Shown one piece after another: positions 1 to 64,000 of a stretch of DNA of 64,000 bases. Below the pieces are notes generated by a model. That model did not search any database and was not told the origin of the DNA. It worked only from the letters and a program-made list of their open reading frames with translations. The translations under genes and the position numbers were made by a program. Numbering within the stretch: position 1 is the first letter of the stretch; every line of letters begins with the position of its first letter. The DNA is from a bacterium (GTDB lineage Bacteria > UBA8248), in contig OZ244713.1 in the NCBI GenBank assembly GCA_965218885.1, positions 240,601 to 304,600 of the forward strand, given 5' to 3'.

Positions 1-743
1 AGCTCTCTGAGCGCAGCGTGGATCTTTTCGGCTTTCTCGATGGCGTTCACGAAAAGATGCGCCGAACCCTTGTGACCGGCCTGGCCCGGCACGGTGATCC
101 GGAAACTCACATCGCCGCCCGAACCGATATCCACGCCGCCCAATCCTCCCGGTTTCATATGGGTGTAAACGGCTCCATCCGCCTTAAGGCCGCGAAGAAC
201 GCACGCCAGCATCCCCCCTCCGCCTCCTTCTTCTTCTTCGACGGTGGAGAGGAGAGTCAGATCCCCCTTGAGGCGCACTCCGGCGCCTTGTAAGGCCTGG
301 GCGCACGCAATCATGACGGCCAACCCCGACTTGGCGTCTCCCGATCCCCGTCCATAGAGGCGATTGTCTTCCACCTCGCCTCCAAAGGGATCCCGCGTCC
401 AGGCAGTTCGCGGACCGGGTGGAACCGTGTCGGCGTGACAAAACAGGAGGAGCGACCTGCCGCCTCCCGCTCCCCGCATGCGGCCGATCACGTTCGGCCG
501 GCCGGCATACCCCTTCTCCAGCGAAAAGCGAGGGGCCGAAAACGCCGGATGCTCTCTCAACTCTTCCAGGTTCGCCTCGAACGCCTCCATCTCGAGACCG
601 GTATCGGCAAATCGTTTTTGCACCAGGGCCTGAACCGCCCCCTCCTCTCCCGTGGGGCTGGGAATTCGAACAAGTTCCTGAAGAAGGGCAACCACATCGA
701 TTCGCCGGGCTTGGGAAATCACCTTTTCAAGGGCATCCTTCAT
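1..743 (-). CDS. M20-family metallopeptidase / ArgE-DapE-like deacylase; C-terminus cut by window start
   Basis: Minus-strand translation from the ATG at 741-743 reads MKDALEKVISQARRIDVVALLQELVRIPSPTGEEGAV...LLLFCHADTVPPG...YGRGSGDAKSGLAV. The HxDxV and GRG..D(M/A)K blocks are those of peptidase M20. The frame is open to position 1, so the ORF track does not list it. Confidence 0.75.
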   Translation of the reverse strand, partial: MKDALEKVISQARRIDVVALLQELVRIPSPTGEEGAVQALVQKRFADTGLEMEAFEANLEELREHPAFSAPRFSLEKGYAGRPNVIGRMRGAGGGRSLLLFCHADTVPPGPRTAWTRDPFGGEVEDNRLYGRGSGDAKSGLAVMIACAQALQGAGVRLKGDLTLLSTVEEEEGGGGGMLACVLRGLKADGAVYTHMKPGGLGGVDIGSGGDVSFRITVPGQAGHKGSAHLFVNAIEKAEKIHAALRE

Positions 744-866
744 GAAAAATCCTCCGGGAAAATCTTCTGCCTTTTTGGATGAAACGTATTATGCTTCCGC
801 CTCTCCATCGAGCGTGCGAACCCAAGATCACCGGGCCGAAATTAGTGGAAAAGAAAGACCCATTGA

Positions 867-1898
867 CTAAATGAATGAACCGGCCGTGACGTCGACGCCG
901 ACGGTCCCCGCAAAATGACAGGCCACCGTATGGCCGGGATGGAACTCTCGCAGCACCGGCTTCTCTTCCACGCAACGCTGCTCGCTGTATGGACAACGGG
1001 TATGGAAACGGCATCCGGTCGGCGGGTCAAGGGCGGAAGGAACCTCTCCCTTGAGGATGATGCGCCGCCGCTGCCTGGCCTTCACCGGGTCCGCCACCGG
1101 AGTGGCCGAGAGCAGCGCCTGCGTATAAGGGTGTAATGGGGTGGTGAAGAGCGATTCCACCGCCGCAAGCTCCACGATCTCACCGAGGTACATGACCCCC
1201 ACCCTGTCACAGACCGACCGCACGACTCCCAGGTCGTGCGTGATGAAGAGGTAGGAAAGATCATGTTGCGCCTGAAGAGCCTTCAGGAGGTTCAGTATCT
1301 GGGCGCGGATGGAGATGTCGAGTGATGAGACGGGCTCATCGGCGATTACCAGCCGCGGCTTCAGCGTGAGAGCCCGCGCGATGCCGATACGCTGACGCTG
1401 GCCGCCGCTGAGCTGGTGAGGATAGCGGTCCATGAAGATTTCACCCGGCTCCATGCCCACCTGGTTCAGGAGGCGAACGACGGTCTCATCAATCTCCCCT
1501 TTATTCGCCACGTCATGATTGAGGAAAGGCTGGCGCAGGATGGCCCGCACGGTGCGCCTGGGATTCAAGGATTCGAAGGGATCCTGAAAAATCATCTGCA
1601 CGTCGCGATTGTACTGCTTGAGAGCGGGTCCTCTCAATTCCGCGACCTCTTGTTCGTCGAAGAGGATGCTTCCATCGTCGGGCTTTTCCAATTTCGCCAG
1701 CAAGCGGGCCGTCGTCGTTTTCCCGCAGCCGCTTTCACCCACCAGGGCGAACGATTCACCGGCTTGGAGCGAGAAACTGATGTCGTCCACGGCGTGCACA
1801 TGGCGAGGAGGCCGGAACCATCCCCCGTCGACGGGAAAATGTTTCGTCAGCCTGCGCACCTGCAAGAGTGAATGATTCATGAAGGCGAGATCAATCAT
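867..1898 (-). CDS. Oligopeptide/dipeptide ABC transporter ATP-binding protein (OppF/DppF-like)
   Basis: Walker A GESGCGKTT and ABC signature LSGGQRQRIGIARAL are present. The C-terminal oligopeptide-type extension has cysteines (CRFHTRCP). The start is probably the internal MNHSLLQV near 1880. Confidence 0.85.
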   Translation of the reverse strand: MIDLAFMNHSLLQVRRLTKHFPVDGGWFRPPRHVHAVDDISFSLQAGESFALVGESGCGKTTTARLLAKLEKPDDGSILFDEQEVAELRGPALKQYNRDVQMIFQDPFESLNPRRTVRAILRQPFLNHDVANKGEIDETVVRLLNQVGMEPGEIFMDRYPHQLSGGQRQRIGIARALTLKPRLVIADEPVSSLDISIRAQILNLLKALQAQHDLSYLFITHDLGVVRSVCDRVGVMYLGEIVELAAVESLFTTPLHPYTQALLSATPVADPVKARQRRRIILKGEVPSALDPPTGCRFHTRCPYSEQRCVEEKPVLREFHPGHTVACHFAGTVGVDVTAGSFI

Positions 1899-2874
1899 AA
1901 AGCCAGCAAGCCACCATCCGCCCCTTCCCCAAACTCAAGGAAGGCGGCGATTCTTCGCGGCAGATGTCTTTGACGTGGGGACAACGCGGATGGAAGCGGC
2001 AACCCGACGGCATGTCTGTCGGGTTCGGCACCTGCCCCTCGATGGTTTCAAATACCTCAACGCGCTTGTCGGGGCTGAGCGTCGAACGCAAGAGGCCCTC
2101 CGTATAGGGATGTTTCGGTTCGGCGAACAGGGTAAAGGTGTCGGCGTGCTCCACAATCTGGCCCGCATACATGATGTAGATCCGGTCGCAATGCTCCGCC
2201 ACCAGGCCGATATCGTGGGTGATCAGGAACATGGCGTTCTGGAGTTCCTCGCGAAGTTGGGCGAGCAGGTCCATGATTTGCGCCTGAATGGTTACATCCA
2301 GCGCCGTGGTGGGCTCATCGGCGATGAGCAGGGACGGGCGGCACGAAATGGCCATGGCGATGAGCACCCGTTGGCGCATGCCGCCGCTCAACTGATGGGG
2401 GTAGCTATCGTAGACCCTTTGGGGGGAAGGGATGCCGACATGATCGAATGCATCGAGCACCTGTGAGCGAGCTTCGCGTTTCGTGACCTCCTGGTGCTCC
2501 AGCACCACCTCCGCCACCTGGGCCCCGGCCCGCATGACGGGGTTCAGATAAGTCATGGGATCCTGAAAGACCATGGCGATCTCCTTTCCGCGGAGGTTGC
2601 GCATACTCGCCGCATCCAGCGTCAGGAGATCCACGTCGCCCAACAGCACTTCGCCTGAGAGGATGCGGGCTACGACCGGCTGGAGCCGGATGATGGTGAG
2701 AGCCGTCATGGATTTCCCCGACCCCGACTCTCCGACCAGCGCAACCGCCTCCTTGCGGTTCACTTCCAGCGAGACGCCGTCCACGGCTTTGATCACGCCG
2801 GAAGGGACATCGAGGTAGGTCCTCAGATCGGAGACCCGCAGGAGGCCGTTTCGATTTTCCGCCTTCTCGTTCAT
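1891..2874 (-). CDS. Oligopeptide/dipeptide ABC transporter ATP-binding protein (OppD/DppD-like)
   Basis: Walker [10 protein letters not shown] and signature [14 protein letters not shown] are present, with a C-terminal CRFHPRCP extension. The likely start is [14 protein letters not shown], which overlaps the permease stop by ATGA. The track ORF extends artificially to 2997. Confidence 0.85.
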
Positions 2875-3770
2875 AGTCCGGTCCGGTGAATCTCGGAAGA
2901 GCGGGGATTGAGCACGTCGTTCAAGCCGTCTCCCAGCAGATTGAGCGTCAGGACCGAAAGAAAGATGCCCAAGCCGGGATACACGGCCATCCACCATGCT
3001 TGCCGCAGAAAAGGCTGCGCTTCGTAAAGCATCCGCCCCCAGGTCACCAGGCTGGGGTCTCCCAGGCCCAGATAGCTCAAACCCGCTTCCAGCAGCATCG
3101 CCTGCGCCGTTAAAAGAGAGGCGTTTACGACCACGACCCCTATGGCGTTCGGCAGAATCTCACGAAAGATGATTGTCGAGCGCTTCGTCCCGATCACATG
3201 CGCGGCATCCACGAATTGCCGTGTGCGCAGGGTCAGGAATTCCGAGCGGACGATGCGGGCCGTCACCGGCCACGTCAAAATGGAGATGGCGAAGATGATG
3301 TTCCAGATGCTCGCCCCGAAGAAGGCGACGATGATCAGGGCAAGGAAGAAGCGCGGAATCACCATGAAAGTCTCGGTGAGCCGCATCAGAATGTCGTCGA
3401 CCCACCCGCCCAGGTAACCGGAGATTGTGCCCACGAGCAGGCCTAAGACCGTCGTGGCGAAGGCCGCCGAGAAGCCAACGAAAATCGAGACCCGCCCGCC
3501 CCACAGGATGCGGCTGAAGACGTCGCGGCCGAGATTGTCGGCGCCCATGAGGTTGCGGTAACTATGCCCGCCCAGCCGCGAACCCGAACCCAGAGCGTAA
3601 GGGTCATAGGGCGCCAGGACGGGCGCGAGTAAAACCAGTAAAACCAGCAACAACAGCACGGACGCTGCGATGGGCACCGCGCGATTCTGGCTGAACGCTC
3701 CCCAGATGGCCCTCCACTGCGGCCCTCTTTTCGAGCTTCGGTGAACGATTGGATCTGCCGTCGTCGTCAC
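2871..3770 (-). CDS. ABC transporter permease (OppC/DppC-like)
   Basis: Multi-TM protein of the binding-protein-dependent inner-membrane component family. It has an N-terminal OppC-type segment and follows the OppB-like gene at operon spacing. Confidence 0.8.
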   Translation of the reverse strand: MTTTADPIVHRSSKRGPQWRAIWGAFSQNRAVPIAASVLLLLVLLVLLAPVLAPYDPYALGSGSRLGGHSYRNLMGADNLGRDVFSRILWGGRVSIFVGFSAAFATTVLGLLVGTISGYLGGWVDDILMRLTETFMVIPRFFLALIIVAFFGASIWNIIFAISILTWPVTARIVRSEFLTLRTRQFVDAAHVIGTKRSTIIFREILPNAIGVVVVNASLLTAQAMLLEAGLSYLGLGDPSLVTWGRMLYEAQPFLRQAWWMAVYPGLGIFLSVLTLNLLGDGLNDVLNPRSSEIHRTGL

Positions 3771-3782
3771 GGTTCCAGGTTC

Positions 3783-4766
3783 CTATCCATAAGCCACACG
3801 CGGGTCAATCATGGCATAGAGAATGTCCGTGATGAGGTTTGCAAGCACTATCATCATCGAGACGACGAGGAAGATTCCCAGAATCATCGGATAGTCCCGC
3901 GCGGTAATCGATTCGAAAATCAGCCTGCCCATGCCCGGCCACCCGAACACGGTCTCGGTGAACACCGAGCCCGCCATGACGTATGCGAAATTGATGCCGA
4001 TCACGGTAACCACCGGGAGCAGCGCATTGCGCAGGGCATGCCGGTAGAGCACGCGGCGTTCGTTCAACCCCTTGGATTTCGCGGTCAGGATGAAGTCCTG
4101 CGCGAGTGTTTCCTGCATCTTCCCCCGTGTGATTCGGAATACGAGGGTCATATGATAAGTGGCGTAGGTAATGGCGGGAAGGAGCAAGTGCTTCAAGACG
4201 TCAAGAACCGCGGGCCAGCCGGGCTCCACCCCGCGCATCGAATACATGCCCTGGCTCGGCAACCAGTCCAGGTAAAGAGCGAAGAAAAGTATGAGAAGTT
4301 GACCCAGCCAGAAAATGGGCATCGAATAGCCGGCGAGCGAAGCCAGGGTCGCCAGGTGGTCGCCCACCGAATAGGAGTAACGCGATGCAATAACGCCCAG
4401 TATGACTCCCATGAGGCTGGCTATGGAGAAGGCCGTCGCCATGAGGAGCATGGTGGCCGGCAGGCGATCGAGAATTACACCGAGTACGGGGGAGTTGTGC
4501 CAGGTGGAATAGCCCAAGTCCAGATGAAGAAGCTTCCACAGGTAAATCCCCATCTGGACGTAAAGCGGCTTGTCCAGGCCGAACTCGATGCGCAGTTCCT
4601 CGTAGGCCTCCGGCGTGGCCTCGGTGACGCTGGCCAAATAGATGGCCGGATCTCCCGGAGCGAGATGGATGATGGTGAAGTTGATGATGACGACCCAGAA
4701 AACGAGAGGGACGGCCTGAAGAATACGCCTTACACTGTAACGCAGAAGCGGATGACCACCTGCCAT
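3783..4766 (-). CDS. ABC transporter permease (OppB/DppB-like)
   Basis: The N-terminus MAGGHPLLRYSVRRILQAVPLVFWVVIINFTIIHLAPGDP is the canonical DppB/OppB opening, and the protein has six TM segments. Confidence 0.85.
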   Translation of the reverse strand: MAGGHPLLRYSVRRILQAVPLVFWVVIINFTIIHLAPGDPAIYLASVTEATPEAYEELRIEFGLDKPLYVQMGIYLWKLLHLDLGYSTWHNSPVLGVILDRLPATMLLMATAFSIASLMGVILGVIASRYSYSVGDHLATLASLAGYSMPIFWLGQLLILFFALYLDWLPSQGMYSMRGVEPGWPAVLDVLKHLLLPAITYATYHMTLVFRITRGKMQETLAQDFILTAKSKGLNERRVLYRHALRNALLPVVTVIGINFAYVMAGSVFTETVFGWPGMGRLIFESITARDYPMILGIFLVVSMMIVLANLITDILYAMIDPRVAYG

Positions 4767-4800
4767 GGATCGCCCCTCGGTGAGACGTCAAGAAACCTGC

Positions 4801-4826
4801 GGGGCCCCGCCCGGAGACGGGGCCCC
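4801..4826 (-). other. Intra-operon stem-loop between the binding-protein gene and the permease genes
   Basis: ggggccccg-cccggaga-cggggcccc is a perfect 9-bp GC stem lying between the stop of the binding-protein gene and the permease start on the same strand. Confidence 0.5.
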
Positions 4827-4850
4827 TGAAACACGAATCGAATTACAGGA

Positions 4851-6467
4851 CTACTTCTGGTAAGCGTCCTCCCGAGTGCAATAAGCGCAGTAGGGACGCG
4901 TGACCACATCCGCCCATTTTGCCGAATGCGTGTGGACGAAGGGCGTCTCGAACAGCGGGATCACGGGCGCGTCGGCCGCGACCATATCGACGATCTGACG
5001 CCACGTGGCGCCCCGCTTCTTTACGTCGGGGATCTGCCATTCGGCGTCGAGAAGACGCTGAACGCCTACGTTGATGTAGGACGGCGCGTTGTTGAAGTTC
5101 GCCGAGCCGATGTTGTTCCTGTCGTAGACCCGGGTCACGCTGATCTTGGGGTCGGGACCGGTGGTGAAGAACTGCATCATGATGTCGAAATTGTGCTTGA
5201 TGTACACCTTCTGCAGCGTCGCCGCCCGGTCGAAGGACTCGATCTTGATGTCGATGCCGACTTTCTTGAGCTGTTGCTTGATCACCTCGGCCGCCAATCC
5301 CTCAAAGCCGCGGCCCCGGGCCCAGGTTAGCGTGAGGCCGAAGCGCTTGCCTCCTTTCATCGGGTAGCCCGCCTCATCGAGCAGCCTGTTCGCCATGGCC
5401 ACGTCTTGCTTGTACTGAGCAAAGCTGCCCTTGTGCGCCCACTTCATGGCCGAATGCATGATGCCGTCCGCCACTTTCGCGGTGCCCCCGGTAGCCAGCT
5501 GGCTGATCTGGTTCTTGTCCAGCGCATACGCGATCGCCTGGCGAACCTTCACGTTCCCGGTGATAGGCCGCCGCATGTTCAAGAGCATGAACTCGACCTG
5601 CCCCGTCGCCTCTCCCCCCTTGTCGAGGACGACGAGTTTCGGGTTCTTTTTGAGACGGGCGGCCTGATCCCAGGGGACGAGCGCCGCGCGCAGATAGTCG
5701 AGTTCGCCTTTTTCCAGGGCAATGAGCCGGGTGTTGGCGTCCGAGATGAACCGGATGACCAGTTCATCCGCGTAGGGCTTGGGCGCGTTCCAGTAATTCG
5801 GGTTCCGCACGAGTCTGACGTGGCTTCCCTTTTTGTATTCCTTAAGCATGAAGGGCCCCGTTCCAACGGGTTTCTTGCTCCACGGAGCGTTCAGGAACGC
5901 CTTGCGGCTGCCCACATGATCCTTCCACAGGTGCTTGGGATAGATGGCGGGTCCGCCGAAGATCACGCCCATCACGGTAAGCAAGGGGGCGAAAGGCTTC
6001 TTGAGGCGGACGACGATGGTGTACTTGTCCGGCGCTTCCACCTTCTCCGCCACCGGCTTCCAGAACACGCGCGAGCGCGGATTGTACGGCAGGCACTTCT
6101 CCAGCGAGAACTTGACGTCCTCGCTCGTCATCTCCTTGCCGTCATGGAACTTCACGCCCTTACGGAGGTGGAAGATGAGCGTTTTCCCTCCGTCCTTGAC
6201 CTCCCAGGACTTCGCCAGTTCCGGCTTCGGACTGAGATTGAAGTCGAGCGTGATCAGCTTGTTGTAGATGTTCACGGCCGGCACCTGGACCGTCGTGCCC
6301 GGTTTGACGATCAGGTTGAAGTGCCCCGGATCGGCTTCCAGGCCGATAACCAGCGTGCCTCCCCGCTTCTGTGCCCATGCGACCCCTTGAACCTGGCCGA
6401 GGGCAAGCACCGCGGCGAGAACAAAGAAAATAGCGGCGCTTCCAAATCGGATCTTATTCCGTTCCAT
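4851..6467 (-). CDS. ABC transporter substrate-binding protein, family 5 (OppA/DppA/NikA-like), secreted
   Basis: The internal start MERNKIRFGSAAIFFVLAAVLALGQVQGVAWA is a signal peptide. RBS GGAGGG lies 7 nt upstream of the ATG at 6465-6467. The length and composition fit SBP_bac_5. Confidence 0.8.
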   Translation of the reverse strand: MERNKIRFGSAAIFFVLAAVLALGQVQGVAWAQKRGGTLVIGLEADPGHFNLIVKPGTTVQVPAVNIYNKLITLDFNLSPKPELAKSWEVKDGGKTLIFHLRKGVKFHDGKEMTSEDVKFSLEKCLPYNPRSRVFWKPVAEKVEAPDKYTIVVRLKKPFAPLLTVMGVIFGGPAIYPKHLWKDHVGSRKAFLNAPWSKKPVGTGPFMLKEYKKGSHVRLVRNPNYWNAPKPYADELVIRFISDANTRLIALEKGELDYLRAALVPWDQAARLKKNPKLVVLDKGGEATGQVEFMLLNMRRPITGNVKVRQAIAYALDKNQISQLATGGTAKVADGIMHSAMKWAHKGSFAQYKQDVAMANRLLDEAGYPMKGGKRFGLTLTWARGRGFEGLAAEVIKQQLKKVGIDIKIESFDRAATLQKVYIKHNFDIMMQFFTTGPDPKISVTRVYDRNNIGSANFNNAPSYINVGVQRLLDAEWQIPDVKKRGATWRQIVDMVAADAPVIPLFETPFVHTHSAKWADVVTRPYCAYCTREDAYQK

Positions 6468-6637
6468 TGCTCTTCCCTCCAAAATGATGGATTGCCACGA
6501 ACACTCCCGTATGGATCGGGATTTCGTGCCGCAATGTCCTATCACCCCCGGCATTGAACCCCCGCCATTCGGCAAGGTCTCAATTATCGGGTCCGATAGG
6601 GTGTTGAATCCGTTCCTTTCTCAAATCCGACTCACGT

Positions 6638-7693
6638 TCAGTCGGTGAAAGAAAATTCAATCTTGCGCGTAACGCTATGCGTGGTTCCGAATGTCGGGAT
6701 AACGAGGCTATGCTTCCCAAGACCTCCCGCGACGAACAGGCAGATGCTCTCCTCATCGTCGACGACGGGAACGCTCTCGAGGTCTTCCCGGGCGAAGAGC
6801 TCGCCCCGGCGCCCCCGCGCCCGTTCGAGGTTCGCCGGCGCAAAGAAAGACGTGGGCACCCTGCCCCTCTCATAAAGGAAAGCCCGGATTCGCGGTGGAT
6901 CCCAGCCGTCGCGCACCAGCATGTCGACGTGTTCGGGGCCGAGAATGACCACCATCTCCCCGCCGAAAAGCGCGTTGTTGCTCCCCGCCTGCATCATCGA
7001 CGAGGCGATGGATTGAAGCACTCCCTCGCCCTCCGTGCTGCTCGCGTCGTTGACCATGATATGCGGGTCGACGGCGATAACCGTCACGGCGCTGTCCGAA
7101 CGCTCGAGGCCGCGCTCGACGTGGAGCGGCGGCCACGGGCTCGCTTCTTCGTTTTCGCCGATACAGCTTGAAAACTTGCCCTGGTGGCCGAAGGTGCTGC
7201 GATCGGTGTCGCCCGGTATGGCGCCCCCGATGTTTTGCAGGATGAACCGGAATGCCCTGCCGATGGTGGCGTTGGCCCGCCAACCCTGGCCGAAGAGGTT
7301 TTCCTTGCAATTGATTCCCAGCGCGTGGCGAGCGGGCCCGTGGACAACGATGAGCTGCGCGATACAGTTCGTGGTCCCCTGAACTCCCGGGAGGTTGTAA
7401 ATGGGGTCAAAGATGGCATCGACGGCGGTAATGAGGATAGGCATGTACTCGGGCTTACAGCCCGCCATGGCGGCGTTGATGGCGATCTTCTCGATCGTGG
7501 CGTCGCCGAAGAGGTGGGGGATGCGGCCATGGGACTCCGGGGGCGGTCGCCCCGAAGCCTCCACCAAGGTCGCCACCCGCTCTTCGGTGGGCGGGATGAC
7601 GGGCAGCCCGTCCCCCCAGCCCTGTTCCATCACGTATTCAAGCAGTTCCAGGGAGGAGTCCGCCACCTCGCGGCGCTCGGAGGTCAGTTTCAT
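6638..7693 (-). CDS. Conserved hypothetical protein, translationally coupled to the UGSC selenoprotein gene
   Basis: 351-aa ORF (MKLTSERREV...GTTNCIAQLIVVHGP...). Its start overlaps the stop of the upstream gene by ATGA. I recognise no family. Confidence 0.55.
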   Translation of the reverse strand: MKLTSERREVADSSLELLEYVMEQGWGDGLPVIPPTEERVATLVEASGRPPPESHGRIPHLFGDATIEKIAINAAMAGCKPEYMPILITAVDAIFDPIYNLPGVQGTTNCIAQLIVVHGPARHALGINCKENLFGQGWRANATIGRAFRFILQNIGGAIPGDTDRSTFGHQGKFSSCIGENEEASPWPPLHVERGLERSDSAVTVIAVDPHIMVNDASSTEGEGVLQSIASSMMQAGSNNALFGGEMVVILGPEHVDMLVRDGWDPPRIRAFLYERGRVPTSFFAPANLERARGRRGELFAREDLESVPVVDDEESICLFVAGGLGKHSLVIPTFGTTHSVTRKIEFSFTD

Positions 7694-8247
7694 TCTTTGT
7701 CTTCCGGCGATGGCGTCACTGTCAGAGACTTCGCGACGCTTTCCAGTATCTGGTCCGCGTGGGTGTGCACCGTATCTAGCGGGATTCCAGTGATGGGGTG
7801 GGGAATCGAGACGATGGGGAGGTCCGCATAACCCAAGGCCCCCGCCTTCTTGCGACCAAAGGCCTCGAACATATCCGTGATGATGGTGAGCGTGGGTATC
7901 CCGCGCTGCTCCAGCTTAATCGCGTCGTGGATACTCCACGGCGTGCAAGAGCCTCAGTCGGGCACCGCGTTCACCACAAAGTCGCACTCACTGGCCATCC
8001 GTTCGACCAGATCCTCCTCCAGGGGGAGCGCGCTGCCTCCCTTGCGGTAGTGAGTGAACGAGCCGATAGGAAATTTCCCGCGCAACCGCTCCTCCAAACG
8101 GCGGAGCAGCTTGTCGGAGTTGGGTTTCGTGTTGTCGAGAAGCCCGAGGCGAATGCCCTCGTGGGAGGCGGGCCGGGCGGCCGGGCGCACCTTTTCAATC
8201 GAAGGGGGTATTCCCGCGGGATCGAGGATCACCATAGTCTTCCCCAA
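7690..8247 (-). CDS. UGSC-family selenoprotein; in-frame TGA (Sec) at 7954-7956
   Basis: Two track ORFs (7954..8247 and 7690..7872) are in the same frame and separated only by TGA. Read-through gives ...FVVNAVPD-U-GSCTPWSIHDAIKLEQRGIPTLTIITDMFEAFGRKKAGALGYADLPIVSIPHPITG. That is the Sec/Cys-GSC motif which names the UGSC family. RBS GGAGGAG lies upstream of a TTG/ATG start. Confidence 0.7.
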
Positions 8248-8744
8248 AAAAGACTCCTCCCCAACAAATACGTGGATTCGCGCTCAACGTGGTTTGCACT
8301 TAAAGCAAGATCCGATATTGATATACTGTTTTAAGATTATTTATCCTGTCATATATCACTGATTGTGTCAACAAACCCTTGATTTTCCCCTGCGCCAAGG
8401 GGTTCGACAGAATCGGCATTCAATATGGGCAGCTAACTGATCTCACGCCCGTTCAGAAATTCCCGCACGGCTGAATGAGCCGAACGCTCCGCCGCCATAC
8501 ACGCCCGCGCCCGGCATCCACCCACCGCAAATGCGGATTTAACCCATCCAGGGAGGGAGTGATTTTGAAGGCCTCGCTCTTTTGAAGTCTTTACAACTCG
8601 ATCACGTCCATCGCGTCGGGAGTGAGAACCCGCGGGCCGCTCTCCTCGACTATCACCTGGGGGCCGAAGACGATGAACATCCTGTCCTCGTGCGCGGCCT
8701 TCACCTCCACGGCGAGGGACATGCCCGCCTCGACCTCGAAATCC

Positions 8745-8938
8745 TCCAGAAAGCCGTAGCGATCGCCCGCGAGTTCGCGCCACTCGGGGTTCTCGGCGAG
8801 GGCCTTTCCATGATCGGGAAACTGTTCGGCCACGCGAGGATTGAAACCATGGCGCGCTATGCGCATCTCGCGCTCGATTCGGTGCGCGAGGCGGCGGAAC
8901 GGGTCGCCGAGAGCATCGCGGCTGATATTTTGGGCTAA
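8745..8938 (+). pseudogene. Tyrosine integrase fragment, last ~64 codons only
   Basis: The translation GEGLSMIGKLFGHARIETMARYAHLALDSVREAAERVAESIAADILG matches the C-termini of the two intact integrases at 24838 and 26015 (LGESLYTIGKLLGH..ARYAHL...). No upstream integrase sequence is present. Confidence 0.65.
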
Positions 8939-9135
8939 GGGGACGACCGGTTTTAGGGTTCATGACTTTGCTGCAACTGGACCTCGCTAGTCGTTAGCGT
9001 CAATATCCTGTGAGACCTTGTCATCGGATAAGTTTCGTTGCGCTTTTGTCGTTGTATCGGCTATGTTCAAATCAATACGTTCCTTCTGCCCCAAGTTAAA
9101 ATGAGAGATGCACCCATATCTTTGTGTTCACTCTG

Positions 9136-9687
9136 TCAGTCTTTCCCTGCGGTAGACATAGTGTCGTTCCAGGGTAATATCCGGCCATTTACAAATCTAT
9201 ATTTCTTTCTAATTTCACCGCGCAGATGTGGCGGGTCGTTCAACTCTCCCGAGTAGATGGATTCGTACCGGAAGCGGAGTTCGATATATTGGTTTAAGAC
9301 CTTTTCACTGTTGATAGTAATTTCCTTAGAAAAGCGTTTGTTATCCTCCGATGGGAATATTTCTATTTGACTTGTCATGAATGGTGAAACTAATAGGTTC
9401 TTCTCTGTGACAATGTACCAACTCGCTTTGAACGGAATTGTGTTCTCTGTATCCATCACGAATAGTTTTTTCCCGGACGTTGCTGAATGCGCGAGGAACG
9501 GTTTAATCAGTGGCTTAGTGTTCTTGTGTGTGGTCTGTGCGGTTGCTTCTAAGTTTTCAATCCGTGTGTCAATTATACTTTTGAAATGTTGTCCAGACGC
9601 TGCAACGATAAACCCTATGAAGATCAACAAATATGGCAGTATTCGAGCAATCTTGCCTAACGCTTCTATGTCATTCCAATAGGCCAC
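9136..9687 (-). CDS. Hypothetical membrane-anchored protein, visibly low GC (foreign)
   Basis: ORF in an AT-rich patch. The likely start is a GTG with AAGGAG 6 nt upstream, giving MAYWNDIEALGKIARILPYLLIFIGFIVAASG, an N-terminal TM anchor. I found no recognisable domain. The track ORF extends upstream into GC-rich DNA. Confidence 0.5.
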   Translation of the reverse strand: MAYWNDIEALGKIARILPYLLIFIGFIVAASGQHFKSIIDTRIENLEATAQTTHKNTKPLIKPFLAHSATSGKKLFVMDTENTIPFKASWYIVTEKNLLVSPFMTSQIEIFPSEDNKRFSKEITINSEKVLNQYIELRFRYESIYSGELNDPPHLRGEIRKKYRFVNGRILPWNDTMSTAGKD

Positions 9688-9961
9688 TGTTAGCTCCTTG
9701 GTTGTCGTATTCCCTGTCAAAATTCGCTTCCCATGGCGGCGCGAACCGCGTTCCACCGCCTGTCGCGCTCATCAGCAGAAAACGCAGGCGCGGCGTCGCC
9801 CGCGCGGCCGTCTCTGGGGAAAAACCTGGGGTCCGTCACCATCATCTTCTCCTGAAATTTTCGGGGCGAATCTCCTCCGTGCGACTGGACGCAGGCGCGC
9901 GGAATCATTTAGCCTCAAGAGTCATTTACCCTCACTATAACGAATGAATCGGCGCTAGAAA

Positions 9962-11095
9962 ATGAGTGAAGTGGAATTCGCCTGTATCGACTGCGGGAAG
10001 AAATACCCCCCGACCCTCCCCCGCTGGCGGTGCGCCTGCGGCGGACCTTTGGAGGTTGCGCCGAACGCCATCTTCTCGCGCGAATCCCTCGCTGCGCGCC
10101 CCGCCACCCTCTGGCGCTACAGAGAGGCGATTCCCATTGCGGCGGATGAGAACATCGTCAGCATGAACGAGGGCATGACGCCTCTCGCCCCCCTTGATTT
10201 TTCGGATATGGAAATTCTCTGCAAGCTCGATTTCCTCTTCCCCACCGGCTCGTTCAAGGACCGGGGCGCCACCGTGCTGATGAGCAAGATGAAGGAGTGG
10301 GGACTCAAGCAGGTGCTCATGGATTCTTCGGGCAACGCCGCCGCCGCCGTCTCCGCCTACGCCGCGCGCGCAGGCATCGAATGCGATGTCTACGCGCCCG
10401 CCTCCACCTCTGCGGCCAAATGCGCGCAAATCACCGCCTACGGTGCGAATCTCAAAAAAATACCCGGCCCCCGGGCCGCCTCCACAGACGCCGCCATGAA
10501 AGCGGCGAAAGAGTGTTTCTACGCCTCCCATTTCTGGAACCCCTGGTTCAACCACGGAACCAAGACCTGGGCGTTCGAGGTATGGGAACAACTCGGCTTC
10601 CGCGCACCCGACGCCGTGGTCGCGCCTGCGGGGCACGGCTCGGCCTTAATCGGGGCGTACTTGGGCTTTTCCGAGCTTCTCAGAGCAGATTATATTGATA
10701 AACTCCCCAAAATCTTCGCGGCCCAGGCGGTGAGGTGCGCGCCGATGGTGCGGATGTGGGAGGAGAATCTGGAGGCCGTCCCCGAAATCACGCCCGAGGA
10801 CACGCTCGCGGAGGGCATTTCCATCGCAGCGCCCGTGCGCTGGAAGCAGATGCGCGAGGCCGCCCGAGAGAGCGGAGGGTGTTTCGTCGCTGTCGAGGAC
10901 GCAAAGCTTCCTCCCCTCCTTCGGGAGTTCGGCGGGAAAGGAATCCTGATGGAGCCGACGAGCGCCGTCGCCTTCGCGGCACTCGCTCTTTTGAAGGAGC
11001 AAGGAAAGGTCAAGCCGTCTGAAATCGTGGTCGTTCCGGTGACGGGCCACGGCTTAAAGGCCGCCGATAAACTCGAAAAGATACTGAGCGCCTGA
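9962..11095 (+). CDS. PLP-dependent threonine-synthase-family enzyme with N-terminal Cys4 zinc ribbon
   Basis: The N-terminus has CIDCGKKY...WRCACGG. The PLP-lysine motif FPTGSFKDRGA matches the threonine synthase / fold-type II PLP family, and a glycine-rich SGNAAAA loop is present. Confidence 0.75.
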   Translation: MSEVEFACIDCGKKYPPTLPRWRCACGGPLEVAPNAIFSRESLAARPATLWRYREAIPIAADENIVSMNEGMTPLAPLDFSDMEILCKLDFLFPTGSFKDRGATVLMSKMKEWGLKQVLMDSSGNAAAAVSAYAARAGIECDVYAPASTSAAKCAQITAYGANLKKIPGPRAASTDAAMKAAKECFYASHFWNPWFNHGTKTWAFEVWEQLGFRAPDAVVAPAGHGSALIGAYLGFSELLRADYIDKLPKIFAAQAVRCAPMVRMWEENLEAVPEITPEDTLAEGISIAAPVRWKQMREAARESGGCFVAVEDAKLPPLLREFGGKGILMEPTSAVAFAALALLKEQGKVKPSEIVVVPVTGHGLKAADKLEKILSA

Positions 11096-11820
11096 TGGAT
11101 TTTCGCCGCACCGAAAAGACCAGGGGGGCCTATTTTCGCCAGGGCATGAAACACTGCGTCAAGGCGCCCGGCATCGGGCTTTTCGCCGCCATGTCGGGCT
11201 TCGGCGCGCTCGCCAAGGAGAGCGGCGTCTCGCTCCTGATCGCGGTGGGCATGACGGGCGGTCTCTGGAGCACGCCGGGCCAGGTGGCCTTCGTGGAATT
11301 GTTCGCCACAGGCATCGGGGGGGTCGCGCTCATCGCCTCGGTCACCATCGCCAACGTGCGGATGTTCCCCTTGACCATCGCCACCATGCCGCTCCTGAGA
11401 TCGCGGCCGGGTCTCCAGCCCGTGCAATTCTGGATAGCACACATCAACTCGGTGACCTCCTTCGTCCAAGTCGTCGAGATGAGCCACCACGTCTCGGACA
11501 GGAGCCTGCGCACCGCCTATTTCTTCGGCTTCACGACGGCCACGATGTCCCTGGGGCTTCTCGGCACCACGTTCGGCTACACGATGGCCTATCAATTGCC
11601 CGGCGTGGTGGGCCAGTCGCTCGTTTTCATCACCCCTTTGTATATGCTGCTGCTGGCGGCCCAGAGCAGCCAGCGCTCGGTTCAGATGTCGGTGGTCCTG
11701 GGCTGCGCCCTCGTGCCTATGGGATACTTGGTCTCCACCAACTGGGGGCTTCTCACGGGCGGCGTTCTGGCCGGAACGCTCGCGTTCGCAATCGACCGAG
11801 CGAGGAAACGCCATGCCTGA
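11095..11820 (+). CDS. azlC: AzlC-family branched-chain amino acid permease subunit
   Basis: ~240-aa multi-TM protein with the AzlC-type block GQVAFVEL...IANVRMFPLTIATMPLL. The adjacent small partner gene supports the call. Confidence 0.7.
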   Translation: MDFRRTEKTRGAYFRQGMKHCVKAPGIGLFAAMSGFGALAKESGVSLLIAVGMTGGLWSTPGQVAFVELFATGIGGVALIASVTIANVRMFPLTIATMPLLRSRPGLQPVQFWIAHINSVTSFVQVVEMSHHVSDRSLRTAYFFGFTTATMSLGLLGTTFGYTMAYQLPGVVGQSLVFITPLYMLLLAAQSSQRSVQMSVVLGCALVPMGYLVSTNWGLLTGGVLAGTLAFAIDRARKRHA

Positions 11821-12145
11821 CGCCGCGAGTCTGTTGGGAATCGCCATCGTCTGCACGTATTCGTGGCGGTGGATGGGCGTCCTCATCGCGGGCCGGATGG
11901 ATGACGACAGCCCCATCTTCGAGTGGGTGACCTGCGTGGCCTACGCCATCGCCACCGGCTTGATGATGAAGATCATCCTGCTGCCCGGCGGCGCGCTCAC
12001 CGAGACGCACCTCGTCGATCGCCTCGCGGGTCTGGTCGTCTGCATGGGTATATTCTATTCTTTGGGGAAAAACCTGCTCGCAGGACTCGGCGCGGGCGTT
12101 TGCGTATTCATGCTGTTTCCGGGCTTGCGGAACCTGTTGTTTTAG
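11813..12145 (+). CDS. azlD: AzlD-family small membrane protein
   Basis: 110-aa hydrophobic protein whose start overlaps the azlC stop. The size and position match AzlD. Confidence 0.65.
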   Translation: MPDAASLLGIAIVCTYSWRWMGVLIAGRMDDDSPIFEWVTCVAYAIATGLMMKIILLPGGALTETHLVDRLAGLVVCMGIFYSLGKNLLAGLGAGVCVFMLFPGLRNLLF

Positions 12146-12172
12146 TCGAACCCACACGAGAGGAGAAAATCC

Positions 12173-13012
12173 ATGGACACCCCCGAAACCCCCTGGGCGC
12201 ATGAGAAAAGCTGGCGCGAGGTGCGCGAATATCTTGATTCGGGCCAGGATATTGTTCTCCTGCCCGTGGGAAGCATAGAGCAGCACGGCCCGCACATGCC
12301 CATGGGCCACGACGCGTTTGCGGCCCACTACGTCGCTCGGGACGCGGGCCAGCGGGCGGGCGTTCTGGTCTACCCCACCCTCTGGTACGGCTGGAGCAAC
12401 AACCACATGGCGCTGACGGGCACGATAACGCTGAGACCCGAAACCCTCACCGCTGTCGTGACCGACATCATGAGCAGCCTCCTCTACCACGGCTTCAACC
12501 GGGTGATCCTGGTGAACGGACACAGGAGGGCCAACCTCGCGCCGCTCGAAATCGCCGTCAACCAGATGCGGCAGAAAACGGGGGCGGCGCTCGCCATCGT
12601 GGACGTAGGGATCATCGCCTTCGACAGGATTGCGGAAATCAGGACCACGCCCCCCGGCGGACAGGGCCACGCGTGCGAACTGGAAACCTCGCACGCCCTC
12701 CACATGTATCCCCACCTGGTGGACATGGAGAAGGGTACGCCGCAGAACTCGAACCCCAACCCCGAGTGGATGACGGCGCACCATATTTCGGACCCGGCGG
12801 TGGACGCCCCGCGCTTTTTCTACCCCAAGACGGCGACCGAATACCGGGCCGAGATCGGCGATCAGGGGCAATCCGGCGATCCGACCGTGGCGACCGCAGA
12901 GAAAGGGCGCGCCTTCCACGAGGCCGTGGTGGAAAGGCTCATCGGCGTCATCGAGTATCTGAAAACGCGGGAGGTGAACGTCCACCACCGGCCCGCGCCT
13001 TTCGATGATTAA
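12173..13012 (+). CDS. Creatininase-family amidohydrolase
   Basis: The creatinine amidohydrolase family signature VLLPVGSIEQHGPHMP is present. RBS GAGGAG lies upstream. Confidence 0.8.
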   Translation: MDTPETPWAHEKSWREVREYLDSGQDIVLLPVGSIEQHGPHMPMGHDAFAAHYVARDAGQRAGVLVYPTLWYGWSNNHMALTGTITLRPETLTAVVTDIMSSLLYHGFNRVILVNGHRRANLAPLEIAVNQMRQKTGAALAIVDVGIIAFDRIAEIRTTPPGGQGHACELETSHALHMYPHLVDMEKGTPQNSNPNPEWMTAHHISDPAVDAPRFFYPKTATEYRAEIGDQGQSGDPTVATAEKGRAFHEAVVERLIGVIEYLKTREVNVHHRPAPFDD

Positions 13013-13051
13013 GGGGCGCGAAGCCCAGGATTTTTACACCAATACGGGAGA

Positions 13052-14236
13052 ATGAGGTTGCCTAGAAAAAGAGCAGGAAATTCCTTCATGGGCTACAGGC
13101 GGCCGAGCGGGCCGCCGGGGGCCAGAAACCACCTCGCCGTCGTGAGCGCGATGGACAACGCCAACCCCCTCGCGCGGCGGATCGGGAAACTCCTGCGCGA
13201 GGCGGTCATCGTGAACACCACTTTTGGCAGAAACCTCTTTGGGGATGATGAGAGGCAGCACTACCGGGTGATGGGCCGCACGGCGGGCCACCCGAACGTG
13301 GGGGCGGCCATCGTCGTCAGCCTGGAACCCAAGAGCGCGCAGGACGTGGCCGACGTGGCGGCGGAGGCATCGCCCTGGATGCCCATCGAGACCCTCACCA
13401 TCCACGAGACGGGCGGCACGCTTCAGACGGCGGCGCGCGGAGTGGAAATCGCCCAGAAATTGTATCGACACTTAAGCGCCGCAAGACGCAGGCGGTGTGA
13501 TCTGTCCGAGATCACCCTGGGCACGGAATGCGGCGGTTCCGACACCACGAGCGGGCTGGTGGCCAACCCGGTCACCGGCGTCTTGGCGGACAGAATCGTG
13601 GACGCAGGGGGCGTCGTGCTTTTTTCGGAAACCATGGAAATCGTCGGCGCCGAGCATCTTCTCGCCAGACGGGCGGCGAACGCCAAAGTGCGAAAAAAAC
13701 TGCTGGGAGCGGTCGCGCGCACGATGGACTACGCCCACGGGATGGGTATGGACATCATCGGCTGCAACCCGACGGAGGACAACATTCAGGGCGGTCTTTC
13801 CTCGATTGAGGAGAAAAGCCTGGGCGCGGTGAAAAAAGCGGGCACGCGCGATATCGTGGACGTCATCGTTCCGGGCGAGCGGGCGAAAGAGCGCGGCTGC
13901 GTATTCCTGGACGCTCCGAGCGCGGGGGTCGAGAACGTCACGGCGCTGGCGGCGTGCGGGTCGCAGGCCATCGTATTCAACACGGGGAACGGAAACCCTC
14001 TTGGGCACCCCGTCTCCCCCACCATCAAGGTGACGGCCAACCCCAGGACGGCGGCGCGCATGGCGGAGAACACGGATTTGGACATCAGCGGCGTCATGCG
14101 CGGCGAACTCTCAAAGGATGAGGCCGTGGACCTCCTCCACGAGGAGTTGATAGCCGTTTTGAGCGGAAAGAGAACGCGGGCGGAAATTCTGGAGGAAACC
14201 GAAATCACCGTGAGCCGCCTCGCGCTTAATTTATAA
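13052..14236 (+). CDS. UxaA-family hydrolase/dehydratase (altronate/galactarate dehydratase C-terminal-domain type)
   Basis: Family blocks are RNHLAVVSAMDNANPLARRI, TECGGSDTTSGL and GCNPTEDNIQGGLSSIEEKSLGA. The protein begins directly with the large UxaA domain, with no SAF domain. The start may be the ATG at 13088. Confidence 0.7.
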   Translation: MRLPRKRAGNSFMGYRRPSGPPGARNHLAVVSAMDNANPLARRIGKLLREAVIVNTTFGRNLFGDDERQHYRVMGRTAGHPNVGAAIVVSLEPKSAQDVADVAAEASPWMPIETLTIHETGGTLQTAARGVEIAQKLYRHLSAARRRRCDLSEITLGTECGGSDTTSGLVANPVTGVLADRIVDAGGVVLFSETMEIVGAEHLLARRAANAKVRKKLLGAVARTMDYAHGMGMDIIGCNPTEDNIQGGLSSIEEKSLGAVKKAGTRDIVDVIVPGERAKERGCVFLDAPSAGVENVTALAACGSQAIVFNTGNGNPLGHPVSPTIKVTANPRTAARMAENTDLDISGVMRGELSKDEAVDLLHEELIAVLSGKRTRAEILEETEITVSRLALNL

Positions 14237-14312
14237 CCGGCGAAACGCCCGGGCATTCTCGTCGTCCGGGGTCTTATAATGATGAATTTTTCGATTGGAA
14301 AGGAGTTTCTTG

Positions 14313-15518
14313 ATGAACAGCGCCATCACCCCCGTTCCCGTGGATGGGGACTACGTCGTCAGCCTCGCGCAGGAGTTGATCCGGATACCGGCGGAAAACC
14401 CGCCGGGGGACTGCTCCGCCATGGCCGAGCGAATTCTCGCGGAACTAAAAACCATCGGCGTCGATGACGTCACCACCCATGAATACGAGGCGGGGATGCC
14501 CAATTTCATCATCCGCACAGGCGATGGCGGCCCGGGCGGGCATCTCGTCATCGGCGGCCACATGGACACCGTGCCCGTTCATCCCGACGAGGTGGACGCC
14601 TGGGAGGTTCCCCCCTTCAGCGGAGAGCTCATAGGCGGCGAAATCTGGGGACGCGGCGCCGCCGACATGAAGGGCGCGCTCGCCTCGACCATCGGCGCGT
14701 TGAAAGCTCTCAAGGATGAGAAAATCCCTCTGAAAGGCACCCTCACGTGGGTGCTACTCTCGGACGGGGAGAAGGGGGATTACTACGGCGCGCAATCGCT
14801 CGTGAACAACGGCGTCCTGAAAGAACTGGGCGGCGACATGGTGCTCTACACCGAATCGACGGGCAACAACATCATCCGCTCCTTCAAGGGGCGGGTGTTC
14901 TTCGAAGTGAAGGTGCGTGGCCGCTCGGTGCACGTGAGCGTGCCCGAGAAGGGAATCAACGCCATCGAGAAAATGGCCAAAATTATCGACGCTTTCAGGG
15001 CCGAGCGCATCGCGCCGCCGCCGCACCCCTTCCTCGGGCCGGGCACTTTGGCCTTTTCCACCATCAAGGGGGGTTCCGCCGTGAACGTGGTGGGCGGTAG
15101 GTGCAGCGCCACCTTCGACGTGCGCATGCTGCCGGGCCAGACCTCTGCGGGCGTCAAGGAGAAGTTAGAGGGTATTCTGGCCGAACTCGCGGCGGATGAC
15201 CCCGAATTCGACGCGGCTGTGGAGATCATGCCGAGCGGGGCGCGCGAGGTGACCGAAATCGCCGAGGATGAACCCGTCGTCCAGCTCATGCGGGAGGTCG
15301 TCCCCGCCATGCGCGGCACACCGAACGAGTATCTCCCCGGCATCGAATCGCCCGGCGCGCTCAGGCTCTTCATCGAGAACGGGATTCCGGGCGTCTTCTT
15401 CGGTCCGGGCGAGTTCATCTCGGAGGCCCATCTGCCGAACGAGCGCGTGCCCGCGCAAAACCTCGTCGACGCCGCCGGCATGTTCGCCACGGCCGCCAGG
15501 GCGCACTGCAACGGGTGA
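14313..15518 (+). CDS. M20-family metallopeptidase / deacylase (ArgE/DapE-like)
   Basis: Family blocks are IGGHMDTVPV, WGRGAADMKGALAS and LSDGEKG. RBS AAAGGAG lies 7 nt upstream of the ATG at 14313. Confidence 0.8.
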   Translation: MNSAITPVPVDGDYVVSLAQELIRIPAENPPGDCSAMAERILAELKTIGVDDVTTHEYEAGMPNFIIRTGDGGPGGHLVIGGHMDTVPVHPDEVDAWEVPPFSGELIGGEIWGRGAADMKGALASTIGALKALKDEKIPLKGTLTWVLLSDGEKGDYYGAQSLVNNGVLKELGGDMVLYTESTGNNIIRSFKGRVFFEVKVRGRSVHVSVPEKGINAIEKMAKIIDAFRAERIAPPPHPFLGPGTLAFSTIKGGSAVNVVGGRCSATFDVRMLPGQTSAGVKEKLEGILAELAADDPEFDAAVEIMPSGAREVTEIAEDEPVVQLMREVVPAMRGTPNEYLPGIESPGALRLFIENGIPGVFFGPGEFISEAHLPNERVPAQNLVDAAGMFATAARAHCNG

Positions 15519-15537
15519 GTAAAAGGGTCAGTCTGTA

Positions 15538-15558
15538 GGGGCGGTCGCGCGCCGCCCC
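15538..15558. terminator. GC hairpin between convergent genes (likely bidirectional terminator)
   Basis: ggggcgg-tcgcgcg-ccgcccc is a 7-bp perfect GC stem lying between the M20 stop at 15518 and the minus-strand DUF1971 stop at 15561. There is no T-run. Confidence 0.45.
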
Positions 15559-15560
15559 TG

Positions 15561-15854
15561 CTAGTCCGCGTCCTCGCGCCTGAGAAATTCCACCTTGAAC
15601 CGAACCATTCCGAGGAGTTCCACGCGGTGCGGCTCGGTGGGCCGGATAATGCCGACATCCCCGATATCCAGGCGGCGATTTCGCTCGGGCGCATCCGGAA
15701 CGACATAGTCGAGGCTGCCTTCGAGAACCACGATTCGAGCCCAAACCCCCGGCTTCGTGTCGTGCAGGGTCAGGAGTTTTTCGGGAACGGTCTTCTCGGT
15801 GAAGACTTCGCTTTCGAAGTACTTGACGAGCCCATCGGGAATACCCTCACTCAT
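15561..15854 (-). CDS. DUF1971-domain protein
   Basis: 97-aa protein with the blocks PDGLVKYFESEVFTEKTVPEKLL and VWARIVVLEGSL, which are typical of the DUF1971 small-protein family. Confidence 0.6.
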   Translation of the reverse strand: MSEGIPDGLVKYFESEVFTEKTVPEKLLTLHDTKPGVWARIVVLEGSLDYVVPDAPERNRRLDIGDVGIIRPTEPHRVELLGMVRFKVEFLRREDAD

Positions 15855-16300
15855 GCGCCCGACCTCCCGAGACCAGATGCGCCGAACATGGCGATTTGGA
15901 GGCCTTTGGCGATTTGCCCGGCGTGATCCATGAAATAAGCGACCGCGTCCGTCGTCGGCGCCGTGTCCCTCAGGGTTTCTTCGAACAACTCCAGCCAGAC
16001 GTCGAAATGCCAGGGCTGGACTTCCACGAGTTTCTTATGGGCCGGAATCGGCTCCCCCGAGTAGCGCCCGGCGTTCAAGGCCACCGTCGCCCAGAAATCC
16101 TTCATCTTCTCAAGGTGATACCCCCATCTATCGCCAATCGCCTCATCGAAAATCGGCCCGAGGAGCCGATCTTCCCGGATGCGGCTGTAAAAGGCATTCA
16201 CGAGCGCAGAGACGTAGGCCTCGTCAACCCCCATCGCGGCGGCTTTCTCCTGCACTTCTTGTCGGCGCTCACCCACGATATGGAGATGCGTCTTGTTCAT
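15851..16300 (-). CDS. Group-III truncated haemoglobin-like protein
   Basis: The segment VNAFYSRIREDRLLGPIFDEAIGDRW...HLEKMKDFWATVALNAGRYSG resembles the bacterial-globin (trHb group III) fold. Its stop overlaps the start of the downstream gene. Confidence 0.55.
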   Translation of the reverse strand: MNKTHLHIVGERRQEVQEKAAAMGVDEAYVSALVNAFYSRIREDRLLGPIFDEAIGDRWGYHLEKMKDFWATVALNAGRYSGEPIPAHKKLVEVQPWHFDVWLELFEETLRDTAPTTDAVAYFMDHAGQIAKGLQIAMFGASGLGRSGA

Positions 16301-16737
16301 GCGGCGTCTCCTGCAAGCAGGTCGAGAAGTTCGGGGTTGCGTTTCACGAGATCATGGACGGTATAGCGATCGAGAACGGTGAAAAAGGCTTCCTGCGCTT
16401 CGGCCAGAACGCTCTTGAGTTTGCAGTATGGCGTGATCAGGCACCCCCCGTTTCCTCCGGGAAAACACTCGACGAGGGCGCTGGCGCGCTCAGTTTGTCT
16501 CGCCACGGCCCCGACGGGGATATCCTCCGCCGGCTTGGCGAGCCTAAGACCTCCGCTTCGGCCCCGGAGCGTTTCGATAAACCCTGCGCGGCCCAACCCA
16601 TGCGCGACCTTCATCAAATGGTTTTTCGAGATCCCGTATCGCTCCGCGACTTCGTGGATCGTGACAAGAGCATCCGTGTGGATGGCCAGATGCATCAGCA
16701 TCCGCAGGGCATAGTCCGTTTGAAGCGTCAGCCGCAT
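16297..16737 (-). CDS. Rrf2-family transcriptional regulator (NsrR/IscR-like)
   Basis: The real start is MRLTLQTDYALRMLMHLA, the Rrf2 wHTH N-terminus. GGAGGA lies 7 nt upstream of the ATG at 16735-16737. The three cysteines in a C-terminal cluster (ECFPGGNGGCLITPYC) are spaced as the Fe-S ligands of NsrR/IscR. Confidence 0.8.
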   Translation of the reverse strand: MRLTLQTDYALRMLMHLAIHTDALVTIHEVAERYGISKNHLMKVAHGLGRAGFIETLRGRSGGLRLAKPAEDIPVGAVARQTERASALVECFPGGNGGCLITPYCKLKSVLAEAQEAFFTVLDRYTVHDLVKRNPELLDLLAGDAA

Positions 16738-16749
16738 CGGGTGTCCTCC

Positions 16750-16771
16750 GTATATCATATATATAATATAC
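16750..16771. promoter_or_regulatory. Near-perfect 22-bp AT-rich palindrome at the Rrf2 regulator promoter (candidate operator)
   Basis: gtatatcatatatataatatac matches its own reverse complement at 20 of 22 positions. It sits just upstream of the regulator RBS and contains TATAAT-like hexamers. Confidence 0.55.
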
Positions 16772-17383
16772 ATCTTTTAAGGATATTTGCAACACCCACT
16801 CCCAACACAAAGGATGCATGCCCCGCCCGGTCAAAACCTCATCGTCCCCGTGGGCATGTCCGCGGCCCCCAGGGGCTCGCCAGGCATTCGATGACTCCCC
16901 CTGAAACGAATACGGAAGAACACACAGGCAACATATATGTCCGCCCCTGCGAAACGATCGCCATTCCTCTCTCCCCGGTCCGCAATCGCTCCCTTTAGAG
17001 ACATCGAGCCGTTTTCATCGGCCATCAAATCTTGCCGTCATATTGATATTACTTTGGTACATTCATTATTTCCAATTTCGTCCGGAACAATGAATATTCG
17101 TGACATTAGGGTTTCACGGCTGGAAAGAACGTCCTTGCTTATATAAGATAAAGCCAGCCGAACGCGCCGCCTGAAATACCCGACACCAGCTTTCGGGCAT
17201 GGTTCCGGATTGCCCTGGTATGACTACCGTGCCGCCGGGTTAAAGGCTGTTTCCGGCTCAAAGAAACTCGTACGCCATACCGAACAGCAGGGGCTTACCC
17301 CGCGCCGGCTGGAGGTGGAGGAATTGTTCGGCGAAAGTGTGCGTGGAGACGAATTTTTGTCCTGATATTCATGGAGAAGACGA

Positions 17384-18070
17384 ATGGCAATCCTCAAGGC
17401 GCGGCCCCAGGACGTGGAAATCGACTTGGCTCGAACCGCTTTCATCGTGGTCGACATGCAGAACGCATACGCAAAGAAGGGCGGAATGCTCGACCTGGGA
17501 GCAGGCATTGACGAATCCCGCACGAACCCCGTCATCGCGGCCAACCAGCGCCTGCTCTCTGCGGCGCGCGCGGCCGGCGTGCAGGTATTCTATCTCCAGT
17601 TCGGGTACAAGCCCGACCTCAGCGACGCGGGGGGGCCGCTGTCGCCCAACATTCGCAAGCAGATGGCCATCAGGATGATCAAGGAACGCCCAATGGTGCG
17701 CGACAAGCTCATCATCGAGGGAACGTGGGGGTGGGAGATTATCGAGGAGCTCAAGCCCGAGCCGGGCGACCTGGTGGTAAAGAAAGCCCGCTACAGCGGC
17801 TTCGCGGGAACGACGCTGGAAAACCAACTCAACGGCCTCGACATCCGGCACATTCTCTTCACCGGCGTGGCCACGAACGTCTGCGTGGAGAGCACGGCGC
17901 GCGAGGCCTTTTTCCGCGAATTCTGGCCCATTCTCATCGATGATGCGATGGATCACACCGGCCCGGACTTCACTCGCCAGGCCACCCTGTACAACTTCGA
18001 ATCAAAATTCGGCTGGGTGACGAAAACGGATGATGTGCTGGACATGATGGAGCGCAACCAGGTCTCGTAG
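17384..18070 (+). CDS. Isochorismatase-family cysteine hydrolase (RutB / N-carbamoylsarcosine-amidase-like)
   Basis: The blocks TAFIVVDMQNAY and TGVATNVCVESTAREA carry the catalytic Cys of isochorismatase-like hydrolases. Confidence 0.75.
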   Translation: MAILKARPQDVEIDLARTAFIVVDMQNAYAKKGGMLDLGAGIDESRTNPVIAANQRLLSAARAAGVQVFYLQFGYKPDLSDAGGPLSPNIRKQMAIRMIKERPMVRDKLIIEGTWGWEIIEELKPEPGDLVVKKARYSGFAGTTLENQLNGLDIRHILFTGVATNVCVESTAREAFFREFWPILIDDAMDHTGPDFTRQATLYNFESKFGWVTKTDDVLDMMERNQVS

Positions 18071-18578
18071 AGCATCTCCCGCGTGGCGAATGGGCGAGCC
18101 CGCCGAGATGGAAGCCGCCTGGTTCTCGTTTCCCCGGCAAACGCCCGGCTTCATGAAATATCCGGGATGAACATCGCTCAGACCATATGGATAAAGAGGG
18201 ATCTGGTCCGAATTTCAGGGGCTACGCCACTACGCATACCATCGAGCCGATGAACTGAATTCCCTGATCCAGGCTGAGAATCACAATCAATCAGGCTCGT
18301 TGGAATCCCGCCGAGCCACGTCGCTCAGTCCGCCCTTCGCCGCCCCGATGCCGAGGATCCCGGCGTGCGAACCCTGCGAAACAAGCGACAGGATCAGCGC
18401 TATGGCAGAAGACTTGGCCCTATGGATTGCTGTCTCCTCTATTTATTTCCAACGTTTGATCGGTTATATTCAGTAATCAGTTTTGCGTTGCGACGATCCC
18501 TCTTTCCGTCTCTTTTTCACGAGCGCCCTCTCCCCCGCATACCGGAGGCGGGACACCTGTGCTACAATGGATATAGTA

Positions 18579-18596
18579 GGGAGGAATCCTCCTCCC
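18579..18596 (+). promoter_or_regulatory. 5'-UTR hairpin pairing a GGGAGGA Shine-Dalgarno-like sequence with its complement
   Basis: gggagga-atcc-tcctccc is a perfect 7-bp stem about 20 nt upstream of the ATG at 18618. A TACAAT -10-like hexamer at 18563-18568 lies upstream. Confidence 0.4.
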
Positions 18597-18617
18597 TCAG
18601 AGGGAAAAGGATCCCCC

Positions 18618-19007
18618 ATGAAAACGCCTTCTTTTTTGGCTCCCCTGGTTGAAGGAAACTCTCTGAAAAGACTGTTCCAGGGTTTTGCGGCAGGTGTAAT
18701 TTGCACGGTGATCATCGGCTTTGGCTGGGGCGGCTGGGTGCTCGGCAGCGCTGCCGGGAAAATGGTGGAAACAGCAAGCGAAACAGCCATGGTCGCGGCT
18801 TTGGCGCCCATCTGCGCTGACAAGTTTGAGCGGGCGGTCAATACCGATGCCGGTTTGGTTCCTAAACTCGCAGCGGTCAGTTCATGGGAACGGGGCAGTC
18901 ATTTGCTGAAAGCCGGCTGGGCAACTTCACCGGGCGGAGCAAAGCCGGACGACAATGTGGCGGAAGCGTGCGCCAACTTGCTCAACAAGACCTTTAAACT
19001 GAAGTAG
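18618..19007 (+). CDS. Small hypothetical membrane protein
   Basis: MKTPSFLAPLVEGNSLKRLFQGFAAGVICTVIIGFGWGGWVLGSAAG contains one TM segment. A GGAAAAGGA RBS-like element lies upstream. The track ORF starts earlier on an alternative start. Confidence 0.5.
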   Translation: MKTPSFLAPLVEGNSLKRLFQGFAAGVICTVIIGFGWGGWVLGSAAGKMVETASETAMVAALAPICADKFERAVNTDAGLVPKLAAVSSWERGSHLLKAGWATSPGGAKPDDNVAEACANLLNKTFKLK

Positions 19008-19165
19008 GTCGACAAAATCGGCCTCTGGCAGAAACCGCCCCCCGTCGGCTATCGGGAGCAGCCTTTTACATCCCAGACGGGTTCGAATGCGGTCCAGAGG
19101 CATGGTGGTGAAGCAGGTCCGATTTGTTGAGCAGCCTGGCGGCTTGTTCATGTGTGTTCAGGTTG

Positions 19166-19210
19166 CCCCCGCTAGGGCCGTCCCGTCCGTCGGCACGGCC
19201 CTAGCGGGGG
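19166..19210. terminator. 16-bp perfect inverted repeat between convergent genes
   Basis: cccccgctagggccgt (19166-19181) and acggccctagcggggg (19195-19210) are exact reverse complements, separated by 13 nt. Confidence 0.5.
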
Positions 19211-19548
19211 CCCGGGTCGCATCCTCCTCCAGCATGCTGGCCAAGGTCGCGAGGCCCGCCGTCAGGCGGAAACCCTCGAAACTTGATGGACGCCGGCGGC
19301 TCGTGCGCTATCTCCTTGATCATCCGAAGGCCGGAACGGCCCGTGAAAGCCACGTTTCCGTCGACGTGCGGCTCATAAGGGGCAAGTACGCAGAGGGCTT
19401 TCCAGGCCGGCGAGGGCGCGGAAGATGATTGCGGCCGATGAGGCCGTACTCTCCGGCGCCGCGTACATCAAGTGAACCCGCATACCCGCTCACGATATCA
19501 CCGAAAAGCTCGACAACGGCTCGCGGCGTGGACGACGTCCGCGCGGCT

Positions 19549-20160
19549 TCAGTTGTGGCCGGGGATGCCCTTGTAGGCATGCTCGCCCCAGACTCGCTTG
19601 ACCGTTTTGTCGCGGCCGCAACCCCAGCGGTAGAACCGGTAGCGGGACGGGTTCTTTTTATAATAGTCCTGGTGATAACCCTCCGCGGCATAGAAGGGCG
19701 CCGCGGCGATGATCGGGGTGACGACCGGTTTGGCGAGCAATTTTTGCGCCGACTTCTTGGAGGCCTCGGCAGCGCTGCGCTGCTTCTCGTTCATGACGAA
19801 CACGGCTGTTTTGTAGGAATGGCCGCGGTCGCAGAACTGGCCGCCGTCATCGGTCGGGTCGACCGAGCGCCAGTAAGCGGTGAGCAGCGCCCCGTAGCCG
19901 ACCTTTGCCGGATCGTAGGTGATCTCGACTGCCTCGTAGTGCCCCGTGTCGCCGTAGGTGACTTTCTCGTAGGTCGGGTTTTTGGTCTTGCCGCCGGTAT
20001 AGCCGGAGATCGTCGCGACTACGCCCGGCACCTTGTCGAAATCCGACTCGACGCACCAGAAGCAGCCGCCGGCGAAGATCGCCTTTTCGAGTTGCTGCGC
20101 GCTTGCGGTGTGAGCGCAGAGTGAAAGCACCGCGACAACCGTCAGCATGGTCCATTTCAT
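19549..20160 (-). CDS. msrA: Peptide methionine sulfoxide reductase MsrA, secreted
   Basis: The active-site motif GGCFWCVE is present. The N-terminal signal peptide is [21 protein letters not shown]. Confidence 0.85.
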
Positions 20161-20875
20161 GATTCGTCTCCATTGTTGTAGCTCGGCGGCCTAACAGGTG
20201 AGGCCGGCGTAGCGATGAGCTACGCGCCAACTATAATCGCGAAATTATTACACCAAAACCCTCTGAAGGCGACTCTCGGAGCGGGTTTTCACCGGATTCG
20301 ATGCGCGTGGGGCGTGAAAAAAGGAGCCGCCGAAGCATAACCGTAAGCAAGCTGCTCTGGGCCGGACTTTGGAGGAGCCGCTGCACAATGCTCCGACAGG
20401 AATGCTCCAAGATGCGGGGGGGGGTTAATGTATCCGCTTTCGTTTTGGTTATATCCTACAAAATGCGGATTCCGAGCCTGTCGAAGGGGAGGAACCTGCC
20501 AGCAGAGGCACCGGGACGTATCCTGAGATCGCTTGGCTCGCGGCCCCGTCGAGGAACTCCGAACCCTCACCGGAGCGGACTTGTCCGCGTGACGCTGGCC
20601 GCTTACGCAACAACATGAGAAAATCCGTCCTCTGCGGGTTCCTCGAAGTCGCCGGGAGGCGCCGACGCAGATTGGCTTCGGAACCAGGGGCGAGAGCGCC
20701 CATGTCATGAAGGATGAGACAGGTCGACGACTTGGCCCCTAACCTTGGCGGACACCGGTTCGGTAGAGGTTTTCGACCCCGATGATTCACGAGGCGCCAA
20801 CCGGTCCGGACGGTTGCCGGAGCCCGTGCCGCGAACCGGCGGGCGGAAGTTCCGCATGGGCGCACAGGGAGCGTT

Positions 20876-23800
20876 ATGATTAGCCAGCCGCAAACCAATT
20901 TCCGCCGAATACTGGTCGCCAACCGGAGCGAAATCGCCATCCGTGTGCTGCGCGCCGCGGTCGAGCTCGGCATCACGACGATCGCGATCTACTCACAGGA
21001 GGACCGCTTCGCGCTGCACCGCTACAAGGCCGACGAGGCCTATCCGTTGGGCCGGGGAATGGGCCCGATCGAGGCCTATCTCAGCATCGACGAGGTGATT
21101 CGCGTTGCGCGCGAGAACGCCGCCGACGCGATCCACCCGGGCTATGGCTTCCTGTCCGAGAACCCGGACTTCGCCGAGGCTTGCGCGAATGCGGGGATCG
21201 CCTTCGTCGGCCCGCGGCCCGAGATCATGCGCGCACTCGGCAACAAGGTGGCGGCGCGGGAGATTGCGCAATCGGCCGGCGTTCCGGTGGTTCCGGCGAC
21301 CGGCCCGCTCCCCCGCGACCCGGAGGAGGCCGCGCGTCTCGCCCGGGAGGTCGGTTTTCCCGTCATGCTCAAGGCGAGCTGGGGCGGCGGCGGGCGCGGC
21401 ATGCGCACGATCAAGAGCGAGGCCGATCTCGCCGATGGGGTCGAGGCCGCACGGCGCGAGTGCCTGGCGGCGTTCGGCAACGACGAGGTCTATCTCGAAA
21501 AACTGATTCGCCGCGCGCGCCATGTCGAGGTCCAGATACTCGGTGATAATCACGGCAACCTGGTGCATCTCCACGAGAGGGACTGCTCGGTGCAGCGGCG
21601 CAACCAGAAGATTGTCGAGCGCGCGCCGGCGCATTATCTCGACCCGGCGACCCGCGCGGCGATCCACGAGAGCGCGCTGAAGATCGGCCGCGCGGTGGGC
21701 TACAACAATGCCGGCACCGTCGAGTTCCTACTCGACGACGACACCGGCGCGTTCCACTTCATCGAGGTCAATCCGCGCATCCAGGTCGAGCACACGGTCA
21801 CCGAGATGGTGACCGGCGTCGACCTGGTGAAGGCGCAGATCCGCATCGCCGACGGGGCCGTGATCGGTAAGCCTGAGAGCGGAATCCCGAGCCAGGGCGA
21901 CATTCGGGTGAATGGCCACGCCATGCAATGCCGGGTGACCACCGAGGACCCGGAGAACAACTTTATTCCGGATTACGGCGTGCTCACCGCCTATCGCGGC
22001 GCCACCGGGTTCGGCGTACGCCTCGACGGCGGCACCGCCTATTCGGGCGCCCGGATCACGCCGTTCTACGACTCGCTGCTGGAGAAGGTGACGGCCTGGG
22101 CGCCGACGCTGGATGAGGCGATCCGGCGGATGGACCGGGCGCTCCGCGAATTCCGCATCCGCGGCGTCGCCACCAACCTCGCCTTTCTCGAGAACGTTAT
22201 CGGCCATCCGCAGTTCTTGGAAGGCGCCTGCACGACGCGCTTCGTCGACGAGACGCCGGAGCTGTTCAGCTTCGCCTACAGGCGGGACCGCGCGACCCGG
22301 CTGCTGCGCTATGTGGCGGACGTGATCGTCAACGGCAACGGCGCCGTCGAAGGCCGGCCCGAACCGCCGACGCGCCAGACTCCGAGCGTGCCGGAGGTCC
22401 TCGGCGTCGACATACCGGACGGTTCGCGCCAGATGCTCGATGACCTCGGTCCTGAGGGTTTCGCCCGGTGGATGCGCGAGCAGGAGCGGGTGCTGATGAC
22501 CGACACGACGTTCCGGGACGCGCATCAGTCGCTGCTGGCGACGCGGGTCCGGAGTTACGACCTTCTCGCCATCGCGCCGGCCTATGCGCGGCTCCTGCCC
22601 CAGCTTCTCTCGGTCGAATGCTGGGGCGGCGCGACCTTCGACGTGGCGATGCGCTTTCTCGGCGAATGTCCCTGGGCGTGGCTCGAACGGCTGCGCGCCG
22701 CGATGCCCAACCTCCTGACCCAGATGCTGCTGCGCGCGTCGAACGGCGTCGGCTACACCACCTATCCCGACAATGTGGTGCGCTATTTCGTGCGCCAATC
22801 GGCCGAGCACGGGGTCGACCTGTTCCGCATCTTCGATTCGCTCAACTGGGTCGAGAACATGCGCCCGGCGATGGACGCGGTGCTGGAGACCGGCAAGCTC
22901 TGCGAGGCGGCGATCTGCTACACCGGCGACATCACCGACCCCAACCGCACCAAGTACGACCTCGGGTACTATGTCGCGCTCGGCCGGGAGCTCGAGGCCG
23001 CGGGCGCCCATATCCTGGGCCTCAAGGACATGGCGGGTCTATGCAAGCCGGCGGCGGCCCGGATCCTCGTCGAGACTCTCAAGGGTGAGATCGGCATCCC
23101 CATCCACTTCCACACCCACGACACCAGCGGGATTTCCGCGGCAAGCGTGCTCGCCGCGGTGGAGGCCGGGGTCGACGCCGTCGATGCGGCGATGGATTCG
23201 ATGAGCGGGCTCACATCGCAGCCGAGCTTCGGCTCGATCACCGCGGCTTTGCGCCACTCCGCGCGCGACCCCGGAATCGACCCCGATACGGTGATGACGC
23301 TGTCCACCTATTGGGAGCAGGTGCGCAACCTCTATCGCGCCTTCGAGAGCGATTTCCGCGCCGGCACGTCGGATGTCTACAACCACGAAATTCCGGGCGG
23401 CCAGTACACCAATCTGCGCGAGCAGGCGCGGTCGCTGGGTATCGACAACCAGCGCTGGCCGGAGGTCTCGCGGACCTATGCCGAGGTCAACCGCATGTTC
23501 GGCGACATCGTGAAGGTCACCCCGTCCTCCAAGGTGGTCGGCGACATGGCGCTGATGATGGTGACGGGCGGACTGACGCCGGAAGACGTGGCCAGCCCCG
23601 AGCGCGAGATCGCCTTTCCGGAATCGGTGGTCTCGCTGTTCGCGGGCGAGCTGGGGCAGCCGCACGGCGGCTTCCCGCGCGCCCTGCAGGAGAAGATCCT
23701 CAAGGGGCGGGAGCCTATTACCGTGCGGCCCGGATCGGTGTTGTCCGACGCCGATCTCGAAGCCTGCCGCGAGGAAGCCGAAAGGTGCGCCCAGCGCCCG

Positions 23801-24340
23801 ATCAGCGATGTCGAGTTCGCGTCCTGGCTGATGTACCCGCAGGTTTTCACCGACTACGCCGCCGCGCGGCGCAAATACGGCGATGTCAGCGTGCTGCCGA
23901 CGCCGGTTTATTTCTACGGCATGGAACCGGGCGAGGAGGTCGCCGTCGACATCGCGCGCGGGCGCACCCTGTTCATCCGCTATGTCGCGCGCAGCGAGAC
24001 CGACCGGAAGGGCGAATGCACGGTCTTCTTCGAGTTGAACGGGCAGCCCCGGACGGTGCGCGTCGCCGACCGCAGCGCCGCCGCCGCGGACATGGCGCTG
24101 CCCAAGGCCGAGGAAGGCAACCCCGGCCACCTCGGCGCGCCGATGCCGGGGATGGTGGTCAAGGTGTTCTTCAATGAGGGCGAGGCGGTCGAGGAAGGCG
24201 ACGTGTTGGTGGCGATCGAGGCGATGAAGATGGAAACCGTGATCCGCGCCGAGCGGAGCGGCGTCGTCCAGGAGGTCGTTGCGCCGGCCGGCACCACGGT
24301 CGACGCCAAGGATCTGCTGGTCGTCGTCGGCGACGCCTAG
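20876..24340 (+). CDS. pyc: Pyruvate carboxylase, single-chain (biotin carboxylase + carboxyltransferase + biotinyl domains)
   Basis: The 1154-aa protein opens with the biotin-carboxylase N-terminus ILVANRSEIAIRV. The carboxyltransferase middle region includes FDSLNWVENM. The C-terminus carries the biotinylation motif EAMKMET. Confidence 0.9.
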   Translation: MISQPQTNFRRILVANRSEIAIRVLRAAVELGITTIAIYSQEDRFALHRYKADEAYPLGRGMGPIEAYLSIDEVIRVARENAADAIHPGYGFLSENPDFAEACANAGIAFVGPRPEIMRALGNKVAAREIAQSAGVPVVPATGPLPRDPEEAARLAREVGFPVMLKASWGGGGRGMRTIKSEADLADGVEAARRECLAAFGNDEVYLEKLIRRARHVEVQILGDNHGNLVHLHERDCSVQRRNQKIVERAPAHYLDPATRAAIHESALKIGRAVGYNNAGTVEFLLDDDTGAFHFIEVNPRIQVEHTVTEMVTGVDLVKAQIRIADGAVIGKPESGIPSQGDIRVNGHAMQCRVTTEDPENNFIPDYGVLTAYRGATGFGVRLDGGTAYSGARITPFYDSLLEKVTAWAPTLDEAIRRMDRALREFRIRGVATNLAFLENVIGHPQFLEGACTTRFVDETPELFSFAYRRDRATRLLRYVADVIVNGNGAVEGRPEPPTRQTPSVPEVLGVDIPDGSRQMLDDLGPEGFARWMREQERVLMTDTTFRDAHQSLLATRVRSYDLLAIAPAYARLLPQLLSVECWGGATFDVAMRFLGECPWAWLERLRAAMPNLLTQMLLRASNGVGYTTYPDNVVRYFVRQSAEHGVDLFRIFDSLNWVENMRPAMDAVLETGKLCEAAICYTGDITDPNRTKYDLGYYVALGRELEAAGAHILGLKDMAGLCKPAAARILVETLKGEIGIPIHFHTHDTSGISAASVLAAVEAGVDAVDAAMDSMSGLTSQPSFGSITAALRHSARDPGIDPDTVMTLSTYWEQVRNLYRAFESDFRAGTSDVYNHEIPGGQYTNLREQARSLGIDNQRWPEVSRTYAEVNRMFGDIVKVTPSSKVVGDMALMMVTGGLTPEDVASPEREIAFPESVVSLFAGELGQPHGGFPRALQEKILKGREPITVRPGSVLSDADLEACREEAERCAQRPISDVEFASWLMYPQVFTDYAAARRKYGDVSVLPTPVYFYGMEPGEEVAVDIARGRTLFIRYVARSETDRKGECTVFFELNGQPRTVRVADRSAAAADMALPKAEEGNPGHLGAPMPGMVVKVFFNEGEAVEEGDVLVAIEAMKMETVIRAERSGVVQEVVAPAGTTVDAKDLLVVVGDA

Positions 24341-24808
24341 CCCGCCGGACCGGACGGCAGTAAACCGGGGGACGAGTAATGCGCCCCGCGAGCTTCAGCC
24401 AAAGGGGTTCCGAACGCATCGGCGCCCGGCCTTCCTTGAATCTTCTCCAGAGACATCCGAATCGACCCCCGGCCCGAGCGATTTTTTGAGACCACCCCCA
24501 TCGAGACGAAGGCGCACAATCCCTCCCTCCTCGGTCGGGATTGACCCCGCATTTTCGGCGGCGGGAGTGGAGGAGTGCGCGTGTATGATGGCGGAGCGGC
24601 CCGGTTCGTCCGGGCCGAGGGAATTTCTGAAAAATACGATAAATTATTTTTATAAACCCGGTGATCGTCCAATAGTGCGACTGACCGCGTATGTCCATGA
24701 TAACTGATTGTTTATAATAATATATTTCCGTTATCTCCCTCCAAGATGCCCCTTGCATTTTCGTCATACATATGCTTGGATACCCTCCTGTTTGATGCCG
24801 CACGTATG

Positions 24809-24825
24809 CGTTTTGATTACATATT
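24809..24825. repeat. 17-bp direct repeat, left copy (candidate attL), immediately upstream of integrase 1
   Basis: cgttttgattacatatt at 24809-24825 matches 49214-49230 exactly. Partial similarity continues for about 9 nt beyond. It is AT-rich in a GC-rich genome. Confidence 0.45.
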
Positions 24826-24837
24826 TGAGGAGGGAAG

Positions 24838-26013
24838 ATGCCGAGGAGAAGCGAACTCAAGCTCACCAAGCGCACCGTAGACGCGCTCGAGGTCGAGGAG
24901 AAGGACGCCCTCTTCTGGGACCGGGAGCTGGCGGGCTTCGGTGTGCGCGTTCACGCCACGGGCAGGAAGGCCTACGTGGTGCAGTCCCGGGGACCCGGGG
25001 GTCCCAAACGCGTGACGCTCGGCCGTCACGGGGAATTGTCCGTCGATGAAGCGAGGAAACAGGCCGCCCTCATTATCGACCGCATAAAGCGCGGCGAGGA
25101 GCCGCTAGCTCAACCGTCCGGGGCGGAACCCACCGTGGCGGGATTCGCCGAGCGCTTCATGCGCACCCACGTGCAGAAACACTTGAAGCCTGGCACCGTC
25201 GCGGCGTACCGCACCGTGCTCGACAAATACATCCTGCCGGCCCTGGGCGGGATGGGACTGGAAGAAGTCGGCGGGGCGGAAGTCACGGAACTTCATCACC
25301 GGCTAAGGGACACGCCCACCCGGGCCAACGCGGCGGTCCATCTGCTGTCGCGGATGTACACCTTGGCCGAGGTGTGGGAGTTGGTCCCGCCCGGGCGCAA
25401 TCCCTGCCTCTCGGTGCGCCGCTACAGGACGCGGGCGCGCGAGCGGTTCCTGACGCCGGAAGAATACCGGCGCCTGGGCCGTGCGCTTAAGCAAGCGGAG
25501 ACGGAGGGCGCGATATGGCCGCCCGCCCTCGCGGCTATCCGGCTGCTCGTCCTGACCGGATGCCGCAGGGGCGAGATACTGAGTCTCGGGTGGGACGACG
25601 TGGACCGCACTGCGGGGGACTTGAGGCTCAGGGACGCCAAGGCGGGTCCCCGCATGGTCCCCCTGACAAAGCCGGTGCTTCGCGTGCTGGAAGGCATCAC
25701 ACGCTCCTCGGGAAACCCCTGGGTGATAGTGGGACAAAGACCGGGAAAGCGCCTGACGGGCCTGCACCACTACTGGCGGCCCGTCCGGGAGCGGGCGGGG
25801 CTTCATGACGTGCGCATTCATGACCTCAGACACTCCTACGCGTCGAGGGCGCTGGCGCTGGGCGAGAGCCTCTACACGATAGGCAAGCTGCTGGGCCACG
25901 CGAGCGTGGCGACGAGCGCGCGCTATGCGCACCTGATGCGCGAGGCCGAGAGGGAGGCGGCGGTACGGGTGGGCGGGAGCATCGGCGCCCACATCAAGAG
26001 CCGGGGGAGGTAG
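24838..26013 (+). CDS. Tyrosine-type site-specific integrase (P4-like, N-terminal Arm/DUF4102-type domain)
   Basis: The N-terminus has LTKRTVDAL...FWDRELAGFGVRV. The catalytic region has HDLRHSYASRA...LLGHASVATSARYAHL, carrying the R..H.R..Y residues. Confidence 0.85.
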   Translation: MPRRSELKLTKRTVDALEVEEKDALFWDRELAGFGVRVHATGRKAYVVQSRGPGGPKRVTLGRHGELSVDEARKQAALIIDRIKRGEEPLAQPSGAEPTVAGFAERFMRTHVQKHLKPGTVAAYRTVLDKYILPALGGMGLEEVGGAEVTELHHRLRDTPTRANAAVHLLSRMYTLAEVWELVPPGRNPCLSVRRYRTRARERFLTPEEYRRLGRALKQAETEGAIWPPALAAIRLLVLTGCRRGEILSLGWDDVDRTAGDLRLRDAKAGPRMVPLTKPVLRVLEGITRSSGNPWVIVGQRPGKRLTGLHHYWRPVRERAGLHDVRIHDLRHSYASRALALGESLYTIGKLLGHASVATSARYAHLMREAEREAAVRVGGSIGAHIKSRGR

Positions 26014-26014
26014 A

Positions 26015-27190
26015 GTGCAGATGAAGAAGCCCACAATGAAAACACTGTCGAACCGCGCGGTCGCGAAACTGAAAGTGGAGAAAGACACGGTCTTCTGGGA
26101 TCGCGACCTCACCGGCTTCGGCGTGAGGGTCTATCCCACCAGGAGCAAGGTGTATATCGCGCAAGCGCGGGGACCGGAGGGTCCCAGGCGCGTGGCGGTG
26201 GGCCGTCACGGGGTGATCAACGCCGATGAGGCGAGAAAGCGCGCCGCCCACATCATCGCGCGTATCAAGGCGGGCGAGGAGGCGGTTCCCGAACCGATGA
26301 AGCCGGCGGGAGGCCCCACTGTGGCCGAATTATGCGCGCGCTACCTCTCCGAATACGTCTCCGTGCGGTGCAAGCCGGGCACCGCCGCGCTCTACCGCTC
26401 GGTAATCAACCGCCACGTCCTGCCCGCCTTCGGGAAAATTCCGCTGGCGCGGCTCTCTCGCGCGCAGGTGGCGGAATTCCACCAGGGCCTCTACGAGACG
26501 CCCGCTGTCGCGAACATGGCGCTCCGCACCCTCTCCTCGATGTACGAACTCGCACGGGAGTGGGAACTGGTAGCAGACGGATTATCAAATCCCTGCCGCT
26601 CCATTATGAAATACCCCGAGCGCAGGCGCGAGCGGTTCCTGACGGATTCCGAGTTCATCCGCCTGGGAGAGGCCCTCGACGAAATGGAGACCCGGGGCGG
26701 TGCGTCCGCGTCCGCGGTGGCGGCGATCCGGCTCCTGGCGCTTACCGGGTGCCGTAGGAGCGAGGTCCTCAGGCTGCGCAAGGAGGACGTGGCGCTCGAA
26801 GCGGGCGAGTTGAGGCTGCCCGATTCCAAGACGGGCGCGCGGGCCGTCCCGTTGCCGCCGCAGGCGGTCGAGCTTCTCGCGAGTCTCCTGCGCGCCCACG
26901 GTGGTCCCTGGGTCATCCCGGGGAGGAAGCCGGGGACGCACCTCGGGAACATCGACGAGGCCTGGCGGGCGATAAGGGAGCGCGCGGGCCTCGAGGGCGT
27001 GCGGCTGCACGATCTGCGCCACTCCTGGGCCTCGCGGGCCCTTGCGCTCGGCGAGTCGCTCCCCGTGATCGGGAAGCTCCTGGGCCACAGCAAGATGGAA
27101 ACGACGGCGCGCTACGCGCACCTCGCGCGCGATTCGGCGCAGGAGGCGGCCGAGCGGGTCGCGGCGAGCATCGCGGAGGACATGCCGTAG
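26015..27190 (+). CDS. Tyrosine-type site-specific integrase, paralogue in tandem
   Basis: Same architecture as the first integrase (FWDRDLTGFGVRV...HDLRHSWASRA...LLGHSKMETTARYAHL). It starts 2 nt after the stop of integrase 1. Confidence 0.85.
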   Translation: MQMKKPTMKTLSNRAVAKLKVEKDTVFWDRDLTGFGVRVYPTRSKVYIAQARGPEGPRRVAVGRHGVINADEARKRAAHIIARIKAGEEAVPEPMKPAGGPTVAELCARYLSEYVSVRCKPGTAALYRSVINRHVLPAFGKIPLARLSRAQVAEFHQGLYETPAVANMALRTLSSMYELAREWELVADGLSNPCRSIMKYPERRRERFLTDSEFIRLGEALDEMETRGGASASAVAAIRLLALTGCRRSEVLRLRKEDVALEAGELRLPDSKTGARAVPLPPQAVELLASLLRAHGGPWVIPGRKPGTHLGNIDEAWRAIRERAGLEGVRLHDLRHSWASRALALGESLPVIGKLLGHSKMETTARYAHLARDSAQEAAERVAASIAEDMP

Positions 27191-27333
27191 GAAGGAGCGT
27201 TCCCCCACCTTTTTCGGCCCCTCGGGTCGTGGGTGGTTTTCAAGTGGTTGCCCATGCCCGGGGCAGGTGGTAAACTTCATTCAATTCAATATGTTATACG
27301 AATTGTTCATCTGAGACACTTCAGCCGGACGAG

Positions 27334-27642
27334 GTGCGGAGGAGTCCTTTGAGGAAGATCGACATCATCAACCTCGTATCGGACGATACGGGCCTCAGCA
27401 AGGTCAAGGCCGAAGAAGCCGTCGATACAATCATCGAAACCGTCAAGGAATCCCTCGGGAGGGGCGAGTCCGTCACGTTGAGGCGCTTCGGCTCCTTCGA
27501 GGTGAGGAAGAAGAACGCTCGTGTGGGGCGCAACCCGAAGACGGGCCGGGAAGCGCCCATCAGCGCTCGCAAGGTCGTGAGGTTCAAGGCGGGACGACAC
27601 TTCAAGGATGCGGTGAACGGCGCCGGGGTGAAATTCCATTGA
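27334..27642 (+). CDS. HU/IHF-family DNA-binding protein
   Basis: The blocks RFGSFEVRKKNARVGRNPKTGREAPISARKVVRFKAG form the HU beta-arm signature. The true start is probably the TTG at 27349, which has GGAGGAG upstream. Confidence 0.8.
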   Translation: MRRSPLRKIDIINLVSDDTGLSKVKAEEAVDTIIETVKESLGRGESVTLRRFGSFEVRKKNARVGRNPKTGREAPISARKVVRFKAGRHFKDAVNGAGVKFH

Positions 27643-27695
27643 ACCGCCGGTTTCCGGCCGGCCTGTCGGGATGCAAGGGGCGCGTCAGCCGGAAT

Positions 27696-27762
27696 CGTCC
27701 ATGACCGGCTGCCGGAGGCGGCCGAGCGGGTCGCCGCGAGCATCGCCGCCGACATGCTGTAG
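27696..27762 (+). repeat. Duplicated integrase 3'-end fragment downstream of the HU gene
   Basis: ggaggcggccgagcgggtcgc at 27714-27734 equals 27142-27162 inside integrase 2. It translates to AERVAASIAADML followed by a stop, like the integrase C-termini. Confidence 0.6.
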
Positions 27763-27813
27763 GTCGCCGGGCGCAACTCCCGGGAAATCCGGTCGATGAT
27801 GAATGCGGTTTTC

Positions 27814-30650
27814 CTATAACTCCATCCCTCGATCCGATCGGGTCTTCTCCATCACCGGCGACCGCCCCTCGCCCGGATGCAGCGCTTCCTTCGACCTCTC
27901 CGCCCCGATGCTCTCCGCCTTGCCCGCACCTATCGCCTCGAGCGCCGCGATGCGCTCCCCCGTCGCGGCTTCCAGCCGCTCGCACAGGGCCTTCGCGTCG
28001 TCCGTCACGAGTTCCGCCCGGTCCCGGGCGCGGCTGATCTCGACGTAGAGCGTCTTCTGGTTGGTGAGGTCGGGGTGGTTCGCCTCCATCGCCGCGATGA
28101 CGGTGTCGACCGTCCGGCCCTGGAAGGCGTGGACGGTCGAGGCCCATGCGCGGTCGACGTGGCGAAGCTGCGGGTCGCCGGCGGTCATGCCGAGCGTGCG
28201 CCCGTCCTCGATGCCGAAGGTGACGCGGCCGTTCATGACGCGCGTCACCTCGGCGGCCTGGCTGTTGACCAGACCGCGGTCCTTGTCGTTCCGGGTCCAG
28301 CGGACCTTGTCGCCTATGCGCAGTTCCATCCGCTCGACCTTGTATACCTCGACACCGCCGCTTCTCGCCGCGATTCGGCCCGGCTCCCAGCGGACTTCCC
28401 CTCCATGTCTGCCTTCGAGGATGACCGCGCCGCCCTTGTGATCGACGCCCGCCACGCGCAGCTCGTCCCCCTTCTCGACGCCCAGGCGCTTGTAGGGGCG
28501 GTGGAAGGCGACGACGTCGCCGGGTGAATAGTTCGCGGCGAGCGATTTCTCGGGATTCGTATAGCCGCGCGAGACGAGGCGCTGCGTGAGGAATGCCGGG
28601 CCGCAGACGACGCCCTCCCGGACCAGGCGCTCGCGGACGATGGCGTTGATCTTCTCGCGAATCTTATGGCTCGGCGCCATGAGCCCCGCCCGCTCGCGCG
28701 CCTCGGGCGGGAGCGCCAGCCAGCGCGCGGCGGCTGCGCCCGCGAGGTTGTCGGGCTTCACTTCGGCCACGTTCGAACCGAGCTTATCGAAGGCGCGCCT
28801 GACGTCGCCTGAGAGAGTGGCCTCGACGGCCGCTTTCAGGTCCGGGTCGCGCTGGCGCATGATCTCGTCCATGGTCGCCGTCTTCATGCCCGCGGCCTGA
28901 AGCTGCGCGAAGGGTTTGCCGGCGTCGACGGCGTCGAGTTGTTTCGCATCGCCGACGAGCACGACCCGGGGAAGGCGCAGGACCTCCGAGATACGGAGCA
29001 GTTCGCGCACCTCGCGCGTGGAACGAGGGAGCCCTCGTCCACGACGAGAGCGGTCTTCGCGTAGCCCGCGCGCAAGTGTTTTTGGGCTTTCCTCTTCAGG
29101 CGGCCATCGGCGACGTCCGCGTTTCGCGTGAGGAAGCGCTGGAGCGTCTCGCTCTCGATGCCGGCCTCGGCTTCGAGTGTCCGCGCGGCCGAGGCCGAGG
29201 GGGCCAGGCCCCGGACCTCGTAGCCGCGTTTTTCGAAGAGGGCGCGGGCGCGGCTGAGCATCCTGGTCTTCCCGGTCCCGGCGTAGCCCTGCACGCCCAC
29301 CACGCGGTCCTTTTCCGAGAGGATCAGCTTGACCGCGTCCCTTTGGCCCTGCGTCAGCGGTCCCTTGCGCAGATGCGCGCTCACCATCCAGCCCCGCATG
29401 GCGGGCGCGCCTCGCCCCCTGCCTGCCTCCACGAGGGCGATGGTCTCGCGCTCTGCCGCCGCCGCCTTCTCCGTCGTGAGCATGTCCTTCACTCCGGGCA
29501 GGTCCGCCGCGTGCAGGACGCCCGTTTTTTCGAGTCTCGCCACCTCGCGCACAGCATTCGCCATCGACACCGCGCCGGGCCGCCAGGCGAGCGCGCCCGC
29601 GAGCAGAGCGGCGCGGTCGAAGACGGCCTTGCGCTCCGCGAGATGCGCCACGGCCCATTCCACGGCTTCCCTCGCGGGTTCGACGTCCGCCGCGCTCCGG
29701 CCGGCGTCGCGGGATAGGGCGCTCCTCTCTATCGCCTGTGCCTTGAGGGTCCCGGCGTCGAAGCCCAACTCCTTCGCCTGCTTCTCCCAGGAGGCCATGA
29801 GCATCGCCTTGTCGGCCTCCCGCTTGCGATCCCTCGTCATAAGCGCGACCCGCTGGGCTGCGCGCTGGTTCTCCGCCGTCGCACCCAGACCCCGCTCGGC
29901 CATCGCGGCCTCGATCTCCGCCCGCCGGGTCGAGAACGCCTCGATCACTTCTCTGGGGACGCCCGCGACCTCGAAGCGCCCGTCCGCGTGGGTCTTCTCC
30001 ACCCGGTAGCCGAACCCTTCGAGGCCCCGGGCGAGTTCGGTCCGGTAGAGGGCGCCGATCAGCATCTTCTGGGCGTAGAGCTTCTCGTTGGACATCGTGC
30101 GCCACTTGCCGTCCGTCCCCCGGACCATGTTGGCGATAACCGCGTGCGTGTGGAGCAGGGGGTCGAGGTTGCGCGACGTATCGTGCCGGAAGGTCGCGAT
30201 GACGCTCTTCTGGTCTCCCGCCCGGACCATCCGTCCGGTCCCGGGCTCGCTCATCCTGGTCTCGGCGACGTTTCGCTCGACCCAGGCCAGGGTGCGCGCC
30301 ACGGCCACTTCGTGTGCCCAGATCGCGCGCCCGTCGCCACCGAGGTAGGCCAGCAGTGAGACGGACTTGGGCGCCGAGAGGGTGAGGTCTCGGCCGGGAC
30401 GGTGGTGGAACGACCCGTCCTTGCCCGGGCGCCCGAGCCTGCGCCCCGAACCGTCCGGCACTACGCCCTCTAGCACCGCGCGGAGGGTATCGGGGTCGAC
30501 CGGACCCGTGAGTCCCAGGTCCTCCGCGCCCCTGCCGCGCCAGGCGCTCGCATCCCGGTGGTTCGGGTCGTCCTTCGCGTAGTAGTCGTCGCGCTCGAAG
30601 TAGGAGACACACTGCGCCGGCGCGACGACGGCGCCGATGGATGCCACCAT
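27814..30650 (-). pseudogene. TrwC/TraI-type (MobF) conjugative relaxase-helicase, reading frame broken near 29025
   Basis: The N-terminus MVASIGAVVAPAQCVSYFERDDYYAKDD...HDTSRNLDPLLHTHAVIANM is the TrwC relaxase domain with its HxH motif, followed by a P-loop GYAGTGKT. The frame breaks after ALVVDEGSLV. The shifted frame then reads TREVRELLRISEVLRLPRVVLVGDAKQLDAVDAGKPF and continues to the helicase C-terminus. The break is at a short T/A run. ATG at 30650 is preceded by GAGGAG. Confidence 0.8.
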
Positions 30651-31100
30651 ATCAGTAGCTCCTCAGGCGGTTCCGATGCGACCGCCCTTGCGGACCCGCG
30701 CCTTCTCCCGCCTCGCCGCTCACGCGGCGGCGCTCCCGTGCGTCCGGATCGTTCCCGACTTTCCCGTTCATATGCGTCTCTCCTTCGCGTTCGAACCTCT
30801 CGCCCCGATCGATCCTCCGGCGTCATGCGGGCGGGGGCTCGCATCGCCCGCATTCAGGAGAAAAATAAGGCAAAAAAACCCGTTTGCAAGGATTTTCTAT
30901 ATCTAGTTTCCTACGCTTTCGCGTCATACGCGCCCTCGCATACGACCGGCTGCGCCGGGATATGATCTTTTTTTTTCGCAGCACGCCTCGCCCCGCGCCG
31001 GCGAGAGGCAGAGCCTGGCCGGGAGGGGGCGCGGGAGCCTGGCCGGAGAGGCCGGGCGGCGCCCGCATTCCCCTCACCCGCAACCCCGGAGGCGCGGCCC

Positions 31101-31444
31101 ATGAGTAACCAGAATCCATCCCGATACACCCGGGCCCTCGTTCTGGCGGGACCTGCTCTCGCACTTCTCGCCACAATCCTCTCTCTCGCGGCCGGGAGCG
31201 GTCTCCGCCTCCCCCTGTGGCCGTCTGGACCGGTTCGGCCCTCTGGTGCCTTCTCACGGCCCTCTCGTGCGTCCTGTGGCGGGGGTTCCGCCATGGGGAC
31301 TGGACGGCCTTCACCCGCTACCGACTCCCCGACGGGCGCGACGAGCGCTTCGACTGGTCGACCCGTACCGGCCGCTATGCCTGGCGCCGCGAGCTGGAGG
31401 AGCAGGAACTTCACGGCCACGACCCGGACGCACCCTTCCCGTAA
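31101..31444 (+). CDS. Hypothetical small protein, possibly frameshifted (two overlapping frames with TM-like segments)
   Basis: The ATG at 31101 has GGAGG 8 nt upstream. It encodes MSNQNPSRYTRALVLAGPALALLATILSLAAG and then drifts into low-complexity sequence. The frame of 31217..31444 gives a W-rich, plausible C-terminus. This is speculative. Confidence 0.25.
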
Positions 31445-31928
31445 AAGGCCTCCGGCGCGCTCCGCGCCGCAAAGAGGCCGAGCCGGGCCGGGAGGAGGCG
31501 CGGCCGGGCGGCCGGGAGAGGGCGTTTCCCCGCTACGCGCAAATCATCCAATTCAGGGAGACTCACGAGATGCGAAAACCGAAACCCGAAGCGAGCACCT
31601 TCCTCACTCACCTGTTTGGACGCGGCCTCGAGGATGAGCGCTACGCCGTCGAGAGGTTCCGCTCGGCGGATGACGGCGAGATCCGTCCCCTGCCCGCCGG
31701 GGGGCGCGGGACGAGACACGCGACCGCTTCCAGGAGAGCCGTCCGGAAGATGCGTCCCGCGCGCGATGAAATCATCGTCTGCACGGGGCTCAGGCTCAAA
31801 ACCTCGGGAATCCAGTATTGGGGCGGGCAGGCAACGGGACTTTTCGCCCAGGGCAGGCGGCGCTGAGGGGACGTCCCGCCGTCCGTCCCGCGCCTGTATT
31901 CCAGCCACTCGGGGGAGGAGACCGCACA

Positions 31929-32741
31929 ATGCCCCATAAAGACCCTGAAGAAGCCCGCGCGTATGAACGCGAGCGTTGCCGCAAGCGCACCGCCGACCGA
32001 CTCGCAAGGGGCCTTTGCCCCCGGTGCGGGAAACACCGGCCCGCACCCGGGCGCAGGGACTGTGAGCCCTGCGGCGAGAGGGCGCGCGATTCCGAACGCC
32101 TCCGCTACGCCAGAGCCAAGGCCGGGGGCGCGCACTACGGTGGACGCAATTCCGAGAGCCGCCGCAGAATGGCCAGGGAGAGGAGGAGGAAGCAAAGGAT
32201 CGAGCGCAAGGAAGCCGGGTTATGCGTCCGTTGCGGCGAGCTTGCTCCGGCGGAGGGCAGCGTCGTCTGCGAGACCTGCCGGGAGGCGAGGCGCGCTGAA
32301 GAGCGAAATCTCTACGCCGCCAGGAGAGCGAAAGGGCTTTGCGGCAGGTGCGGAGGACAGGTCTTCGCGGGAGCTTCCAGGTGCGGCCCGTGCGCCGCGC
32401 TCGAGAAGGCGCGCTCATCCGGAAAGAACGCCATCCGCAGGAAGCGCTATCACGACAGGCGCGCACGGGGGCTTTGCGTCGACTGCGGCGTCCATGCGGA
32501 CGCAGGGGTGAGATGCGCGAGCTGCGCGCGCCGATCGTATCACTCCTCGGGCGAGCACAGGGGAATGCCCGTCTATCCGCCCCGCTATACCGTGGTCGAA
32601 CTCGCCACGGGCGAGGAGCACGGACCCTGGGACTCCTGGGAAGAGGTCGCCATGTGCCTCGCCTTCGCGAAACTCTCGCGGGAGGAAGTGGAAGTCATCG
32701 AAGACGCTCCCGTGATGGCGAATCTCACATCTTGGGGGTGA
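31929..32741 (+). CDS. Novel protein with four tandem zinc-ribbon-like repeats (GLCxRCG...CxxC) plus a C-terminal acidic domain
   Basis: From the internal start MPHKDPEEARAYER, four repeats follow: RGLCPRCGKHRPAPGRRDCEPCGER, AGLCVRCGELAPAEGSVVCETCREA, KGLCGRCGGQVFAGASRCGPCAAL and RGLCVDCGVHADAGVRCASCARR. Each is followed by a basic R/K-rich linker. The C-terminal domain is YTVVELATGEEHGPWDSWEEV. I recognise no family. Confidence 0.55.
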   Translation: MPHKDPEEARAYERERCRKRTADRLARGLCPRCGKHRPAPGRRDCEPCGERARDSERLRYARAKAGGAHYGGRNSESRRRMARERRRKQRIERKEAGLCVRCGELAPAEGSVVCETCREARRAEERNLYAARRAKGLCGRCGGQVFAGASRCGPCAALEKARSSGKNAIRRKRYHDRRARGLCVDCGVHADAGVRCASCARRSYHSSGEHRGMPVYPPRYTVVELATGEEHGPWDSWEEVAMCLAFAKLSREEVEVIEDAPVMANLTSWG

Positions 32742-33314
32742 CGCGCCTGCACGTGCCGCCGGCCGTCGGGAGTACGTACTGCCGTCCTGCCGCCGGGGGG
32801 GGGCGACCGGGGGGAGGGTCTGACGACCGCCGCCCTGCTGCGCAGCCGTCCCGCCGCCGGGGGGGGTCGCTGGCCGGACTCGCCTCCCCAGCGTGAAGTA
32901 CCCGGGACTCCGGACCGGGGGGGCGCACGCCCGTGCAATCGGCTCGACGAGTTCGCCACCGGCGACGAAGACGCCGAGCGCAATCCCGGCCCGCCAGTCG
33001 GCACGGAGTCAACCCGGCATCCATCGTTTCCGGCATCCCAGCGCCGGCAGCGCCGACGACCAGCCTCACCGGCGGTGACAAGAACGTCGCCGCCCCGAAA
33101 TCCCACCGCTCGATTCGTCTCCGTTTCCACGTGCCCCATCCATCCGAATCCCGGACCTGACGCAAGACCGGCGCGGTATGCGGGCGGTCCTTATCGGCTG
33201 TGAACCTGCCCGGGAGAGGCAGAGAGAAGCAGGGGACCGGGCAAATGCCCGGTAGGGAGAGGGAGACCGTCTCCCTCCCGACGCCGGGCGCGACAACCCG
33301 AGAGGAGGCCTGGC

Positions 33315-33450
33315 CATGTTCGAGAACGACTACGAAGTCGACGTTCCCACCGCAGACGAACTGCTCGCCGAGATCGGACTCGACGCGTACACGATCCGCG
33401 TCATCCGCGACGAGACGAAAGGCGAGGCGGAGGAATTCAGGAGGGAATAG
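33315..33450 (+). CDS. Small ORF (45 aa) with a strong RBS upstream of ssb
   Basis: GAGGAGG lies 7 nt upstream of the ATG at 33315. It encodes MFENDYEVDVPTADELLAEIGLDAYTIRVIRDETKGEAEEFRRE. It is below the ORF-track size cut-off. Confidence 0.35.
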
Positions 33451-33527
33451 GGCGAACCGGGGGGTGGAGAGAAAGGCTCTCCCCCTCCCATCACTTTTTC
33501 ACACTCACACCACGAAGGAGAATCACA

Positions 33528-33962
33528 ATGGCATTCGGACTCAACCGCGCGGAACTGATCGGGCGTCTCGGCGCCGACGTCACCATCAACCATCTCGCGA
33601 GCGGGGGACGCGTCGCTAACCTCTCCATCGCCACCGACGAGGGCTACGTCGATAAGCAGTCCGGCGATCGGGTGGAGAAGACCGAGTGGCACCGGGTCGT
33701 GACGTTCCAGCCCGGGCTGGTCGACATGTTCGAGAAGCACGCGAAGAAGGGCCGCCTGATCTACGTGGCGGGCAAGCTCCAGACCCGCCGCTGGAAGAAG
33801 GACGATGAGGACTCGGATCGGTTCTCGACCGAGATCCTCATCGCGCCGGGCGGACGCGTGCAGTTCCTCGACAAGGTGAACGGGAACGGCAACGGCGCGC
33901 ACCCAGAGACGGCCGATGTGGCGGCCACAGCGGGCGTAGTGGGCGAAGATATTCCATTCTGA
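33528..33962 (+). CDS. ssb: Single-stranded DNA-binding protein
   Basis: The OB-fold opening MAFGLNRAELIGRLGADVTINHLASGGRVANLSIATDE is present, followed by a Gly/Asn linker and the acidic tail ending DIPF, which is the canonical SSB C-terminus. Confidence 0.9.
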   Translation: MAFGLNRAELIGRLGADVTINHLASGGRVANLSIATDEGYVDKQSGDRVEKTEWHRVVTFQPGLVDMFEKHAKKGRLIYVAGKLQTRRWKKDDEDSDRFSTEILIAPGGRVQFLDKVNGNGNGAHPETADVAATAGVVGEDIPF

Positions 33963-33974
33963 TCACCCCGGGGG

Positions 33975-34007
33975 GGTCGGCGTTACGGCGCCGGCCCCTT
34001 TTTTTGC
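33975..34007 (+). terminator. Rho-independent terminator after ssb
   Basis: gggtcggcg-ttacg-gcgccggccc is a 9-bp stem with one G-U pair, followed by a T7 run (ccttttttt). Confidence 0.65.
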
Positions 34008-34572
34008 TCGTTGTCCAGAGGAGGTCCGCCATGCCCCGAACACCCTCTCCCGCGGCAGAAATCGCCCTGCCGGCCCTCTCATCTACCGGGAACACCCGGG
34101 AAATCTCCGGTTCCGTGAACGGTAAACCATGTTCACGGAAGATCGGCAGGAACGCTGCAATCATCCCATATTCAGGATAGTGGCTCGGTCCACCCCCCGC
34201 TGCGGGAATTTCGGGCCGGAAAAACGGCCCGAAATGACCCTCTCCGCAGCATGAGAGATTGTTTCACGACGAGCTTCGCCTTCATCGTGAAACAAGCAGA
34301 AGCTCTTATGTCCCGGTGGCGAAACAACTGTCTCTCTCTTAGCGTCCTCATTTTAGCACGAACGCCGAGCGAATAAAGGGTGGCCGCAGGCGGCCATCAT
34401 TTGCCGGTACCCCCCAAAAAACGATGACCCGTGTTTTTCGGGAACCCCCCGGAAAATGACGAGCCCTTGATTCGCCCGCCTACGGGCGCCGGATACACCG
34501 ACCGGCGCCCTTACGTGCTGAAAATGGGGCGCTAAGAAGCGCATCCGTTAATCCTCAAGAAAGGAGAAAGGC

Positions 34573-34944
34573 ATGGAAACCACCGTGGTGAACCTGAACA
34601 CCTATGTTGATGAACACGACAGTGGCGTGCTGGTGAGGATCGACCGCATGACGAAGTGGGGAAATCCCTTCCGCATCGGCCAGGACGGCGACCGCGACGA
34701 CGTGATCGAGAAATACCGGCGAAGGCTGTGGAGAAAAATCCAGCAGGAGGAGCTGGACCTCTACGAACTCGCCGACCTTCACGGCTGCGAGCTCGGCTGC
34801 CACTGCCATCCCCTCCCGTGTCACGGCGACGTCCTCGCACGCGCCGCTGAATGGGCAGCCAAATATCTCGACGAGATGCCGAAAGAAGTGGGGCGCAACG
34901 AGCGTGGCTACGCTCTTCCTGAATACAACCATCCCCTCGCTTGA
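34573..34944 (+). CDS. DUF4326-domain protein
   Basis: The blocks TKWGNPFRIGQDGDRDDVIEKYRRRLW and GCHCHPLPCHGDVLA are the hallmark WGNPF and CxC...CHGDVL motifs of DUF4326. RBS AAGGAG lies upstream. Confidence 0.75.
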   Translation: METTVVNLNTYVDEHDSGVLVRIDRMTKWGNPFRIGQDGDRDDVIEKYRRRLWRKIQQEELDLYELADLHGCELGCHCHPLPCHGDVLARAAEWAAKYLDEMPKEVGRNERGYALPEYNHPLA

Positions 34945-34965
34945 GGACAACGAAAGGAGTGAACG

Positions 34966-35916
34966 ATGATCGCTACACACGACCACAAGGAGATGAACAT
35001 GAACGAGCACAGCGAACACGAAGCCCAGAACGAATCCTTCACCGCCATGGTCTGTGAGCAGGCCGCCCTCTTCGGCGCCACGCCTGGGCCGGACGAGTTC
35101 GACAACCGACCCATGTGGGGCGAGGCCGAGGCAACCGCCGCCGTCCTTAAAGCCTTCCACCTGCTCGCCGAGGCAGCGCCCGACGGCACGCAGCTTGCGG
35201 ACGAGCGGGCGAGCCTCCTCTGGGGATTCGTCAACACCCTCGACGCCCAGATCCAGAGGCTCGACCGCGCCGCCGACAGGCTCATCCCCGGCATCCGCGA
35301 ACTGCAGCGCGAGCAGGACGGCTCGGAGATCAGGTCCCGCGAACTCGAACTCAAGACCGACCGCGCGCAAAATCTCTCAGACCGACGCGACGCCTTCGAA
35401 GGGTTGCGCGACACGGCCGCAGAGGCCTACCGTGACCTGACCGGCGAGGTATGGCGGCCGAGGCGAGGCTCGCACGTCTCACAGACCGGCAAGCTGACTT
35501 CCTCAGTTGTCGAGGCGCGCGACTTCCAAAGGGCGAAAAAGGACCGCGAGAACACCGCGCACTTGCCCCAGGGAACCCTCGTCGCCGTCGCGGGCGGCAA
35601 GGAGGCGAACGACGCGGGAAAAATCATCGCGCATCTCGACAAGGTCAAGGCCAAGTACGCCGACGTCGTTCTCGTCCACGGCGGCGGCCCGGGTGCTGAG
35701 AAGATAGCTGCGGGATGGGCCGAGCGGAACGGCGTCCACCAAGTCGTCTGCAAGCCCGACTGGGATGCCCACGGTCGGGCCGCTCCCTTCCGCCGCAACG
35801 ACGAACTCCTCGCCCTCCTCCCCAAGGGCGTGATCGCGTTCCCCGGTTCGGGCATCACCGACAACCTCGTCGACAAGGCCCGCTCGCTCGGAATTCCCGT
35901 CCAAAAAGTAGCGTGA
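34966..35916 (+). CDS. Coiled-coil N-terminus fused to a C-terminal SLOG/DUF2493 (DprA/Smf-like Rossmann) domain
   Basis: The C-terminal segment TLVAVAGGKEANDAGKIIAHLDKV...VVLVHGGGPGAEKIAAGWAERNGVHQVVCKPDWDAHGRAAPFRRNDELL...VIAFPGSGITDNLVDKARSLGIPV matches DUF2493, which is common on conjugative elements. Confidence 0.65.
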   Translation: MIATHDHKEMNMNEHSEHEAQNESFTAMVCEQAALFGATPGPDEFDNRPMWGEAEATAAVLKAFHLLAEAAPDGTQLADERASLLWGFVNTLDAQIQRLDRAADRLIPGIRELQREQDGSEIRSRELELKTDRAQNLSDRRDAFEGLRDTAAEAYRDLTGEVWRPRRGSHVSQTGKLTSSVVEARDFQRAKKDRENTAHLPQGTLVAVAGGKEANDAGKIIAHLDKVKAKYADVVLVHGGGPGAEKIAAGWAERNGVHQVVCKPDWDAHGRAAPFRRNDELLALLPKGVIAFPGSGITDNLVDKARSLGIPVQKVA

Positions 35917-36571
35917 CGTGAACGCTCAACGGGTCGCGTCGTCGCCGCCCGGCGGCGCGGCCCGTTGCGTCTCGTCGACCAACGCTCGCGCCACTTGCGC
36001 CGGCAACGATGAAGACTCCACTGGTCTTGCCGCAGGAACGACTCTCCGCATTGCTCCTCCCGCTCAATCGCCGCGGCGGCTCCCGCTCGCCTCGTTCACC
36101 GGCAAAAATTCCCCCGACTCGCGTTCCCTAAAATCCCTGCGCTAGCCGCCCTTCGGCGTTTCGTTCAGTACACCCCACGCAGCTACTCTGCGGGTGTTGC
36201 GGTGATATGACTGCGCGCGATGAGCCGTGATAATTCGCACCCCCGTGTGTTCCAGTCGCGCCGGAAAAAGTAATACCATTCTGGTAGCTCGCGAACCCGG
36301 CGCTCAAGCCTGCGCCTTGCCTGCCTCTCATACGAGCAAAACAGCAGGTGAACGGCATTTGCGAATCTCCTCTCTCCTACGGGATACCAAATTGGTAGTA
36401 AACAGACATGCGCTGCTCTATGATGGCTACCAATTTTGTATCTCATGAAGCGGAGTTATTCGGAGGCCTTCTGAGTTTGTAAGAAGTGCATTCGTTATAA
36501 AAAGCAGGCTGTTTGCGGTCGTTTCGGGATCAAAATTGTCTCGAATCTTTACGAAAGGATCGGCAAAACGA

Positions 36572-36697
36572 ATGGTGCAGACGACACAAAAGAACATTCG
36601 CTTCACGCCGGAACAGTGGTAATGCGTCGAAAAAGAGGCGCTCGAGCGTAGGATAAGCCCGAATCGACTGGTGGTCAAGCTAGTGATGGAGACTTAA
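36572..36697 (+). pseudogene. CopG/RHH (ribbon-helix-helix)-like small ORF interrupted by an in-frame TAA
   Basis: It reads MVQTTQKNIRFTPEQW-(TAA at 36620-36622)-CVEKEALERRISPNRLVVKLVMET. The pattern of a beta-strand (IRFTPEQ) followed by two helices is RHH-like. AAAGGA lies upstream. Confidence 0.3.
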
Positions 36698-37392
36698 AGC
36701 GCCGGGAATAGCTGCTACCGGATGCACGGGAGAATCTCGCCTGGTGCGCTGGCTGGTCAGATTGCGTCATTCCTGATATGTGGTCATCCTTGGAGGGCCC
36801 CAAGTTCAGGCCAAGGCAATTCGTTGTAACCTTGACCACCTCCTGAAAGTCACAGTTTCTGATTCTACGCCATCACAAAATCCAAGAATATTTGAAATCC
36901 ACGGAGCAAAAATCCAAGAGTTTGATCTTTCCTTACAAGGATGATCACGTAAAGTTGGCAATCTTCCTCGTTCCATACTCCGAAGTCGACTGAAAAGTTG
37001 CTCAACATGTGAGGATTTGGATTGAAAATTCAAATTGCATTTGCTCCGAATGGTCACTCCGTTGTTGAAAAAACGAAAGGCGAGCGGAAAAGAGGTTCGT
37101 CAATTGTACATAAATGGATGAGACAACTTTTTGTGAATATTTCTCATGATTCCAAAATGAAGAATGTTTAGACACAGACAACTGCAGGCATAAGGAAGAA
37201 TCGAGCTACCTCTGAAACTGTAAAAAAGGAACTATCAGCTTTCTTCATTTCCACACTGTACCTTTGCTTCGTATTGACGTTCGTCGCCGGTTTCTCAACC
37301 AACCCACGCGCAGGGGTTTCAAAACAAAGCTTCAGCCAGCACATCCTTGACGAAGTGCGGCGTATCGCCAGCAAGAGGAGGGGACAGAGTAC

Positions 37393-37420
37393 TTGACAGT
37401 AGCCACATTTATACTACTAT
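37393..37420 (+). promoter_or_regulatory. Sigma70-like promoter candidate for the cargo module
   Basis: TTGACA (37393-37398), a 16-nt spacer and TACTAT (37415-37420) sit about 45 nt upstream of the ATG at 37467, in an AT-rich region. Confidence 0.4.
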
Positions 37421-37466
37421 AAATATAGAAATGCGACACATGGGACTCTTCCACGAGGTGCTCTGA

Positions 37467-39398
37467 ATGACTCTACTCAATCGTAGTGTATCATCCTGTT
37501 CTTTGGTGTGCGCCCTATCCCTTTATCTCATATTCGTGGTCGGCACCGGTTTCCAGCCCGCTCACGCGCAGGGTCTCCCGGACCTCGACGAGATACAAAA
37601 GATCATCGACGAGGCGCGGAGCATCGTCGCCAAGGCGAAGGAGTGCGTGGGGATAGCGGACGAAGCGGAAAGAAATGCGGGCTCGGCAGGCGATGAGAAA
37701 GACAAAGCGAAAAACAACGGGACGAAAGCATCAATGTACAGTATGACGGCGGTAGGCAAAGCAGAGATGGTCGCAACAGAAAAGATGAATGCGGAAACGG
37801 CGGCGAATCAGGCAGAGAAAGCGGCGAAGGATGCGGCAGCAGCAGCGCAAGCGGCGAAGGATGCGGCGGAGGATGCGGCAGACGACGTCGTCGAAACTTT
37901 CATCTCAGAAGCAATGGCCGAAACAGTCTGCATCCAAGGTATCAGCTGTAAGCCGACTTCTGGTGGTTACACAACGACTGAGCCAAGGAAGCCAACGGAT
38001 AAAGATATAGAAGAAGCGGAAAGAGCATTAGAAGATGCGAAAAAAGCCGTGTTGGAGGCGAATGCGGCTGCAACAAGAGCAGAGGATGCGGCGGGGGATG
38101 CGGCGGCGGCGGCGAAAGCGGCGAGAATGGCTGCTGAGAATGCAGCGATAGCAGGAGAGGCGGCGAGAAAGGCTGTTGAAGATGCCGCGGATGATGCAGA
38201 AGATGCGGCGGCGGCGGCGAAAAGGGCAGCGACAGCGGCGAGGGAAGCGGCAAGGTCGGCTGAAGAGGCTGCAGGCTACCTGGATAAACAGCGATATGCA
38301 TCTGTGGCAGGGTATGTAGATGCAGCGCGCAAGGCGGCGGATGCCGCAAAGGGAGAAGCGGATACAGCGAAAAAGGCGGCGGAAAATGCTGGAAAGTATG
38401 CCATGGATGCGGCGATGGCGGGAGATGTAGCCGGAGCGCGCGCGACGGATGCGGGAGAGGCGGCGGATAAGGCAAATGAAAGGGCAACAGCAGCGCGTAC
38501 ACACGCGGCGGCGGCGAGACGCTGCGCCGAGCATGTTTCCGAGAGGGAGGCGACGCTTGCATCGGCCCGTGCGGCCTCCGCCTATCTCTCGCGCACTGTG
38601 GTGAACCGGGTCCAGAAGCTGCGCCCCTCTGGCGGAAGCAGTTTCAGCAGGCCGGCGCGGACTTCGAGCAATTTGACCGGACTCAACGCAGGCGACAATA
38701 TGGTTCCTGATTATCCGGCGAATTTGGCGGTGGATGTCGGCTACAGCAAATCGAGCGGCGGGGAAGGCCTCTTCGAGACCCGTTCGAGTTACGTTCTCGT
38801 GATGACGGACACGTTGCTCACCCCGCAGCGTCTGATCGGCTTCGGCGTGGGCACGGAATACACCCGCGAGTCGTTGCTGGGAGGGACGCAAAGACGGACG
38901 CGCGGCCTCACGGCGACGGCCTATCTGGCGGAAATCCTCAATAAAAACTTTACTCTCGTGCCGCAGGCGGCGCTCACCTATCTGAACAAAAACAAGAAGT
39001 TCACTCCGACGCCGGAAGATGCTGAAAGAGGGATACGCACGCTTTTTTCACTGACCATGCTCGGGCAGAAACAATGGGGCAAGGTGGAATTAAGCGGTTT
39101 TGGCCAACTCGCTTATACACATGAAGGTGGTGGCGACTCCATCTACCTTGGACAGGCGATTGCAGGCGGGGAATTCGCGTTTGCGGTGAAAACCGATGCT
39201 CGTCTGTTTGTAGGCGCGTCGATGGGCTACGACTTGGTGCGAAGCGAATCTACTAGCGATCGGTTCAGTTATGACGGGAAGGTCGGTCTTCGTTCCCCGT
39301 TAGGCTCTAGAGCCGAGCTTAGCCTGTCGATATCCACCAGCAGGAAAGACGAAGAGGAAACGACGAGCGGCAACGTTTTCGTGAAGATTTTCTTCTAA
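37467..39398 (+). CDS. Autotransporter-like outer-membrane protein: signal peptide, Ala-rich alpha-helical passenger, C-terminal beta-barrel
   Basis: The signal peptide ends in the AHAQG cleavage region. About 330 aa of Ala/Glu/Lys-rich repeats follow (AAKDAAEDAADD..., AARKAVEDAADDAEDAAAAAKRAA). The C-terminal ~250 aa are rich in alternating hydrophobic residues and end in VFVKIFF. A terminal aromatic residue is typical of OM beta-barrels. Confidence 0.65.
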   Translation: MTLLNRSVSSCSLVCALSLYLIFVVGTGFQPAHAQGLPDLDEIQKIIDEARSIVAKAKECVGIADEAERNAGSAGDEKDKAKNNGTKASMYSMTAVGKAEMVATEKMNAETAANQAEKAAKDAAAAAQAAKDAAEDAADDVVETFISEAMAETVCIQGISCKPTSGGYTTTEPRKPTDKDIEEAERALEDAKKAVLEANAAATRAEDAAGDAAAAAKAARMAAENAAIAGEAARKAVEDAADDAEDAAAAAKRAATAAREAARSAEEAAGYLDKQRYASVAGYVDAARKAADAAKGEADTAKKAAENAGKYAMDAAMAGDVAGARATDAGEAADKANERATAARTHAAAARRCAEHVSEREATLASARAASAYLSRTVVNRVQKLRPSGGSSFSRPARTSSNLTGLNAGDNMVPDYPANLAVDVGYSKSSGGEGLFETRSSYVLVMTDTLLTPQRLIGFGVGTEYTRESLLGGTQRRTRGLTATAYLAEILNKNFTLVPQAALTYLNKNKKFTPTPEDAERGIRTLFSLTMLGQKQWGKVELSGFGQLAYTHEGGGDSIYLGQAIAGGEFAFAVKTDARLFVGASMGYDLVRSESTSDRFSYDGKVGLRSPLGSRAELSLSISTSRKDEEETTSGNVFVKIFF

Positions 39399-39462
39399 AA
39401 GAATCAGGGCCGAACTTAATCGGGAGAGCACGGCAATCGGGGAAAAGCTAAGGAGTTTAATC

Positions 39463-40836
39463 ATGAAAAACGTGACGATGAAGCGCAGCAAAACCGACCG
39501 CTCATCTCTTGGAAGTCGGATGTTTCTCGGAATCACCTTCGCTTTGTTGCTGGCCACGGTAACGGGGTGCGATCCAGAGGTCTTACAGGGAGCTCGAGAA
39601 GTTATGACTGCGGTGCAGGATGCTGCGTCGCGTGAGGTTGAGACCACGAGGATTCTGGAGGAGGAACGGAGGCGTAGTGAGGAGGAGCAGAGGCGTAAGG
39701 AGGCCCATGCGGCAGATATGGCCCGGAAGCAAACGCTTCAGGAGTTGATGGAGGATAAGTTAAAGGGTAAGGGGGGTAAGACGAAGGTGGACCCCCAGAA
39801 GGGGGAGGTGACGGTGCAGGGGAAGGATACGACACGAATCATCGGTCAACCTAAAGGACAGATGCCGAAGAAAACCGAGCGAGCTGGATGCGATCTGCGA
39901 CCGCTCAGAGCGGGCAGAAAATTTGTTGCCGAGGCTTGGGCGTTACCGGACAGCAAGTTCAATTTCGGCGAACCGCTCGCCTTTCAGATGCGGGTGAGTT
40001 CTCCCACCTATATGAGCGTCTTCCATGTAAGCACGTCTTGTAAGGTGATGCGCTTGCTGGACAACATGCCCGTGAAGGCGGCCGAGATCGTCGATTTTCC
40101 GTTGCGGGACAGTGGTATGAAGATAGTCGTGAGGCCGCCGGCGGGGATGGAAGCTTTCTATCTCATCGCTACCCGGAAAAAATTGGAGTTTCTGGCCAGT
40201 GCGGATATCCTGAGTACCGGAGGGAGTGGAATTGCGCGTCTCGACCTCAGCCCGAAGCAATTCTACCAGAGAGTGAAACAATTCCGCGACCGCATAAACC
40301 CGGACGATCTGAGCATGAGGACGCTCCTTATATCCAAGATGACAAGCGCGCCGAAGAAGACCAAGCGTGCCGGATGTAACCTGCGGCCGCTCAGAGCGAG
40401 CAGAAAATTTATTGCCGAGGCTTGGGCGGTACCGGATAACAAGTTCAATTTCGGTGAACCACTCACCATTCAGATGCGGGTGAGTTCTCCTACCTATATG
40501 AGCGTCTTCCATGTGAGCACGTCCTGCCAAGTGACGCGCTTGTTGGACAACAAGCCCGTGAAGGCGGCCGAGATTGTCGATTTTCCGTCGCGGGACAGCG
40601 GTATGAAGGTAATCGTGAAGCCGCCGGCGGGCAGGGAGGCTTTCTATCTCATCGCTACCCGGGAAAAATTGGAGTTTCTGGCCAACGCGGATATCCTGAA
40701 TAGCGGAGGGGGTGGAATCGCGCGCCTCTACCTCACCCCGGAGCAATTCTACCAGAGAGTGAAACAGTTCCGCGACCGCATAAACCCGGACGATCTGAGC
40801 ATCAGGTCACTCCGCATATCGATTATCGGCAATTGA
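39463..40836 (+). CDS. Lipoprotein with two tandem DUF4384-like domains
   Basis: The signal peptide plus lipobox LLLATVTGC marks a lipoprotein. Two 162-aa repeats begin at PKKTERAGCDLRPL and PKKTKRAGCNLRPL. Each has the DUF4384-type core YMSVFHVSTSC(K/Q)V(M/T)RLLDN. RBS AAGGAG lies upstream. Confidence 0.6.
   Translation: MKNVTMKRSKTDRSSLGSRMFLGITFALLLATVTGCDPEVLQGAREVMTAVQDAASREVETTRILEEERRRSEEEQRRKEAHAADMARKQTLQELMEDKLKGKGGKTKVDPQKGEVTVQGKDTTRIIGQPKGQMPKKTERAGCDLRPLRAGRKFVAEAWALPDSKFNFGEPLAFQMRVSSPTYMSVFHVSTSCKVMRLLDNMPVKAAEIVDFPLRDSGMKIVVRPPAGMEAFYLIATRKKLEFLASADILSTGGSGIARLDLSPKQFYQRVKQFRDRINPDDLSMRTLLISKMTSAPKKTKRAGCNLRPLRASRKFIAEAWAVPDNKFNFGEPLTIQMRVSSPTYMSVFHVSTSCQVTRLLDNKPVKAAEIVDFPSRDSGMKVIVKPPAGREAFYLIATREKLEFLANADILNSGGGGIARLYLTPEQFYQRVKQFRDRINPDDLSIRSLRISIIGN
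39865..40836 (+). repeat. Tandem direct repeat of ~486 bp (two units, 39865-40350 and 40351-40836) inside the lipoprotein gene
   Basis: The nucleotide and protein sequences of the two units are nearly identical (ccgaagaaaaccgagcgagctggatg... versus ccgaagaagaccaagcgtgccggatg...). Confidence 0.8.
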
Positions 40837-40943
40837 GTGAACACCCGGCGTACGAGTGAAGTTGGAAATGGACGAACTGGTTCCATGGAAATTGTTCGGA
40901 GGGCGATATCTTTCCACTCAAATCAGGATGGAGGAAAAGGACA

Positions 40944-41576
40944 ATGAAGATCACATCACGTTTCAGTTCCATTGGGGCCGTTGTCGTGGCCATCGTGGCT
41001 GTCGTAGCGCTCCAGGCTGCGGGGGTGGGCTCATACGATGCGTCGGCGGAGTCTTATATGAAGGATCTCGACATCCGTCAGATACCTATGGCGAAAATCC
41101 AGCCGGCAAAGCCGAGCGGAGCGAGCGCCGCTGCGGGTCTGGCCGTCAACGCCAGCGTAAACCGGGCAAACCGTAAGTATAAACATGGCGAGAACGTCGT
41201 GCTGACTGTCAAGGCCACGGAAGACGCCTATATCTGGGTGTTTGACACGGGAACCAGCGGCAAGGTGCATCAGATATTCCCCAACCGTTACGAGAAGAAT
41301 AATTTCGTGAAAGCCAAAGCGGCGCTTCGTATTCCCGGAAAGGGATCTAAGTATATGCTTACGGCTTCCCGTCCCAAGGGCGCGGAGTTGATCACGGTCA
41401 TCGCGTCGAAAACAAATGCCCCTTTGACCCCGACGATGATCGCCAAAGGTAACGGAAGCAGTCCGTTCCTGGCATTGAACGGTACGGCGCAATCGGTGGC
41501 GAAGGATTTGTCGATCACCTTGCGCAAAAAGCATCGTGTCTGGGCCAGGGCTCAGCAGGTTATTCTTATCGACTAG
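40944..41576 (+). CDS. Secreted DUF4384-domain protein
   Basis: The N-terminal signal/TM segment is FSSIGAVVVAIVAVVALQAAG. The DUF4384-type core is DAYIWVFDTGTSGKVHQIFPNRY. Confidence 0.6.
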   Translation: MKITSRFSSIGAVVVAIVAVVALQAAGVGSYDASAESYMKDLDIRQIPMAKIQPAKPSGASAAAGLAVNASVNRANRKYKHGENVVLTVKATEDAYIWVFDTGTSGKVHQIFPNRYEKNNFVKAKAALRIPGKGSKYMLTASRPKGAELITVIASKTNAPLTPTMIAKGNGSSPFLALNGTAQSVAKDLSITLRKKHRVWARAQQVILID

Positions 41577-41606
41577 ACATCGAATCGGTACCTGGAGGGA
41601 CGCATC

Positions 41607-43643
41607 ATGAGGCTCTTATCGCGTTTCCGATCGTTGTTTCCCGTATCCGCAGCTTCCCTTGGGGTGATGACCGTCGTTTGCCTGTATTGCATGGTTGTGC
41701 CGACACCGCTGGCAAACGGGGGGGAGATCGTCATGTCCGACGACATCATCCTTCAAATGAAGCCCAAGCCTCGTACGAGAGGGATCGCTTCGGAGTCTAC
41801 AAAGACAAGTCCGGGCAGAGTTATTCTTCCAGCCATCCAATTTGAGATCGATTCAGCCCGGTTCACGCGTACCGCCTTGGCGCAGGTGCGGGAACTGGGG
41901 AAAGCCCTCAAATCCGACGTTCTCAGAACGTTTATGTTTGCGGTGCAAGGCCACACGGACAGCACTGGGAGTAGCCCATACAATCGGGGTTTGTCCTTGC
42001 GGCGCGCCCGCGCGGTGACGCGCTACCTTAAGGGCGAAATGGGCGTGGTTGGAGGCCGGCTGATCGAAGTCGGGCTGGGAGAGAGCTTCCCGATCGACGG
42101 GATTCCGACGACGGACGCGAGAAACCGGCGTGTCGAAATAACAAAACTTGGAGACGGGGCGCCCGCCGAAGATGTAAGGCGTAACCGGAGGCGGGCGCTT
42201 CTCATCGGAATCGACAAATACGGGCACGTGTCTCCCTTGAAGGGCCCGGTGAACGACGCCAAGGACATGGCGAACTTCATTACAGGACGCGGAGGATTCA
42301 AGAGCAGTGATGTCCGGCTTCTGCTGGATGCAGAGGCGACAAAGAAAAATATTCTCGCTACAGTCAAGAAATGGCTGGTCGACGGAACAAATGCCGGAGA
42401 TGAGGTGTTCCTGTTCTACAGTGGCCACGGTTTTCAACAACCCGACTTGGACGGAGACGAAAAAGACGGCCTGGATGAAACACTGGTCCCGGTCGATGCA
42501 TTTGTGGATGAGGACGGCAAGATAAAAGGAATGATTACGGACGACGAACTCGGAGTGCTTTTGGGTCGTCTGTCCGATCGCCGCGTGCGTGTAGTGGTAG
42601 ATGCCTGCCATTCAGGCACGAGTGCCAGAAGCGCGGGAGGCTCGGAAAGTTGGAAATACGTCAAGACGCCTCGCCTGCCGGATGGTTCACCGATTCGAAT
42701 CGCCCGTACGCGTGGCCTGGGGGGCAAGGAAGAGTCTCGGCAGGAATCCCTTTTGGTGTCGAACGATCCCGATTTCGCCATCTGGACGGCCGTCAGGTCA
42801 GACCAGAAAGCCCTGGTTGACAGAGAAGTCATGGGTCGTTCAGGCGGTGGAAGTGTGTACACGAGACGTCTGCTCTGGGGAGCGCGCGATGGAAAGGCTG
42901 ATGAGAACCGCGACGGCATCGTGACGATGGAGGAACTCTACCGTTATGTGCTCAAAGAATCCGAGGAGTATTGCAAGCGATATTCCGATGATTGCCGCCT
43001 CGGCTTGACGCCGCAAGTTCAGGTGGCGTCGGGCCGGCTCGAGATTCCCGCGTTTGGAAATGCGTACGCGAGTTTGCCGCGAAACGCCACTCTTGCAAAA
43101 GATATTTTAGTACGTCCGTCGAGTCGACCGGCATCAAGAGGGAAAAGCGGCGTCCGGTTGCGAATCGACCCGGGCTCGAATCTCGTGCTCGGGGCCAATC
43201 TGGATATCATCGTCGAAAGTGACCGCAAGGGATATCTTGTATTACTGGATATAAATGCAGCTGGAGAATTGGTTCAGATATTTCCCAATGAAGGGAGCTT
43301 ACGTAGCGGTGTTTCCTCCTTGATACGTCCAAGCGAGCCTGTACGGCTACCAGGAGAGAAAGCCGGGTTTCGCTTTCGAGCAACCCCGCCAGCTGGTTCT
43401 GGCCTCCTTGTCGCCGTTGTGACCCAAAAGAATGATCGGGTTTGGGAGTTGGCTTCGCGGCATAAAGATCTGAGTGTGGTGCCGTCTCCGGCGGCCTATC
43501 TCGTTGAGATTGGAGAAGCCCTCCGTGCTGGTTCTTCAGTACCCAATAATGCCCGTGGTTCTGGTTGGAGTGTTGCGACGCTACAATACAAAATCGCTTT
43601 ACCCGATTCGGGCCGAAATAAGTCATCAAATGATGCGAGATGA
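41607..43643 (+). CDS. Multidomain envelope protein: N-terminal TM, OmpA-like peptidoglycan-binding domain, caspase-like peptidase C14 domain, C-terminal DUF4384
   Basis: The OmpA_C-like block is HTDSTGSSPYNRGLSLRRARAV. The caspase His-Cys dyad lies in FLFYSGHGF...RVVVDACHSGT. The DUF4384 core is GYLVLLDINAAGELVQIFPNEG. RBS GGAGGGA lies upstream. Confidence 0.75.
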   Translation: MRLLSRFRSLFPVSAASLGVMTVVCLYCMVVPTPLANGGEIVMSDDIILQMKPKPRTRGIASESTKTSPGRVILPAIQFEIDSARFTRTALAQVRELGKALKSDVLRTFMFAVQGHTDSTGSSPYNRGLSLRRARAVTRYLKGEMGVVGGRLIEVGLGESFPIDGIPTTDARNRRVEITKLGDGAPAEDVRRNRRRALLIGIDKYGHVSPLKGPVNDAKDMANFITGRGGFKSSDVRLLLDAEATKKNILATVKKWLVDGTNAGDEVFLFYSGHGFQQPDLDGDEKDGLDETLVPVDAFVDEDGKIKGMITDDELGVLLGRLSDRRVRVVVDACHSGTSARSAGGSESWKYVKTPRLPDGSPIRIARTRGLGGKEESRQESLLVSNDPDFAIWTAVRSDQKALVDREVMGRSGGGSVYTRRLLWGARDGKADENRDGIVTMEELYRYVLKESEEYCKRYSDDCRLGLTPQVQVASGRLEIPAFGNAYASLPRNATLAKDILVRPSSRPASRGKSGVRLRIDPGSNLVLGANLDIIVESDRKGYLVLLDINAAGELVQIFPNEGSLRSGVSSLIRPSEPVRLPGEKAGFRFRATPPAGSGLLVAVVTQKNDRVWELASRHKDLSVVPSPAAYLVEIGEALRAGSSVPNNARGSGWSVATLQYKIALPDSGRNKSSNDAR

Positions 43644-43950
43644 CATGAAATTTCAAAAAGCAGCCGTTGAATGTCGCTCCTCCTTCACCGTGCTCGTTGG
43701 AATTTTCTGTTTTTTGGTCATAGTTCAATACATTCCCTTGGTTGCGTATGCCGAGGGGTCGGGTGAAATGAGAGATTCCATCCGGAAACTCACAGAACCG
43801 GTTATCAGATCCGTTCGCTCCGCTACTCGACCTACCCATAAGACTACCCATGACGACGCTGGTCTTGTCAAAGACACGCCTGAGGATGATTCTCGAAAAA
43901 AAGGTGTTTCGTCCACTTCGGATAGAAATCAATCTTCTGACGCCCAATGA
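43629..43950 (+). CDS. Small secreted protein duplicating the N-terminal leader motif of the WD40-caspase
   Basis: MMRDDMKFQKAAVECRSSFTVLVGIFCFLVIVQYIPLVAYAEGSGEMRDSIRKLTEPVIRSVRSATRPT... aligns with the N-terminus of the downstream protein (ADAQGFGRLRHSIRNLTRPVIRSVRTVIRPL...TRDEAGPV). Its start overlaps the stop of the upstream caspase gene. Confidence 0.5.
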
Positions 43951-43951
43951 T

Positions 43952-46396
43952 ATGAAGCGCCAAATAACAGCTGATAGGCATTGCTCCTGTTCCATGGCGG
44001 TCATTGGGCTATTTTGTCTCTGGGTTGTGACGGCATGCATTCCACCTGCTGCGGACGCCCAGGGATTTGGTAGATTGAGGCATTCCATTCGAAACCTCAC
44101 ACGCCCGGTCATCAGATCGGTTCGCACCGTCATTCGTCCCCTCCTCAATATCACCCGCGACGAAGCCGGCCCGGTCACGGAGCTACATACGGATAATGCC
44201 CGGAGTTTTCTGTTCACCGTGCTTGGAGATGGAAGCGCCAGGTTGTGGGACCTTCGGCGTGGAGTGCAATTGGGTGGGGCTTTTGGAAGTGAACTCGCTT
44301 CAGGCGCCATCCGTGGAGAGGGGAACGCCTTGGAAGCCATAGCCGTCAGCAGAGACGGCTCGTCGATCTCCATACGTCCAGACGGCTCGGTCCAGCAGAT
44401 TGGCGAGAAGATTGAAGGAATCGACCCAGTAGTCATACCCGTTCTGTCGGGGAATGGGAATGTCGTAGCGTATCGTAGTGAGGTTGACGGCGGCTGGTAT
44501 GTGAAGCGGGATGGTTCCGATCAGGCCGAACGGCTACCTGGTGCCGATCCTGATAGCCGACCTATCCTCTCCTCGGATGGAGTGAAGGTCGCTTACCGAA
44601 CAGTCCGGGGGACGATTGCCGTGAAAGGCGCGCTTCGCGGTGGGACGGCAGAAATCGAAGGTTGCGAGAGCGAAATTCCGGTAACAGCGGGAGCCTATAC
44701 ACCTGATGGCGAGCGAGTGATATTAGGGGATGAAGAAGGCAACATTTGCGTTTGGCGCATCCCCGAACATGAAGTTCCGAGGCGGATTTTCGTGCAAGAG
44801 GCAGCTCATTCCGGCTCGATTCGACTCCTCGTGCTTGACCAGGATGGAATCCATGTCTCTACAAGTGGAGAAGATGCGGCGGTAAACATCTGGGTCGTGA
44901 CGTCTGAAATTCGCCCAGTGGCTTCGCTGAAGCTGGCCATAGAGTCCGCAACTTCGCTTTTGATGGACGTTAGCAGAAGGTGGGTTTTCGTCGGAGAATC
45001 GAGAGGAACGGTTGGAATCTATTCGTTCAATGAACTGGCGCGCATCGCGCGCTTGATTTCCACGGATGTCGGATGGGCAGTTCTTGACCGAAAAGGCCGA
45101 TTCGATGGACCTCAAAATGGTGTCGATGCGCTGGTATGGGCAGGTGAGACAGCGGCGCAAACTCTCCCGGTCGATGCGTTCTCCGAAAGCTATTTCGAGC
45201 CTGGACTGATGGGGAAACTTGGTGGCAAACCGCAACCTTTCCTGAACGAAGACGTTCGCGATCTCTCTGAAGACGGCTACATTGCGCCGCCGAGTGTCTC
45301 GATCGATCCGATTGACAGTCTTCAGGTCGATGCCGAAGGGCGTTCAAGGGTCAATATCCGGTTGGCCCCGAACTATCCAAGGCGGGACGTGCTCGAAATC
45401 AGGCTATATCACAATGGAAAACTCGTTCCTGCCGAGAAGATGGTCTCCGATCCTACTGGCAAGATCATCGAATATGCGATTCGACTCCTACCGGGAGAAA
45501 ACACCTTCAAAGCGATCGGGATCGGTCCGGGAGGGGTCGAAGGCCAACCGGCGTTAGTGACGGTGGCGGTTACCGAACCTGAACTGCGTCGGCCCAGGAT
45601 GCAGGTAGTCGCCATCGGTATCGGCGATTACGTTAGGCCTGACTGGAAGCTCGAATCCACTCGTAACGACGCAAATGCCGTCGTCTCGGCGCTGCGTAAC
45701 CGGAGTGGCAACTTGTACAGTGACGTGGACGTGGTTTCATTGTTAGATTCTCACGCCAAGGCGACCATGATTGAAAATCACATTTCCGGAAAATCGCAAT
45801 CGCCCCAGGATGTTCTGGTGGTCTTTTTTGCGGGTCACGGCTATGCGTTGCAGGAGAAGGGGAATAAGGGTAGCTGGGAATGGTATCTTCTCCCGTACAC
45901 GCATGCTTGGAACACGAGGACAGAGGGAAAAATCGAGATGATACGACGGTATGGGATTCCCAGTCGTCGCTTGATGCGTTTGCTGACGAAAACCCAGGCG
46001 CAGCGCGTATTCCTCATCCTCGATTCGTGCCGCTCCGGCGCGGTTGTTGACGCCGTTTCCTCCTCCACGGGAAGGGCGCTCGACGATGCCGTCGGACAAA
46101 AAACTTTGCGCAGAATCGCGCGTGTGGGCGGCATTCACATCCTGGCGGCTTCGCGAGCGGATGAGGATGCAATCGAACTGCTCTCCGTGCCACACGGCGC
46201 TCTGACCTATCTGATCCTCGAGGGTATCCGGGGGGCGGCGGATGAAAATCTAAACGGGAAGATTTCTGTTGGTGAGATCATTAGATATGCGACGAGGGAG
46301 ATGCCCCTTCTCTCCCAGCGGCTTGTCAAAGAGACTATCAGCCAGAAGCCCGTCGGCTATTCACGCGGGGCGGACTTCGCGCTCGCCGGATTGTAA
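43952..46396 (+). CDS. Secreted WD40-repeat (beta-propeller) protein with C-terminal caspase-like peptidase C14 domain
   Basis: The signal peptide is MKRQITADRHCSCSMAVIGLFCLWVVTACIPPAADAQG. WD-like repeats include GDGSARLWDL, EEGNICVWRIPE and AAVNIWVV. The C-terminal caspase His-Cys dyad lies in VVFFAGHGY...VFLILDSCRSGAV. Confidence 0.75.
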   Translation: MKRQITADRHCSCSMAVIGLFCLWVVTACIPPAADAQGFGRLRHSIRNLTRPVIRSVRTVIRPLLNITRDEAGPVTELHTDNARSFLFTVLGDGSARLWDLRRGVQLGGAFGSELASGAIRGEGNALEAIAVSRDGSSISIRPDGSVQQIGEKIEGIDPVVIPVLSGNGNVVAYRSEVDGGWYVKRDGSDQAERLPGADPDSRPILSSDGVKVAYRTVRGTIAVKGALRGGTAEIEGCESEIPVTAGAYTPDGERVILGDEEGNICVWRIPEHEVPRRIFVQEAAHSGSIRLLVLDQDGIHVSTSGEDAAVNIWVVTSEIRPVASLKLAIESATSLLMDVSRRWVFVGESRGTVGIYSFNELARIARLISTDVGWAVLDRKGRFDGPQNGVDALVWAGETAAQTLPVDAFSESYFEPGLMGKLGGKPQPFLNEDVRDLSEDGYIAPPSVSIDPIDSLQVDAEGRSRVNIRLAPNYPRRDVLEIRLYHNGKLVPAEKMVSDPTGKIIEYAIRLLPGENTFKAIGIGPGGVEGQPALVTVAVTEPELRRPRMQVVAIGIGDYVRPDWKLESTRNDANAVVSALRNRSGNLYSDVDVVSLLDSHAKATMIENHISGKSQSPQDVLVVFFAGHGYALQEKGNKGSWEWYLLPYTHAWNTRTEGKIEMIRRYGIPSRRLMRLLTKTQAQRVFLILDSCRSGAVVDAVSSSTGRALDDAVGQKTLRRIARVGGIHILAASRADEDAIELLSVPHGALTYLILEGIRGAADENLNGKISVGEIIRYATREMPLLSQRLVKETISQKPVGYSRGADFALAGL

Positions 46397-46404
46397 ATCA
46401 AGAG

Positions 46405-47334
46405 GTGGCGCTGCGCCCTGCACCGGATACTAGTTATGTGGACAAGAGACGTTACTCTCAAGTGTTCTTCGTTGTTCTTGCATGCATGATGATTGGTTGC
46501 ACAGCGTTGGGGTATAAGGGCGCATCTGGAATCTGTCCGCTTCCGGCATGTTCGGATTGGAAATATCGACGCTTTATACACAACGGAATTCCGGTAATCG
46601 GTTTCCAGAAACCGGGTCGTCGCCTAGGCCGCATGGTCGTCTATATCGAGGGGGACGGAAATGCGTGGAGTAGTCGCTCGCGGGTTTCGAGTGACCCCAC
46701 CCCGGATGATCCGGTCGCTCTCCGTTTGGGGTTGCGTGATCCGGACCCTGGCGTTCTTTATTTGGCGCGGCCCTGCCAATATGTCGGCAGGAAGTTCATC
46801 GCCAGTTGTAATCCTTCACTCTGGACAGCTGCGCGATATTCACTGGAGGTTATCGAAGCGATAGATCGCGCAATCACGTCTTCAAAGCTGTCTGCCGAAG
46901 ATCGTCTCACACTCGTCGGATATTCCGGTGGAGGTGTCATCGCGACGCTCTTGGCGTCGCGCCGTCTGGATGTGGATGAATTGGTCACGGTCGCTGCGCC
47001 TTTAGACATCGCCGCCTGGACAAACCACCACCGGGTCTCACCTCTCAAAGATTCCCTCAATCCGTCCGAGCGCGTGCCCGCCTACGGTAAGGCGCGTGAA
47101 TTTCACTTCCATGGCGGACGGGACCTGGTGGTGCCTCCCGTGGTTGTTGAGCAGTATCGCCGACAAGCGTCACGAGCAAACGTCCATTTTTTCACTGTTT
47201 CCGAGTTCGAGCATCAATGTTGCTGGGTGCGCGACTGGCCAAAGTTCTTGTCGATGATTCGAGAACGCAGAATGCATTCAAAGGTGTGTGTAACCCCTAA
47301 AATGGGAGAAGTTTCACGTTCTTCAGAACGTTAA
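46405..47334 (+). CDS. Alpha/beta-hydrolase lipoprotein (GxSxG nucleophile elbow)
   Basis: The hydrophobic leader ends in VVLACMMIGC, a lipobox-like sequence. The GYSGGG motif is followed by a region with conserved D and H. The likely start is the GTG at 46438. Confidence 0.6.
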   Translation: MALRPAPDTSYVDKRRYSQVFFVVLACMMIGCTALGYKGASGICPLPACSDWKYRRFIHNGIPVIGFQKPGRRLGRMVVYIEGDGNAWSSRSRVSSDPTPDDPVALRLGLRDPDPGVLYLARPCQYVGRKFIASCNPSLWTAARYSLEVIEAIDRAITSSKLSAEDRLTLVGYSGGGVIATLLASRRLDVDELVTVAAPLDIAAWTNHHRVSPLKDSLNPSERVPAYGKAREFHFHGGRDLVVPPVVVEQYRRQASRANVHFFTVSEFEHQCCWVRDWPKFLSMIRERRMHSKVCVTPKMGEVSRSSER

Positions 47335-47465
47335 TGCTGCTAGATATTTGAACTTCTGCTGCTGGTGGCTTGGTCCAAGTGATTTTAATTTTCTTTTACC
47401 GGAATATTGAGATCTGACTCGCTCGGCAGACCAAAGACTGTTAGCGAAACGACTAGGAGGACACC

Positions 47466-48527
47466 ATGAAAACGAAATCCTTAACTGCAATGCTATCGGC
47501 TTCTTTGCTATTCATGCTCATGCCGGAATACATACACGCTGATGAGAAACTCTCCATTAAGGCCTACAGGCACCGAGGATGCATTCTTCCTCCTACTAAT
47601 ATAAACCGTCTGGCAAGAAATTCGCACATAGGTCTTGAGATGGAGTTTTCATATCCAAAAGACCCTAAAAACACTAAACAGATTGACACTGCAATTCTAT
47701 CTTGTATGGGAGACGTTGAGGAGAAGCGATTGAGTTGTAATGATGCGGTTGAGTTGCCATGGTCGGCCCTGGAAGAACTAAATTCTTTGGAACCCTTTGC
47801 GGGAGCAAAATGTGAGGACCAGTTCAAGAGTGAGGTCCGTAAGTGTTTGGACTACTACGAACAGAAGACATCGAAATGTCACGCTTTAGGACGTGGGGTT
47901 CCTTTGTCGAAGGGGGCATCCTTGTGGGAAGAGTTGATACCAGACGATAGTCCTAGTGGCAACTATGAAGAACTGCCACCAAGTGACGACCACCTCTATA
48001 AAACCCGGAAAGACCAGAAAGGAGGCCCAGCGGACAATTGGAAAAAATGGGTAGAGGGGAACCTGCCAGGGAATAAAATGGGAGATATGGGGATAGATAG
48101 AAAAGGGGGAGATATGCCCTCCTCGGGCTATTCTGGAGCAAAATTCCGAGATCCGAACCCCACGGGCAAATCTGGAGTAGACTTGAAAGACCTGATTCGG
48201 CTAGAGGAGCGAGAAATGCTCGAAGAGGAGAAAAAGGAGTATGGGACCCTAGGTTCTCCGGGTGGTCCAATAAACCCTGGAGGTGCAATGAATAAGAAGA
48301 GGAACGATGCTTGTGAGCGAGCTAAACGTAGAGCTGCGCAGACAATACCCCGCATCACTCCGAGCAGATCAATGTGCACAACCTATCGAACTGCTTTACG
48401 TATGTACGAAAGTGTAAGACGGATCCTGAGCAGTAACGGCTGCCCCGCGCACGAGGTAAGGCAATACGATCAGGCGATTGCGCAAACAAAGCTCGGAGTG
48501 CGCGCGGTCTGTGCGGATATTCGCTAA
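47466..48527 (+). CDS. Secreted cysteine-rich hypothetical protein, lower GC than surroundings
   Basis: The signal peptide is MKTKSLTAMLSASLLFMLMPEYIHA. The protein has about 14 Cys, a Gly/Pro/Lys-rich central region, and no recognisable domain. Confidence 0.5.
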   Translation: MKTKSLTAMLSASLLFMLMPEYIHADEKLSIKAYRHRGCILPPTNINRLARNSHIGLEMEFSYPKDPKNTKQIDTAILSCMGDVEEKRLSCNDAVELPWSALEELNSLEPFAGAKCEDQFKSEVRKCLDYYEQKTSKCHALGRGVPLSKGASLWEELIPDDSPSGNYEELPPSDDHLYKTRKDQKGGPADNWKKWVEGNLPGNKMGDMGIDRKGGDMPSSGYSGAKFRDPNPTGKSGVDLKDLIRLEEREMLEEEKKEYGTLGSPGGPINPGGAMNKKRNDACERAKRRAAQTIPRITPSRSMCTTYRTALRMYESVRRILSSNGCPAHEVRQYDQAIAQTKLGVRAVCADIR

Positions 48528-49213
48528 TGCCGCTCCTGCAGTCGGTTTGGCTACCGTATTTAGGCCTTTTCTGGATTCCGCTATGTCCTTGCTTTTGGTG
48601 CGGGTGAACTTGGTGGACGCCCAAGTTTCTTCTCGCTATTTTGATGAGCGCTCCAAAGTATGGGGCGCATCGCATTCTCCGGATCTCATGCCCGCACACG
48701 ACACCGCGTTGCACGAATCGTCCTGTAGCGTCACCATCTTCAGTCTAGAACTGGATTCTATAGGCTAAGTAATCTTTTCGTGCTTTGATATAGACGTAGA
48801 TCCTAAGAACAAGTCCAAACCATCCAGCACGATTAAAAATAACGGAAAAACTTCGTAGGGTATGTGGCCTCTAAAGAGCTTGCCATGTAATTGTTCGTCG
48901 CCATATTCTTCGTCGGGCTGGAGTGTGAACACATCGACCAGTGTTCATTGCGTACTAATACTGAGATGAGCTAAAGCGGGCTTATCCGGAGGCTAAGTAG
49001 CAGAACTTGCCCCCACTCAGGAGATTATGGTTGCTATAATCGACTACGCTGCGGGCGGGATCTGAGCCGTCATTCGGCGCGAGTTGGTGGTTCCCGGATG
49101 AACGATGTGGGGTGCCGAAGCGTGAGCGCAATCAAGCCGTCACAAACCGGACTTTGGAAGATGTTCTGACAGGGACGCTCCAGGATGCGCGGGAGTTTGA
49201 ATTCCTCCGCTTC

Positions 49214-49230
49214 CGTTTTGATTACATATT
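49214..49230. repeat. 17-bp direct repeat, right copy (candidate attR)
   Basis: cgttttgattacatatt is identical to 24809-24825. It lies in an AT-rich non-coding stretch just before the MMPL gene. Confidence 0.45.
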
Positions 49231-49346
49231 GAAGAAAGTGGATTTGGAACAAGATTTCGAATCATGCCTGTATCCCAATGATATCAACAGGATAGAAGGA
49301 TTTCAGGGCTGATGGAAATACCCTAACGCCTCTAAGCGGGCGTATA

Positions 49347-51434
49347 TCATGGTTCCCTTCGGTCGAGAGCCATCAGCAGGGGCGGAAGTAGCAGGAAGTC
49401 GGTGAGGAGCCCGAAGATAATCGTAATCGAGACCATCAGACCGAGTGTCCAACTTCCTTCGTAGCCCGACAAGGTGAACACCAGGAAGCCCGCCGAGAGG
49501 ACCACGGTCGTGGTCCATAGCGCATGGCCCACGGTTCGAAAGGTGGTGCGAACGGCTTCGGGCGCGGAGAGGCCCTCCTTTCTCCGGGCTTTCATGTATT
49601 TGCTCAGGAAGTGGATTGTATCGTCCACGATGATTCCGAAAGCGATTATGGTCATCACCGAACCGGCGAGGCTCACCCGGCCGACCATATAGTCCCAGAG
49701 GCCGAAACTCATGGCCGCGGGAATGAAGTTGGGCACGAGGCTGATGAGGCCGAGGCGCAAACTCCTGAAAACCAAAATCAGAATAAACGAAATAAGGGTC
49801 ATGCCGATGAAAGTGCCGCGCAGCATGCTTTCCATGTTTCTCTGGGTGAGATGAGCGAAGATCATGCTCAAACCCGATGCTTCGCCCGCAAGGCCGGGCA
49901 TGCTGGCGCGGAGCCAGGCCTGCGCTCGCGAATCGAGTTCACGCAGGCCCCGAGCCGAAACGCCCTGGACCGTGACGGTCATGCGCGTTGCGGATTTGGC
50001 GACGTCGATGCGGTCGTTCAAGTTGCTGCCGAAAGGAAGTGAAAACTCATAGAGCAGCAGATATTGCGCGGCGAGTTCGGGGTCCTCCGGCACTTTGAAG
50101 AAGGCCGGGTCGTCGCCGTGCATGTTCTTGTTCAGGCGCTTCATGACGTCCGAGAAGGCACGGACGTGGCTCACTTGTGGCTGCTTTCGGTACCAATCGG
50201 CGAAGGCCTCGACCTTTTTGAGATACGCGGGATTGGTGATGCCGCCTTCGCGCCCGGATTTCAGGGAGTATTCCAGCGAATTCAGGCCGGTCAGGTTTTT
50301 AATGACGAAGTCCGTATCGCGCCGGAACCGGTAGCGCTCGTCGAACTGCTTCGTCCAATCCTCGCTCAACTCGTTGCGGGGAATGCCGGTGAGCAGGGCA
50401 ATCGTCAAAAGGGCGACGAAGCAGAGCAGAAACTTGCGGCGTTCGACGATGAAGTCGCCGAAGCGCTCGAAAAAAGGGGACCTGTCGGTGCGGACAGTAC
50501 GCGCACGCAGCGGCAGAAGCGATAGCAGCGCAGGCAGAAGCGTCATGGAGTAGAAAAAGACGGACAGCACCCCGAACGCCACGAGATTTCCCAGTTCCCG
50601 GAAAGGCGGTGAATCGGAAGTGTTCAGGCTCAGGAACCCGATCGCTGTCGTGAGCGAGGTCAGAAACACCGGCCAGATGTTGCTGCGGAGCGATTCCACA
50701 ATCGCTGCGCTCTTTGCCATGCCATTTCGCATGGCAAAGAGAACAGCCGTGACGATATGGACCGAATGGGCAACGGCTATCACCATGACGATAATCGGCA
50801 GACCTGCGGTGATGGGACTGAACACCAGACCGACCCACCCCGTGAAGCCCATGGTGGTGTTGATGGCGAAAATGATCACGAAAACGATGGCCAGGGTGCC
50901 GAGCAGCGAGCGCAGCAGTAGCGCCGTGCCGATCAGGACGACGAAAAAGGCGATCGAGCCGAGGTTTTTCATGCTGTTCGCAGTAGCGTCGGCGACGGTA
51001 CGGTTCAAGACGACGTCGCCCGTCAGATAGTATGAGATGTCGGGATGGCTCTCGCGGGCCTTGCCAAGAATGGCGTTCAGATAATCGGTTATTTCGACTG
51101 CTACGTTGTCTCTTTTTTCGGGCATGACGAAATTGATCGCCAGCCCGCCTACGCGCCCGTCTTGGGAAACGAGGCGCCCGGCGATGTCCGACGCGTTCAG
51201 CGCGATTTTCCGGATTCGCGCGAGGTCGGCGTCGCTCAGCGCGCTCGCGTCGTCGACGAGTGGCTCGACGATCAGATCATCCCCTTCCGCCCGGCTGTGA
51301 GTGTAGTTCGTGAGGGAATCGACCCGGCTGGAATGAGGTGCCTTCCATGCGGCTTCGGTCAACTCCTCGATGGCGCGAAGAGCTTCCCTGGTGAACACCG
51401 GGCCCCTCCGATCCGTGGCTGTGCAGGGCAGCAC
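49347..51434 (-). CDS. MMPL/RND-superfamily transporter, N-terminus (TM1) not accounted for
   Basis: The ORF covers the first periplasmic loop, TM2-6, the second loop and TM8-12 (GIIVDDTIHFLSKYM...). Two TGA codons lie in-frame immediately upstream. The only upstream open frame, MRNERDARFDREIGAWFG..., has no TM helix. Confidence 0.7.
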   Translation of the reverse strand: MLPCTATDRRGPVFTREALRAIEELTEAAWKAPHSSRVDSLTNYTHSRAEGDDLIVEPLVDDASALSDADLARIRKIALNASDIAGRLVSQDGRVGGLAINFVMPEKRDNVAVEITDYLNAILGKARESHPDISYYLTGDVVLNRTVADATANSMKNLGSIAFFVVLIGTALLLRSLLGTLAIVFVIIFAINTTMGFTGWVGLVFSPITAGLPIIVMVIAVAHSVHIVTAVLFAMRNGMAKSAAIVESLRSNIWPVFLTSLTTAIGFLSLNTSDSPPFRELGNLVAFGVLSVFFYSMTLLPALLSLLPLRARTVRTDRSPFFERFGDFIVERRKFLLCFVALLTIALLTGIPRNELSEDWTKQFDERYRFRRDTDFVIKNLTGLNSLEYSLKSGREGGITNPAYLKKVEAFADWYRKQPQVSHVRAFSDVMKRLNKNMHGDDPAFFKVPEDPELAAQYLLLYEFSLPFGSNLNDRIDVAKSATRMTVTVQGVSARGLRELDSRAQAWLRASMPGLAGEASGLSMIFAHLTQRNMESMLRGTFIGMTLISFILILVFRSLRLGLISLVPNFIPAAMSFGLWDYMVGRVSLAGSVMTIIAFGIIVDDTIHFLSKYMKARRKEGLSAPEAVRTTFRTVGHALWTTTVVLSAGFLVFTLSGYEGSWTLGLMVSITIIFGLLTDFLLLPPLLMALDRREP

Positions 51435-51918
51435 CGTTCCCGGGTAGGGCCTTCACGAAGTCGATGTGGTAATTCACCGCTTGCTCGACGGCAGTGCTTT
51501 CAAGCTGCTCTTCATCCGTCCCACCTACGAGCGCGCTATAGAGGGTTCCGGCGTGCCCGGGCAGGTAGCAATCGAGGAAAGCGTGGCAAGAGGGAACCAG
51601 TTCGGCGAATCGCCAGACTCGGCTTTTCATCTCCGCCTGAGTAACCTGCTTCGACTTTCCGAACCAAGCTCCGATCTCCCTGTCGAATCGAGCATCACGT
51701 TCGTTTCTCATCAGGTTGCTCCTTGCTCAATCGATTGCGAAATGGCAGGGTGCGAGGCGATATGGCCCCAAAGTTTAGTACAAGGCGAGATCAGTAAGGA
51801 ATGTCCGAACAACACCGGTTTCTGCGAATGCGTACATGGGCGTAAATCCCGCTATACCTGACAGCGCGGGTGAGCGGCGGGGGGATGTGCAACCGGACAG
51901 GTCTTCAGGGAGGCAGCC

Positions 51919-52713
51919 ATGGCGGGCTTCGAGGAGGTTTCGATCGACACGCTGTTTCGCATCGACGGCGACAGCGCGCTGGTCACCGGGGCGGGCGGCG
52001 GGCTGGGACGAATCGCCGCGATCGCGCTTGCCAGCGCGGGGGCGCATGTCGCGGTCACCGATATCGATGCGGCGGCGGCCGATCGGGTCACGGCGGAGAT
52101 CCGGGAGGCCGGCGGGATCGCCGAGTCCTGGCGGCTCGACGTTGCCGACCGCAAGCGCATCGACACCGTGATCGACGAGGCGGCTGAGCAGTTCGGCGGG
52201 CTTCACATCCTGATCAACAATGCCGGCATCGCGCGGCCCGGACCGGCCGAGTGGTTTCCCGACGAGGACTGGGACGAGGTGGTCGAGGTCAACATGACCG
52301 CCCCGTTCGTCTGCGCGCGCCGGGCGGCGAAGTACATGCTGGTCCAGGGGGAGGGGCGGATCGTCTCGATCGCCTCGATCATGGGGTTTAGGGCGAACGC
52401 GATGGTTCCCCACATCCCCTATCAGGCGACCAAGGGGGCGATCGTCAACATGACCCGCTCGCTCGCCGTCGAATGGGCGGGCCGGGGCATCCGGGTGAAC
52501 GCCATCGCGCCGACCTTCTTCTACACCAATCTCGGCGCCGATCTGCGTCAGCGCCGGCCCGAGATCGTGGCCGAGATCAAGGCTCGCACGCCTCTCGGCC
52601 GGCTCGGCGAGCCCGAGGAAATCGCCGGCGGCATCCTCTACCTCGCGAGCCCCGCCTCCTCGATGGTGACCGGCCACACGCTGGCGATCGACGGCGGCTG
52701 GCTCTCGATCTAG
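51919..52713 (+). CDS. SDR-family short-chain dehydrogenase/reductase
   Basis: The cofactor motif is TGAGGGLGRIAA, followed by NNAG and the catalytic YQATKGA (YxxxK). Confidence 0.85.
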   Translation: MAGFEEVSIDTLFRIDGDSALVTGAGGGLGRIAAIALASAGAHVAVTDIDAAAADRVTAEIREAGGIAESWRLDVADRKRIDTVIDEAAEQFGGLHILINNAGIARPGPAEWFPDEDWDEVVEVNMTAPFVCARRAAKYMLVQGEGRIVSIASIMGFRANAMVPHIPYQATKGAIVNMTRSLAVEWAGRGIRVNAIAPTFFYTNLGADLRQRRPEIVAEIKARTPLGRLGEPEEIAGGILYLASPASSMVTGHTLAIDGGWLSI

Positions 52714-52756
52714 TGTCCTGATTCAGAAGTTTTTATTCAACTTTCTCCTGGACGCT

Positions 52757-53290
52757 GAGGGTCCTTTGGCAGAAGCGTTCGATGGAAGCCAAGACGTCGT
52801 CGGCCGACTTGGTCAAGTGAAACGGCCGGGGATCGCGGTTATGAGTTTCGATGTAGCGTTCGATGGCGGCCTCGAGATCGGCGGTGGAGCGGTATGCGCC
52901 ACGCTTGATCTACCGCTCGGTGAGCAGTGCGAAGAAGCGTTCGACCTGGTTGAGCCATGAGGAGGATGTAGGCGTGAAGTGGCTGTGTCATCGCGGCCGC
53001 TTGGCGAACCAGTCATGGATCAGCCTAGTTTTGTGGCTGGAAACATTGTCCATGACGACATGGATGTCGAGGTCGGTCGGCGCGTTGCGCTCCACCTCGT
53101 CGAGGAAGGCGCGGAACTCGTGCGCCCGAACAGCCTCCTCGAGAGCACCGCCCCGGTGGCGCGAAGCTTCCCGAGATCGACCTCCAGACGCGCCTGGCGG
53201 GTCTCCGACTTGCGAAGCGCCTTGCGAAGCCGCGCATTCTCTCTGGACAGAAACCCGATCGCCGTCTTCTGGCGCCGCGACCTCCACAGG
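52757..53290 (-). pseudogene. IS630-family transposase C-terminal remnant with internal stops
   Basis: FRAFLDEVERNAPTDLDIHVVMDNVSSHKTRLIHDWFAKRPR-(TGA where W is expected)-HSHFTPTSSSWLNQVERFFALLTER-(TAG)-IKRGAYRSTADLEAAIERYIETHNRDPRPFHLT matches the IS630 DDE C-terminus. No N-terminal HTH part is present. Confidence 0.7.
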
Positions 53291-54105
53291 GCCTTGCGCA
53301 GTTCCTCGTCCGCACGGGACGGCGACCTCGAGCGCGCCGCCTCCATCGCGCGCAACAGCCGCGCCTTGAGCCGTTCGGTCGCGATGTCTGCGGCCCCGAG
53401 GGAGACTTTAAGACGGTAGACCTCCGCGGACAACGATTCGACCACCTCCGCCTGGTCGCGCAATCGCCTCAACTTCCTGTAGAGCCCGATGGCCTCCTCG
53501 TCCAGGCTTCGGATGGTCTCTTTGTGAACCGCCGACTTCTGCTTCTCCCGGGCCAGACGATCTTCGAGCCGGGCAACCTCCTTCTCCCGCTGGCCGACCT
53601 CCTTGCGCAGGGCATGAATCGTCTCCTTGCGCTCCTCCAGGGCCTTGCGCACCCGCCCCGCCTCCCCCGGCGACGGCACGCCCGAGAGTTCCTTGCGAAG
53701 CCGGACGACCTCCATGCGCAGCGACATGAGCGGGCTGCGCTTGCGCGGCTCGACTCCCGCTTCCGCAAGCAGCTTCTCCAGCCGCGCCACTTCCGCCTTG
53801 AGCGACAGCGCGTCCTTCGCCGCGCGGCGGGCTTCCTTCGCCTCCCCGGCGGCCGCCTCGAGCTTCTTCTGGCAGACGTCGAACTGCCGCTTCAGCCTAC
53901 CCGCACGGGCGCGGGAATCCACCTCCTTCCACCGCAACTCCTCGCAGCGCGCCTCCGTTGCTTCCGCGCGCGCACGCTCGCGCTCGAACAGCGAACGCCA
54001 GTCCGGCTCCCCGTATGAGAGTGTCCCCGGTGAAAGAGGCCATTGCGAATCCGGCCTCTCGATCAACGCCGGCTCTGTCTCGACAGCTTCTGTACGAATC
54101 TTCAT
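53020..54105 (-). CDS. Coiled-coil hypothetical protein; 3' portion overlaps the IS630 remnant in another frame
   Basis: About 300 aa of R/E/A/L/K-rich heptad-like sequence start at MKIRTEAVETEP. The protein ends near ...VLSRRLFGRTS, which weakly resembles the IS66 leucine-zipper motif. The true 3' end is uncertain. Confidence 0.35.
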   Translation of the reverse strand: MKIRTEAVETEPALIERPDSQWPLSPGTLSYGEPDWRSLFERERARAEATEARCEELRWKEVDSRARAGRLKRQFDVCQKKLEAAAGEAKEARRAAKDALSLKAEVARLEKLLAEAGVEPRKRSPLMSLRMEVVRLRKELSGVPSPGEAGRVRKALEERKETIHALRKEVGQREKEVARLEDRLAREKQKSAVHKETIRSLDEEAIGLYRKLRRLRDQAEVVESLSAEVYRLKVSLGAADIATERLKARLLRAMEAARSRSPSRADEELRKALWRSRRQKTAIGFLSRENARLRKALRKSETRQARLEVDLGKLRATGAVLSRRLFGRTSSAPSSTRWSATRRPTSTSMSSWTMFPATKLG

Positions 54106-54949
54106 GCCGACAGGAATACCACATGTCGAATCGCGTTACCAGCCCCCGATGAAAATCTCTTCAGATGTCAATGATGAAAAGGACGAACCCCATCACCCCG
54201 TGACTGAACGGTAACTCCTGTCGATCGTCGATGGGGTGGACGCGCCCGCCCGGCGACTTCACATCCGGGCGAGGCGACGTCGTTTACGTCGTCGGCGCAT
54301 GGTCCGGAATCCGGCTCCCCGGCAACGCGCTTGCGATTGCGCTCCCTCCTCTTCCGCCCCCGGTTCCCCCCCCTTTTTTCCGTAGCGCTTCGCTCCTCTC
54401 CCTGGCGCGTTCGGCCTTCGCGGGGGAAACCCCGTGTTTTTCCTGCCGCATCGCAGCGCGAAGCACGCAGGTTCCATGCGAATGCGGGTTTTGCGCCATC
54501 GAGCATGATTGAACGGGCGCCCACTCTTTCCTTTACAGGCAACCCGGCGGTTGACCGATCCTGTCAGTAGTGATAAGTATATTTGATAGAAATGACCAAG
54601 GATAATCGGGGGTAAACGACGTGGATGTTTCCTTCTCCAAGCGTGGCTTATCCCGCCGGCACCGTCATCTTCCGCGCCGCCTGGGCGAGGCCACCCCGTT
54701 GGCGGGCCGTTCGCGTCCTGATAGACTGGGGCTGGGCCCACAGACCCACAGAATTAGATAGCTCAGGTCTCGCTGAGGGCCGGGACGTGCGCCGGCCCTC
54801 ACGGACCCGTTCGGGTTTCGCTTCCCGCACGTACGGGCGCGATGGTTTTGTAGCCCCTCCTCGGGATTGTCCTGCCCTCCGTGGTTGTCCTTCGTCAGGA
54901 CAGGCTGGAGGCCTGTCCCTGCGCGAGACGAGACGCTTCCGCAGGGGCG

Positions 54950-55890
54950 TCAGTAGATCGGGGTGAGAACGTCGGCGAAATCCGGGTCCTTGCCGCGGGT
55001 GGCGCGGAAGAACGCTTCCTGAAGCTCCCGGGTGAGAGGGCCGGGCTTCCCATCGCCGACCGGGATCCGGTCCACCGAGACGACGGGCGTCACTTCCTTC
55101 GCCGAGCCGCAGATCAGGATCTCGTCCGCGAGATAGAGCTCGGTGCGGTCCACCTCCCGCTCCACCGCCGGGCGGTTTCGGACCTTCGCGAAGAGCCCCA
55201 TCAAGGTGGCGCGGGTGATCCCTTCCAGAATTCCCGCCGTCACGGAAGGCGTGATCAACTGCCCGTCGCGTACCAGCATCACGTTCGCGCCCGACGCCTC
55301 GGCGAGCTTGCCGTCCCGGTTGAGGATGAGGGCGTCGTCGTAGCCGTTGACGCGCGCCTCCACCCCGGCGAGGCGGCTGTTCTGGTAGTTGGACCCGACC
55401 TTCACCCGGGCCGGAATCGAATCGTCGTGGATGCGCCGCCAACTGCTGACGCAGACGTGAATGCCGTGCCGGAGGGCGTCGTCGTGGGGGCGGCCCCCCC
55501 CGCCACCCACGCACCGATCTCGATCTCCTCCGGCCGGTACTTCTTGACGTCCCCGGCACCGCCGAATCCGAAGTACGTCACCAGACGCATGTGGACGTCC
55601 TCCCGGAACCGTTTCGCGCGCGCCCAGTCGAGGACCGCCTGCCGGTACTCGTCGAAACCGTAGGGGGACGTCATCCGCATGATCTTCATGTTGACTAACA
55701 GGCGCTCGAGGTGCTGATCCAGCTTCCAGACGAAGAGGTTGTCCCGCACCTCGTCCCAATAGGCCCGCAAACCCTCGTAGACGTTCGCTCCGCGCATGGC
55801 GGTGGCGGTGAGGACGCTCACCTTGGCGTCCTCGGGCGCGACCATGCCGCCGTCGAGCCAGACCTGGAATCGCTCCGAATCCTTGCTCAT
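54950..55890 (-). pseudogene. Class-IV (branched-chain / D-amino-acid) aminotransferase, frameshifted at a C8 run (55493-55500)
   Basis: The N-terminal frame reads MSKDSERFQVWLDGGMVAPEDAKVSVL...EIEIGAWVAGG. It continues in another frame as ...RHGIHVCVSSWRR...RVKVGSNYQNSRLAGVEA...GYDDALILNRDGKLAEASGANVMLVRDGQLITP...ILEGITR, which carries the class-IV family blocks. Its start overlaps the hyuA stop. Confidence 0.7.
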
Positions 55891-58019
55891 GCTCCCTCCG
55901 TCTCTCTCGGCCCTGTCATGCGAGCCCCCCCGCTACCGCCGCTCCCTGTGTCGTGCGGGGCCGACACGACCGTGAGGTTCAGGTTGCCCTGCTCGTCGCT
56001 GCGGGCGACCTGTCCGGGCAGCACGACGGTCGTCGAGTCCATCTGCTCGAGGATCGCGGGGCCTTCGAGATCGGCGCCCCGGGGGAGGCCCTCCCGGGCG
56101 TAGATCGGACAATCGACGAATCCGCCGAGCTCTGCAAAATGCACCCGGCGCCTCCCTCGCTCCGCCGCGCGCAGGTCGCCGCCCGTCCCGGCGGCGCCCG
56201 CGACCGGGGGCGCCGTCACCCGGGCGAGGGCGGTGACGCGAAAGGTGACCAGTTGAACCGGCGCGTCCGGCGCGTAGCCGTACACTCTTTCGTGCTCGCG
56301 CCGGAAAGCGTCGACCAGCGCCGAGAGGTCGTGGTCGGCGAATTCCCGCTCCTGAACCGCCACCGTGATCTCGTGGCTCTGTCCGACGTAGCGCATGTCG
56401 ATGGCACGTTGCACCGTGCGCTCGCCGGGCTCCACCCCCTCCCGGTCGAACCATTCGAGCGCTCGCTGTCTGACCTCCGTGAAGGTGACGTTGATGCCGG
56501 CGGCGCCGGTTCCCTCGAGATCGGCGATCCGCGTCAGGCTGAAATCCGAGCGCACGTCGGCGACGAGGAGCCCGAGCGCGCACAGGAGACCCGGTCCGGG
56601 CGGCACCATGACCCGGGTCATGCCCAGCTCGCGGGCGAGCGCGGAGGCGAGGAGAGGCCCCGCCCCCCCGAACGCCACCAGGGTGAAGTGCCGCGGATCG
56701 AAACCCTTCTCCACCGAGATCACGCGTATCGCCTGAACCAGGTTCTCGTTGAGGATGGTGAGCACCGCTTCGGCCGCCTCCTCGACCCCGAGCCCCATCG
56801 GGGCCGCCACCTTGTCGGCGATTGCGCGGTGCGCGAGGTCGGGACGGAGGCTCATGCGGCCGCCCAGCAGGGATTCGCCGGAAAGGCGGCCGAGCACGAC
56901 GTTGGCGTCGGTCACGGTGGGCTCGGTTCCCCCGAGGCCGTAGCAGGCGGGGCCGGGCGCGGCGCCGGCGCTCCGGGGGCCCACGTGCACGAAGCCGCCC
57001 GTGTCCACGCGCGCGATGCTACCCCCTCCGGCTCCCACCGAATGCACGTCGACCATCGGAAAGCGGATGGGATGCCCCCGCACCTCCCGCTCCTTTGCGA
57101 CGAGCGGCCGGTTGCCTTCGATGAGGCAGACGTCGGTGCTCGTTCCCCCGACGTCGAAGGTGATGACGTCCGGACACTCGGCTCTTCCGGCGAGAAAGCC
57201 CGCGCCGGTGACTCCCGCCGCCGGCCCCGACATGAGGCAGCGGCCCGCCATCGCACCCGCATCCCGAAGCGAGGCGACGCCGCCGTGGGACTGGAGGATC
57301 TTCGGGCCCACGATGCCCAGGGCGCGGGACCGTTCCCCGAGGCGCTCGAGATAGCGGCTCACGACCGGGCCCAGCGATGCGTTCAGCACGGTGGTCGTGG
57401 TCCTCTCGTACTCGCGGAACTCGGCCACGACTTCGTGGGATGCGCAGGTGAACGCACCGGGAAGGTGCTCGCGCACCGCGGCCGCGACGGCGGCCTCGTG
57501 GGCCGGATTGTGGTAGCTGTGCAGGAAGCAGACGGCCACCGCCTCCACGCCTTCGCGGCGGAAGTCGTCGAGGATTCCATCGAGCGCTTCGAGGTCCGGC
57601 GGCACGTCGGAAGGCCCGAGGAGATAGGTGCGCTCCTCGATCTCGCGCCGGAGGTGGCGCGCGACGAGGGGCGGGGGCTTCGGCATCCGAATGTCGTAGT
57701 TGTGGGGTTGGCGCTGGCGGCGGATCTCCAGGATGTCGCGAAACCCTTCAGTGGTGATGAGGCCCGTGACCGCCGTGTCCCCCGTGATGAGCGCGTTGGT
57801 GGCGACCGTCGTTCCGTGGCCGAAGTAGCGGACGTTCCCGGCACCGGCGGCTGCACAGTCCAATAGCTCCGGAATGCCGGCCGCAATCGCCCGGGACGGG
57901 TCGTCCGGTGTCGAGGGTGTCTTCAGAAACCACGTCTTGCCGTCCGAGAGGCGGACGAGTGCGAAGTCGGTGAACGTCCCGCCGACGTCGACGCCGAGGA
58001 CGTAACGCTCAGGCGCCAC
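55887..58019 (-). CDS. hyuA: Hydantoinase/oxoprolinase family, A (beta) subunit
   Basis: The N-terminus MAPERYVLGVDVGGTFTDFAL is the ASKHA-fold opening of HyuA-type proteins. The protein is 710 aa. Confidence 0.8.
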   Translation of the reverse strand: MAPERYVLGVDVGGTFTDFALVRLSDGKTWFLKTPSTPDDPSRAIAAGIPELLDCAAAGAGNVRYFGHGTTVATNALITGDTAVTGLITTEGFRDILEIRRQRQPHNYDIRMPKPPPLVARHLRREIEERTYLLGPSDVPPDLEALDGILDDFRREGVEAVAVCFLHSYHNPAHEAAVAAAVREHLPGAFTCASHEVVAEFREYERTTTTVLNASLGPVVSRYLERLGERSRALGIVGPKILQSHGGVASLRDAGAMAGRCLMSGPAAGVTGAGFLAGRAECPDVITFDVGGTSTDVCLIEGNRPLVAKEREVRGHPIRFPMVDVHSVGAGGGSIARVDTGGFVHVGPRSAGAAPGPACYGLGGTEPTVTDANVVLGRLSGESLLGGRMSLRPDLAHRAIADKVAAPMGLGVEEAAEAVLTILNENLVQAIRVISVEKGFDPRHFTLVAFGGAGPLLASALARELGMTRVMVPPGPGLLCALGLLVADVRSDFSLTRIADLEGTGAAGINVTFTEVRQRALEWFDREGVEPGERTVQRAIDMRYVGQSHEITVAVQEREFADHDLSALVDAFRREHERVYGYAPDAPVQLVTFRVTALARVTAPPVAGAAGTGGDLRAAERGRRRVHFAELGGFVDCPIYAREGLPRGADLEGPAILEQMDSTTVVLPGQVARSDEQGNLNLTVVSAPHDTGSGGSGGARMTGPRETEGA

Positions 58020-59754
58020 GGTTCGAATCTTGGCGGGCCTCCCGCAAGGCCGCGGTCCGGGAGGCGTCGACGCTTCCGCGGACGAGCGCGACGCCGTAGC
58101 TCTGCTCCGCCGCGGGTGCGGTCACCTTGCCGGCGGCCACGTCGTCGCGCACCCTCTCCGGATCGCGTTCCCACGGGTCGCCGAAGCCGGCACCGGACGG
58201 GGTGTCGACCCGAACCGTCGTTCCCGCGTCCACCTTGAGCTCCGAGAACGAGCCAGGAAGCTTCGTCTCGCGGTTTCCGCCCGGGTCCAGAACGAAGACG
58301 CCGGGACACCCCGAACTTCCGCCAAACAGCCCGGACGCGCCTCGGGATTGGCGCAGTCCGCGGCCTGCGAGCCTCGCCCGCTCCGCCCAGATGGTGATGT
58401 CGCGGCGCGTCGCGAGGCCGCCGCGATGTCGTCCGGGGCCTCCCGAGTCGGCGATCAGCTCGTAGCGGCCGACGGTCAGCGGGAACTCCTGCTCCACGGA
58501 TTCGATGGGCAGGTTGGCCGCGCCCGAAACGTGGACCCGGACCGCGTCTTTTCCGTCGAGCGCGGAAAGCGCGCCGGACGCTCCCGCGTAGGTCTCGTAG
58601 TCGACGAAGTACTCGTTCCGGCGCGGGTCGACGCCGCTGAAGATAAGCCCGTGGAGCGGACCGCAGCCGGCCATCACCCGGTCCGGCGCCGCGTCGGCGA
58701 GCGCGCCCAGCAGCAGGTCGCCGAGCACGTTGCCGGTCGCGCCCCGATCCCCGACGGCGGCGGGGGGGCGGCAGTTGACGACCGTGCCTTCCGGCGCGGT
58801 GACGCCGATGGCGCGGAAGTACCCGGAGTTGGGCGGCAGCGCCGGGTCCGTCACCGCCTTGACCGCGTAGTAGACGCCGGACAGGGTGGCCGCGAGCGGC
58901 ATGTTCCGGGCCCCTGCGATCTGCCCGTCGGTGCCCGTGAAGTCGAAGTGAATGCGATCGACGCGAATGGTGATCTTGACGCGGAGGCGAACGATGCCGT
59001 CGGCCACGCCGTCGTTGTCGACCACTTCTTCGTTCTCGTAGGTTCCGTCCGGCAGCCTCGCGATCTCGGCGCGCGTGCGCGACTCGGCGTAGTCGAGGAG
59101 CGCTCTCGCGCCCCGGTGCACGCTATCGGCTCCGAAGCGAGCAAAGCACTCCTGCACCCGGCGGACCCCGATGGCGTTGGTCGCGATCTGGGCCCGCAGA
59201 TCGCCCTCGCGCTCGCGCGGGGTGCGCGAGTTGAGGAGCACGAACGCGAGCATGTCGGTGCACAGCTCCCCCTCGTCCAGCAGCTTGACGGGAGGGATTC
59301 GCAGCCCTTCCTGGAAGATGCTCGTGCAGTCGGCGCTCTCGCTCCCCGCCACCTTGCCGCCGATGTCGGAGTGGTGGGCGATGTTGGCGACGAACGCGAC
59401 CGGCCGGCCATCGAAGAAGACGGGGCTTGCGAGCGTCAGGTCCGGCAGGTGCGAGCCGCCTCCCACGTACGGATCGTTCGTGAGGAAGCCGTCGCCGGGG
59501 CGAAAGCGGTCGAGGGGGTAACGCCGGGTGATGTTCTCCACGAGGCCGAGGAGCGAGCTCAGGTGAAGGGGGGCGATGGCGGTCAGGGCGAGGAGGTTGC
59601 CCGCAGTGTCGAAGATCGCGACCGAGCAGTCACGCCGCTCCTTGATGTTCGGGGAATACGCGGTCTTGACGAGGGTGGCCATCATCTCGTCGGCCGCGGC
59701 GGCGAAGCGGTGCGCGATGACCTCGGTGGTGATTCGGTCGCAGTCTGGATCCAT
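58009..59754 (-). CDS. hyuB: Hydantoinase B/oxoprolinase family, B (alpha) subunit
   Basis: The internal start MDPDCDRITTEVIAHRFAAAADEMMATLVKTAYSPNIKERRDCSVAIFD is the HyuB opening. GGGGAG lies 7 nt upstream. Its stop overlaps the hyuA start. Confidence 0.8.
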   Translation of the reverse strand: MDPDCDRITTEVIAHRFAAAADEMMATLVKTAYSPNIKERRDCSVAIFDTAGNLLALTAIAPLHLSSLLGLVENITRRYPLDRFRPGDGFLTNDPYVGGGSHLPDLTLASPVFFDGRPVAFVANIAHHSDIGGKVAGSESADCTSIFQEGLRIPPVKLLDEGELCTDMLAFVLLNSRTPREREGDLRAQIATNAIGVRRVQECFARFGADSVHRGARALLDYAESRTRAEIARLPDGTYENEEVVDNDGVADGIVRLRVKITIRVDRIHFDFTGTDGQIAGARNMPLAATLSGVYYAVKAVTDPALPPNSGYFRAIGVTAPEGTVVNCRPPAAVGDRGATGNVLGDLLLGALADAAPDRVMAGCGPLHGLIFSGVDPRRNEYFVDYETYAGASGALSALDGKDAVRVHVSGAANLPIESVEQEFPLTVGRYELIADSGGPGRHRGGLATRRDITIWAERARLAGRGLRQSRGASGLFGGSSGCPGVFVLDPGGNRETKLPGSFSELKVDAGTTVRVDTPSGAGFGDPWERDPERVRDDVAAGKVTAPAAEQSYGVALVRGSVDASRTAALREARQDSNRGA

Positions 59755-59876
59755 GGGCACTCCCCGACGAGTTACCGTCAGAAGTTGTGTATGAACTGAA
59801 TTGAAGAAGGCGGCGCATCCTGCTGAAATAGGGTTGTCCAAAGCCCGGTCATTCAGCACACAGGAGATGCTCCACC

Positions 59877-61010
59877 ATGAGAGAAGATACGACGATTTCT
59901 TTCCGGAATCCAGCCCTACGGGACAAGTTGAGCGAACTGGTGCGCGAGGGCGCGCAACGAATCATCCGCCAAGCGGTGGAAGCGGAGTTGGAGGCCTTTC
60001 TGGAAGGGTATGCGGCCGACCGTGACGCGCAAGGTCGACGCGCGGTGGTTCGCAACGGCTACCTGCCGTCGCGGGAGGTGTTGACGGGTGTGGGTCCGGT
60101 GCGTGTCCGGGTTCCGCGGACGCGGGACAGGTCGGGCGCGGGCCGGTGCTTCCGCTCGGAGTTGCTGCCGCCGTATTTGAAGAAGACGAGGCGTATGGAG
60201 GCGGTGATTCCGTGGCTGTACCTGAAGGGGGTATCGACGAACGACTTCGGTGAAGCGCTCACGGCGCTGTTCGGTGAGTCGGTGAAGGGATTGTCCCCGG
60301 CGAGCGTCGCGCGGCTCAAGGACGGCTGGGAGCGTGAGTACGCGCAGTGGCGCGAGCGCGACTGGGCAGAGGAGGAGTTCGTGTATCTGTGGGCGGACGG
60401 GATCTACGTGAACGTGCGCGGCGAGGAGCGGCGTTGTCTGCTAGTGGTTGTGGGTTGCGACGCGCGTGGCCGCAAGCGCTTCCTGGCCCTGGAATCCGGG
60501 TTCAGGGAGTCGAAGGAGAGCTGGAGGCGGTGCTGTTGAGCCTGCGGGACCGGGGCGTGAGGGCGGCGAAGCTGGCGGTGGGCGACGGTGGGCTGGGGTT
60601 GTGGTCGGCCCTGGCCGAGGTATATCCCGAAACCCGTGCGCAGCGCTGCTGGATGCACAAGACGGCGAACGTGCTCGACAGGCTACCCAAACGGGTTCAG
60701 GGCGAAGCGAAGTCGATGCTGCACGAGATATGGGGGTCGGACACCCGTGCGCATGCGAAGGAGGCTTTTGAGCGCTTCTGTGCCACCTGGGAGGCGAAGT
60801 ACCCGAAAGCCGCCGATTGCCTGGCGGGGGGACCGCGAGGAGTTGCTCGCCTTCTACGACTTCCCGGCGGCGCACTGGCAGAGTCTGCGGACGACGAACC
60901 CCATCGAATCGACCTTCGCCACCATCCGCCTACGGACGGCGAATACCAGGAACTGCCTGAGCGAGAAGACGACGCTAAGCCTTGTGCATCAACTCACCAA
61001 TAGGGCATAG
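59877..61010 (+). pseudogene. IS256-family (Mutator-type) transposase with two frameshifts, at G-runs near 60521-60527 and 60826-60831
   Basis: The three frames read in turn ...ALESGFRESKESW, then LEAVLLSLRDRGV...QRCWMHKTANVLDRLPK...KYPKAADCLA, then DREELLAFYDFPAAHWQSLRTTNPIESTFATIRLRT. Together these carry the canonical IS256 motifs. Confidence 0.8.
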
Positions 61011-61403
61011 AAGCGATAACGCAGTTTACGCGGCTTCCGAAAACTGGCCGACGTGAGGTTCATCGACGGAGTGGACGAAAGAGGTATGGGCAGGAGGGCT
61101 GCTGGATTCGAGACGGCCATACAACAGATTTGTGTATGGACGCGCCCAAGAATGCAAGCGTTGGCCCGGAGGTTTTGGTGCGTTATGGTCAGACTCATTC
61201 GTGTATACGGCCTCTCAATTGCGGCGTTTCACTATTACCGCGGGCCCGTATGGAAATGCGAGGATCGGGTCCGAATCGACCGTGCGAGCTTGAAAAACTC
61301 CAAAATCTGGTCCTGGTTTTCCCGACCCCGTCTCAATGACCGTTCGCCCCTACCTCCTCATTCGGCCTGCTCACATTCCCGCCGTGCTCCGCTCGCCTGC
61401 CGC

Positions 61404-62428
61404 TCAGGCGGCCGGCGCCGGCTCCCGGTAGAATTCTCTGTTCGTAATCAGCGCCCAGGCGATGCGCGCCATCCTGTTGGCCAGCGCCACCGCAACCAGC
61501 ATCTTGGGCTTACGCGCCAGCATCCGGGCCAGCCACGATCCGGGAGGCGCGCCTCGCCGGACCGCCCAGCGCACCACGCTCATCGCGCCCGTGATCAACA
61601 ACCGCCTCACGTCGCGCTGGCCCATCTTCGATATCCTGCCCAGTCGCGGCTTGCCTCCGGTCGAGTGCTGTCGCGGCACGAGACCGAGCCAGGCGGAGAA
61701 GTCCCGCCCCCGGCGGAAGCTCTCCATCGGCGGGGCGAAGGCCTGGATCGCCGACGCGCAGACCGGACCGACCCCCGGAATGCTCATCAGTCGTCTCGCT
61801 TCCTCATCCTCGTACGCGCTCGTGCGGAGTCGCCTCTCCAACTCCTGTATCTTCTCCTTCAGGCCGGCTATATGCGCGAGCAGAACCACGCCCAGTTCGC
61901 GGACCGCTTCGGGCAGCCCCGAATCCGAACCCCGAACCGCCGACGCCAATCGCGTGAGGTGCGCCGGCCCTTGCGGCGCGACGACCCCGAACTCCGCCAG
62001 ATGACCCCGCAGCGCGTTAATCGTCTGGGTACGCCGGCTTTCCAGCAAATCGCACGTGCGGTACAGCATCCCCCGGGCCTGCTGCGCTTCGCTCTTCACC
62101 GCCACGAACCTCATGCTTGGGCGGGAGGCCGCCTCGCAGATCGCCTCCGCATCCGCCGCGTCGTTCTTGTGGCGCTTGACAAAAGGCTTCACGTAGACCG
62201 GAGGGATGATCTTCACCTCGTGACCGAGTTCACCGATCTCGCGGCTCCAGTAGTGCGCGCTCGCGCATGCTTCCATCGCCACCAGACAACGCGACTGCGA
62301 GGCCAAAAATCCAGCACCTTTGTCCTGGTCAACTTCTTGCGGAACGCGACCGACCCGTCCGCACGAGCTCCGTGGAGTTGAAAACCCTGTTTCGCCAAGT
62401 CGATGCCGATAATGTGGACCTGTTCCAT
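61404..62428 (-). pseudogene. IS110-family transposase, frameshifted at an A5/T5 run (62305-62309)
   Basis: The N-terminal frame reads MEQVHIIGIDLAKQGFQLHGARADGSVAFRKKLTRTKVLDF. The shifted frame continues LASQSRCLVAMEACASAHYWSREIGELGHEVKIIPPVYVKPFVKRHKNDAADAEAI...INALRGHLAEFG, which carries the IS110 motifs. Confidence 0.8.
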
Positions 62429-63244
62429 GGTCGTTCCTCCCTGCCGGGCGGTAGACGATGTCGTCTCGCCCAAGTGTGATGTTGCCGGGAAGGCGCGTCC
62501 ATCCCATCGGCCGTAACTCGGTCACGGGATACTTCAGAATTCTTTGTTCGAAAACCAGCAAATCGAAATTCATGCTATTTCAATCTTCAATCCATGACAA
62601 TCATCTGTAACCTGAAACTTCGAGAAGTGTCGACGGAAAGCGCGATTGATTCAACCCTGATAAATATGAATGCTCTTTACGACTCCAAACGATATTTTCT
62701 GTTTTGTGCATTTGATATCAACCCCCGCCAATCATTGAGGGGATTAGCGAGTCTTCCGCCCGTTTAGAGACAGTGGGGGATATCCGACGGGCGGGGAATC
62801 CTTATAGTTTGTTGAAAGTATTGCGGGTATTGGTTTTTTTTGAGTTTCGATTGAGACCCGGTTTTCGCAATATGTAATCAAAGCGGTAGCGGGTGAATTC
62901 AAACTCGTGCGCAACCTGGAGCATTCCTGTCGGAGCGTCTTCGTAATGGTTCAGTCGTGGGGTGATGACGGTCTCGAAAGCACCTGCCCAAATCGACTAC
63001 GCTGCGGAATACCAATAACTTTCTCCGGAACTGGCAACGATATCACCCGATGACTGAACTTTTACGCGTCTTCGTATCCGTTCGTTCGTCCCGTGGTGGG
63101 CGTGGTTCCGCGCGGTGACGTTTGGGGAATGGCGGCATGGCAGTTGATCTGCTCTTCGTGGTGACCAGCCCCACGTCCCAGGAGACGCACCTCGCCCGCT
63201 TGGCGGCCCATGTGCGCTACCCCCTCGCCGAGCTGAGCCAGTCC

Positions 63245-64000
63245 CTAGTCCTCGACCATGTAGGCCAAGCACCAGGCGCCCAGCCCCAGGTGGGTGGCGA
63301 AGATCGGGGCCGTGGGGCCGCCGAGGATGTCCACGTCGCCGTAGCGCGCGTGCAGGGCGGCCGAGACCTGCTCGACGATCTCCGGGCACCCGACGTGCAC
63401 CACGCCGAAGCGGAGTTTCTTTGCACCGGCCGGGATGCGGTCCTCCAGAAGACCGAGAACCGCCGGAAGCACCTTTTTGCGGCCGATCACCTTGCCGACC
63501 GGACCGACCTTCCCCTCCTCGGTCAGCGACAGGATGGGCTTCACCCCCAGCATGCCCCCGAACCAGGCCTGGCCCTTCCCCACCCTCCCCGAGTGCAGCA
63601 GGCGGTCGAAGGTATCCACGGTGGCGAAAATGCCGGACTGGTCGCGCACGCGGGAGAGTTCGGCCAGGATCTCGCCGGCGCTCGTCCCGCTCTCCGCCAG
63701 TTCCGCCGCCTTCAGCACGAGCAGCCCCTCGAGAATCGACACTCCGCAGGAGTCGAAAAGGTGCACCGGCGCCTCGTCGAAGGTCCGCGCCGCCGCTTCC
63801 GCAGAACCGAAGGTGCCGGACACGCCGCTTCCAAGCACGACGCCCAGTATCTGGTCGCCGTCCTCGGCGGCCCGCGCGAAGCCGTCCACGAAGGCCTGCG
63901 GCGGAGGCTGCGAGGTTGTGGGCAGTTCTCCGCCGGCGTCGCGCATCTTCTCGTGGAATTCCTCCGCGGTGATGTCGATGCCGTCGCGCAGGGGGCGGCC
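63245..64000 (-). CDS. DegV-family (fatty-acid-binding) protein, N-terminus beyond window end
   Basis: GVVLGSGVSGTF, SGIFATVDTF and the C-terminal ILGGPTAPIFATHLGLGAW are DegV blocks. The frame stays open to position 64000. Confidence 0.7.
   Translation of the reverse strand, partial: GRPLRDGIDITAEEFHEKMRDAGGELPTTSQPPPQAFVDGFARAAEDGDQILGVVLGSGVSGTFGSAEAAARTFDEAPVHLFDSCGVSILEGLLVLKAAELAESGTSAGEILAELSRVRDQSGIFATVDTFDRLLHSGRVGKGQAWFGGMLGVKPILSLTEEGKVGPVGKVIGRKKVLPAVLGLLEDRIPAGAKKLRFGVVHVGCPEIVEQVSAALHARYGDVDILGGPTAPIFATHLGLGAWCLAYMVED

What the first reader, a model, noticed from the sequence alone, without database searches (positions are those of the whole stretch)
24809..49230. 17-bp exact direct repeats bracket the integrase-to-cargo region (putative attL/attR)
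cgttttgattacatatt occurs at 24809-24825, 12 nt before the integrase 1 start. It occurs again at 49214-49230 in the AT-rich stretch after the cargo. Everything between is mobile-type backbone plus cargo, and housekeeping genes (pyc and the MMPL transporter) lie outside. This defines a likely element of about 24.4 kb and its insertion site.
Basis: seen in the sequence. Interest (0 to 1): 0.55.

Follow-up and report, generated by a model that had tools for sequence, protein, structure and literature searches.

The report
Shared motif inside island ends
The two identical 17-base repeats are real and lie near both ends of a ~24.7-kb integrase-carrying genomic island, but they sit about 190 and 125 bases inside its ends, within larger conserved repeat units, so they are probably not the points where the island joined the chromosome.

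Summary
Observation confirmed. CGTTTTGATTACATATT is exact at 24809-24825 and 49214-49230, far beyond chance, with a third 16/17 copy at 62869-62885 (-).

The attL/attR interpretation does not hold.

- The left copy lies 189 nt inside the island. Seven independent insertions of sister islands share homology starting at about 24620 (GGAATTTCTGAAAAATACGAT), with unrelated DNA further left.
- The right copy is the centre of an intact ~250-nt dispersed intergenic repeat (49102-49354). The same unit occurs at 10 or more other loci with no integrase nearby, and where neighbouring ORFs were examined they encode ordinary genes.
- Homology of the flanking MMPL gene to relatives stops at 49354, not at 49230.
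- Of 39 pattern hits in genome and metagenome collections, 11 are the integrase-leader type and 8 are the dispersed-repeat type. None is a hybrid.
- A ~99%-identical relative has four copies of the motif, none next to an integrase.

What is there is a ~24.7-kb tandem-integrase, probably mobilizable island. It belongs to a family that has multiplied in Defluviicoccus-like alphaproteobacteria, and its right end is truncated or rearranged. The shared motif (invariant TTTGATTAC between short inverted arms) is most likely a protein-binding site. That function is inferred, not shown.

The parts
24809..24825 (+). 17-mer copy A, in the integrase-1 leader, 12 nt before the ATG and 189 nt inside the island's left end
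   Evidence: Exact match. It lies in a 23-nt block, CGTATGCGTTTTGATTACATATT, that is invariant in 12 sister copies.
49214..49230 (+). 17-mer copy B, the centre of dispersed-repeat copy B
   Evidence: Exact match. It is flanked by inverted arms and conserved sequence on both sides.
62869..62885 (-). 17-mer copy C (16/17), the centre of dispersed-repeat copy C
24620..24808 (+). Island left-end segment: terminal motif GGAATTTCTGAAAAATACGAT (24620-24640), one CGATAAAT unit (24637) and the integrase-1 leader
   Evidence: Homology among independent insertions begins here, with unrelated flanks to the left. Its identity tracks int1 identity (r=0.77; 83% vs 60% for flanks). A weak promoter-like site lies at 24697-24726.
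24838..27190 (+). Tandem tyrosine integrases int1 (24838-26013) and int2 (26015-27190), 52-53% identical to each other
   Evidence: Pfam Arm-DNA-bind_3 + Phage_int_SAM_3 + Phage_integrase in both; tblastn
27814..30612 (-). 932-aa AAA_30/UvrD_C_2 protein resembling the helicase part of TraI/TraA relaxase-helicases
   Evidence: Pfam. NCBIfam TraI_TIGR 121 bits and TraA_Ti 76 bits, both below their cutoffs.
33168..36750 (+). Conserved backbone module: SSB (33528-33962), DUF4326 (34573-34944), YAcAr/SLOG (34966-35916). The conserved backbone ends at about 36750.
   Evidence: Pfam. 81-86% nucleotide identity to L026-L031 and L052.
37467..48527 (+). Low-GC variable cargo: DUF4384 proteins, OmpA-caspase, WD40-caspase, an alpha/beta hydrolase and unknowns
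   Evidence: GC 0.48-0.61; Pfam, PADLOC, NCBIfam. Sister islands carry different cargo.
49102..49354 (+). Dispersed ~250-nt repeat, full copy B (short form, lacking the terminal motif). Its right edge coincides with the end of MMPL homology.
   Evidence: nhmmer E=2e-66; alignment A3; junction
62744..63019 (-). Dispersed repeat, full copy C
   Evidence: nhmmer E=7.5e-62. The orthologous copy is in L002 at 93-95% identity.
20305..20496 (+). Dispersed repeat, partial copy D (left half plus degenerate core). It is a ~190-nt indel absent from the syntenic relative L022.
16981..17088 (-). Dispersed repeat, right-half-only copy
   Evidence: nhmmer, profile positions 153-259, also present in L022; sequence
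49355..51410 (-). MMPL transporter gene fragment: C-terminus present apart from the last two codons, about 64 N-terminal residues missing
8452..8570 (-). Second copy of the pyc-3' flank 'F' followed by only the first 12 nt of the island terminal motif. An integrase C-terminal fragment lies nearby at 8792-8936 (+).

Best explanation
The two 17-mers are subterminal, not junctional. They are the most conserved core of two different conserved units that lie just inside the ends of a ~24.7-kb tandem-integrase island (about 24620 to about 49354).

- At the left end, the motif sits in the leader of integrase 1, 189 nt inside the island terminus. That terminus is a quasi-palindromic motif, GGAATTTCYGAAAAATWCGAT, followed by CGATAAAT units that look like arm-type recombinase sites.
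- At the right end, the motif is the centre of an intact ~250-nt repeat. There it lies between short inverted arms: A(C/T)CCGCTTCCG - TTTTGATTACATATTG - CGGAAGGCGG(G/A)T.

The same repeat is scattered through these genomes as a free-standing intergenic element.

Shown: the positions, the boundaries, the unit structure and the copy distribution.

Inferred: the shared core (invariant TTTGATTAC) is a DNA site bound by the same protein in both contexts, either one of the island's two integrases or an accessory or host DNA-bending factor. It would help assemble the recombination complex on the island's arms and/or control integrase-1 expression, but strand exchange would not occur there. On this reading the crossover takes place at the terminal motif.

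In this window the island's right terminus has been lost. Copy B is a short form without the terminal motif, and it is fused to a gene fragment.
For: Left boundary:
- Independent insertions share a start at about 24620, with unrelated DNA to the left.
- The 182-nt left segment co-diverges with int1 (r=0.77; 83% mean identity vs 60% for flanks).
- The syntenic relative L022 lacks the integrases but keeps the same pyc-terminator/terminal-motif junction.

Right boundary:
- MMPL homology to L032 and L033 (90%) ends at 49354, which is also the end of the repeat profile alignment.

The units are intact:
- All 12 integrase-leader copies have left segment + motif + integrase.
- At least 10 dispersed copies have left half + motif + right half. 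No integrase was found in the loci carrying the strict-pattern copies, and where neighbouring ORFs were examined they encode ordinary genes.
- There are 0 hybrids.

Nature of the site:
- The long forms of the dispersed repeat in L012 and L022 end in the reverse complement of the terminal motif, preceded by tandem ATTTATCG units at about 10-11 nt spacing.
- Inverted arms flank the motif. One arm position covaries (CG in 6 sequences, UA in 5). There is no global RNA fold on either strand, and no Rfam hit. This favours a DNA-level site.
- Sister island L052 also has dispersed-repeat copies in the same orientation 13-15 kb downstream of its integrases.
Against: - No binding protein is identified, and the function is pure inference.
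- No direct repeat of 7 nt or more exists at the comparative boundaries.
- The island's two ends are not significant inverted repeats in this window, so the crossover site is not demonstrated.
- pyc and MMPL are not adjacent in any relative, so no clean empty site was seen.
- Copy B could be a pre-existing chromosomal repeat next to the island and not part of it. Such repeats are frequent: 9 profile hits in 277 kb of loci that were not selected for the motif.
- 17 nt (23 nt among leader copies) of perfect conservation is long for a single arm-type site.
- The left-segment/int1 identity correlation could partly reflect host lineage.
Confidence: 0.5

Rival explanations
1. The 17-mers are the attL/attR identity segments. 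Recombination between them excises a 24.4-kb circle carrying repeat left half + 17-mer + integrase, and leaves one copy in the chromosome.
For: - The repeats are exact, direct, non-random and bracket integrase to cargo, with the integrase adjacent.
- The motif sits between inverted arms, like a core-type recombinase site.
- Family members include half copies broken just right of the core, and a mirrored right-half / core / right-half arrangement. This suggests past recombination near the core.
- No other direct repeat is found at the boundaries.
Against: - Both copies are 'parental' intact units, not hybrids.
- The 182 nt left of copy A is conserved, with a sharp common start, in the independent insertions.
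- The predicted empty target was never seen, although every one of the 12 leader-type motifs is followed by an integrase.
- Perfect-core dispersed repeats are never occupied.
- A complete, 99%-related chromosome has 4 motif copies and no leader-type copy.
- The right flank's homology ends at 49354.
- In OZ242260, three islands have the strict leader motif but no strict dispersed copy exists anywhere in the chromosome. In sister island L052 the two ends match at only 13 of 17 positions.
Confidence: 0.1
2. The dispersed repeat is an ordinary host intergenic repeat (REP/BIME- or MITE-like) with no role in the island. Copy B merely lies beside the island, whose right end is then about 48.5-49.1 kb. 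On this reading the integrase leader acquired a ~40-nt piece of such a repeat in the past.
For: - Solo copies lie between ordinary genes on both sides.
- The repeat is dense in these genomes: 5 hits in this window and 9 in 277 kb of unselected loci.
- Copy D is a simple ~190-nt indel relative to L022.
- Similarity between leader and repeat extends only about 36-45 nt.
Against: - The 17-mer is the most conserved stretch in both contexts, and the 23-mer is invariant even in L001, whose int1 is only 68% identical. This argues for a retained function, not a relic.
- Relatives with MMPL lack a repeat at that junction.
- The near-identical genome lacks both copies A and B.
- Long-form repeats end in the island's own terminal motif, with the same CGATAAAT units.
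- L052 repeats the layout.
Confidence: 0.2
3. The motif is a regulatory target on RNA. The 17-mer lies in the integrase-1 5' leader between a conserved CCTCC and the GGAGG ribosome-binding site. Dispersed repeats transcribed from the opposite strand would give antisense RNAs that pair with it and set integrase translation according to copy number.
For: - The location is next to the ribosome-binding site.
- A promoter-like site upstream (24697-24726) would put the motif in the leader.
- CCTCC/GGAGG pairing is kept in 8 of 8 leaders.
- A minus-strand extended -10-like site in copy B points toward the motif.
Against: - No covariation supports the leader helix.
- Single-sequence folds are not better than shuffles, and several copies fold differently.
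- The reverse strand of the repeat has no conserved fold, and no intrinsic terminator was predicted in the copy B region.
- There is no Rfam match.
- No expression data exist.
Confidence: 0.1

Closest known systems
Integrative (mobilizable) genomic islands driven by P4-type tyrosine integrases with an N-terminal arm-binding domain (lambda/P4 paradigm; e.g. the ICEclc integrase type, from my own knowledge)
   Same: - Integrase genes at one end, with Arm-DNA-bind_3 + SAM-like + catalytic domains.
- Conserved backbone plus variable low-GC cargo.
- Short repeated units (CGATAAAT) next to a quasi-palindromic terminus, as expected of arm-type and core-type sites.
- Conserved sites some 100-200 bp inside the ends, as in lambda attP arms.
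   Different: - Two tandem paralogous integrases (52% identical) instead of one.
- No tRNA target.
- No flanking direct repeat detectable at the boundaries.
- Many copies per chromosome (at least 4 in OZ242260).
- The subterminal motif is shared with a free-standing dispersed repeat.
GInts, SEs, RIT elements and Tn554: islands or transposons with several tyrosine recombinases (PMC5385486, PMC10214605)
   Same: A recombinase operon at the left end, variable cargo, and a short AT-rich conserved far end (the GInt 'tripartite structure', PMC5385486). Several recombinases act together. Multiple copies can occur per genome.
   Different: - The defining gene sets are absent. There is no third recombinase-like gene or ginD, and no tfp or srap. 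Only two recombinases are present, and both carry arm-binding domains.
- The 10-17-nt flanking direct repeats of GInts and the 13-19-bp terminal inverted repeats of SEs were not found here.
REP/BIME-type dispersed intergenic repeats with a central protein-binding site between inverted arms (E. coli RIP/RIB elements carrying an IHF site; recalled from memory, so a lead and not a test)
   Same: An intergenic repeat of about 100-250 nt in many copies, with inverted arms flanking a conserved central motif whose reverse complement contains AATCAA preceded by an A/T-rich stretch.
   Different: - The IHF consensus WATCAANNNNTTR is only half met, because the TTR part is absent in every copy.
- The repeat is longer and modular (left and right halves occur separately).
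- Its long form ends in the island's terminal motif.
- Its core is shared with an integrase leader.

Membership tests
attL/attR of a site-specific integrative element | The direct repeat lies exactly at the boundary between element DNA and conserved chromosomal flank | tested here: not met
   The boundaries are at about 24620 and about 49354. The repeats lie 189 nt and 124 nt inside them.
attL/attR of a site-specific integrative element | Each att site is a hybrid of target-derived and element-derived halves, and related genomes without the element carry one copy at the empty site | tested here: not met
   Both copies are intact units seen elsewhere. There were 0 hybrids among 39 collection hits. 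L022 has a different structure at the same pyc junction, and L032/L033 have no motif after MMPL.
attL/attR of a site-specific integrative element | The repeat is essentially unique to the element's ends | tested here: not met
   3 copies in the window. 4 in OZ253442 and 4 in CBDCMA01, away from integrases.
P4-type tyrosine integrase | N-terminal Arm-DNA-bind_3 (DUF4102) domain, SAM-like core-binding domain and C-terminal Phage_integrase catalytic domain | tested here: met
   Both int1 and int2 pass the Pfam cutoffs for all three domains. The catalytic residues were not inspected.
Integrative mobilizable element (IME) | Its own integrase plus a relaxase/oriT, without a full mating apparatus | tested here: inconclusive
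   Integrases are present. The 932-aa protein matches only the helicase part of TraI/TraA, below cutoffs, and no relaxase domain or oriT was identified. No type IV secretion genes lie in 24.6-49.4 kb.
GInt | ginABCD operon: three recombinase-like genes plus a small fourth gene | tested here: not met
   Only two recombinase genes are present, and the next ORFs are on the opposite strand with no recombinase domain. Definition from PMC5385486.
Strand-biased circularizing integrative element (SE) | intA-tfp-intB-srap operon and 13-19-bp imperfect terminal inverted repeats with a 6-bp spacer | tested here: not met
   No gene lies between int1 and int2 (the stop at 26013 is followed by a start at 26015). 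The ends are not significant inverted repeats. Definition from PMC10214605.
MITE | Terminal inverted repeats and target-site duplication around an insertion | tested here: not met
   The copy D indel relative to L022 has no duplication and no inverted ends. Only the long forms carry one terminal motif.
Structured non-coding RNA gene | A conserved secondary structure with covariation, or a match to a known family | tested here: not met
   Rfam gave 0 hits. RNAalifold gave -0.8 and -1.8 kcal/mol on the two strands of the repeat. The leader scored -16.6 with a covariation term of only -0.26.
IHF-binding repeat (RIP/RIB-like) | A central match to WATCAANNNNTTR between inverted REP arms | tested here: not met
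   WATCAA is present (AATCAA on the reverse strand), but the TTR position reads GAA, GTA or CAT in all copies (sequences). Inverted arms are present.

The most novel reading that the evidence does not exclude
The ~250-nt dispersed repeats are recombination sites for the island's second integrase, in an integron-like or satellite arrangement. The motif next to int1 would be the docking site, and the scattered repeats would be partner sites at which cargo segments or integrase-less mini-islands are exchanged.

This reading would explain several observations:
- There are two paralogous integrases.
- The repeat's left and right halves occur separately and in mirrored form.
- Repeat edges are recurrent rearrangement breakpoints (copy B against MMPL; copy C against IS110 versus a different flank in L002).
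- L022 carries a one-gene, integrase-less insertion bounded by such repeats at the same pyc junction.
Probability: 0.12. Interest if true: 0.7.

Novelty: new variant of a known kind. Interest (0 to 1): 0.38.

Why it matters
For annotation: taking the nearest exact direct repeat as the att site would misplace both ends of this island by 120-190 bp. It would also predict the wrong circular junction and the wrong empty site, so primers designed on that basis would fail.

Biologically: the window exposes an undescribed island family with tandem integrases. It carries caspase-type and other defence-like cargo, and it has multiplied to several copies per chromosome in Defluviicoccus-like bacteria from soil and wastewater-type metagenomes. 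Its integrase leader shares a perfectly conserved motif with a genome-wide intergenic repeat. If that motif proves to be a common recombinase or host-factor site, it would link island mobility to a host repeat family. It could also explain why these regions are rearrangement hot spots.

Tried and rejected
1. IS110 link. Copy C lies upstream of an IS110 transposase, so I considered that the repeat is the IS110 non-coding end (bridge-RNA region). Rejected: no locus with the repeat has the transposase, and L002 has copy C without it.
2. Terminal inverted repeats of the island. Left end versus reverse-complemented right end scores 12, against a shuffle mean of 11.6. The terminal motif occurs only once in the window.
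3. A short true att core at the comparative boundaries. No direct repeat of 7 nt or more is present.
4. A hairpin sequestering the ribosome-binding site in the int1 leader. It is seen in 4 of 7 single folds with insignificant z-scores. It is invariant in the alignment, so it is uninformative.
5. The repeat as a structured or antisense RNA. No consensus fold on either strand and no Rfam hit.
6. The left segment as a multi-copy RNA gene target, like a tRNA. There is no tRNA, covariation is weak, and no unoccupied copy exists in any genome scanned.
7. Solo repeats as right-end remnants of decayed islands. Their left neighbours are ordinary metabolic or transport genes.
8. A clean empty site. pyc relatives (L022-L025) and MMPL relatives (L032, L033) never have the two genes adjacent.
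9. Exact-protein look-ups of my pyc and MMPL ORFs failed, probably because the called start codons differ.
10. An IHF consensus match. Only half the consensus is met.
11. PADLOC gave only generic 'caspase' hits for the cargo.

Full report
**1. The observation**

- CGTTTTGATTACATATT occurs exactly at 24809-24825 and 49214-49230 on the plus strand. With up to two mismatches there are three matches in the window, against 0.01 expected.
- The third match is a 16/17 copy at 62869-62885 on the minus strand.
- The left copy ends 12 nt before the ATG of the first integrase (24838), with GAGGAGGG in between.

**2. Gene content**

- pyc is at 20876-24340.
- It is followed by two tandem tyrosine integrases (24838-26013 and 26015-27190). 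Each has Arm-DNA-bind_3, SAM-like and catalytic domains, and they are 52-53% identical to each other.
- A 932-aa protein matches the helicase part of TraI/TraA, below the curated cutoffs.
- SSB, DUF4326 and a YAcAr/SLOG protein follow.
- From about 37.4 to 48.5 kb there is lower-GC cargo with DUF4384 proteins and two caspase-domain proteins.
- An MMPL gene lies at 49347-51434 on the minus strand.
- There is no tRNA and no Rfam family.
- The organism is an alphaproteobacterium. Its nearest named relative is Defluviicoccus (pyc 88% identical).

**3. The 17-mer is part of larger units**

- Repeat finding and self-BLAST show that 49157-49231 and 62942-62868 are 84% identical over 75 nt. A weaker copy lies at 20388-20454.
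- I scanned one genome per species with CGNNNNCGYTTTGATTACATATT. This gave 21 stretches, 7 of which are chance hits in unrelated taxa. The rest form two classes.
- 'Leader-type' copies (L001, L006, L007, L010, L015, L019, L021) have the motif 12-14 nt before tandem integrases. Three of them lie in one chromosome, OZ242260.
- 'Dispersed-type' copies (L002, L004, L009, L012, L017 twice, L018, L020) have the motif in the middle of a ~250-nt conserved intergenic unit. No integrase was found in these loci. Where neighbouring ORFs were examined, they encode ordinary genes: a RarA-like ATPase, a RidA-like protein, a sulfatase, transporter components, a KBL-like enzyme and an IclR-like regulator.
- A profile of this unit finds full copies in the window at 49102-49354 and 63019-62744. 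It also finds a left-half copy at 20328-20475 and a right-half copy at 17088-16981.
- The same scan of metagenome contigs added four leader-type copies and no dispersed or hybrid copies.

**4. The left boundary**

- I aligned the regions upstream of the integrases from independent insertions. Homology starts at one point, GGAATTTCYGAAAAATWCGAT (window 24620), and DNA further left is unrelated. L006 has the same start, separated by a ~1.9-kb insertion.
- The 182 nt between this terminal motif and the leader block CGTATGCG+17-mer is 83% identical on average between copies. Its identity tracks int1 identity (r=0.77). The 200 nt further left sit at background, 60%.
- L022 is syntenic with window 11164-24644 at 92-95% and has a 97% identical pyc, but no integrases.
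- At the same junction with the pyc terminator, L022 carries the same terminal motif. There it continues into an inverted dispersed-type repeat with a one-mismatch motif, and then a small insertion with one gene.
- The 17-mer at 24809 is therefore 189 nt inside the island.

**5. The right boundary**

- The MMPL protein aligns to 91%-identical homologues from their residue 73 to the end. Its C-terminus faces the island and is essentially intact, while about 64 N-terminal residues are missing.
- At DNA level, homology to L032 and L033 spans window 49354-51410 only.
- In those relatives the stop codon is followed by a terminator-like hairpin and other genes. In the window the last two codons are replaced, and the sequence runs straight into the right edge of repeat copy B.
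- The end of the repeat profile alignment (49354) and the end of flank homology coincide, 124 nt to the right of the 17-mer.
- Neither pyc relatives nor MMPL relatives have the two genes adjacent, so no simple empty site exists.
- The MMPL fragment itself lies between two breakpoints, so the right side has been rearranged.
- Copy B is a 'short form'. Long forms in L012 and L022 continue for about 90 nt through ATTTATCG units into the reverse complement of the island's terminal motif. That motif occurs only once in the window.
- No direct repeat of 7 nt or more is present at the two comparative boundaries, and the two ends are not significant inverted repeats.
- I conclude that the island spans about 24620 to about 49354 and that its original right terminus is missing.
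- If copy B were instead a neighbouring chromosomal repeat, the island would end between 48.5 and 49.1 kb. In either case the 17-mer is not at a junction.

**6. Why the att reading fails**

- If the 17-mers were crossover points, each copy would be a hybrid of element and target halves.
- Instead, copy A is the same intact unit (left segment + motif + integrase) seen in all 12 leader-type loci.
- Copy B is the same intact unit (left half + motif + right half) seen at 10 or more integrase-free loci.
- The two predicted recombinant forms were never found.
- OZ253442 is 99.7% and 99.0% identical to the window over 3.2 kb and 0.9 kb. It has four motif copies, all dispersed-type, and no leader-type copy.
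- OZ242260 has three strict leader-type copies and no strict dispersed-type copy.
- In the more divergent sister island L052, the integrase-proximal motif (CGATTTGATTACGGTTT) and the distal repeat copy (CGTTTTGATTACTTATT) agree at only 13 of 17 positions.
- Exact identity between the two ends is thus not a family property. The 17/17 match here reflects strong conservation of the motif in both contexts.

**7. What the motif may be**

- Across 12 dispersed copies the invariant core is CG.TTTGATTAC. It is flanked by 5-bp inverted arms in which one position covaries (C-G in six copies, T-A in five).
- There is no global RNA structure on either strand.
- Family members include halves broken just to the right of the core, and a mirrored right-half / core / right-half arrangement in L022.
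- In the leader, the motif lies between an invariant CCTCC and the GGAGG ribosome-binding site. That helix shows no covariation, and single-sequence folds are not significant.
- A weak promoter-like site at 24697-24726 would place the motif in the int1 leader. A minus-strand promoter-like site in copy B points at the motif.
- The most economical reading is a DNA site bound by the same protein in both contexts. That protein could be a recombinase (arm-type or accessory site about 125-215 bp from the terminus, as in lambda-type attP arms) or a DNA-bending factor. This is inference. The IHF consensus is only half matched.

**8. The family**

- YAcAr homologues at about 90% identity are numerous, with seven or more in chromosome OZ241875.
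- The SSB-DUF4326-YAcAr module is shared with loci that carry conjugation genes.
- Sister islands L028 and L052 have the same left part but different cargo. L028 carries a peptidase S8 and a caspase-ankyrin-FGE-sulfatase protein. L052 carries NERD, DUF900 and AbiE.
- Known multi-recombinase islands (GInt, SE, RIT, Tn554) share the general layout, but their defining genes are absent here.

**9. Verdict**

- The island is real.
- The att-site interpretation is not supported.
- The shared motif is an interesting but functionally unresolved subterminal site.

Noticed in passing
window 61404-62752 (-); also 54229-54287; L052 16270-16592: An IS110-family RNA-guided transposase (285 bits against a cutoff of 140) begins about 180 nt beyond the right edge of dispersed-repeat copy C. 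IS110-like fragments also abut a repeat copy in L052, and another lies at 54.2 kb. These insertion sequences may target the repeat.
   Followed up: partly
window 49347-51434 (-), breakpoint ~51410: The MMPL transporter gene lacks about 64 N-terminal residues and its last two codons are replaced. It is a gene fragment between two rearrangement breakpoints, not an intact housekeeping flank.
   Followed up: yes
window 8452-8936: Remnant of another island. An integrase C-terminal fragment (8792-8936, +) lies near an inverted second copy of the ~110-nt pyc-3' flank (8463-8570). That flank copy is followed by only the first 12 nt of the island terminal motif. A low-GC stretch (0.47) follows at 9-10 kb.
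   Followed up: partly
window 20305-20496: Partial repeat copy D, upstream of pyc, is a ~190-nt indel relative to the 94%-identical syntenic contig L022. It has no target duplication.
   Followed up: yes
window 37467-48527: The cargo encodes an OmpA-caspase fusion, a WD40-caspase fusion (both weakly 'EACC1-associated caspase'), three DUF4384 proteins and a hydrolase. It contains an internal 300-nt tandem duplication (39864-40163 / 40350-40649, 88%). Sister island L028 also carries a caspase-ankyrin-FGE-sulfatase protein.
   Followed up: partly
window 33168-36183; L026-L031: The SSB-DUF4326-YAcAr module is 81-86% identical to the same module in loci carrying conjugation genes (TraE, TraL, ParB-helicase, Toprim). 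This suggests module exchange between these islands and conjugative elements.
   Followed up: partly
window 54662-64000 vs L002 (OZ253442 1432001-1440000): In a ~99%-identical chromosome, the DegV/copy C segment lies about 3 kb upstream of the segment equivalent to 54662-57813. This is the opposite order to the window, where IS256- and IS110-type elements lie between them. It indicates a recent rearrangement.
   Followed up: no
window 59877-61003: Two adjacent ORFs match the N-terminal half of an IS256/Mutator-family transposase (a disrupted copy). The same element occurs in L027, L029 and L030 at 80-90% identity.
   Followed up: no
L022 13679-15716: At the same pyc junction, the relative carries a ~2-kb integrase-less insertion. 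It holds one 414-aa gene (weak autotransporter-like hit) and is bounded on the left by an inverted dispersed repeat and on the right by a mirrored right-half / core / right-half repeat.
   Followed up: partly
L002, L009, L017, L018, L020 downstream of the repeat: Five solo repeat copies continue into a further shared sequence (...GGCCGTTCACACCAYCATGGCG...), with the CACCCGCCGCACCACCCACAACACC tail seen in four of them (L002, L009, L018, L020). The repeat family therefore has a longer variant or a preferred neighbouring repeat.
   Followed up: no

What the first reader, a model, noticed from the sequence alone, without database searches (positions are those of the whole stretch)
27142..27762. 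Integrase 3'-end sequence duplicated in three places, including flanking the HU gene
The last ~30 nt of integrase 2 (ggaggcggccgagcgggtcgc...) recur 570 bp downstream with a stop codon, giving AERVAASIAADML followed by a stop. This brackets the HU gene. A more diverged 64-codon integrase tail lies at 8745-8938, next to a low-GC gene. The pattern suggests serial integration or recombination events that used the integrase 3' end as the crossover site, or tandem accretion of related elements.
Basis: seen in the sequence. Interest (0 to 1): 0.5.

Follow-up and report, generated by a model that had tools for sequence, protein, structure and literature searches.

The report
Leftover integrase tail in mobile element
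The repeated integrase end beside the HU gene is real, but it is most likely a dead leftover of a second integrase gene, created when two related mobile elements were joined and trimmed, which is an ordinary kind of scar.

Summary
The repeat is real. The last 49 nt of integrase 2 (27142-27190) recur at 27714-27762 (44/49 identical, stop codon included), 572 bp downstream, and they bracket an HU gene. A third integrase tail lies at 8792-8938; it spans about 48 codons, not 64.

The setting is the left end of an integrated mobilizable element. It carries a conserved tandem pair of P4-type tyrosine integrases, then a cargo slot, then a convergent TrwC relaxase, SSB, DUF4326 and YAcAr. About 30 related loci were compared.

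- In four loci, integrase 2 abuts exactly the flank that follows the second copy here, so the slot is empty.
- In others the slot holds varied cargo such as HU, TetR or a GCS2 ligase. No recombinase was seen among the cargo genes examined.
- In about ten loci the cargo is followed by an integrase-2 remnant of a different length (about 22, 49, 68, 131, 156 or at least 192 nt, or internal pieces), some visibly decayed.
- One locus carries two diverged copies of the whole tail-flank-relaxase junction.
- The junction in the window shows 4-nt microhomology.

The second copy is therefore most likely a pseudogene relic. It arose by accretion or recombination between related elements followed by deletion. 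It is probably not an attachment site. This is ordinary mobile-element decay in an apparently undescribed element family.

The parts
24621..24640 (+). Left junction of the integrated element (GAATTTCTGAAAAATACGAT). Homology to about 30 related loci starts here, and the host flanks to the left differ in each locus. In L017 the site is a 9-bp inverted repeat, ATCGAATTT-N5-AAATTCGAT. It is a candidate core attachment site (inferred).
24838..26013 (+). Integrase 1, a 391-aa P4-type tyrosine recombinase with Arm-DNA-bind_3, SAM_3 and Phage_integrase domains.
26015..27190 (+). Integrase 2, 391 aa, with the same domain set as integrase 1. The DNA of the two genes is about 64% identical, and the pair is conserved in all related loci.
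27142..27190 (+). Copy 1 of the repeat: the functional 3' end of integrase 2 (codons 376-391 plus the stop). It lies downstream of the catalytic Tyr motif ARYAHL.
27191..27240. A stretch of about 50 nt that, in the HU-bearing loci compared, occurs only in this window. It replaces the GGTCACAGCAGGCGCGCGCCGG that opens the HU cassette in L020, L091, L012 and L017.
27241..27348 (+). Upstream region of the HU gene, shared with the HU cassettes of the related loci.
27349..27642 (+). HU/IHF-type DNA-binding protein gene, 97 aa. The TTG start is placed by analogy with the gene calls in L002 and L091. An ORF from the GTG at 27334 is also possible.
27643..27713 (.). Spacer after HU, conserved in L020 and L091. 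In L091 it continues into the remnant of a NYN-domain gene instead of into the integrase tail.
27714..27762 (+). Copy 2 of the repeat: a 49-nt relic of the last 16 codons plus the stop of an integrase-2-type gene. The first 4 nt (GGAG) are microhomology shared with the spacer lineage.
27763..27813 (.). Conserved backbone flank, including the hairpin CCGGG-CGCAACT-CCCGG at 27767-27783. In the empty-slot loci L001, L003, L009 and L087 it follows the integrase 2 stop codon directly.
27814..30650 (-). TrwC-type relaxase/helicase gene, convergent with the integrases. A 1-nt deletion near 29022-29025 disrupts it (a pseudogene or an assembly error).
30984..36200 (.). Rest of the conserved element backbone: unknown ORFs, SSB (33528-33962), DUF4326 (34573-34944) and YAcAr (34966-35916). 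No type IV secretion genes were seen. The right end is unresolved (about 36.2-36.7 kb).
8792..8938 (+). Lone relic of an integrase-2-type 3' end (residues 345-390). It is closest to the L019/L020 lineage, at 80-84% nucleotide identity.
8594..8794 (-). Truncated 3' fragment of an unrelated gene, fused directly to the lone relic. This is a deletion scar.
9136..9756 (-). Low-GC ORF of 206 aa. It has no Pfam match and no homologue in the related loci. It is probably old cargo of the decayed element.

Best explanation
The window holds an integrated, mobilizable-type element that starts at about 24621. Its layout is a conserved tandem pair of tyrosine integrases (int1, int2), then a cargo slot that begins at the int2 stop codon, then a backbone that opens with a convergent TrwC relaxase.

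The second tail copy (27714-27762) is the dead 3' stump of another int2-type gene. That gene once sat directly against the relaxase-side flank, as int2 still does in empty-slot relatives.

The stump arose when DNA from a related element (int1-int2-HU-...) was joined upstream of a resident element. The joining was either tandem accretion or recombination anchored in the homologous integrase genes. A microhomology-mediated deletion then removed everything between the HU spacer and codon 376 of the resident int2. The lone tail at 8792-8938 is the same kind of stump, from an older and almost fully deleted element.

Shown here: the repeat, the empty and filled slots, the variable and decayed relics, and the duplicated junction in L042.

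Inferred: the order of events, and the choice between accretion and homology-anchored illegitimate recombination.
For: 1. Empty slot. In L001, L003, L009 and L087 the int2 stop is followed directly by the flank that follows copy 2 in the window (window 27706-28079 matches L001 9115-9485 at 86%).
2. Relics elsewhere. Int2 remnants sit between cargo and that same flank in about ten further loci, and their left edges differ.
   - L020: 49 nt, the same junction as the window.
   - L018: about 49-56 nt.
   - L089: 68 nt.
   - L005 and L041: 131 nt.
   - L042: 156 nt.
   - L088: at least 192 nt.
   - L010: a mid-gene piece (residues about 162-197) fused to the last 8 codons.
   - L013 and L090: internal pieces only.
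3. Relics decay like pseudogenes. L005 reads GKLLGH as CRLPDH, L042 has lost YAHLAR, and L010 has an internal deletion.
4. Two elements joined. L042 has a 659-nt direct repeat at 83% identity covering int2 tail + flank + relaxase 3' end, with inverted int1 fragments between the copies.
5. Junction. L091 has the same HU gene and spacer but no copy 2; its spacer runs into a NYN-gene remnant. The window junction shares only GGAG with the int2 sequence.
6. Cargo. The slot contents vary and the ORFs examined include no recombinase (HU, TetR, GCS2 ligase, membrane and unknown ORFs).
7. Precedent. Tandem arrays of related integrative elements that collapse by recombination into hybrids and deletions are established for SXT/R391 and ICESt1 (PMC5812530).
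Against: - The window and L020 share the identical spacer/copy-2 junction. Yet in each locus, copy 2 carries bases typical of its own int2 lineage (positions 5 and 41). This needs gene conversion between the two copies, or repeated formation at one fixed point.
- No locus with two complete integrase pairs in tandem was found, so the accretion intermediate was not observed.
- The last 49 nt of the relics are somewhat better conserved than the neighbouring spacer. That could hint at a function.
- Relic left edges all fall within the last 192 nt of the gene, or are small internal pieces. This fits progressive erosion, but erosion is not proven.
Confidence: 0.7

Rival explanations
1. The two tail copies are attL and attR of a small HU cassette that has no integrase of its own. 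Int1 or int2 inserts the cassette into a site inside the int2 3' end. The cassette supplies a replacement tail, as P4-type islands do for tRNA 3' ends.
For: - The direct repeat contains a 21-nt identical run and has a sharp left edge.
- Precise empty sites exist in close relatives.
- L020, at 81% overall identity, has identical boundaries, and each copy 2 shares lineage-specific bases with its own copy 1.
- In att sites the length of target homology can differ between elements.
Against: - Some relics contain mid-gene integrase pieces or internal deletions, which an attP site would not carry (L010, L013, L042, L090).
- The HU cassette has no constant ends. Its right side differs in L002, L017, L091 and the window, and its first about 23 nt are replaced in the window.
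- Most HU-bearing loci have no second tail (L002/L004, L006, L007/L008, L012, L017, L091).
- The tail of L001 is not the chimera expected from a copy 1 x copy 2 crossover.
- The junction microhomology points to illegitimate joining.
Confidence: 0.1
2. There was never a tandem array. Incoming DNA from a related element (int2 plus downstream cargo) recombined once with the resident element. One end was anchored by homology inside int2. The other end joined illegitimately a few codons before the resident stop, which duplicated the resident tail (homology-facilitated illegitimate recombination).
For: - It gives the same end products as the main explanation: an intact hybrid int2, cargo, and a resident tail of arbitrary length that always runs to the stop and the flank.
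- Microhomology is present at the junction.
- It explains why relics are always of the int2 type and never include int1.
Against: - L042 keeps a relaxase 3' remnant and inverted int1 fragments between the two junction copies. These are more than a single anchored event would leave.
- The relics in L010, L013 and L090 need extra deletions in any case.
Confidence: 0.17
3. The similarity is coincidental, or reflects only convergent protein-coding constraint on integrase C-termini.
For: The region is GC-rich, and family D5 also lists a 62% match at 52068 that looks like chance.
Against: - No matches are expected in shuffles.
- Copy 2 is not part of any integrase ORF.
- Its downstream flank is orthologous to the flank of int2 in the empty-slot loci.
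Confidence: 0.01

Closest known systems
Tandem accretion and deletion of integrative elements (ICESt1/ICESt3 and CIMEs of Streptococcus thermophilus; Pavlovic 2004 and Bellanger 2011, as listed in PMC5812530)
   Same: - Related integrative elements become joined side by side.
- Internal deletions then leave truncated recombination-module remnants and composite elements with added cargo.
   Different: - In those elements the internal scars are att sites, and accretion was shown experimentally.
- Here the scar is an integrase 3' stump next to the relaxase gene.
- No internal att copy was found, and nothing was tested experimentally.
SXT/R391 tandem arrays, hybrid formation and variable-DNA hotspots (PMC5812530, section on ICESXT-R391)
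   Same: - Arrays of related elements are unstable and resolve by recombination into hybrids and deletions.
- A conserved backbone carries fixed positions where cargo varies.
   Different: - SXT has one integrase, targets prfC and encodes its own conjugation machinery.
- This family has two tandem integrases and many insertion sites, and no mating-pore genes were seen.
Partial target-gene duplication by P4-type integrases at tRNA genes (established knowledge, not tested here)
   Same: - A direct repeat of a gene's 3' end brackets inserted DNA.
- The gene is kept intact, and an empty site exists in relatives.
   Different: - The repeated gene here is the integrase itself.
- The insert has no integrase.
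- The repeat edges vary from locus to locus and include decayed gene interior.
SSV1-type integrases with attP inside the integrase gene (established knowledge)
   Same: Pieces of an integrase gene are found apart from one another in an integrated state.
   Different: - In SSV1 the integrase gene is split into two parts at opposite ends of the element.
- Here int2 is complete, and the extra piece is a redundant 3' copy 572 bp away.
Integron attI/attC cassette capture (established knowledge)
   Same: A cargo site lies next to a tyrosine recombinase gene.
   Different: - Integron cassettes sit upstream of a divergent intI and each ends in an attC hairpin.
- Here cargo lies 3' of int2.
- Multi-gene cargo (L005, L018) has no internal repeats.

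Membership tests
Tyrosine recombinase / P4-type integrase (int1, int2) | Phage_integrase catalytic domain plus an N-terminal arm-binding domain (Arm-DNA-bind_3) and a SAM-like core-binding domain | tested here: met
   PF00589 scores E=5e-21 and 5e-23, and PF13356 and PF14659 are above cut-off in both proteins.
Tyrosine recombinase / P4-type integrase (int1, int2) | Catalytic motifs: R, then HxxR, then H...Y near the C-terminus | tested here: met
   Read from the translations. The motifs are TGCRRSE/TGCRRGE, HDLRHS and LLGH...ARYAHL. The Tyr lies upstream of the repeated tail.
attL/attR pair of a site-specifically integrated cassette | Direct repeat with an identical core at both ends of the insert | tested here: met
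   44/49 identity with a 21-nt identical run.
attL/attR pair of a site-specifically integrated cassette | Unoccupied site in relatives | tested here: met
   L001, L003, L009 and L087.
attL/attR pair of a site-specifically integrated cassette | The same crossover point and the same repeat edges in independent insertions | tested here: not met
   Relic lengths are about 22, 49, 68, 131, 156 and at least 192 nt, and there are internal pieces. Only L020 shares the window's edge, and its cassette is orthologous.
attL/attR pair of a site-specifically integrated cassette | A discrete insert with constant ends that recurs as a unit | tested here: not met
   The right side of the HU cassette differs in the window/L020, L002, L017 and L091. 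The left 23 nt are replaced in the window.
attL/attR pair of a site-specifically integrated cassette | Excision or integration catalysed by the recombinase | not testable with these tools
   This needs sequencing reads from the source sample or an in vivo assay.
Composite element formed by accretion or recombination of related integrative elements | Redundant, truncated copies of recombination or transfer genes inside one element | tested here: met
   Copy 2 in the window, the relics in about ten loci, and the 659-nt duplicated junction of L042 at 83% identity.
Composite element formed by accretion or recombination of related integrative elements | An intermediate with two complete elements in tandem and an internal att site | tested here: inconclusive
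   None was found among about 30 loci. No second copy of the 24621-type junction lies within 10 kb. The sample is small and the flanks are limited to 6-10 kb.
Integrative and mobilizable element (IME) | Own integrase, plus a relaxase with oriT, and no mating-pore genes | tested here: inconclusive
   Integrases and a TrwC relaxase are present. No type IV secretion domains were found at 30.6-48.5 kb. However, the right end and oriT are undefined, and the relaxase is frameshifted here.
Integron | attI next to a divergently transcribed intI, with cassettes each ending in attC | tested here: not met
   Cargo lies 3' of int2. There are no repeats between the genes of multi-gene cargo.

The most novel reading that the evidence does not exclude
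The int2 stop-codon region may be a dedicated capture site. One of the two integrases would insert integrase-less cargo circles that carry a copy of the int2 tail. The tail copies would then be used attachment sites, and the two-integrase module would split its work between moving the element and acquiring cargo. The shared lineage-specific bases of copy 1 and copy 2 in both the window and L020, and the fact that at least seven unrelated sequence types begin exactly at the int2 stop, are not excluded by this reading.
Probability: 0.08. Interest if true: 0.7.

Novelty: new member of a known kind. Interest (0 to 1): 0.25.

Why it matters
The result explains a puzzling repeat as a scar of element-to-element recombination. 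That prevents it from being annotated as an attachment site or a gene.

It also outlines an integrative element family that I did not find described in two literature searches. Its features are:
- a tandem pair of P4-type integrases;
- a cargo slot at the int2 stop codon;
- a TrwC relaxase, SSB, DUF4326 and YAcAr backbone.

The family is present in several copies per genome in uncultured bacteria, some of which are labelled Nitrospinota. It appears to exchange modules often. The scars can be used to reconstruct how such elements gain cargo.

Tried and rejected
- tRNA or structured-RNA target. No tRNA or tmRNA and no Rfam family occurs anywhere in the window, so the repeat is not a disguised RNA-gene att site.
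- Second copy of the left-junction core (attR). None was found in the window with up to 3 mismatches. None was found within 10 kb in the related loci. The right end of the element stays undefined.
- Hidden degenerate tail after HU in L002-type loci. The local alignment is no better than shuffles, so this idea was rejected.
- Search for the spacer/copy-2 junction in JGI metagenomes. There were no hits.
- Exact look-up of the window's HU protein. It is not on record.
- Promoter and terminator consensus scan of 27100-27900. Nothing was found.
- Homologues of the lone-relic neighbours (the fragment at 8594-8794 and the low-GC ORF) in the related loci. None was found.
- Idea that window 9.9-24.3 kb is cargo of an old element begun by the lone relic. 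The genes there are ordinary metabolic ones: PALP, AzlC, creatininase, dehydratase, M20 peptidase, isochorismatase and pyruvate carboxylase. Only a short stretch (15564-16777) has a counterpart inside L013. The idea is left open and is not adopted.
- Similarity between the int2 tail and the left-junction core. It amounts to 11 of 20 positions by eye, which is not convincing.

Full report
**Observation**

The window carries two adjacent integrase genes on the plus strand. Int1 is at 24838-26013 and int2 at 26015-27190. Each is 391 aa with Arm-DNA-bind_3, SAM-like and Phage_integrase domains.

A 97-aa HU-type gene follows at 27349-27642 (Pfam Bac_DNA_binding, E=3e-30). On the minus strand lies a TrwC-type relaxase/helicase gene at 27814-30650.

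The last 49 nt of int2 (27142-27190) recur at 27714-27762. Identity is 44/49, with a 21-nt perfect run and the stop codon included, and the start-to-start spacing is 572 bp. A shuffle control expects no such match.

The second copy is not part of an integrase ORF. The identity is therefore at nucleotide level and is not explained by present coding constraint.

A third, more diverged tail lies at 8792-8938. It covers int2 residues 345-390. That is about 48 codons rather than the 64 reported, because 8745-8791 is the antisense of a truncated unrelated gene.

**Context**

No tRNA, tmRNA or Rfam family occurs in the window.

Int2 has thousands of homologues, many at 80-97% identity and often several per genome. 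I collected about 30 closely related loci from species-representative genomes, JGI metagenomes and ENA assemblies. Some of the source records are labelled Nitrospinota. One 4.39-Mb chromosome holds five copies.

In every locus with enough sequence to the left, the int1-int2 pair is conserved. Homology to the window starts sharply at about 24621, at GAATTTCTGAAAAATACGAT, and the host genes to the left are unrelated from locus to locus. In L017 this junction is a 9-bp inverted repeat with a 5-bp spacer. It is a plausible core site for the element's own integration, but I found no second copy that would mark the right end.

To the right, many loci share a backbone of the relaxase, unknown ORFs, SSB, DUF4326 and YAcAr. 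No mating-pore genes were seen in the window. The element therefore looks like an integrative mobilizable element rather than a self-transmissible one. The relaxase in the window carries a 1-nt deletion near 29022.

**The slot between int2 and the relaxase**

Sequence conservation among loci breaks exactly at the int2 stop codon, where at least seven unrelated sequence types begin.

*Empty slot.* Four loci (L001, L003, L009, L087) have nothing in the slot. The int2 stop is followed directly by GGCGCCGGGCGCAACTCCCGG and then the relaxase 3' end. This is the very flank that follows the second tail copy in the window (window 27706-28079 matches L001 9115-9485 at 86%). Relative to these loci, the window has a 572-bp insertion bracketed by the repeat.

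*Filled slot.* Other loci carry various cargo:
- HU alone;
- HU with an AT-rich ORF and a TetR gene;
- a GCS2-type ligase;
- several unknown ORFs.

None of the cargo ORFs examined is a recombinase.

**Integrase remnants**

In about ten loci the cargo is followed by a remnant of an int2-type gene that runs into the same backbone flank. The left edge of the remnant differs each time:

| Locus | Remnant |
|---|---|
| Window, L020 | 49 nt, same junction |
| L018 | about 49-56 nt |
| L089 | 68 nt |
| L005, L041 | 131 nt |
| L042 | 156 nt |
| L088 | at least 192 nt |
| L010 | mid-gene piece (residues about 162-197) fused to the last eight codons |
| L013, L090 | internal pieces only |

The remnants decay like pseudogenes. 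GKLLGH has become CRLPDH in L005, YAHLAR is lost in L042, and L010 has an internal deletion.

L042 contains two copies, 83% identical over 659 nt, of the whole unit int2 tail + flank + relaxase 3' end. Inverted int1 fragments lie between them. That is what two related elements joined together and partly deleted would look like.

Most HU-bearing loci have no second tail at all (L002/L004, L006, L007/L008, L012, L017, L091).

**The junction in the window**

L091 carries the same HU gene and the same spacer as the window and L020. After ...CATGACCGGCTCGCCGGAG, however, it continues into the remnant of a NYN-domain gene (identified in L017, E=3e-9). The window continues into GCGGCCGAGCGG of the integrase tail instead.

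The two parental sequences share only GGAG at the join. This 4-nt microhomology is typical of illegitimate deletion, not of site-specific exchange. An apparent resemblance between the post-HU sequence of L002 and the tail did not survive a shuffle test.

**Interpretation**

The second tail copy is best read as the stump of a second int2-type gene that once abutted the relaxase-side backbone. It was displaced when an int1-int2-HU segment from a related element came to lie upstream, and it was then trimmed by deletion.

I cannot decide whether the joining was a true tandem accretion followed by deletion, or a single event anchored by homology in int2 with an illegitimate second join. L042 favours accretion. 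Tandem arrays of related integrative elements that resolve into hybrids and deletions are well documented for SXT/R391 and ICESt1-type elements (PMC5812530).

The lone tail at 8792-8938 is fused to a truncated unrelated gene and followed by low-GC DNA. It is the same kind of stump from an older element of the L019/L020 lineage.

**What speaks for the rival att-site reading**

- The empty sites are precise.
- The window and L020, about 81% identical overall, have identical repeat edges.
- In each of these two loci, copy 2 shares lineage-specific bases with its own copy 1 (G versus T at position 5, A versus C at position 41).

Gene conversion between repeats 570 bp apart can explain the last point, but I could not test this. 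Against the att-site reading stand:
- the variable and internally deleted relics;
- the absence of constant cassette ends;
- the many HU loci without a second tail;
- the microhomology at the junction.

I give the att-site reading about 10%.

**Function of HU (inferred only)**

The HU/IHF-type gene sits next to the integrases in roughly a third of the loci. It could serve as an architectural cofactor for integration or for relaxosome assembly, as host IHF/HU does in known systems. Nothing here tests that.

**Verdict**

The feature is an ordinary decay scar inside an element family that I did not find described in two literature searches. The family is moderately interesting; the scar itself is of low interest.

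Noticed in passing
window 24838-27190, and loci L001-L024, L041-L043, L087-L091: The tandem int1-int2 pair (about 64% DNA identity between the two genes) is conserved as a unit at 82-93% DNA identity in most of about 30 loci (about 75% in L019). It occurs up to five times in one 4.39-Mb chromosome (OZ241875.1). Why two integrases are kept together is unknown.
   Followed up: partly
window 24621-24640; L017 8607-8629: The left junction of the element is a short AT-rich near-palindrome (ATCGAATTT-N5-AAATTCGAT in L017), set in otherwise unrelated host flanks. It is a candidate core attachment site. A subset of loci (window, L001, L005, L010, L011, L015) also share about 80 nt to its left (TTGAC...CCCGCATTT...TATGATGGCGGAGC).
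   Followed up: partly
window 29022-29025: The TrwC relaxase gene has a 1-nt deletion relative to L002 and L009 and is split into two reading frames. This is either a pseudogene or an assembly error.
   Followed up: yes
window 20390-20468, 49157-49231, 62858-62942 (minus strand), and partly 24790-24825: A conserved motif of about 75 nt ending in ...CGTTTTGATTACATATT recurs upstream of several genes, including pyruvate carboxylase and int1. It is also found in L021 and L023. It may be a promoter/operator or a small repeat element.
   Followed up: partly
window 59877-61003: A Mutator-family (IS256-like) transposase is split over two ORFs. It is 89% identical to a stretch at the end of L003.
   Followed up: partly
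window 53117-54167: A 1052-nt stretch (coiled-coil ORF 53020-54105, minus strand) is 89% identical to DNA near the integrase pairs of L007 (upstream) and L021 (downstream). It may be another mobile or element-associated gene.
   Followed up: no
window 37467-48527: A lower-GC (0.50-0.57) plus-strand cluster encodes a repeat-rich 643-aa protein (12-nt periodic GCGGCG-type repeats at 37787-38273). It also encodes three DUF4384 proteins, an OmpA-caspase-DUF4384 protein and a WD40-caspase protein. A 300-nt internal repeat lies at 39864-40163 and 40350-40649.
   Followed up: no
window 15564-15855 and 16430-16777; L013 14388-15072: Two short stretches among the window's metabolic genes are 76% identical to DNA lying inside the cargo slot of L013, right after that locus's integrase relic.
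   Followed up: no
L002 9230-9918 (also L004-L008): An AT-rich segment with a small ORF (a predicted membrane or lipoprotein-like product) is inserted into the upstream region of the HU cassette. It is flanked by ATAAATTC / ATAAATTTC.
   Followed up: no

What the first reader, a model, noticed from the sequence alone, without database searches (positions are those of the whole stretch)
29020..62312. All traced frameshifts sit in short homopolymer runs
The breaks are:
- the relaxase, at a TT/AA run near 29025
- the class-IV aminotransferase, at a C8 run (55493-55500)
- IS256, at GG near 60525 and at G6 (60826-60831)
- IS110, at A5 (62305-62309)

Each is repaired by a 1-nt change in a homopolymer. 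The cause may be sequencing or assembly error, slippage-prone sites, or genuine decay. These genes should not be called dead without read-level evidence.
Basis: seen in the sequence. Interest (0 to 1): 0.5.

Follow-up and report, generated by a model that had tools for sequence, protein, structure and literature searches.

The report
Six frameshifts, mostly genuine mutations
The broken genes here are truly broken, and about twenty related assemblies suggest most breaks are ordinary mutations in mobile or dispensable DNA rather than an assembly-wide sequencing fault, so this is a routine quality-control note.

Summary
All five reported frameshifts exist. I found a sixth, at the 3' end of hydA (C7, 55925-55931).

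The claim that all sit in homopolymers holds for three of the five.
- The aminotransferase C8 is C9 in intact relatives.
- The IS256 G6 is G5 in relatives.
- The IS110 A5 is A6 in relatives.

The other two do not fit.
- The relaxase most likely lost the lone C of an invariant Ala codon.
- IS256 site 1 lost an A of a Lys codon, not a G of GG.

Comparison with about 20 related contigs sorts the sites.
- IS256 site 1 is identical in 16 of 16 relatives, so it is inherited. That copy also carries two nonsense codons and a 12-nt deletion, so it is dead regardless.
- The aminotransferase tract varies in length (C8, C9, C11, C12) among near-identical haplotypes. C8 and C9 both occur in contigs labelled about 30x.
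- G6 and C7 are unique to the window. A5 recurs in one relative.

None of 148 runs of 5 nt or more inside intact genes is broken, against 3 of 19 in unconstrained DNA (p = 0.0013). This favours real, selection-filtered slippage mutations over blind error. Reads are still needed for the private sites. The finding is ordinary.

The parts
27814..30650 (-). TrwC-type conjugative relaxase/helicase gene split into two frames. It is 945 aa once one base is restored.
   Evidence: Pfam TrwC plus AAA_30 continuing across frames. tblastn against the intact L007 relaxase switches frame between window 29025 and 29022. The best homologues are 945 aa.
29023..29024 (-). Two orphan bases (GT on the coding strand) where homologues have an Ala codon. 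This is a 1-nt deletion, most simply of the C of GCT, so not a homopolymer event.
   Evidence: Ala in 67 of 67 homologues. L015 reads CTG GCT TCC, L007 GCC TCC, window CTC G-T TCC.
54950..55890 (-). Class IV (branched-chain type) aminotransferase gene, split into a 162-aa piece and a 151-aa piece.
   Evidence: Pfam Aminotran_4 in two frames. With C9 it gives a 313-aa protein, the same length as intact homologues at 92%, 91% and 85% identity.
55494..55501 (-). C8 tract (G8 on the coding strand). It is a length-variable mononucleotide run; C8 is out of frame and C9 is in frame.
   Evidence: C8 in L001-L010. C9 in L020-L023. C12 in L011 and a further variant in L012. G11 in P0154. G9 in JGI/GenBank contigs L017-L019. 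An intact, more distant orthologue (L013) has G5-A-C4 there.
55887..58019 (-). Hydantoinase/oxoprolinase A-subunit gene. It is intact except for its last codons.
   Evidence: Pfam. The C-terminus is ...SGGSGGLA* in relatives and ...SGGSGGARMTGPRETEGA* in the window.
55925..55931 (-). C7 run.
   Evidence: C6 in 20 of 20 relatives.
59877..61100 (+). IS256-family transposase pseudogene.
   Evidence: Pfam Transposase_mut spread over three frames. Intact homologues are 413-422 aa.
60525..60525 (+). IS256 break 1: a single A left from a Lys codon (AAG or AAA). This 1-nt deletion is shared by every relative.
   Evidence: Identical sequence in 16 of 16 relatives. K at this position in 105 of 116 intact homologues, and L024 DNA reads TGG AAA GCG.
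60826..60831 (+). IS256 break 2: G6, a 1-nt insertion seen only in the window.
   Evidence: G5 in 14 close relatives. L016 reads GCAAAGGAC and L024 reads GCGAGGGAC, both in frame.
61008..61019 (+). Two window-private nonsense codons in IS256 (TAG 61008-61010, TAA 61017-61019). Relatives read AEKRWRRL here. A private 12-nt deletion follows at 61046/61047.
61404..62429 (-). IS110-family transposase gene (ATG at 62427-62429). It is 341 aa, 96% identical to intact relatives, once one A is restored.
   Evidence: Pfam DEDD_Tnp_IS110 plus Transposase_20. Repaired translation against L002, L004, L005 and L008.
62305..62309 (-). A5 run (T5 on the coding strand), a 1-nt deletion and the only lesion in IS110.
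   Evidence: A6 in L002, L004, L005, L006, L008, L016 and L021. A5 also in L003, where the IS110 is already split by an inserted recombinase gene.

Best explanation
The six breaks are mostly genuine small indel mutations, of different ages, in DNA the cell can afford to lose.

Proposed mechanism:
1. Strand slippage during replication changes the length of mononucleotide runs. This accounts for G9 to G8 in the aminotransferase, G5 to G6 in IS256, T6 to T5 in IS110 and G6 to G7 at the hydA stop, all given on the coding strand.
2. Ordinary 1-nt deletions occur elsewhere. These are the C of an Ala codon in the relaxase and an A of a Lys codon in IS256.
3. Purifying selection removes such changes from needed genes.
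4. They persist in insertion-sequence copies, in the relaxase of a multi-copy integrative element, and in an accessory hydantoinase-aminotransferase module flanked by insertion sequences.

Shown here:
- The IS256 deletion at 60525 is inherited and the IS256 copy is dead.
- The aminotransferase tract varies in length among near-identical genomes.
- G6 and C7 are found only in the window; A5 recurs in one relative (L003).
- No run inside an intact gene of the window is broken.

Inferred:
- The private changes (G6, A5, C7 and the relaxase deletion) are mutations rather than consensus errors.
- Slippage is the process that made them.
For: Inherited lesion:
- IS256 site 1 is base-for-base identical in 16 contigs from different assemblies and flanks.

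IS256 decay unrelated to homopolymers:
- Two nonsense codons, a 12-nt deletion between GCCGA repeats, and about 32 private substitutions in 220 nt.

Aminotransferase tract:
- The exact frameshifted 162-aa product is on 25 contigs, and variants carrying the same tract bring this to about 34.
- The intact C9 product is on 4 contigs.
- C8 occurs in contigs labelled 28.64x, 21x and 14x, and C9 in one labelled 33.68x.
- The two states are interspersed on haplotypes that differ by 2 to 5 substitutions in 5.4 kb.

Selection signature in the window:
- 0 of 148 runs of 5 nt or more inside intact genes are broken, against 3 of 19 in the unconstrained part of the module (Fisher p = 0.0013).
- A uniform error rate compatible with 0 of 148 gives P = 0.006 for 3 of 19.

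Control in the relatives:
- 15 runs in hydA and hydB across 17 contigs, including ones labelled 2x to 5x, show no length variant.
- Pooled, this is 0 of 270 against 5 of 200 (p = 0.014).

Branch length and direction:
- The window sits on a long branch, with 54 private substitutions against 0 to 18 in the others. Its 3 private 1-nt indels give a ratio similar to the relatives (3 for 45).
- Directions are mixed, two insertions and four deletions, with no single bias.

The rest of the window:
- All other genes checked give full-length Pfam matches, including proteins of 1184, 848, 710, 701 and 678 aa.
Against: - No reads are available, and the window's own assembly and its technology are unknown. 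Its private products are not on record.
- G6 and C7 are unique among 14 to 20 relatives, and A5 is seen only in L003. A consensus error would look the same.
- All three lie in or next to repeated elements, where polishing with mis-assigned reads is most likely to fail.
- Three of the four C9 contigs are labelled only 2x to 4x.
- The intergenic C8 at 54366-54373 reads C10 in L021 and L023, which are otherwise distant. Part of the length variation at runs of 8 or more could therefore be technical.
- L003 has A5 while its near-identical relatives L006 and L021 have A6. This could be a recurrent error rather than recurrent slippage.
- The relatives appear to share one sequencing technology. This is inferred from contig names only.
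Confidence: 0.65

Rival explanations
1. The window-private breaks are consensus errors of the window's assembly. These are G6, A5, C7, perhaps the relaxase deletion and perhaps the C8 state. Homopolymer lengths would have been miscalled or mis-polished in repeated, strain-variable DNA, and the genes would be intact in the organism.
For: - G6 and C7 are absent from every relative examined and A5 from all but L003, and all three are changes to runs of 5 to 6 nt.
- Restoring one base gives full-length IS110 (341 aa), relaxase (945 aa) and aminotransferase (313 aa) with no other lesion.
- The metaMDBG paper states that residual contig errors are mostly homopolymers (PMC11392814).
- Length differences at long C runs do not follow haplotype relationships.
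Against: - 0 of 148 runs of 5 nt or more in intact genes of the same window are affected.
- 0 of 255 observations in the relatives' hydA and hydB are affected, even at 2x to 5x.
- The relaxase and IS256 site 1 deletions are not homopolymer events.
- IS256 is dead regardless.
- C8 is the majority state in independent assemblies, including contigs labelled 14x to 28.64x.
- Insertions and deletions both occur.
Confidence: 0.27
2. The poly-G tract in the aminotransferase is a functional switch or recoding site. It would be either a contingency (phase-variation) locus toggling the enzyme on (G9) and off (G8), or it would be read through by transcriptional or ribosomal -1 slippage, so the gene would still be expressed in the window.
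For: - The tract was built from G5 to G9 by four substitutions, two of them synonymous, relative to the intact orthologue L013.
- On and off lengths coexist on near-identical haplotypes.
- The gene has no other lesion in the window.
- It is the only run of 8 nt or more inside a recognised coding sequence in the window.
Against: - Off outnumbers on by about 34 contigs to 5.
- Several relatives carry further lesions in the same gene. These are a 19-nt deletion, a 5-nt insertion, a +T, truncation at window 55141 in L004, L008 and L010, and a second compensating frameshift in P0028.
- Variable sites within the clade are not concentrated at third codon positions in this gene or in hydA and hydB. 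This points to relaxed constraint.
- G-runs of 8 are not known efficient slippery sites (my knowledge).
- No expression data exist.
Confidence: 0.06

Closest known systems
Pseudogenes made by replication slippage at mononucleotide runs in bacterial accessory and mobile DNA
   Same: - One-base length changes at runs of 5 to 9 nt.
- Confined to dispensable genes.
- Absent from constrained genes.
- Mixed insertions and deletions.
   Different: Two of the six breaks are not at runs of 5 nt or more. For the private sites the mutational origin is inferred, not shown.
Homopolymer indel artefacts of long-read assemblies that fragment genes (for example as treated in PMC12007338; metaMDBG polishing, PMC11392814)
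   Same: One-base homopolymer length differences that split otherwise intact genes and are unique to one assembly.
   Different: - Only 3 or 4 such sites in 64 kb.
- None among 148 runs in intact genes.
- Two breaks recur across independent assemblies.
Simple-sequence contingency loci (poly-G or poly-C phase variation, as in Neisseria, Haemophilus and Campylobacter; from my knowledge)
   Same: A poly-G tract inside a coding sequence, with in-frame and out-of-frame lengths both found among near-identical genomes.
   Different: - The gene is a metabolic aminotransferase in a decaying module, not a surface or restriction-modification gene.
- The off state dominates.
- Other lesions accumulate.
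- No within-population data exist.
Programmed -1 frameshifting in IS3 and IS1 family transposases (from my knowledge)
   Same: A transposase read in two frames that needs a -1 shift.
   Different: - IS256 and IS110 transposases are single-frame proteins in all intact homologues here (413-422 aa and 341 aa).
- There is no X XXY YYZ heptamer at 60520-60530.
- The IS256 copy also carries stop codons.

Membership tests
Sequencing or assembly homopolymer artefact | The break lies in a mononucleotide run long enough to be miscalled (5 nt or more). | tested here: inconclusive
   True for C8, G6, A5 and C7. False for the relaxase (a lone C) and for IS256 site 1 (an A of AAG/AAA).
Sequencing or assembly homopolymer artefact | The length is not reproduced in independent assemblies of close relatives. 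| tested here: inconclusive
   - Met for G6 (0 of 14) and C7 (0 of 20), and largely for A5 (1 of 7, L003).
- Not met for C8 (about 34 contigs) or IS256 site 1 (16 of 16).
- No relative closer than 88% nt exists for the relaxase.

Sequencing or assembly homopolymer artefact | Errors fall regardless of functional constraint. | tested here: not met
   0 of 148 runs in intact genes against 3 of 19 in unconstrained module DNA, p = 0.0013. In the relatives, 0 of 255 in hydA and hydB.
Sequencing or assembly homopolymer artefact | Reads disagree with the consensus at the site. | not testable with these tools
   No reads are available, and the window's source assembly is not in the searchable collections.
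Simple-sequence contingency locus (phase variation) | The mononucleotide tract lies inside the reading frame. | tested here: met
   G8 lies within codons for A-G-G-G of the motif GAWVAGG(G/P)RPH.
Simple-sequence contingency locus (phase variation) | Tract length differs among otherwise near-identical genomes, giving on and off states. | tested here: met
   C8, C9, C11 and C12. L020 (C9) is 2 substitutions from L003 and L006 (C8). L022 (C9) is 2 substitutions from L002 (C8).
Simple-sequence contingency locus (phase variation) | The gene is otherwise maintained by selection. | tested here: inconclusive
   It is intact apart from the tract in the window and in L020-L023. Extra lesions occur in L004, L008, L010, L011, L012 and P0028, and the codon-position pattern is flat with low counts.
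Simple-sequence contingency locus (phase variation) | Length is mixed within one population, and switching is reversible. | not testable with these tools
   This needs read-level data.
IS256 family insertion sequence | A Transposase_mut (PF00872) domain protein of about 400 aa in one frame. | tested here: not met
   The domain is present. It is spread over three frames with two stop codons and a 12-nt deletion, so this is a degraded member. Intact homologues are 413-422 aa. Terminal inverted repeats were not examined.
IS110 family insertion sequence | DEDD_Tnp_IS110 (PF01548) plus Transposase_20 (PF02371) in one protein of about 340 aa. | tested here: inconclusive
   Both domains are present. 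One frame is obtained only after restoring one A, giving 341 aa at 96% identity to intact relatives.
TrwC-type (MOBF) conjugative relaxase | An N-terminal TrwC relaxase domain plus a C-terminal helicase with AAA_30 and UvrD_C_2. | tested here: met
   All domains are present in order. The reading frame is interrupted at the DEGSL-A-ST motif. I take this to be the helicase's Walker B region (my reading, not tested).
Programmed -1 ribosomal frameshift | A slippery heptamer X XXY YYZ at the shift site. | tested here: not met
   - IS256 site 1 reads GAG AGC TGG AGG CGG, with no heptamer.
- The relaxase reads TCC CTC GTT CCA, with none.
- The aminotransferase G GGG GGG fits the letter pattern only; no downstream structure was tested.

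The most novel reading that the evidence does not exclude
The G8/G9 tract in the aminotransferase could be an evolved on/off switch. It would be a contingency locus in a metabolic hydantoinase-aminotransferase module carried by insertion sequences in an uncultured lineage, whose homologues are labelled as Nitrospinae/Nitrospinota genomes from metagenomes. Strains would toggle the enzyme by slippage.
Probability: 0.07. Interest if true: 0.45.

Novelty: already known. Interest (0 to 1): 0.2.

Why it matters
The value is practical.
- **Frameshifts in one window can differ in age and cause.** Neither blanket correction of homopolymers nor blanket pseudogene calls would be right here.
- **IS256 can be annotated as a pseudogene now.**
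- **The aminotransferase should be flagged as variable at a poly-C tract,** because intact alleles exist in the nearest relatives.
- **IS110, the relaxase and the hydA tail need reads.**
- **A reusable test without reads.** Compare the breakage of homopolymers in constrained DNA with that in unconstrained DNA, and check the same runs in related assemblies.

Tried and rejected
- **Plasmid searches.** Megablast of the IS region and the relaxase region against plasmids gave only weak matches or none.
- **Exact look-ups of window-specific products.** The relaxase N-piece, a YAcAr protein and the extended hydA are not on record. The source assembly and its technology could not be identified.
- **JGI scan for the IS256 G-run.** It found nothing.
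- **First repair of the aminotransferase.** Deleting a C gave the wrong frame. Adding a C is correct.
- **Provisional 'ancient fixed pseudogene' reading of the aminotransferase.** I held this. I dropped it when the exact C9 product turned up on four contigs, including the window's nearest relative.
- **Parsimony reading from L013.** It suggested the deletion was in the CC beside the tract. JGI/GenBank contigs with G9-CTG-C5 showed the ancestor was G9.
- **Possible frameshifted gene at the G9, G8 and G7 runs (32795-32923).** Neither the six-frame translation nor the GC3 profile showed a coding signal there. It is a 25-nt direct repeat.
- **Further frameshifts elsewhere.** Overlapping same-strand ORF pairs at 1.9-3.8 kb, 15.8-16.8 kb and 24.8-27.2 kb are separate complete genes by Pfam.
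- **IS256 fragment flanking the module on the other side.** None is present in the window.


Full report
**1. What is there**

The window has 60-70% G+C over most of its length. Pfam scans of the ORF pieces confirm four interrupted genes. At each break the profile runs on from one frame into the next.
- A TrwC relaxase/helicase (minus strand, 27814-30650).
- A class IV aminotransferase (minus strand, 54950-55890).
- An IS256-family transposase (plus strand, 59877 to about 61100), broken twice.
- An IS110-family transposase (minus strand, 61404-62429).

- G6 is at 60826-60831 and A5 at 62305-62309, both exact.
- The 'TT/AA' and 'GG' items are only dinucleotides.

**2. Is the rest of the window clean?**

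I checked about 35 further ORFs with Pfam. All gave full-length matches. They include pyruvate carboxylase (1184 aa), an MMPL transporter, caspase/WD40 proteins of 678 and 848 aa, hydantoinase A and B, Opp transporter genes and two tandem integrases. Overlapping same-strand ORF pairs that looked suspicious are separate complete genes. The frameshifts are therefore few. All lie beyond the two integrases at 24829-27190, in island or mobile DNA.

**3. Related sequences**

An exact look-up of the frameshifted 162-aa aminotransferase piece found it on 21 or more contigs from at least 8 ENA metagenome assemblies. None of these is the window itself. They are 97.5-99.4% identical over window 54216-62770. 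This stretch is a module of aminotransferase, hydA, hydB, IS256 and IS110 that sits in different left flanks.

Further loci came from several routes.
- Homologue searches.
- Exact cluster look-ups.
- DNA pattern scans of GTDB genomes and JGI metagenomes.

Source labels on close homologues read 'Nitrospinae/Nitrospinota bacterium' MAGs. Contig names of the form ctgN_28.64x_c look like metaMDBG HiFi output with a coverage value. That is my reading of the names, not a tested fact. The metaMDBG paper says residual contig errors are mostly homopolymers (PMC11392814).

**4. Site by site**

*Relaxase.*
- tblastn with the intact L007 relaxase stops at ...VVDEGSL (window 29025) and resumes at STREV... 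(29022). Two orphan bases are left.
- Every homologue in which my pattern found the motif (67 of 67) has Ala there.
- L015 reads CTG GCT TCC, L007 reads GCC TCC, and the window reads CTC G-T TCC.
- The simplest history is loss of the lone C of GCT.
- The nearest DNA relative is only 88% identical. Whether the lesion is shared cannot be tested.

*Aminotransferase.*
- Adding one C (C9) gives a 313-aa protein. This is the length of intact homologues at 92%, 91% and 85% identity.
- On the coding strand the intact orthologue L013 reads GCC GGG GGA CCC CGC. The window reads GCG GGG GGG GCC GCC....
- JGI/GenBank contigs L017-L019 (97.5% identical) read G9-CTG-C5, in frame. The clade's ancestor therefore had G9 and the window state is G9 to G8.
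- The tract is variable:

| Tract state | Where seen |
|---|---|
| C8 | About 34 contigs: P0145 on 25; P0147, P0148, P0149, P0153 and P0028 on 9 more |
| C9, exact intact product P0275 | 4 contigs, L020-L023 |
| C12 | L011 |
| G9 directly followed by C5 (the CC is missing) | L012 |
| G11 | P0154 |

- Both main states occur in well-covered contigs. C8 is in contigs labelled 28.64x, 21x and 14x. C9 is in one labelled 33.68x.
- The states are interspersed on haplotypes. L020 (C9) differs from L003 and L006 (C8) by 2 substitutions in 5.4 kb. L022 (C9) differs from L002 (C8) by 2. L023 (C9) is the window's nearest relative.
- Several relatives carry further lesions in this gene: a 19-nt deletion, a 5-nt insertion, a +T, truncation at window 55141, and a second frameshift in P0028.

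*hydA 3' end (new).*
- The window has C7 at 55925-55931, against C6 in 20 of 20 relatives.
- This replaces the final ...GGLA* with ...GGARMTGPRETEGA*.

*IS256 break 1.*
- The sequence is identical in 16 of 16 relatives.
- Intact homologues read ESKESW-K-AVLL, with K in 105 of 116. L024 DNA reads TGG AAA GCG.
- The window reads TGG A-G GCG. An A of the Lys codon was lost at 60525, not a G.

*IS256 break 2.*
- The window has G6, against G5 in 14 close relatives. L016 and L024 have other in-frame codons there.

*Other IS256 lesions (window only).*
- TAG at 61008-61010 and TAA at 61017-61019, where relatives read AEKRWRRL.
- A 12-nt deletion between GCCGA repeats.
- About 32 private substitutions in 220 nt.
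- Relatives have their own TAG where the window keeps TGG.
- This copy is dead whatever the run lengths are.

*IS110.*
- The window has A5, against A6 in L002, L004, L005, L006, L008, L016 and L021.
- A5 also occurs in L003, whose IS110 is already split by an inserted recombinase gene.
- With A6 the window protein is 341 aa and 96% identical to intact relatives. There is no other lesion.

**5. More than chance?**

- 46.5% of bases lie in runs of 2 or more, so the dinucleotide claims carry no weight.
- 2.1% of bases lie in runs of 5 or more.
With the hydA site it is four of six (p = 3e-6).
- The association with real homopolymers is genuine but not universal.

**6. Error or mutation?**

Sequencing error is blind to function, while mutation filtered by selection is not.
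- In the window, 0 of 148 runs of 5 nt or more inside intact genes are broken. In the unconstrained part of the module 3 of 19 are (Fisher p = 0.0013).
- An error rate compatible with 0 of 148 gives P = 0.006 for 3 of 19.
- In the relatives, the 15 runs inside hydA and hydB show no length variant in 17 contigs. This includes contigs labelled 2x to 5x.
- The window is a long branch, with 54 private substitutions against 0 to 18. Three private 1-nt indels are in proportion to what the relatives show (3 for 45).
- Directions are mixed, four deletions and two insertions.

These points favour real mutations. Several points pull the other way.
- G6 and C7 are unique to the window, and A5 recurs only in L003.
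- The private sites lie in or beside repeated DNA.
- Three of the four C9 contigs are thinly covered.
- The intergenic C8 at 54366-54373 reads C10 in two unrelated contigs.
- The L003 A5 could be a recurrent error.
- There is no constrained control for runs of 8 nt or more. The aminotransferase tract is the only run of 8 nt or more inside a recognised coding sequence in the window.

**7. Mechanism and rivals**

- **Best reading (0.65): replication slippage plus ordinary small deletions.** These changes are retained only where selection is weak. The lesions differ in age: one is inherited (IS256 site 1), one sits at a labile tract (aminotransferase), and four are recent or private.
- **Rival (about 0.27): consensus errors at the private sites.**
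- **Rival (about 0.06): the aminotransferase tract is a functional switch or is read through.** Variable sites within the clade in hydA, hydB and the aminotransferase are not concentrated at third codon positions. Divergence from the distant orthologue L013 is. This suggests the whole module is drifting and argues against a maintained switch, but the counts are small.

**8. Comparison with known things, and verdict**

Homopolymer slippage pseudogenes, long-read homopolymer artefacts and poly-G contingency loci are all well known. Nothing here falls outside them. The IS256 and IS110 transposases are single-frame proteins in all intact homologues, and no slippery heptamer is present at the non-homopolymer breaks. 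Programmed frameshifting is therefore not supported.

- **Observation:** partly confirmed.
partly supported. The caution is right for three genes and wrong for IS256.
- **Overall:** the finding is an ordinary annotation and quality-control matter.

Noticed in passing
C7 stands against C6 in 20 of 20 relatives, which swaps the last 2 residues of hydantoinase A for a 12-residue tail that overlaps the aminotransferase start.
   Followed up: yes
window 54216-62770 and 63066-64000; loci L001-L012, L016, L020-L023: The aminotransferase-hydA-hydB-IS256-IS110 module recurs at 98-99.5% identity in about 20 contigs, with different DNA beyond the IS110 end. The Dak2/DegV gene lies on the opposite side of the module in the window compared with the relatives, so the region has been rearranged.
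   Followed up: partly
window 24544-32741; L014, L015: Two tandem tyrosine integrases, a TrwC relaxase and small ORFs form an element that is 81-88% identical to loci elsewhere. One 4.39-Mb genome holds at least four relaxase paralogues (P0156-P0158, P0251). This is a multi-copy integrative, mobilisable element family.
   Followed up: partly
window 32781-32923: A 25-nt direct repeat, GCCGTCC(T/C)GCCGCC followed by G9 or G8, occurs twice 64 nt apart, and a third run (G7) lies 58 nt further on. The stretch has no coding signal and lies between a Cys-rich ORF (31818-32741) and the SSB gene (33528-33962). Its function is unknown.
   Followed up: partly
L003, L006, L021 (window equivalent about 62173-62186): A serine recombinase gene is inserted inside the IS110 copy in these relatives. 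L003 has A5 at the same run as the window, while L006 and L021 have A6.
   Followed up: partly
window 54366-54373: This intergenic C8 run reads C10 in L021 and L023, which are otherwise among the most distant haplotypes. The difference is either recurrent slippage or a technical effect at long C runs.
   Followed up: no
window 60877-60879 versus relatives: L002, L004, L005 and L011 carry a TAG stop in IS256 (AAH*RSL) where the window and L001 keep TGG. Different copies of the dead element have acquired different lesions.
   Followed up: partly
window 55935-59859 (hydA, hydB): Variable sites within the clade are spread evenly over codon positions (15, 8 and 14). Divergence from the distant orthologue L013 is mostly at third positions. 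This hints that the whole captured operon is under relaxed selection.
   Followed up: partly
window about 36000-50000: A lower-GC block (52-58%) encodes proteins with caspase (Peptidase_C14), DUF4384, OmpA and WD40 domains. It looks like a separately acquired insert within the island.
   Followed up: no
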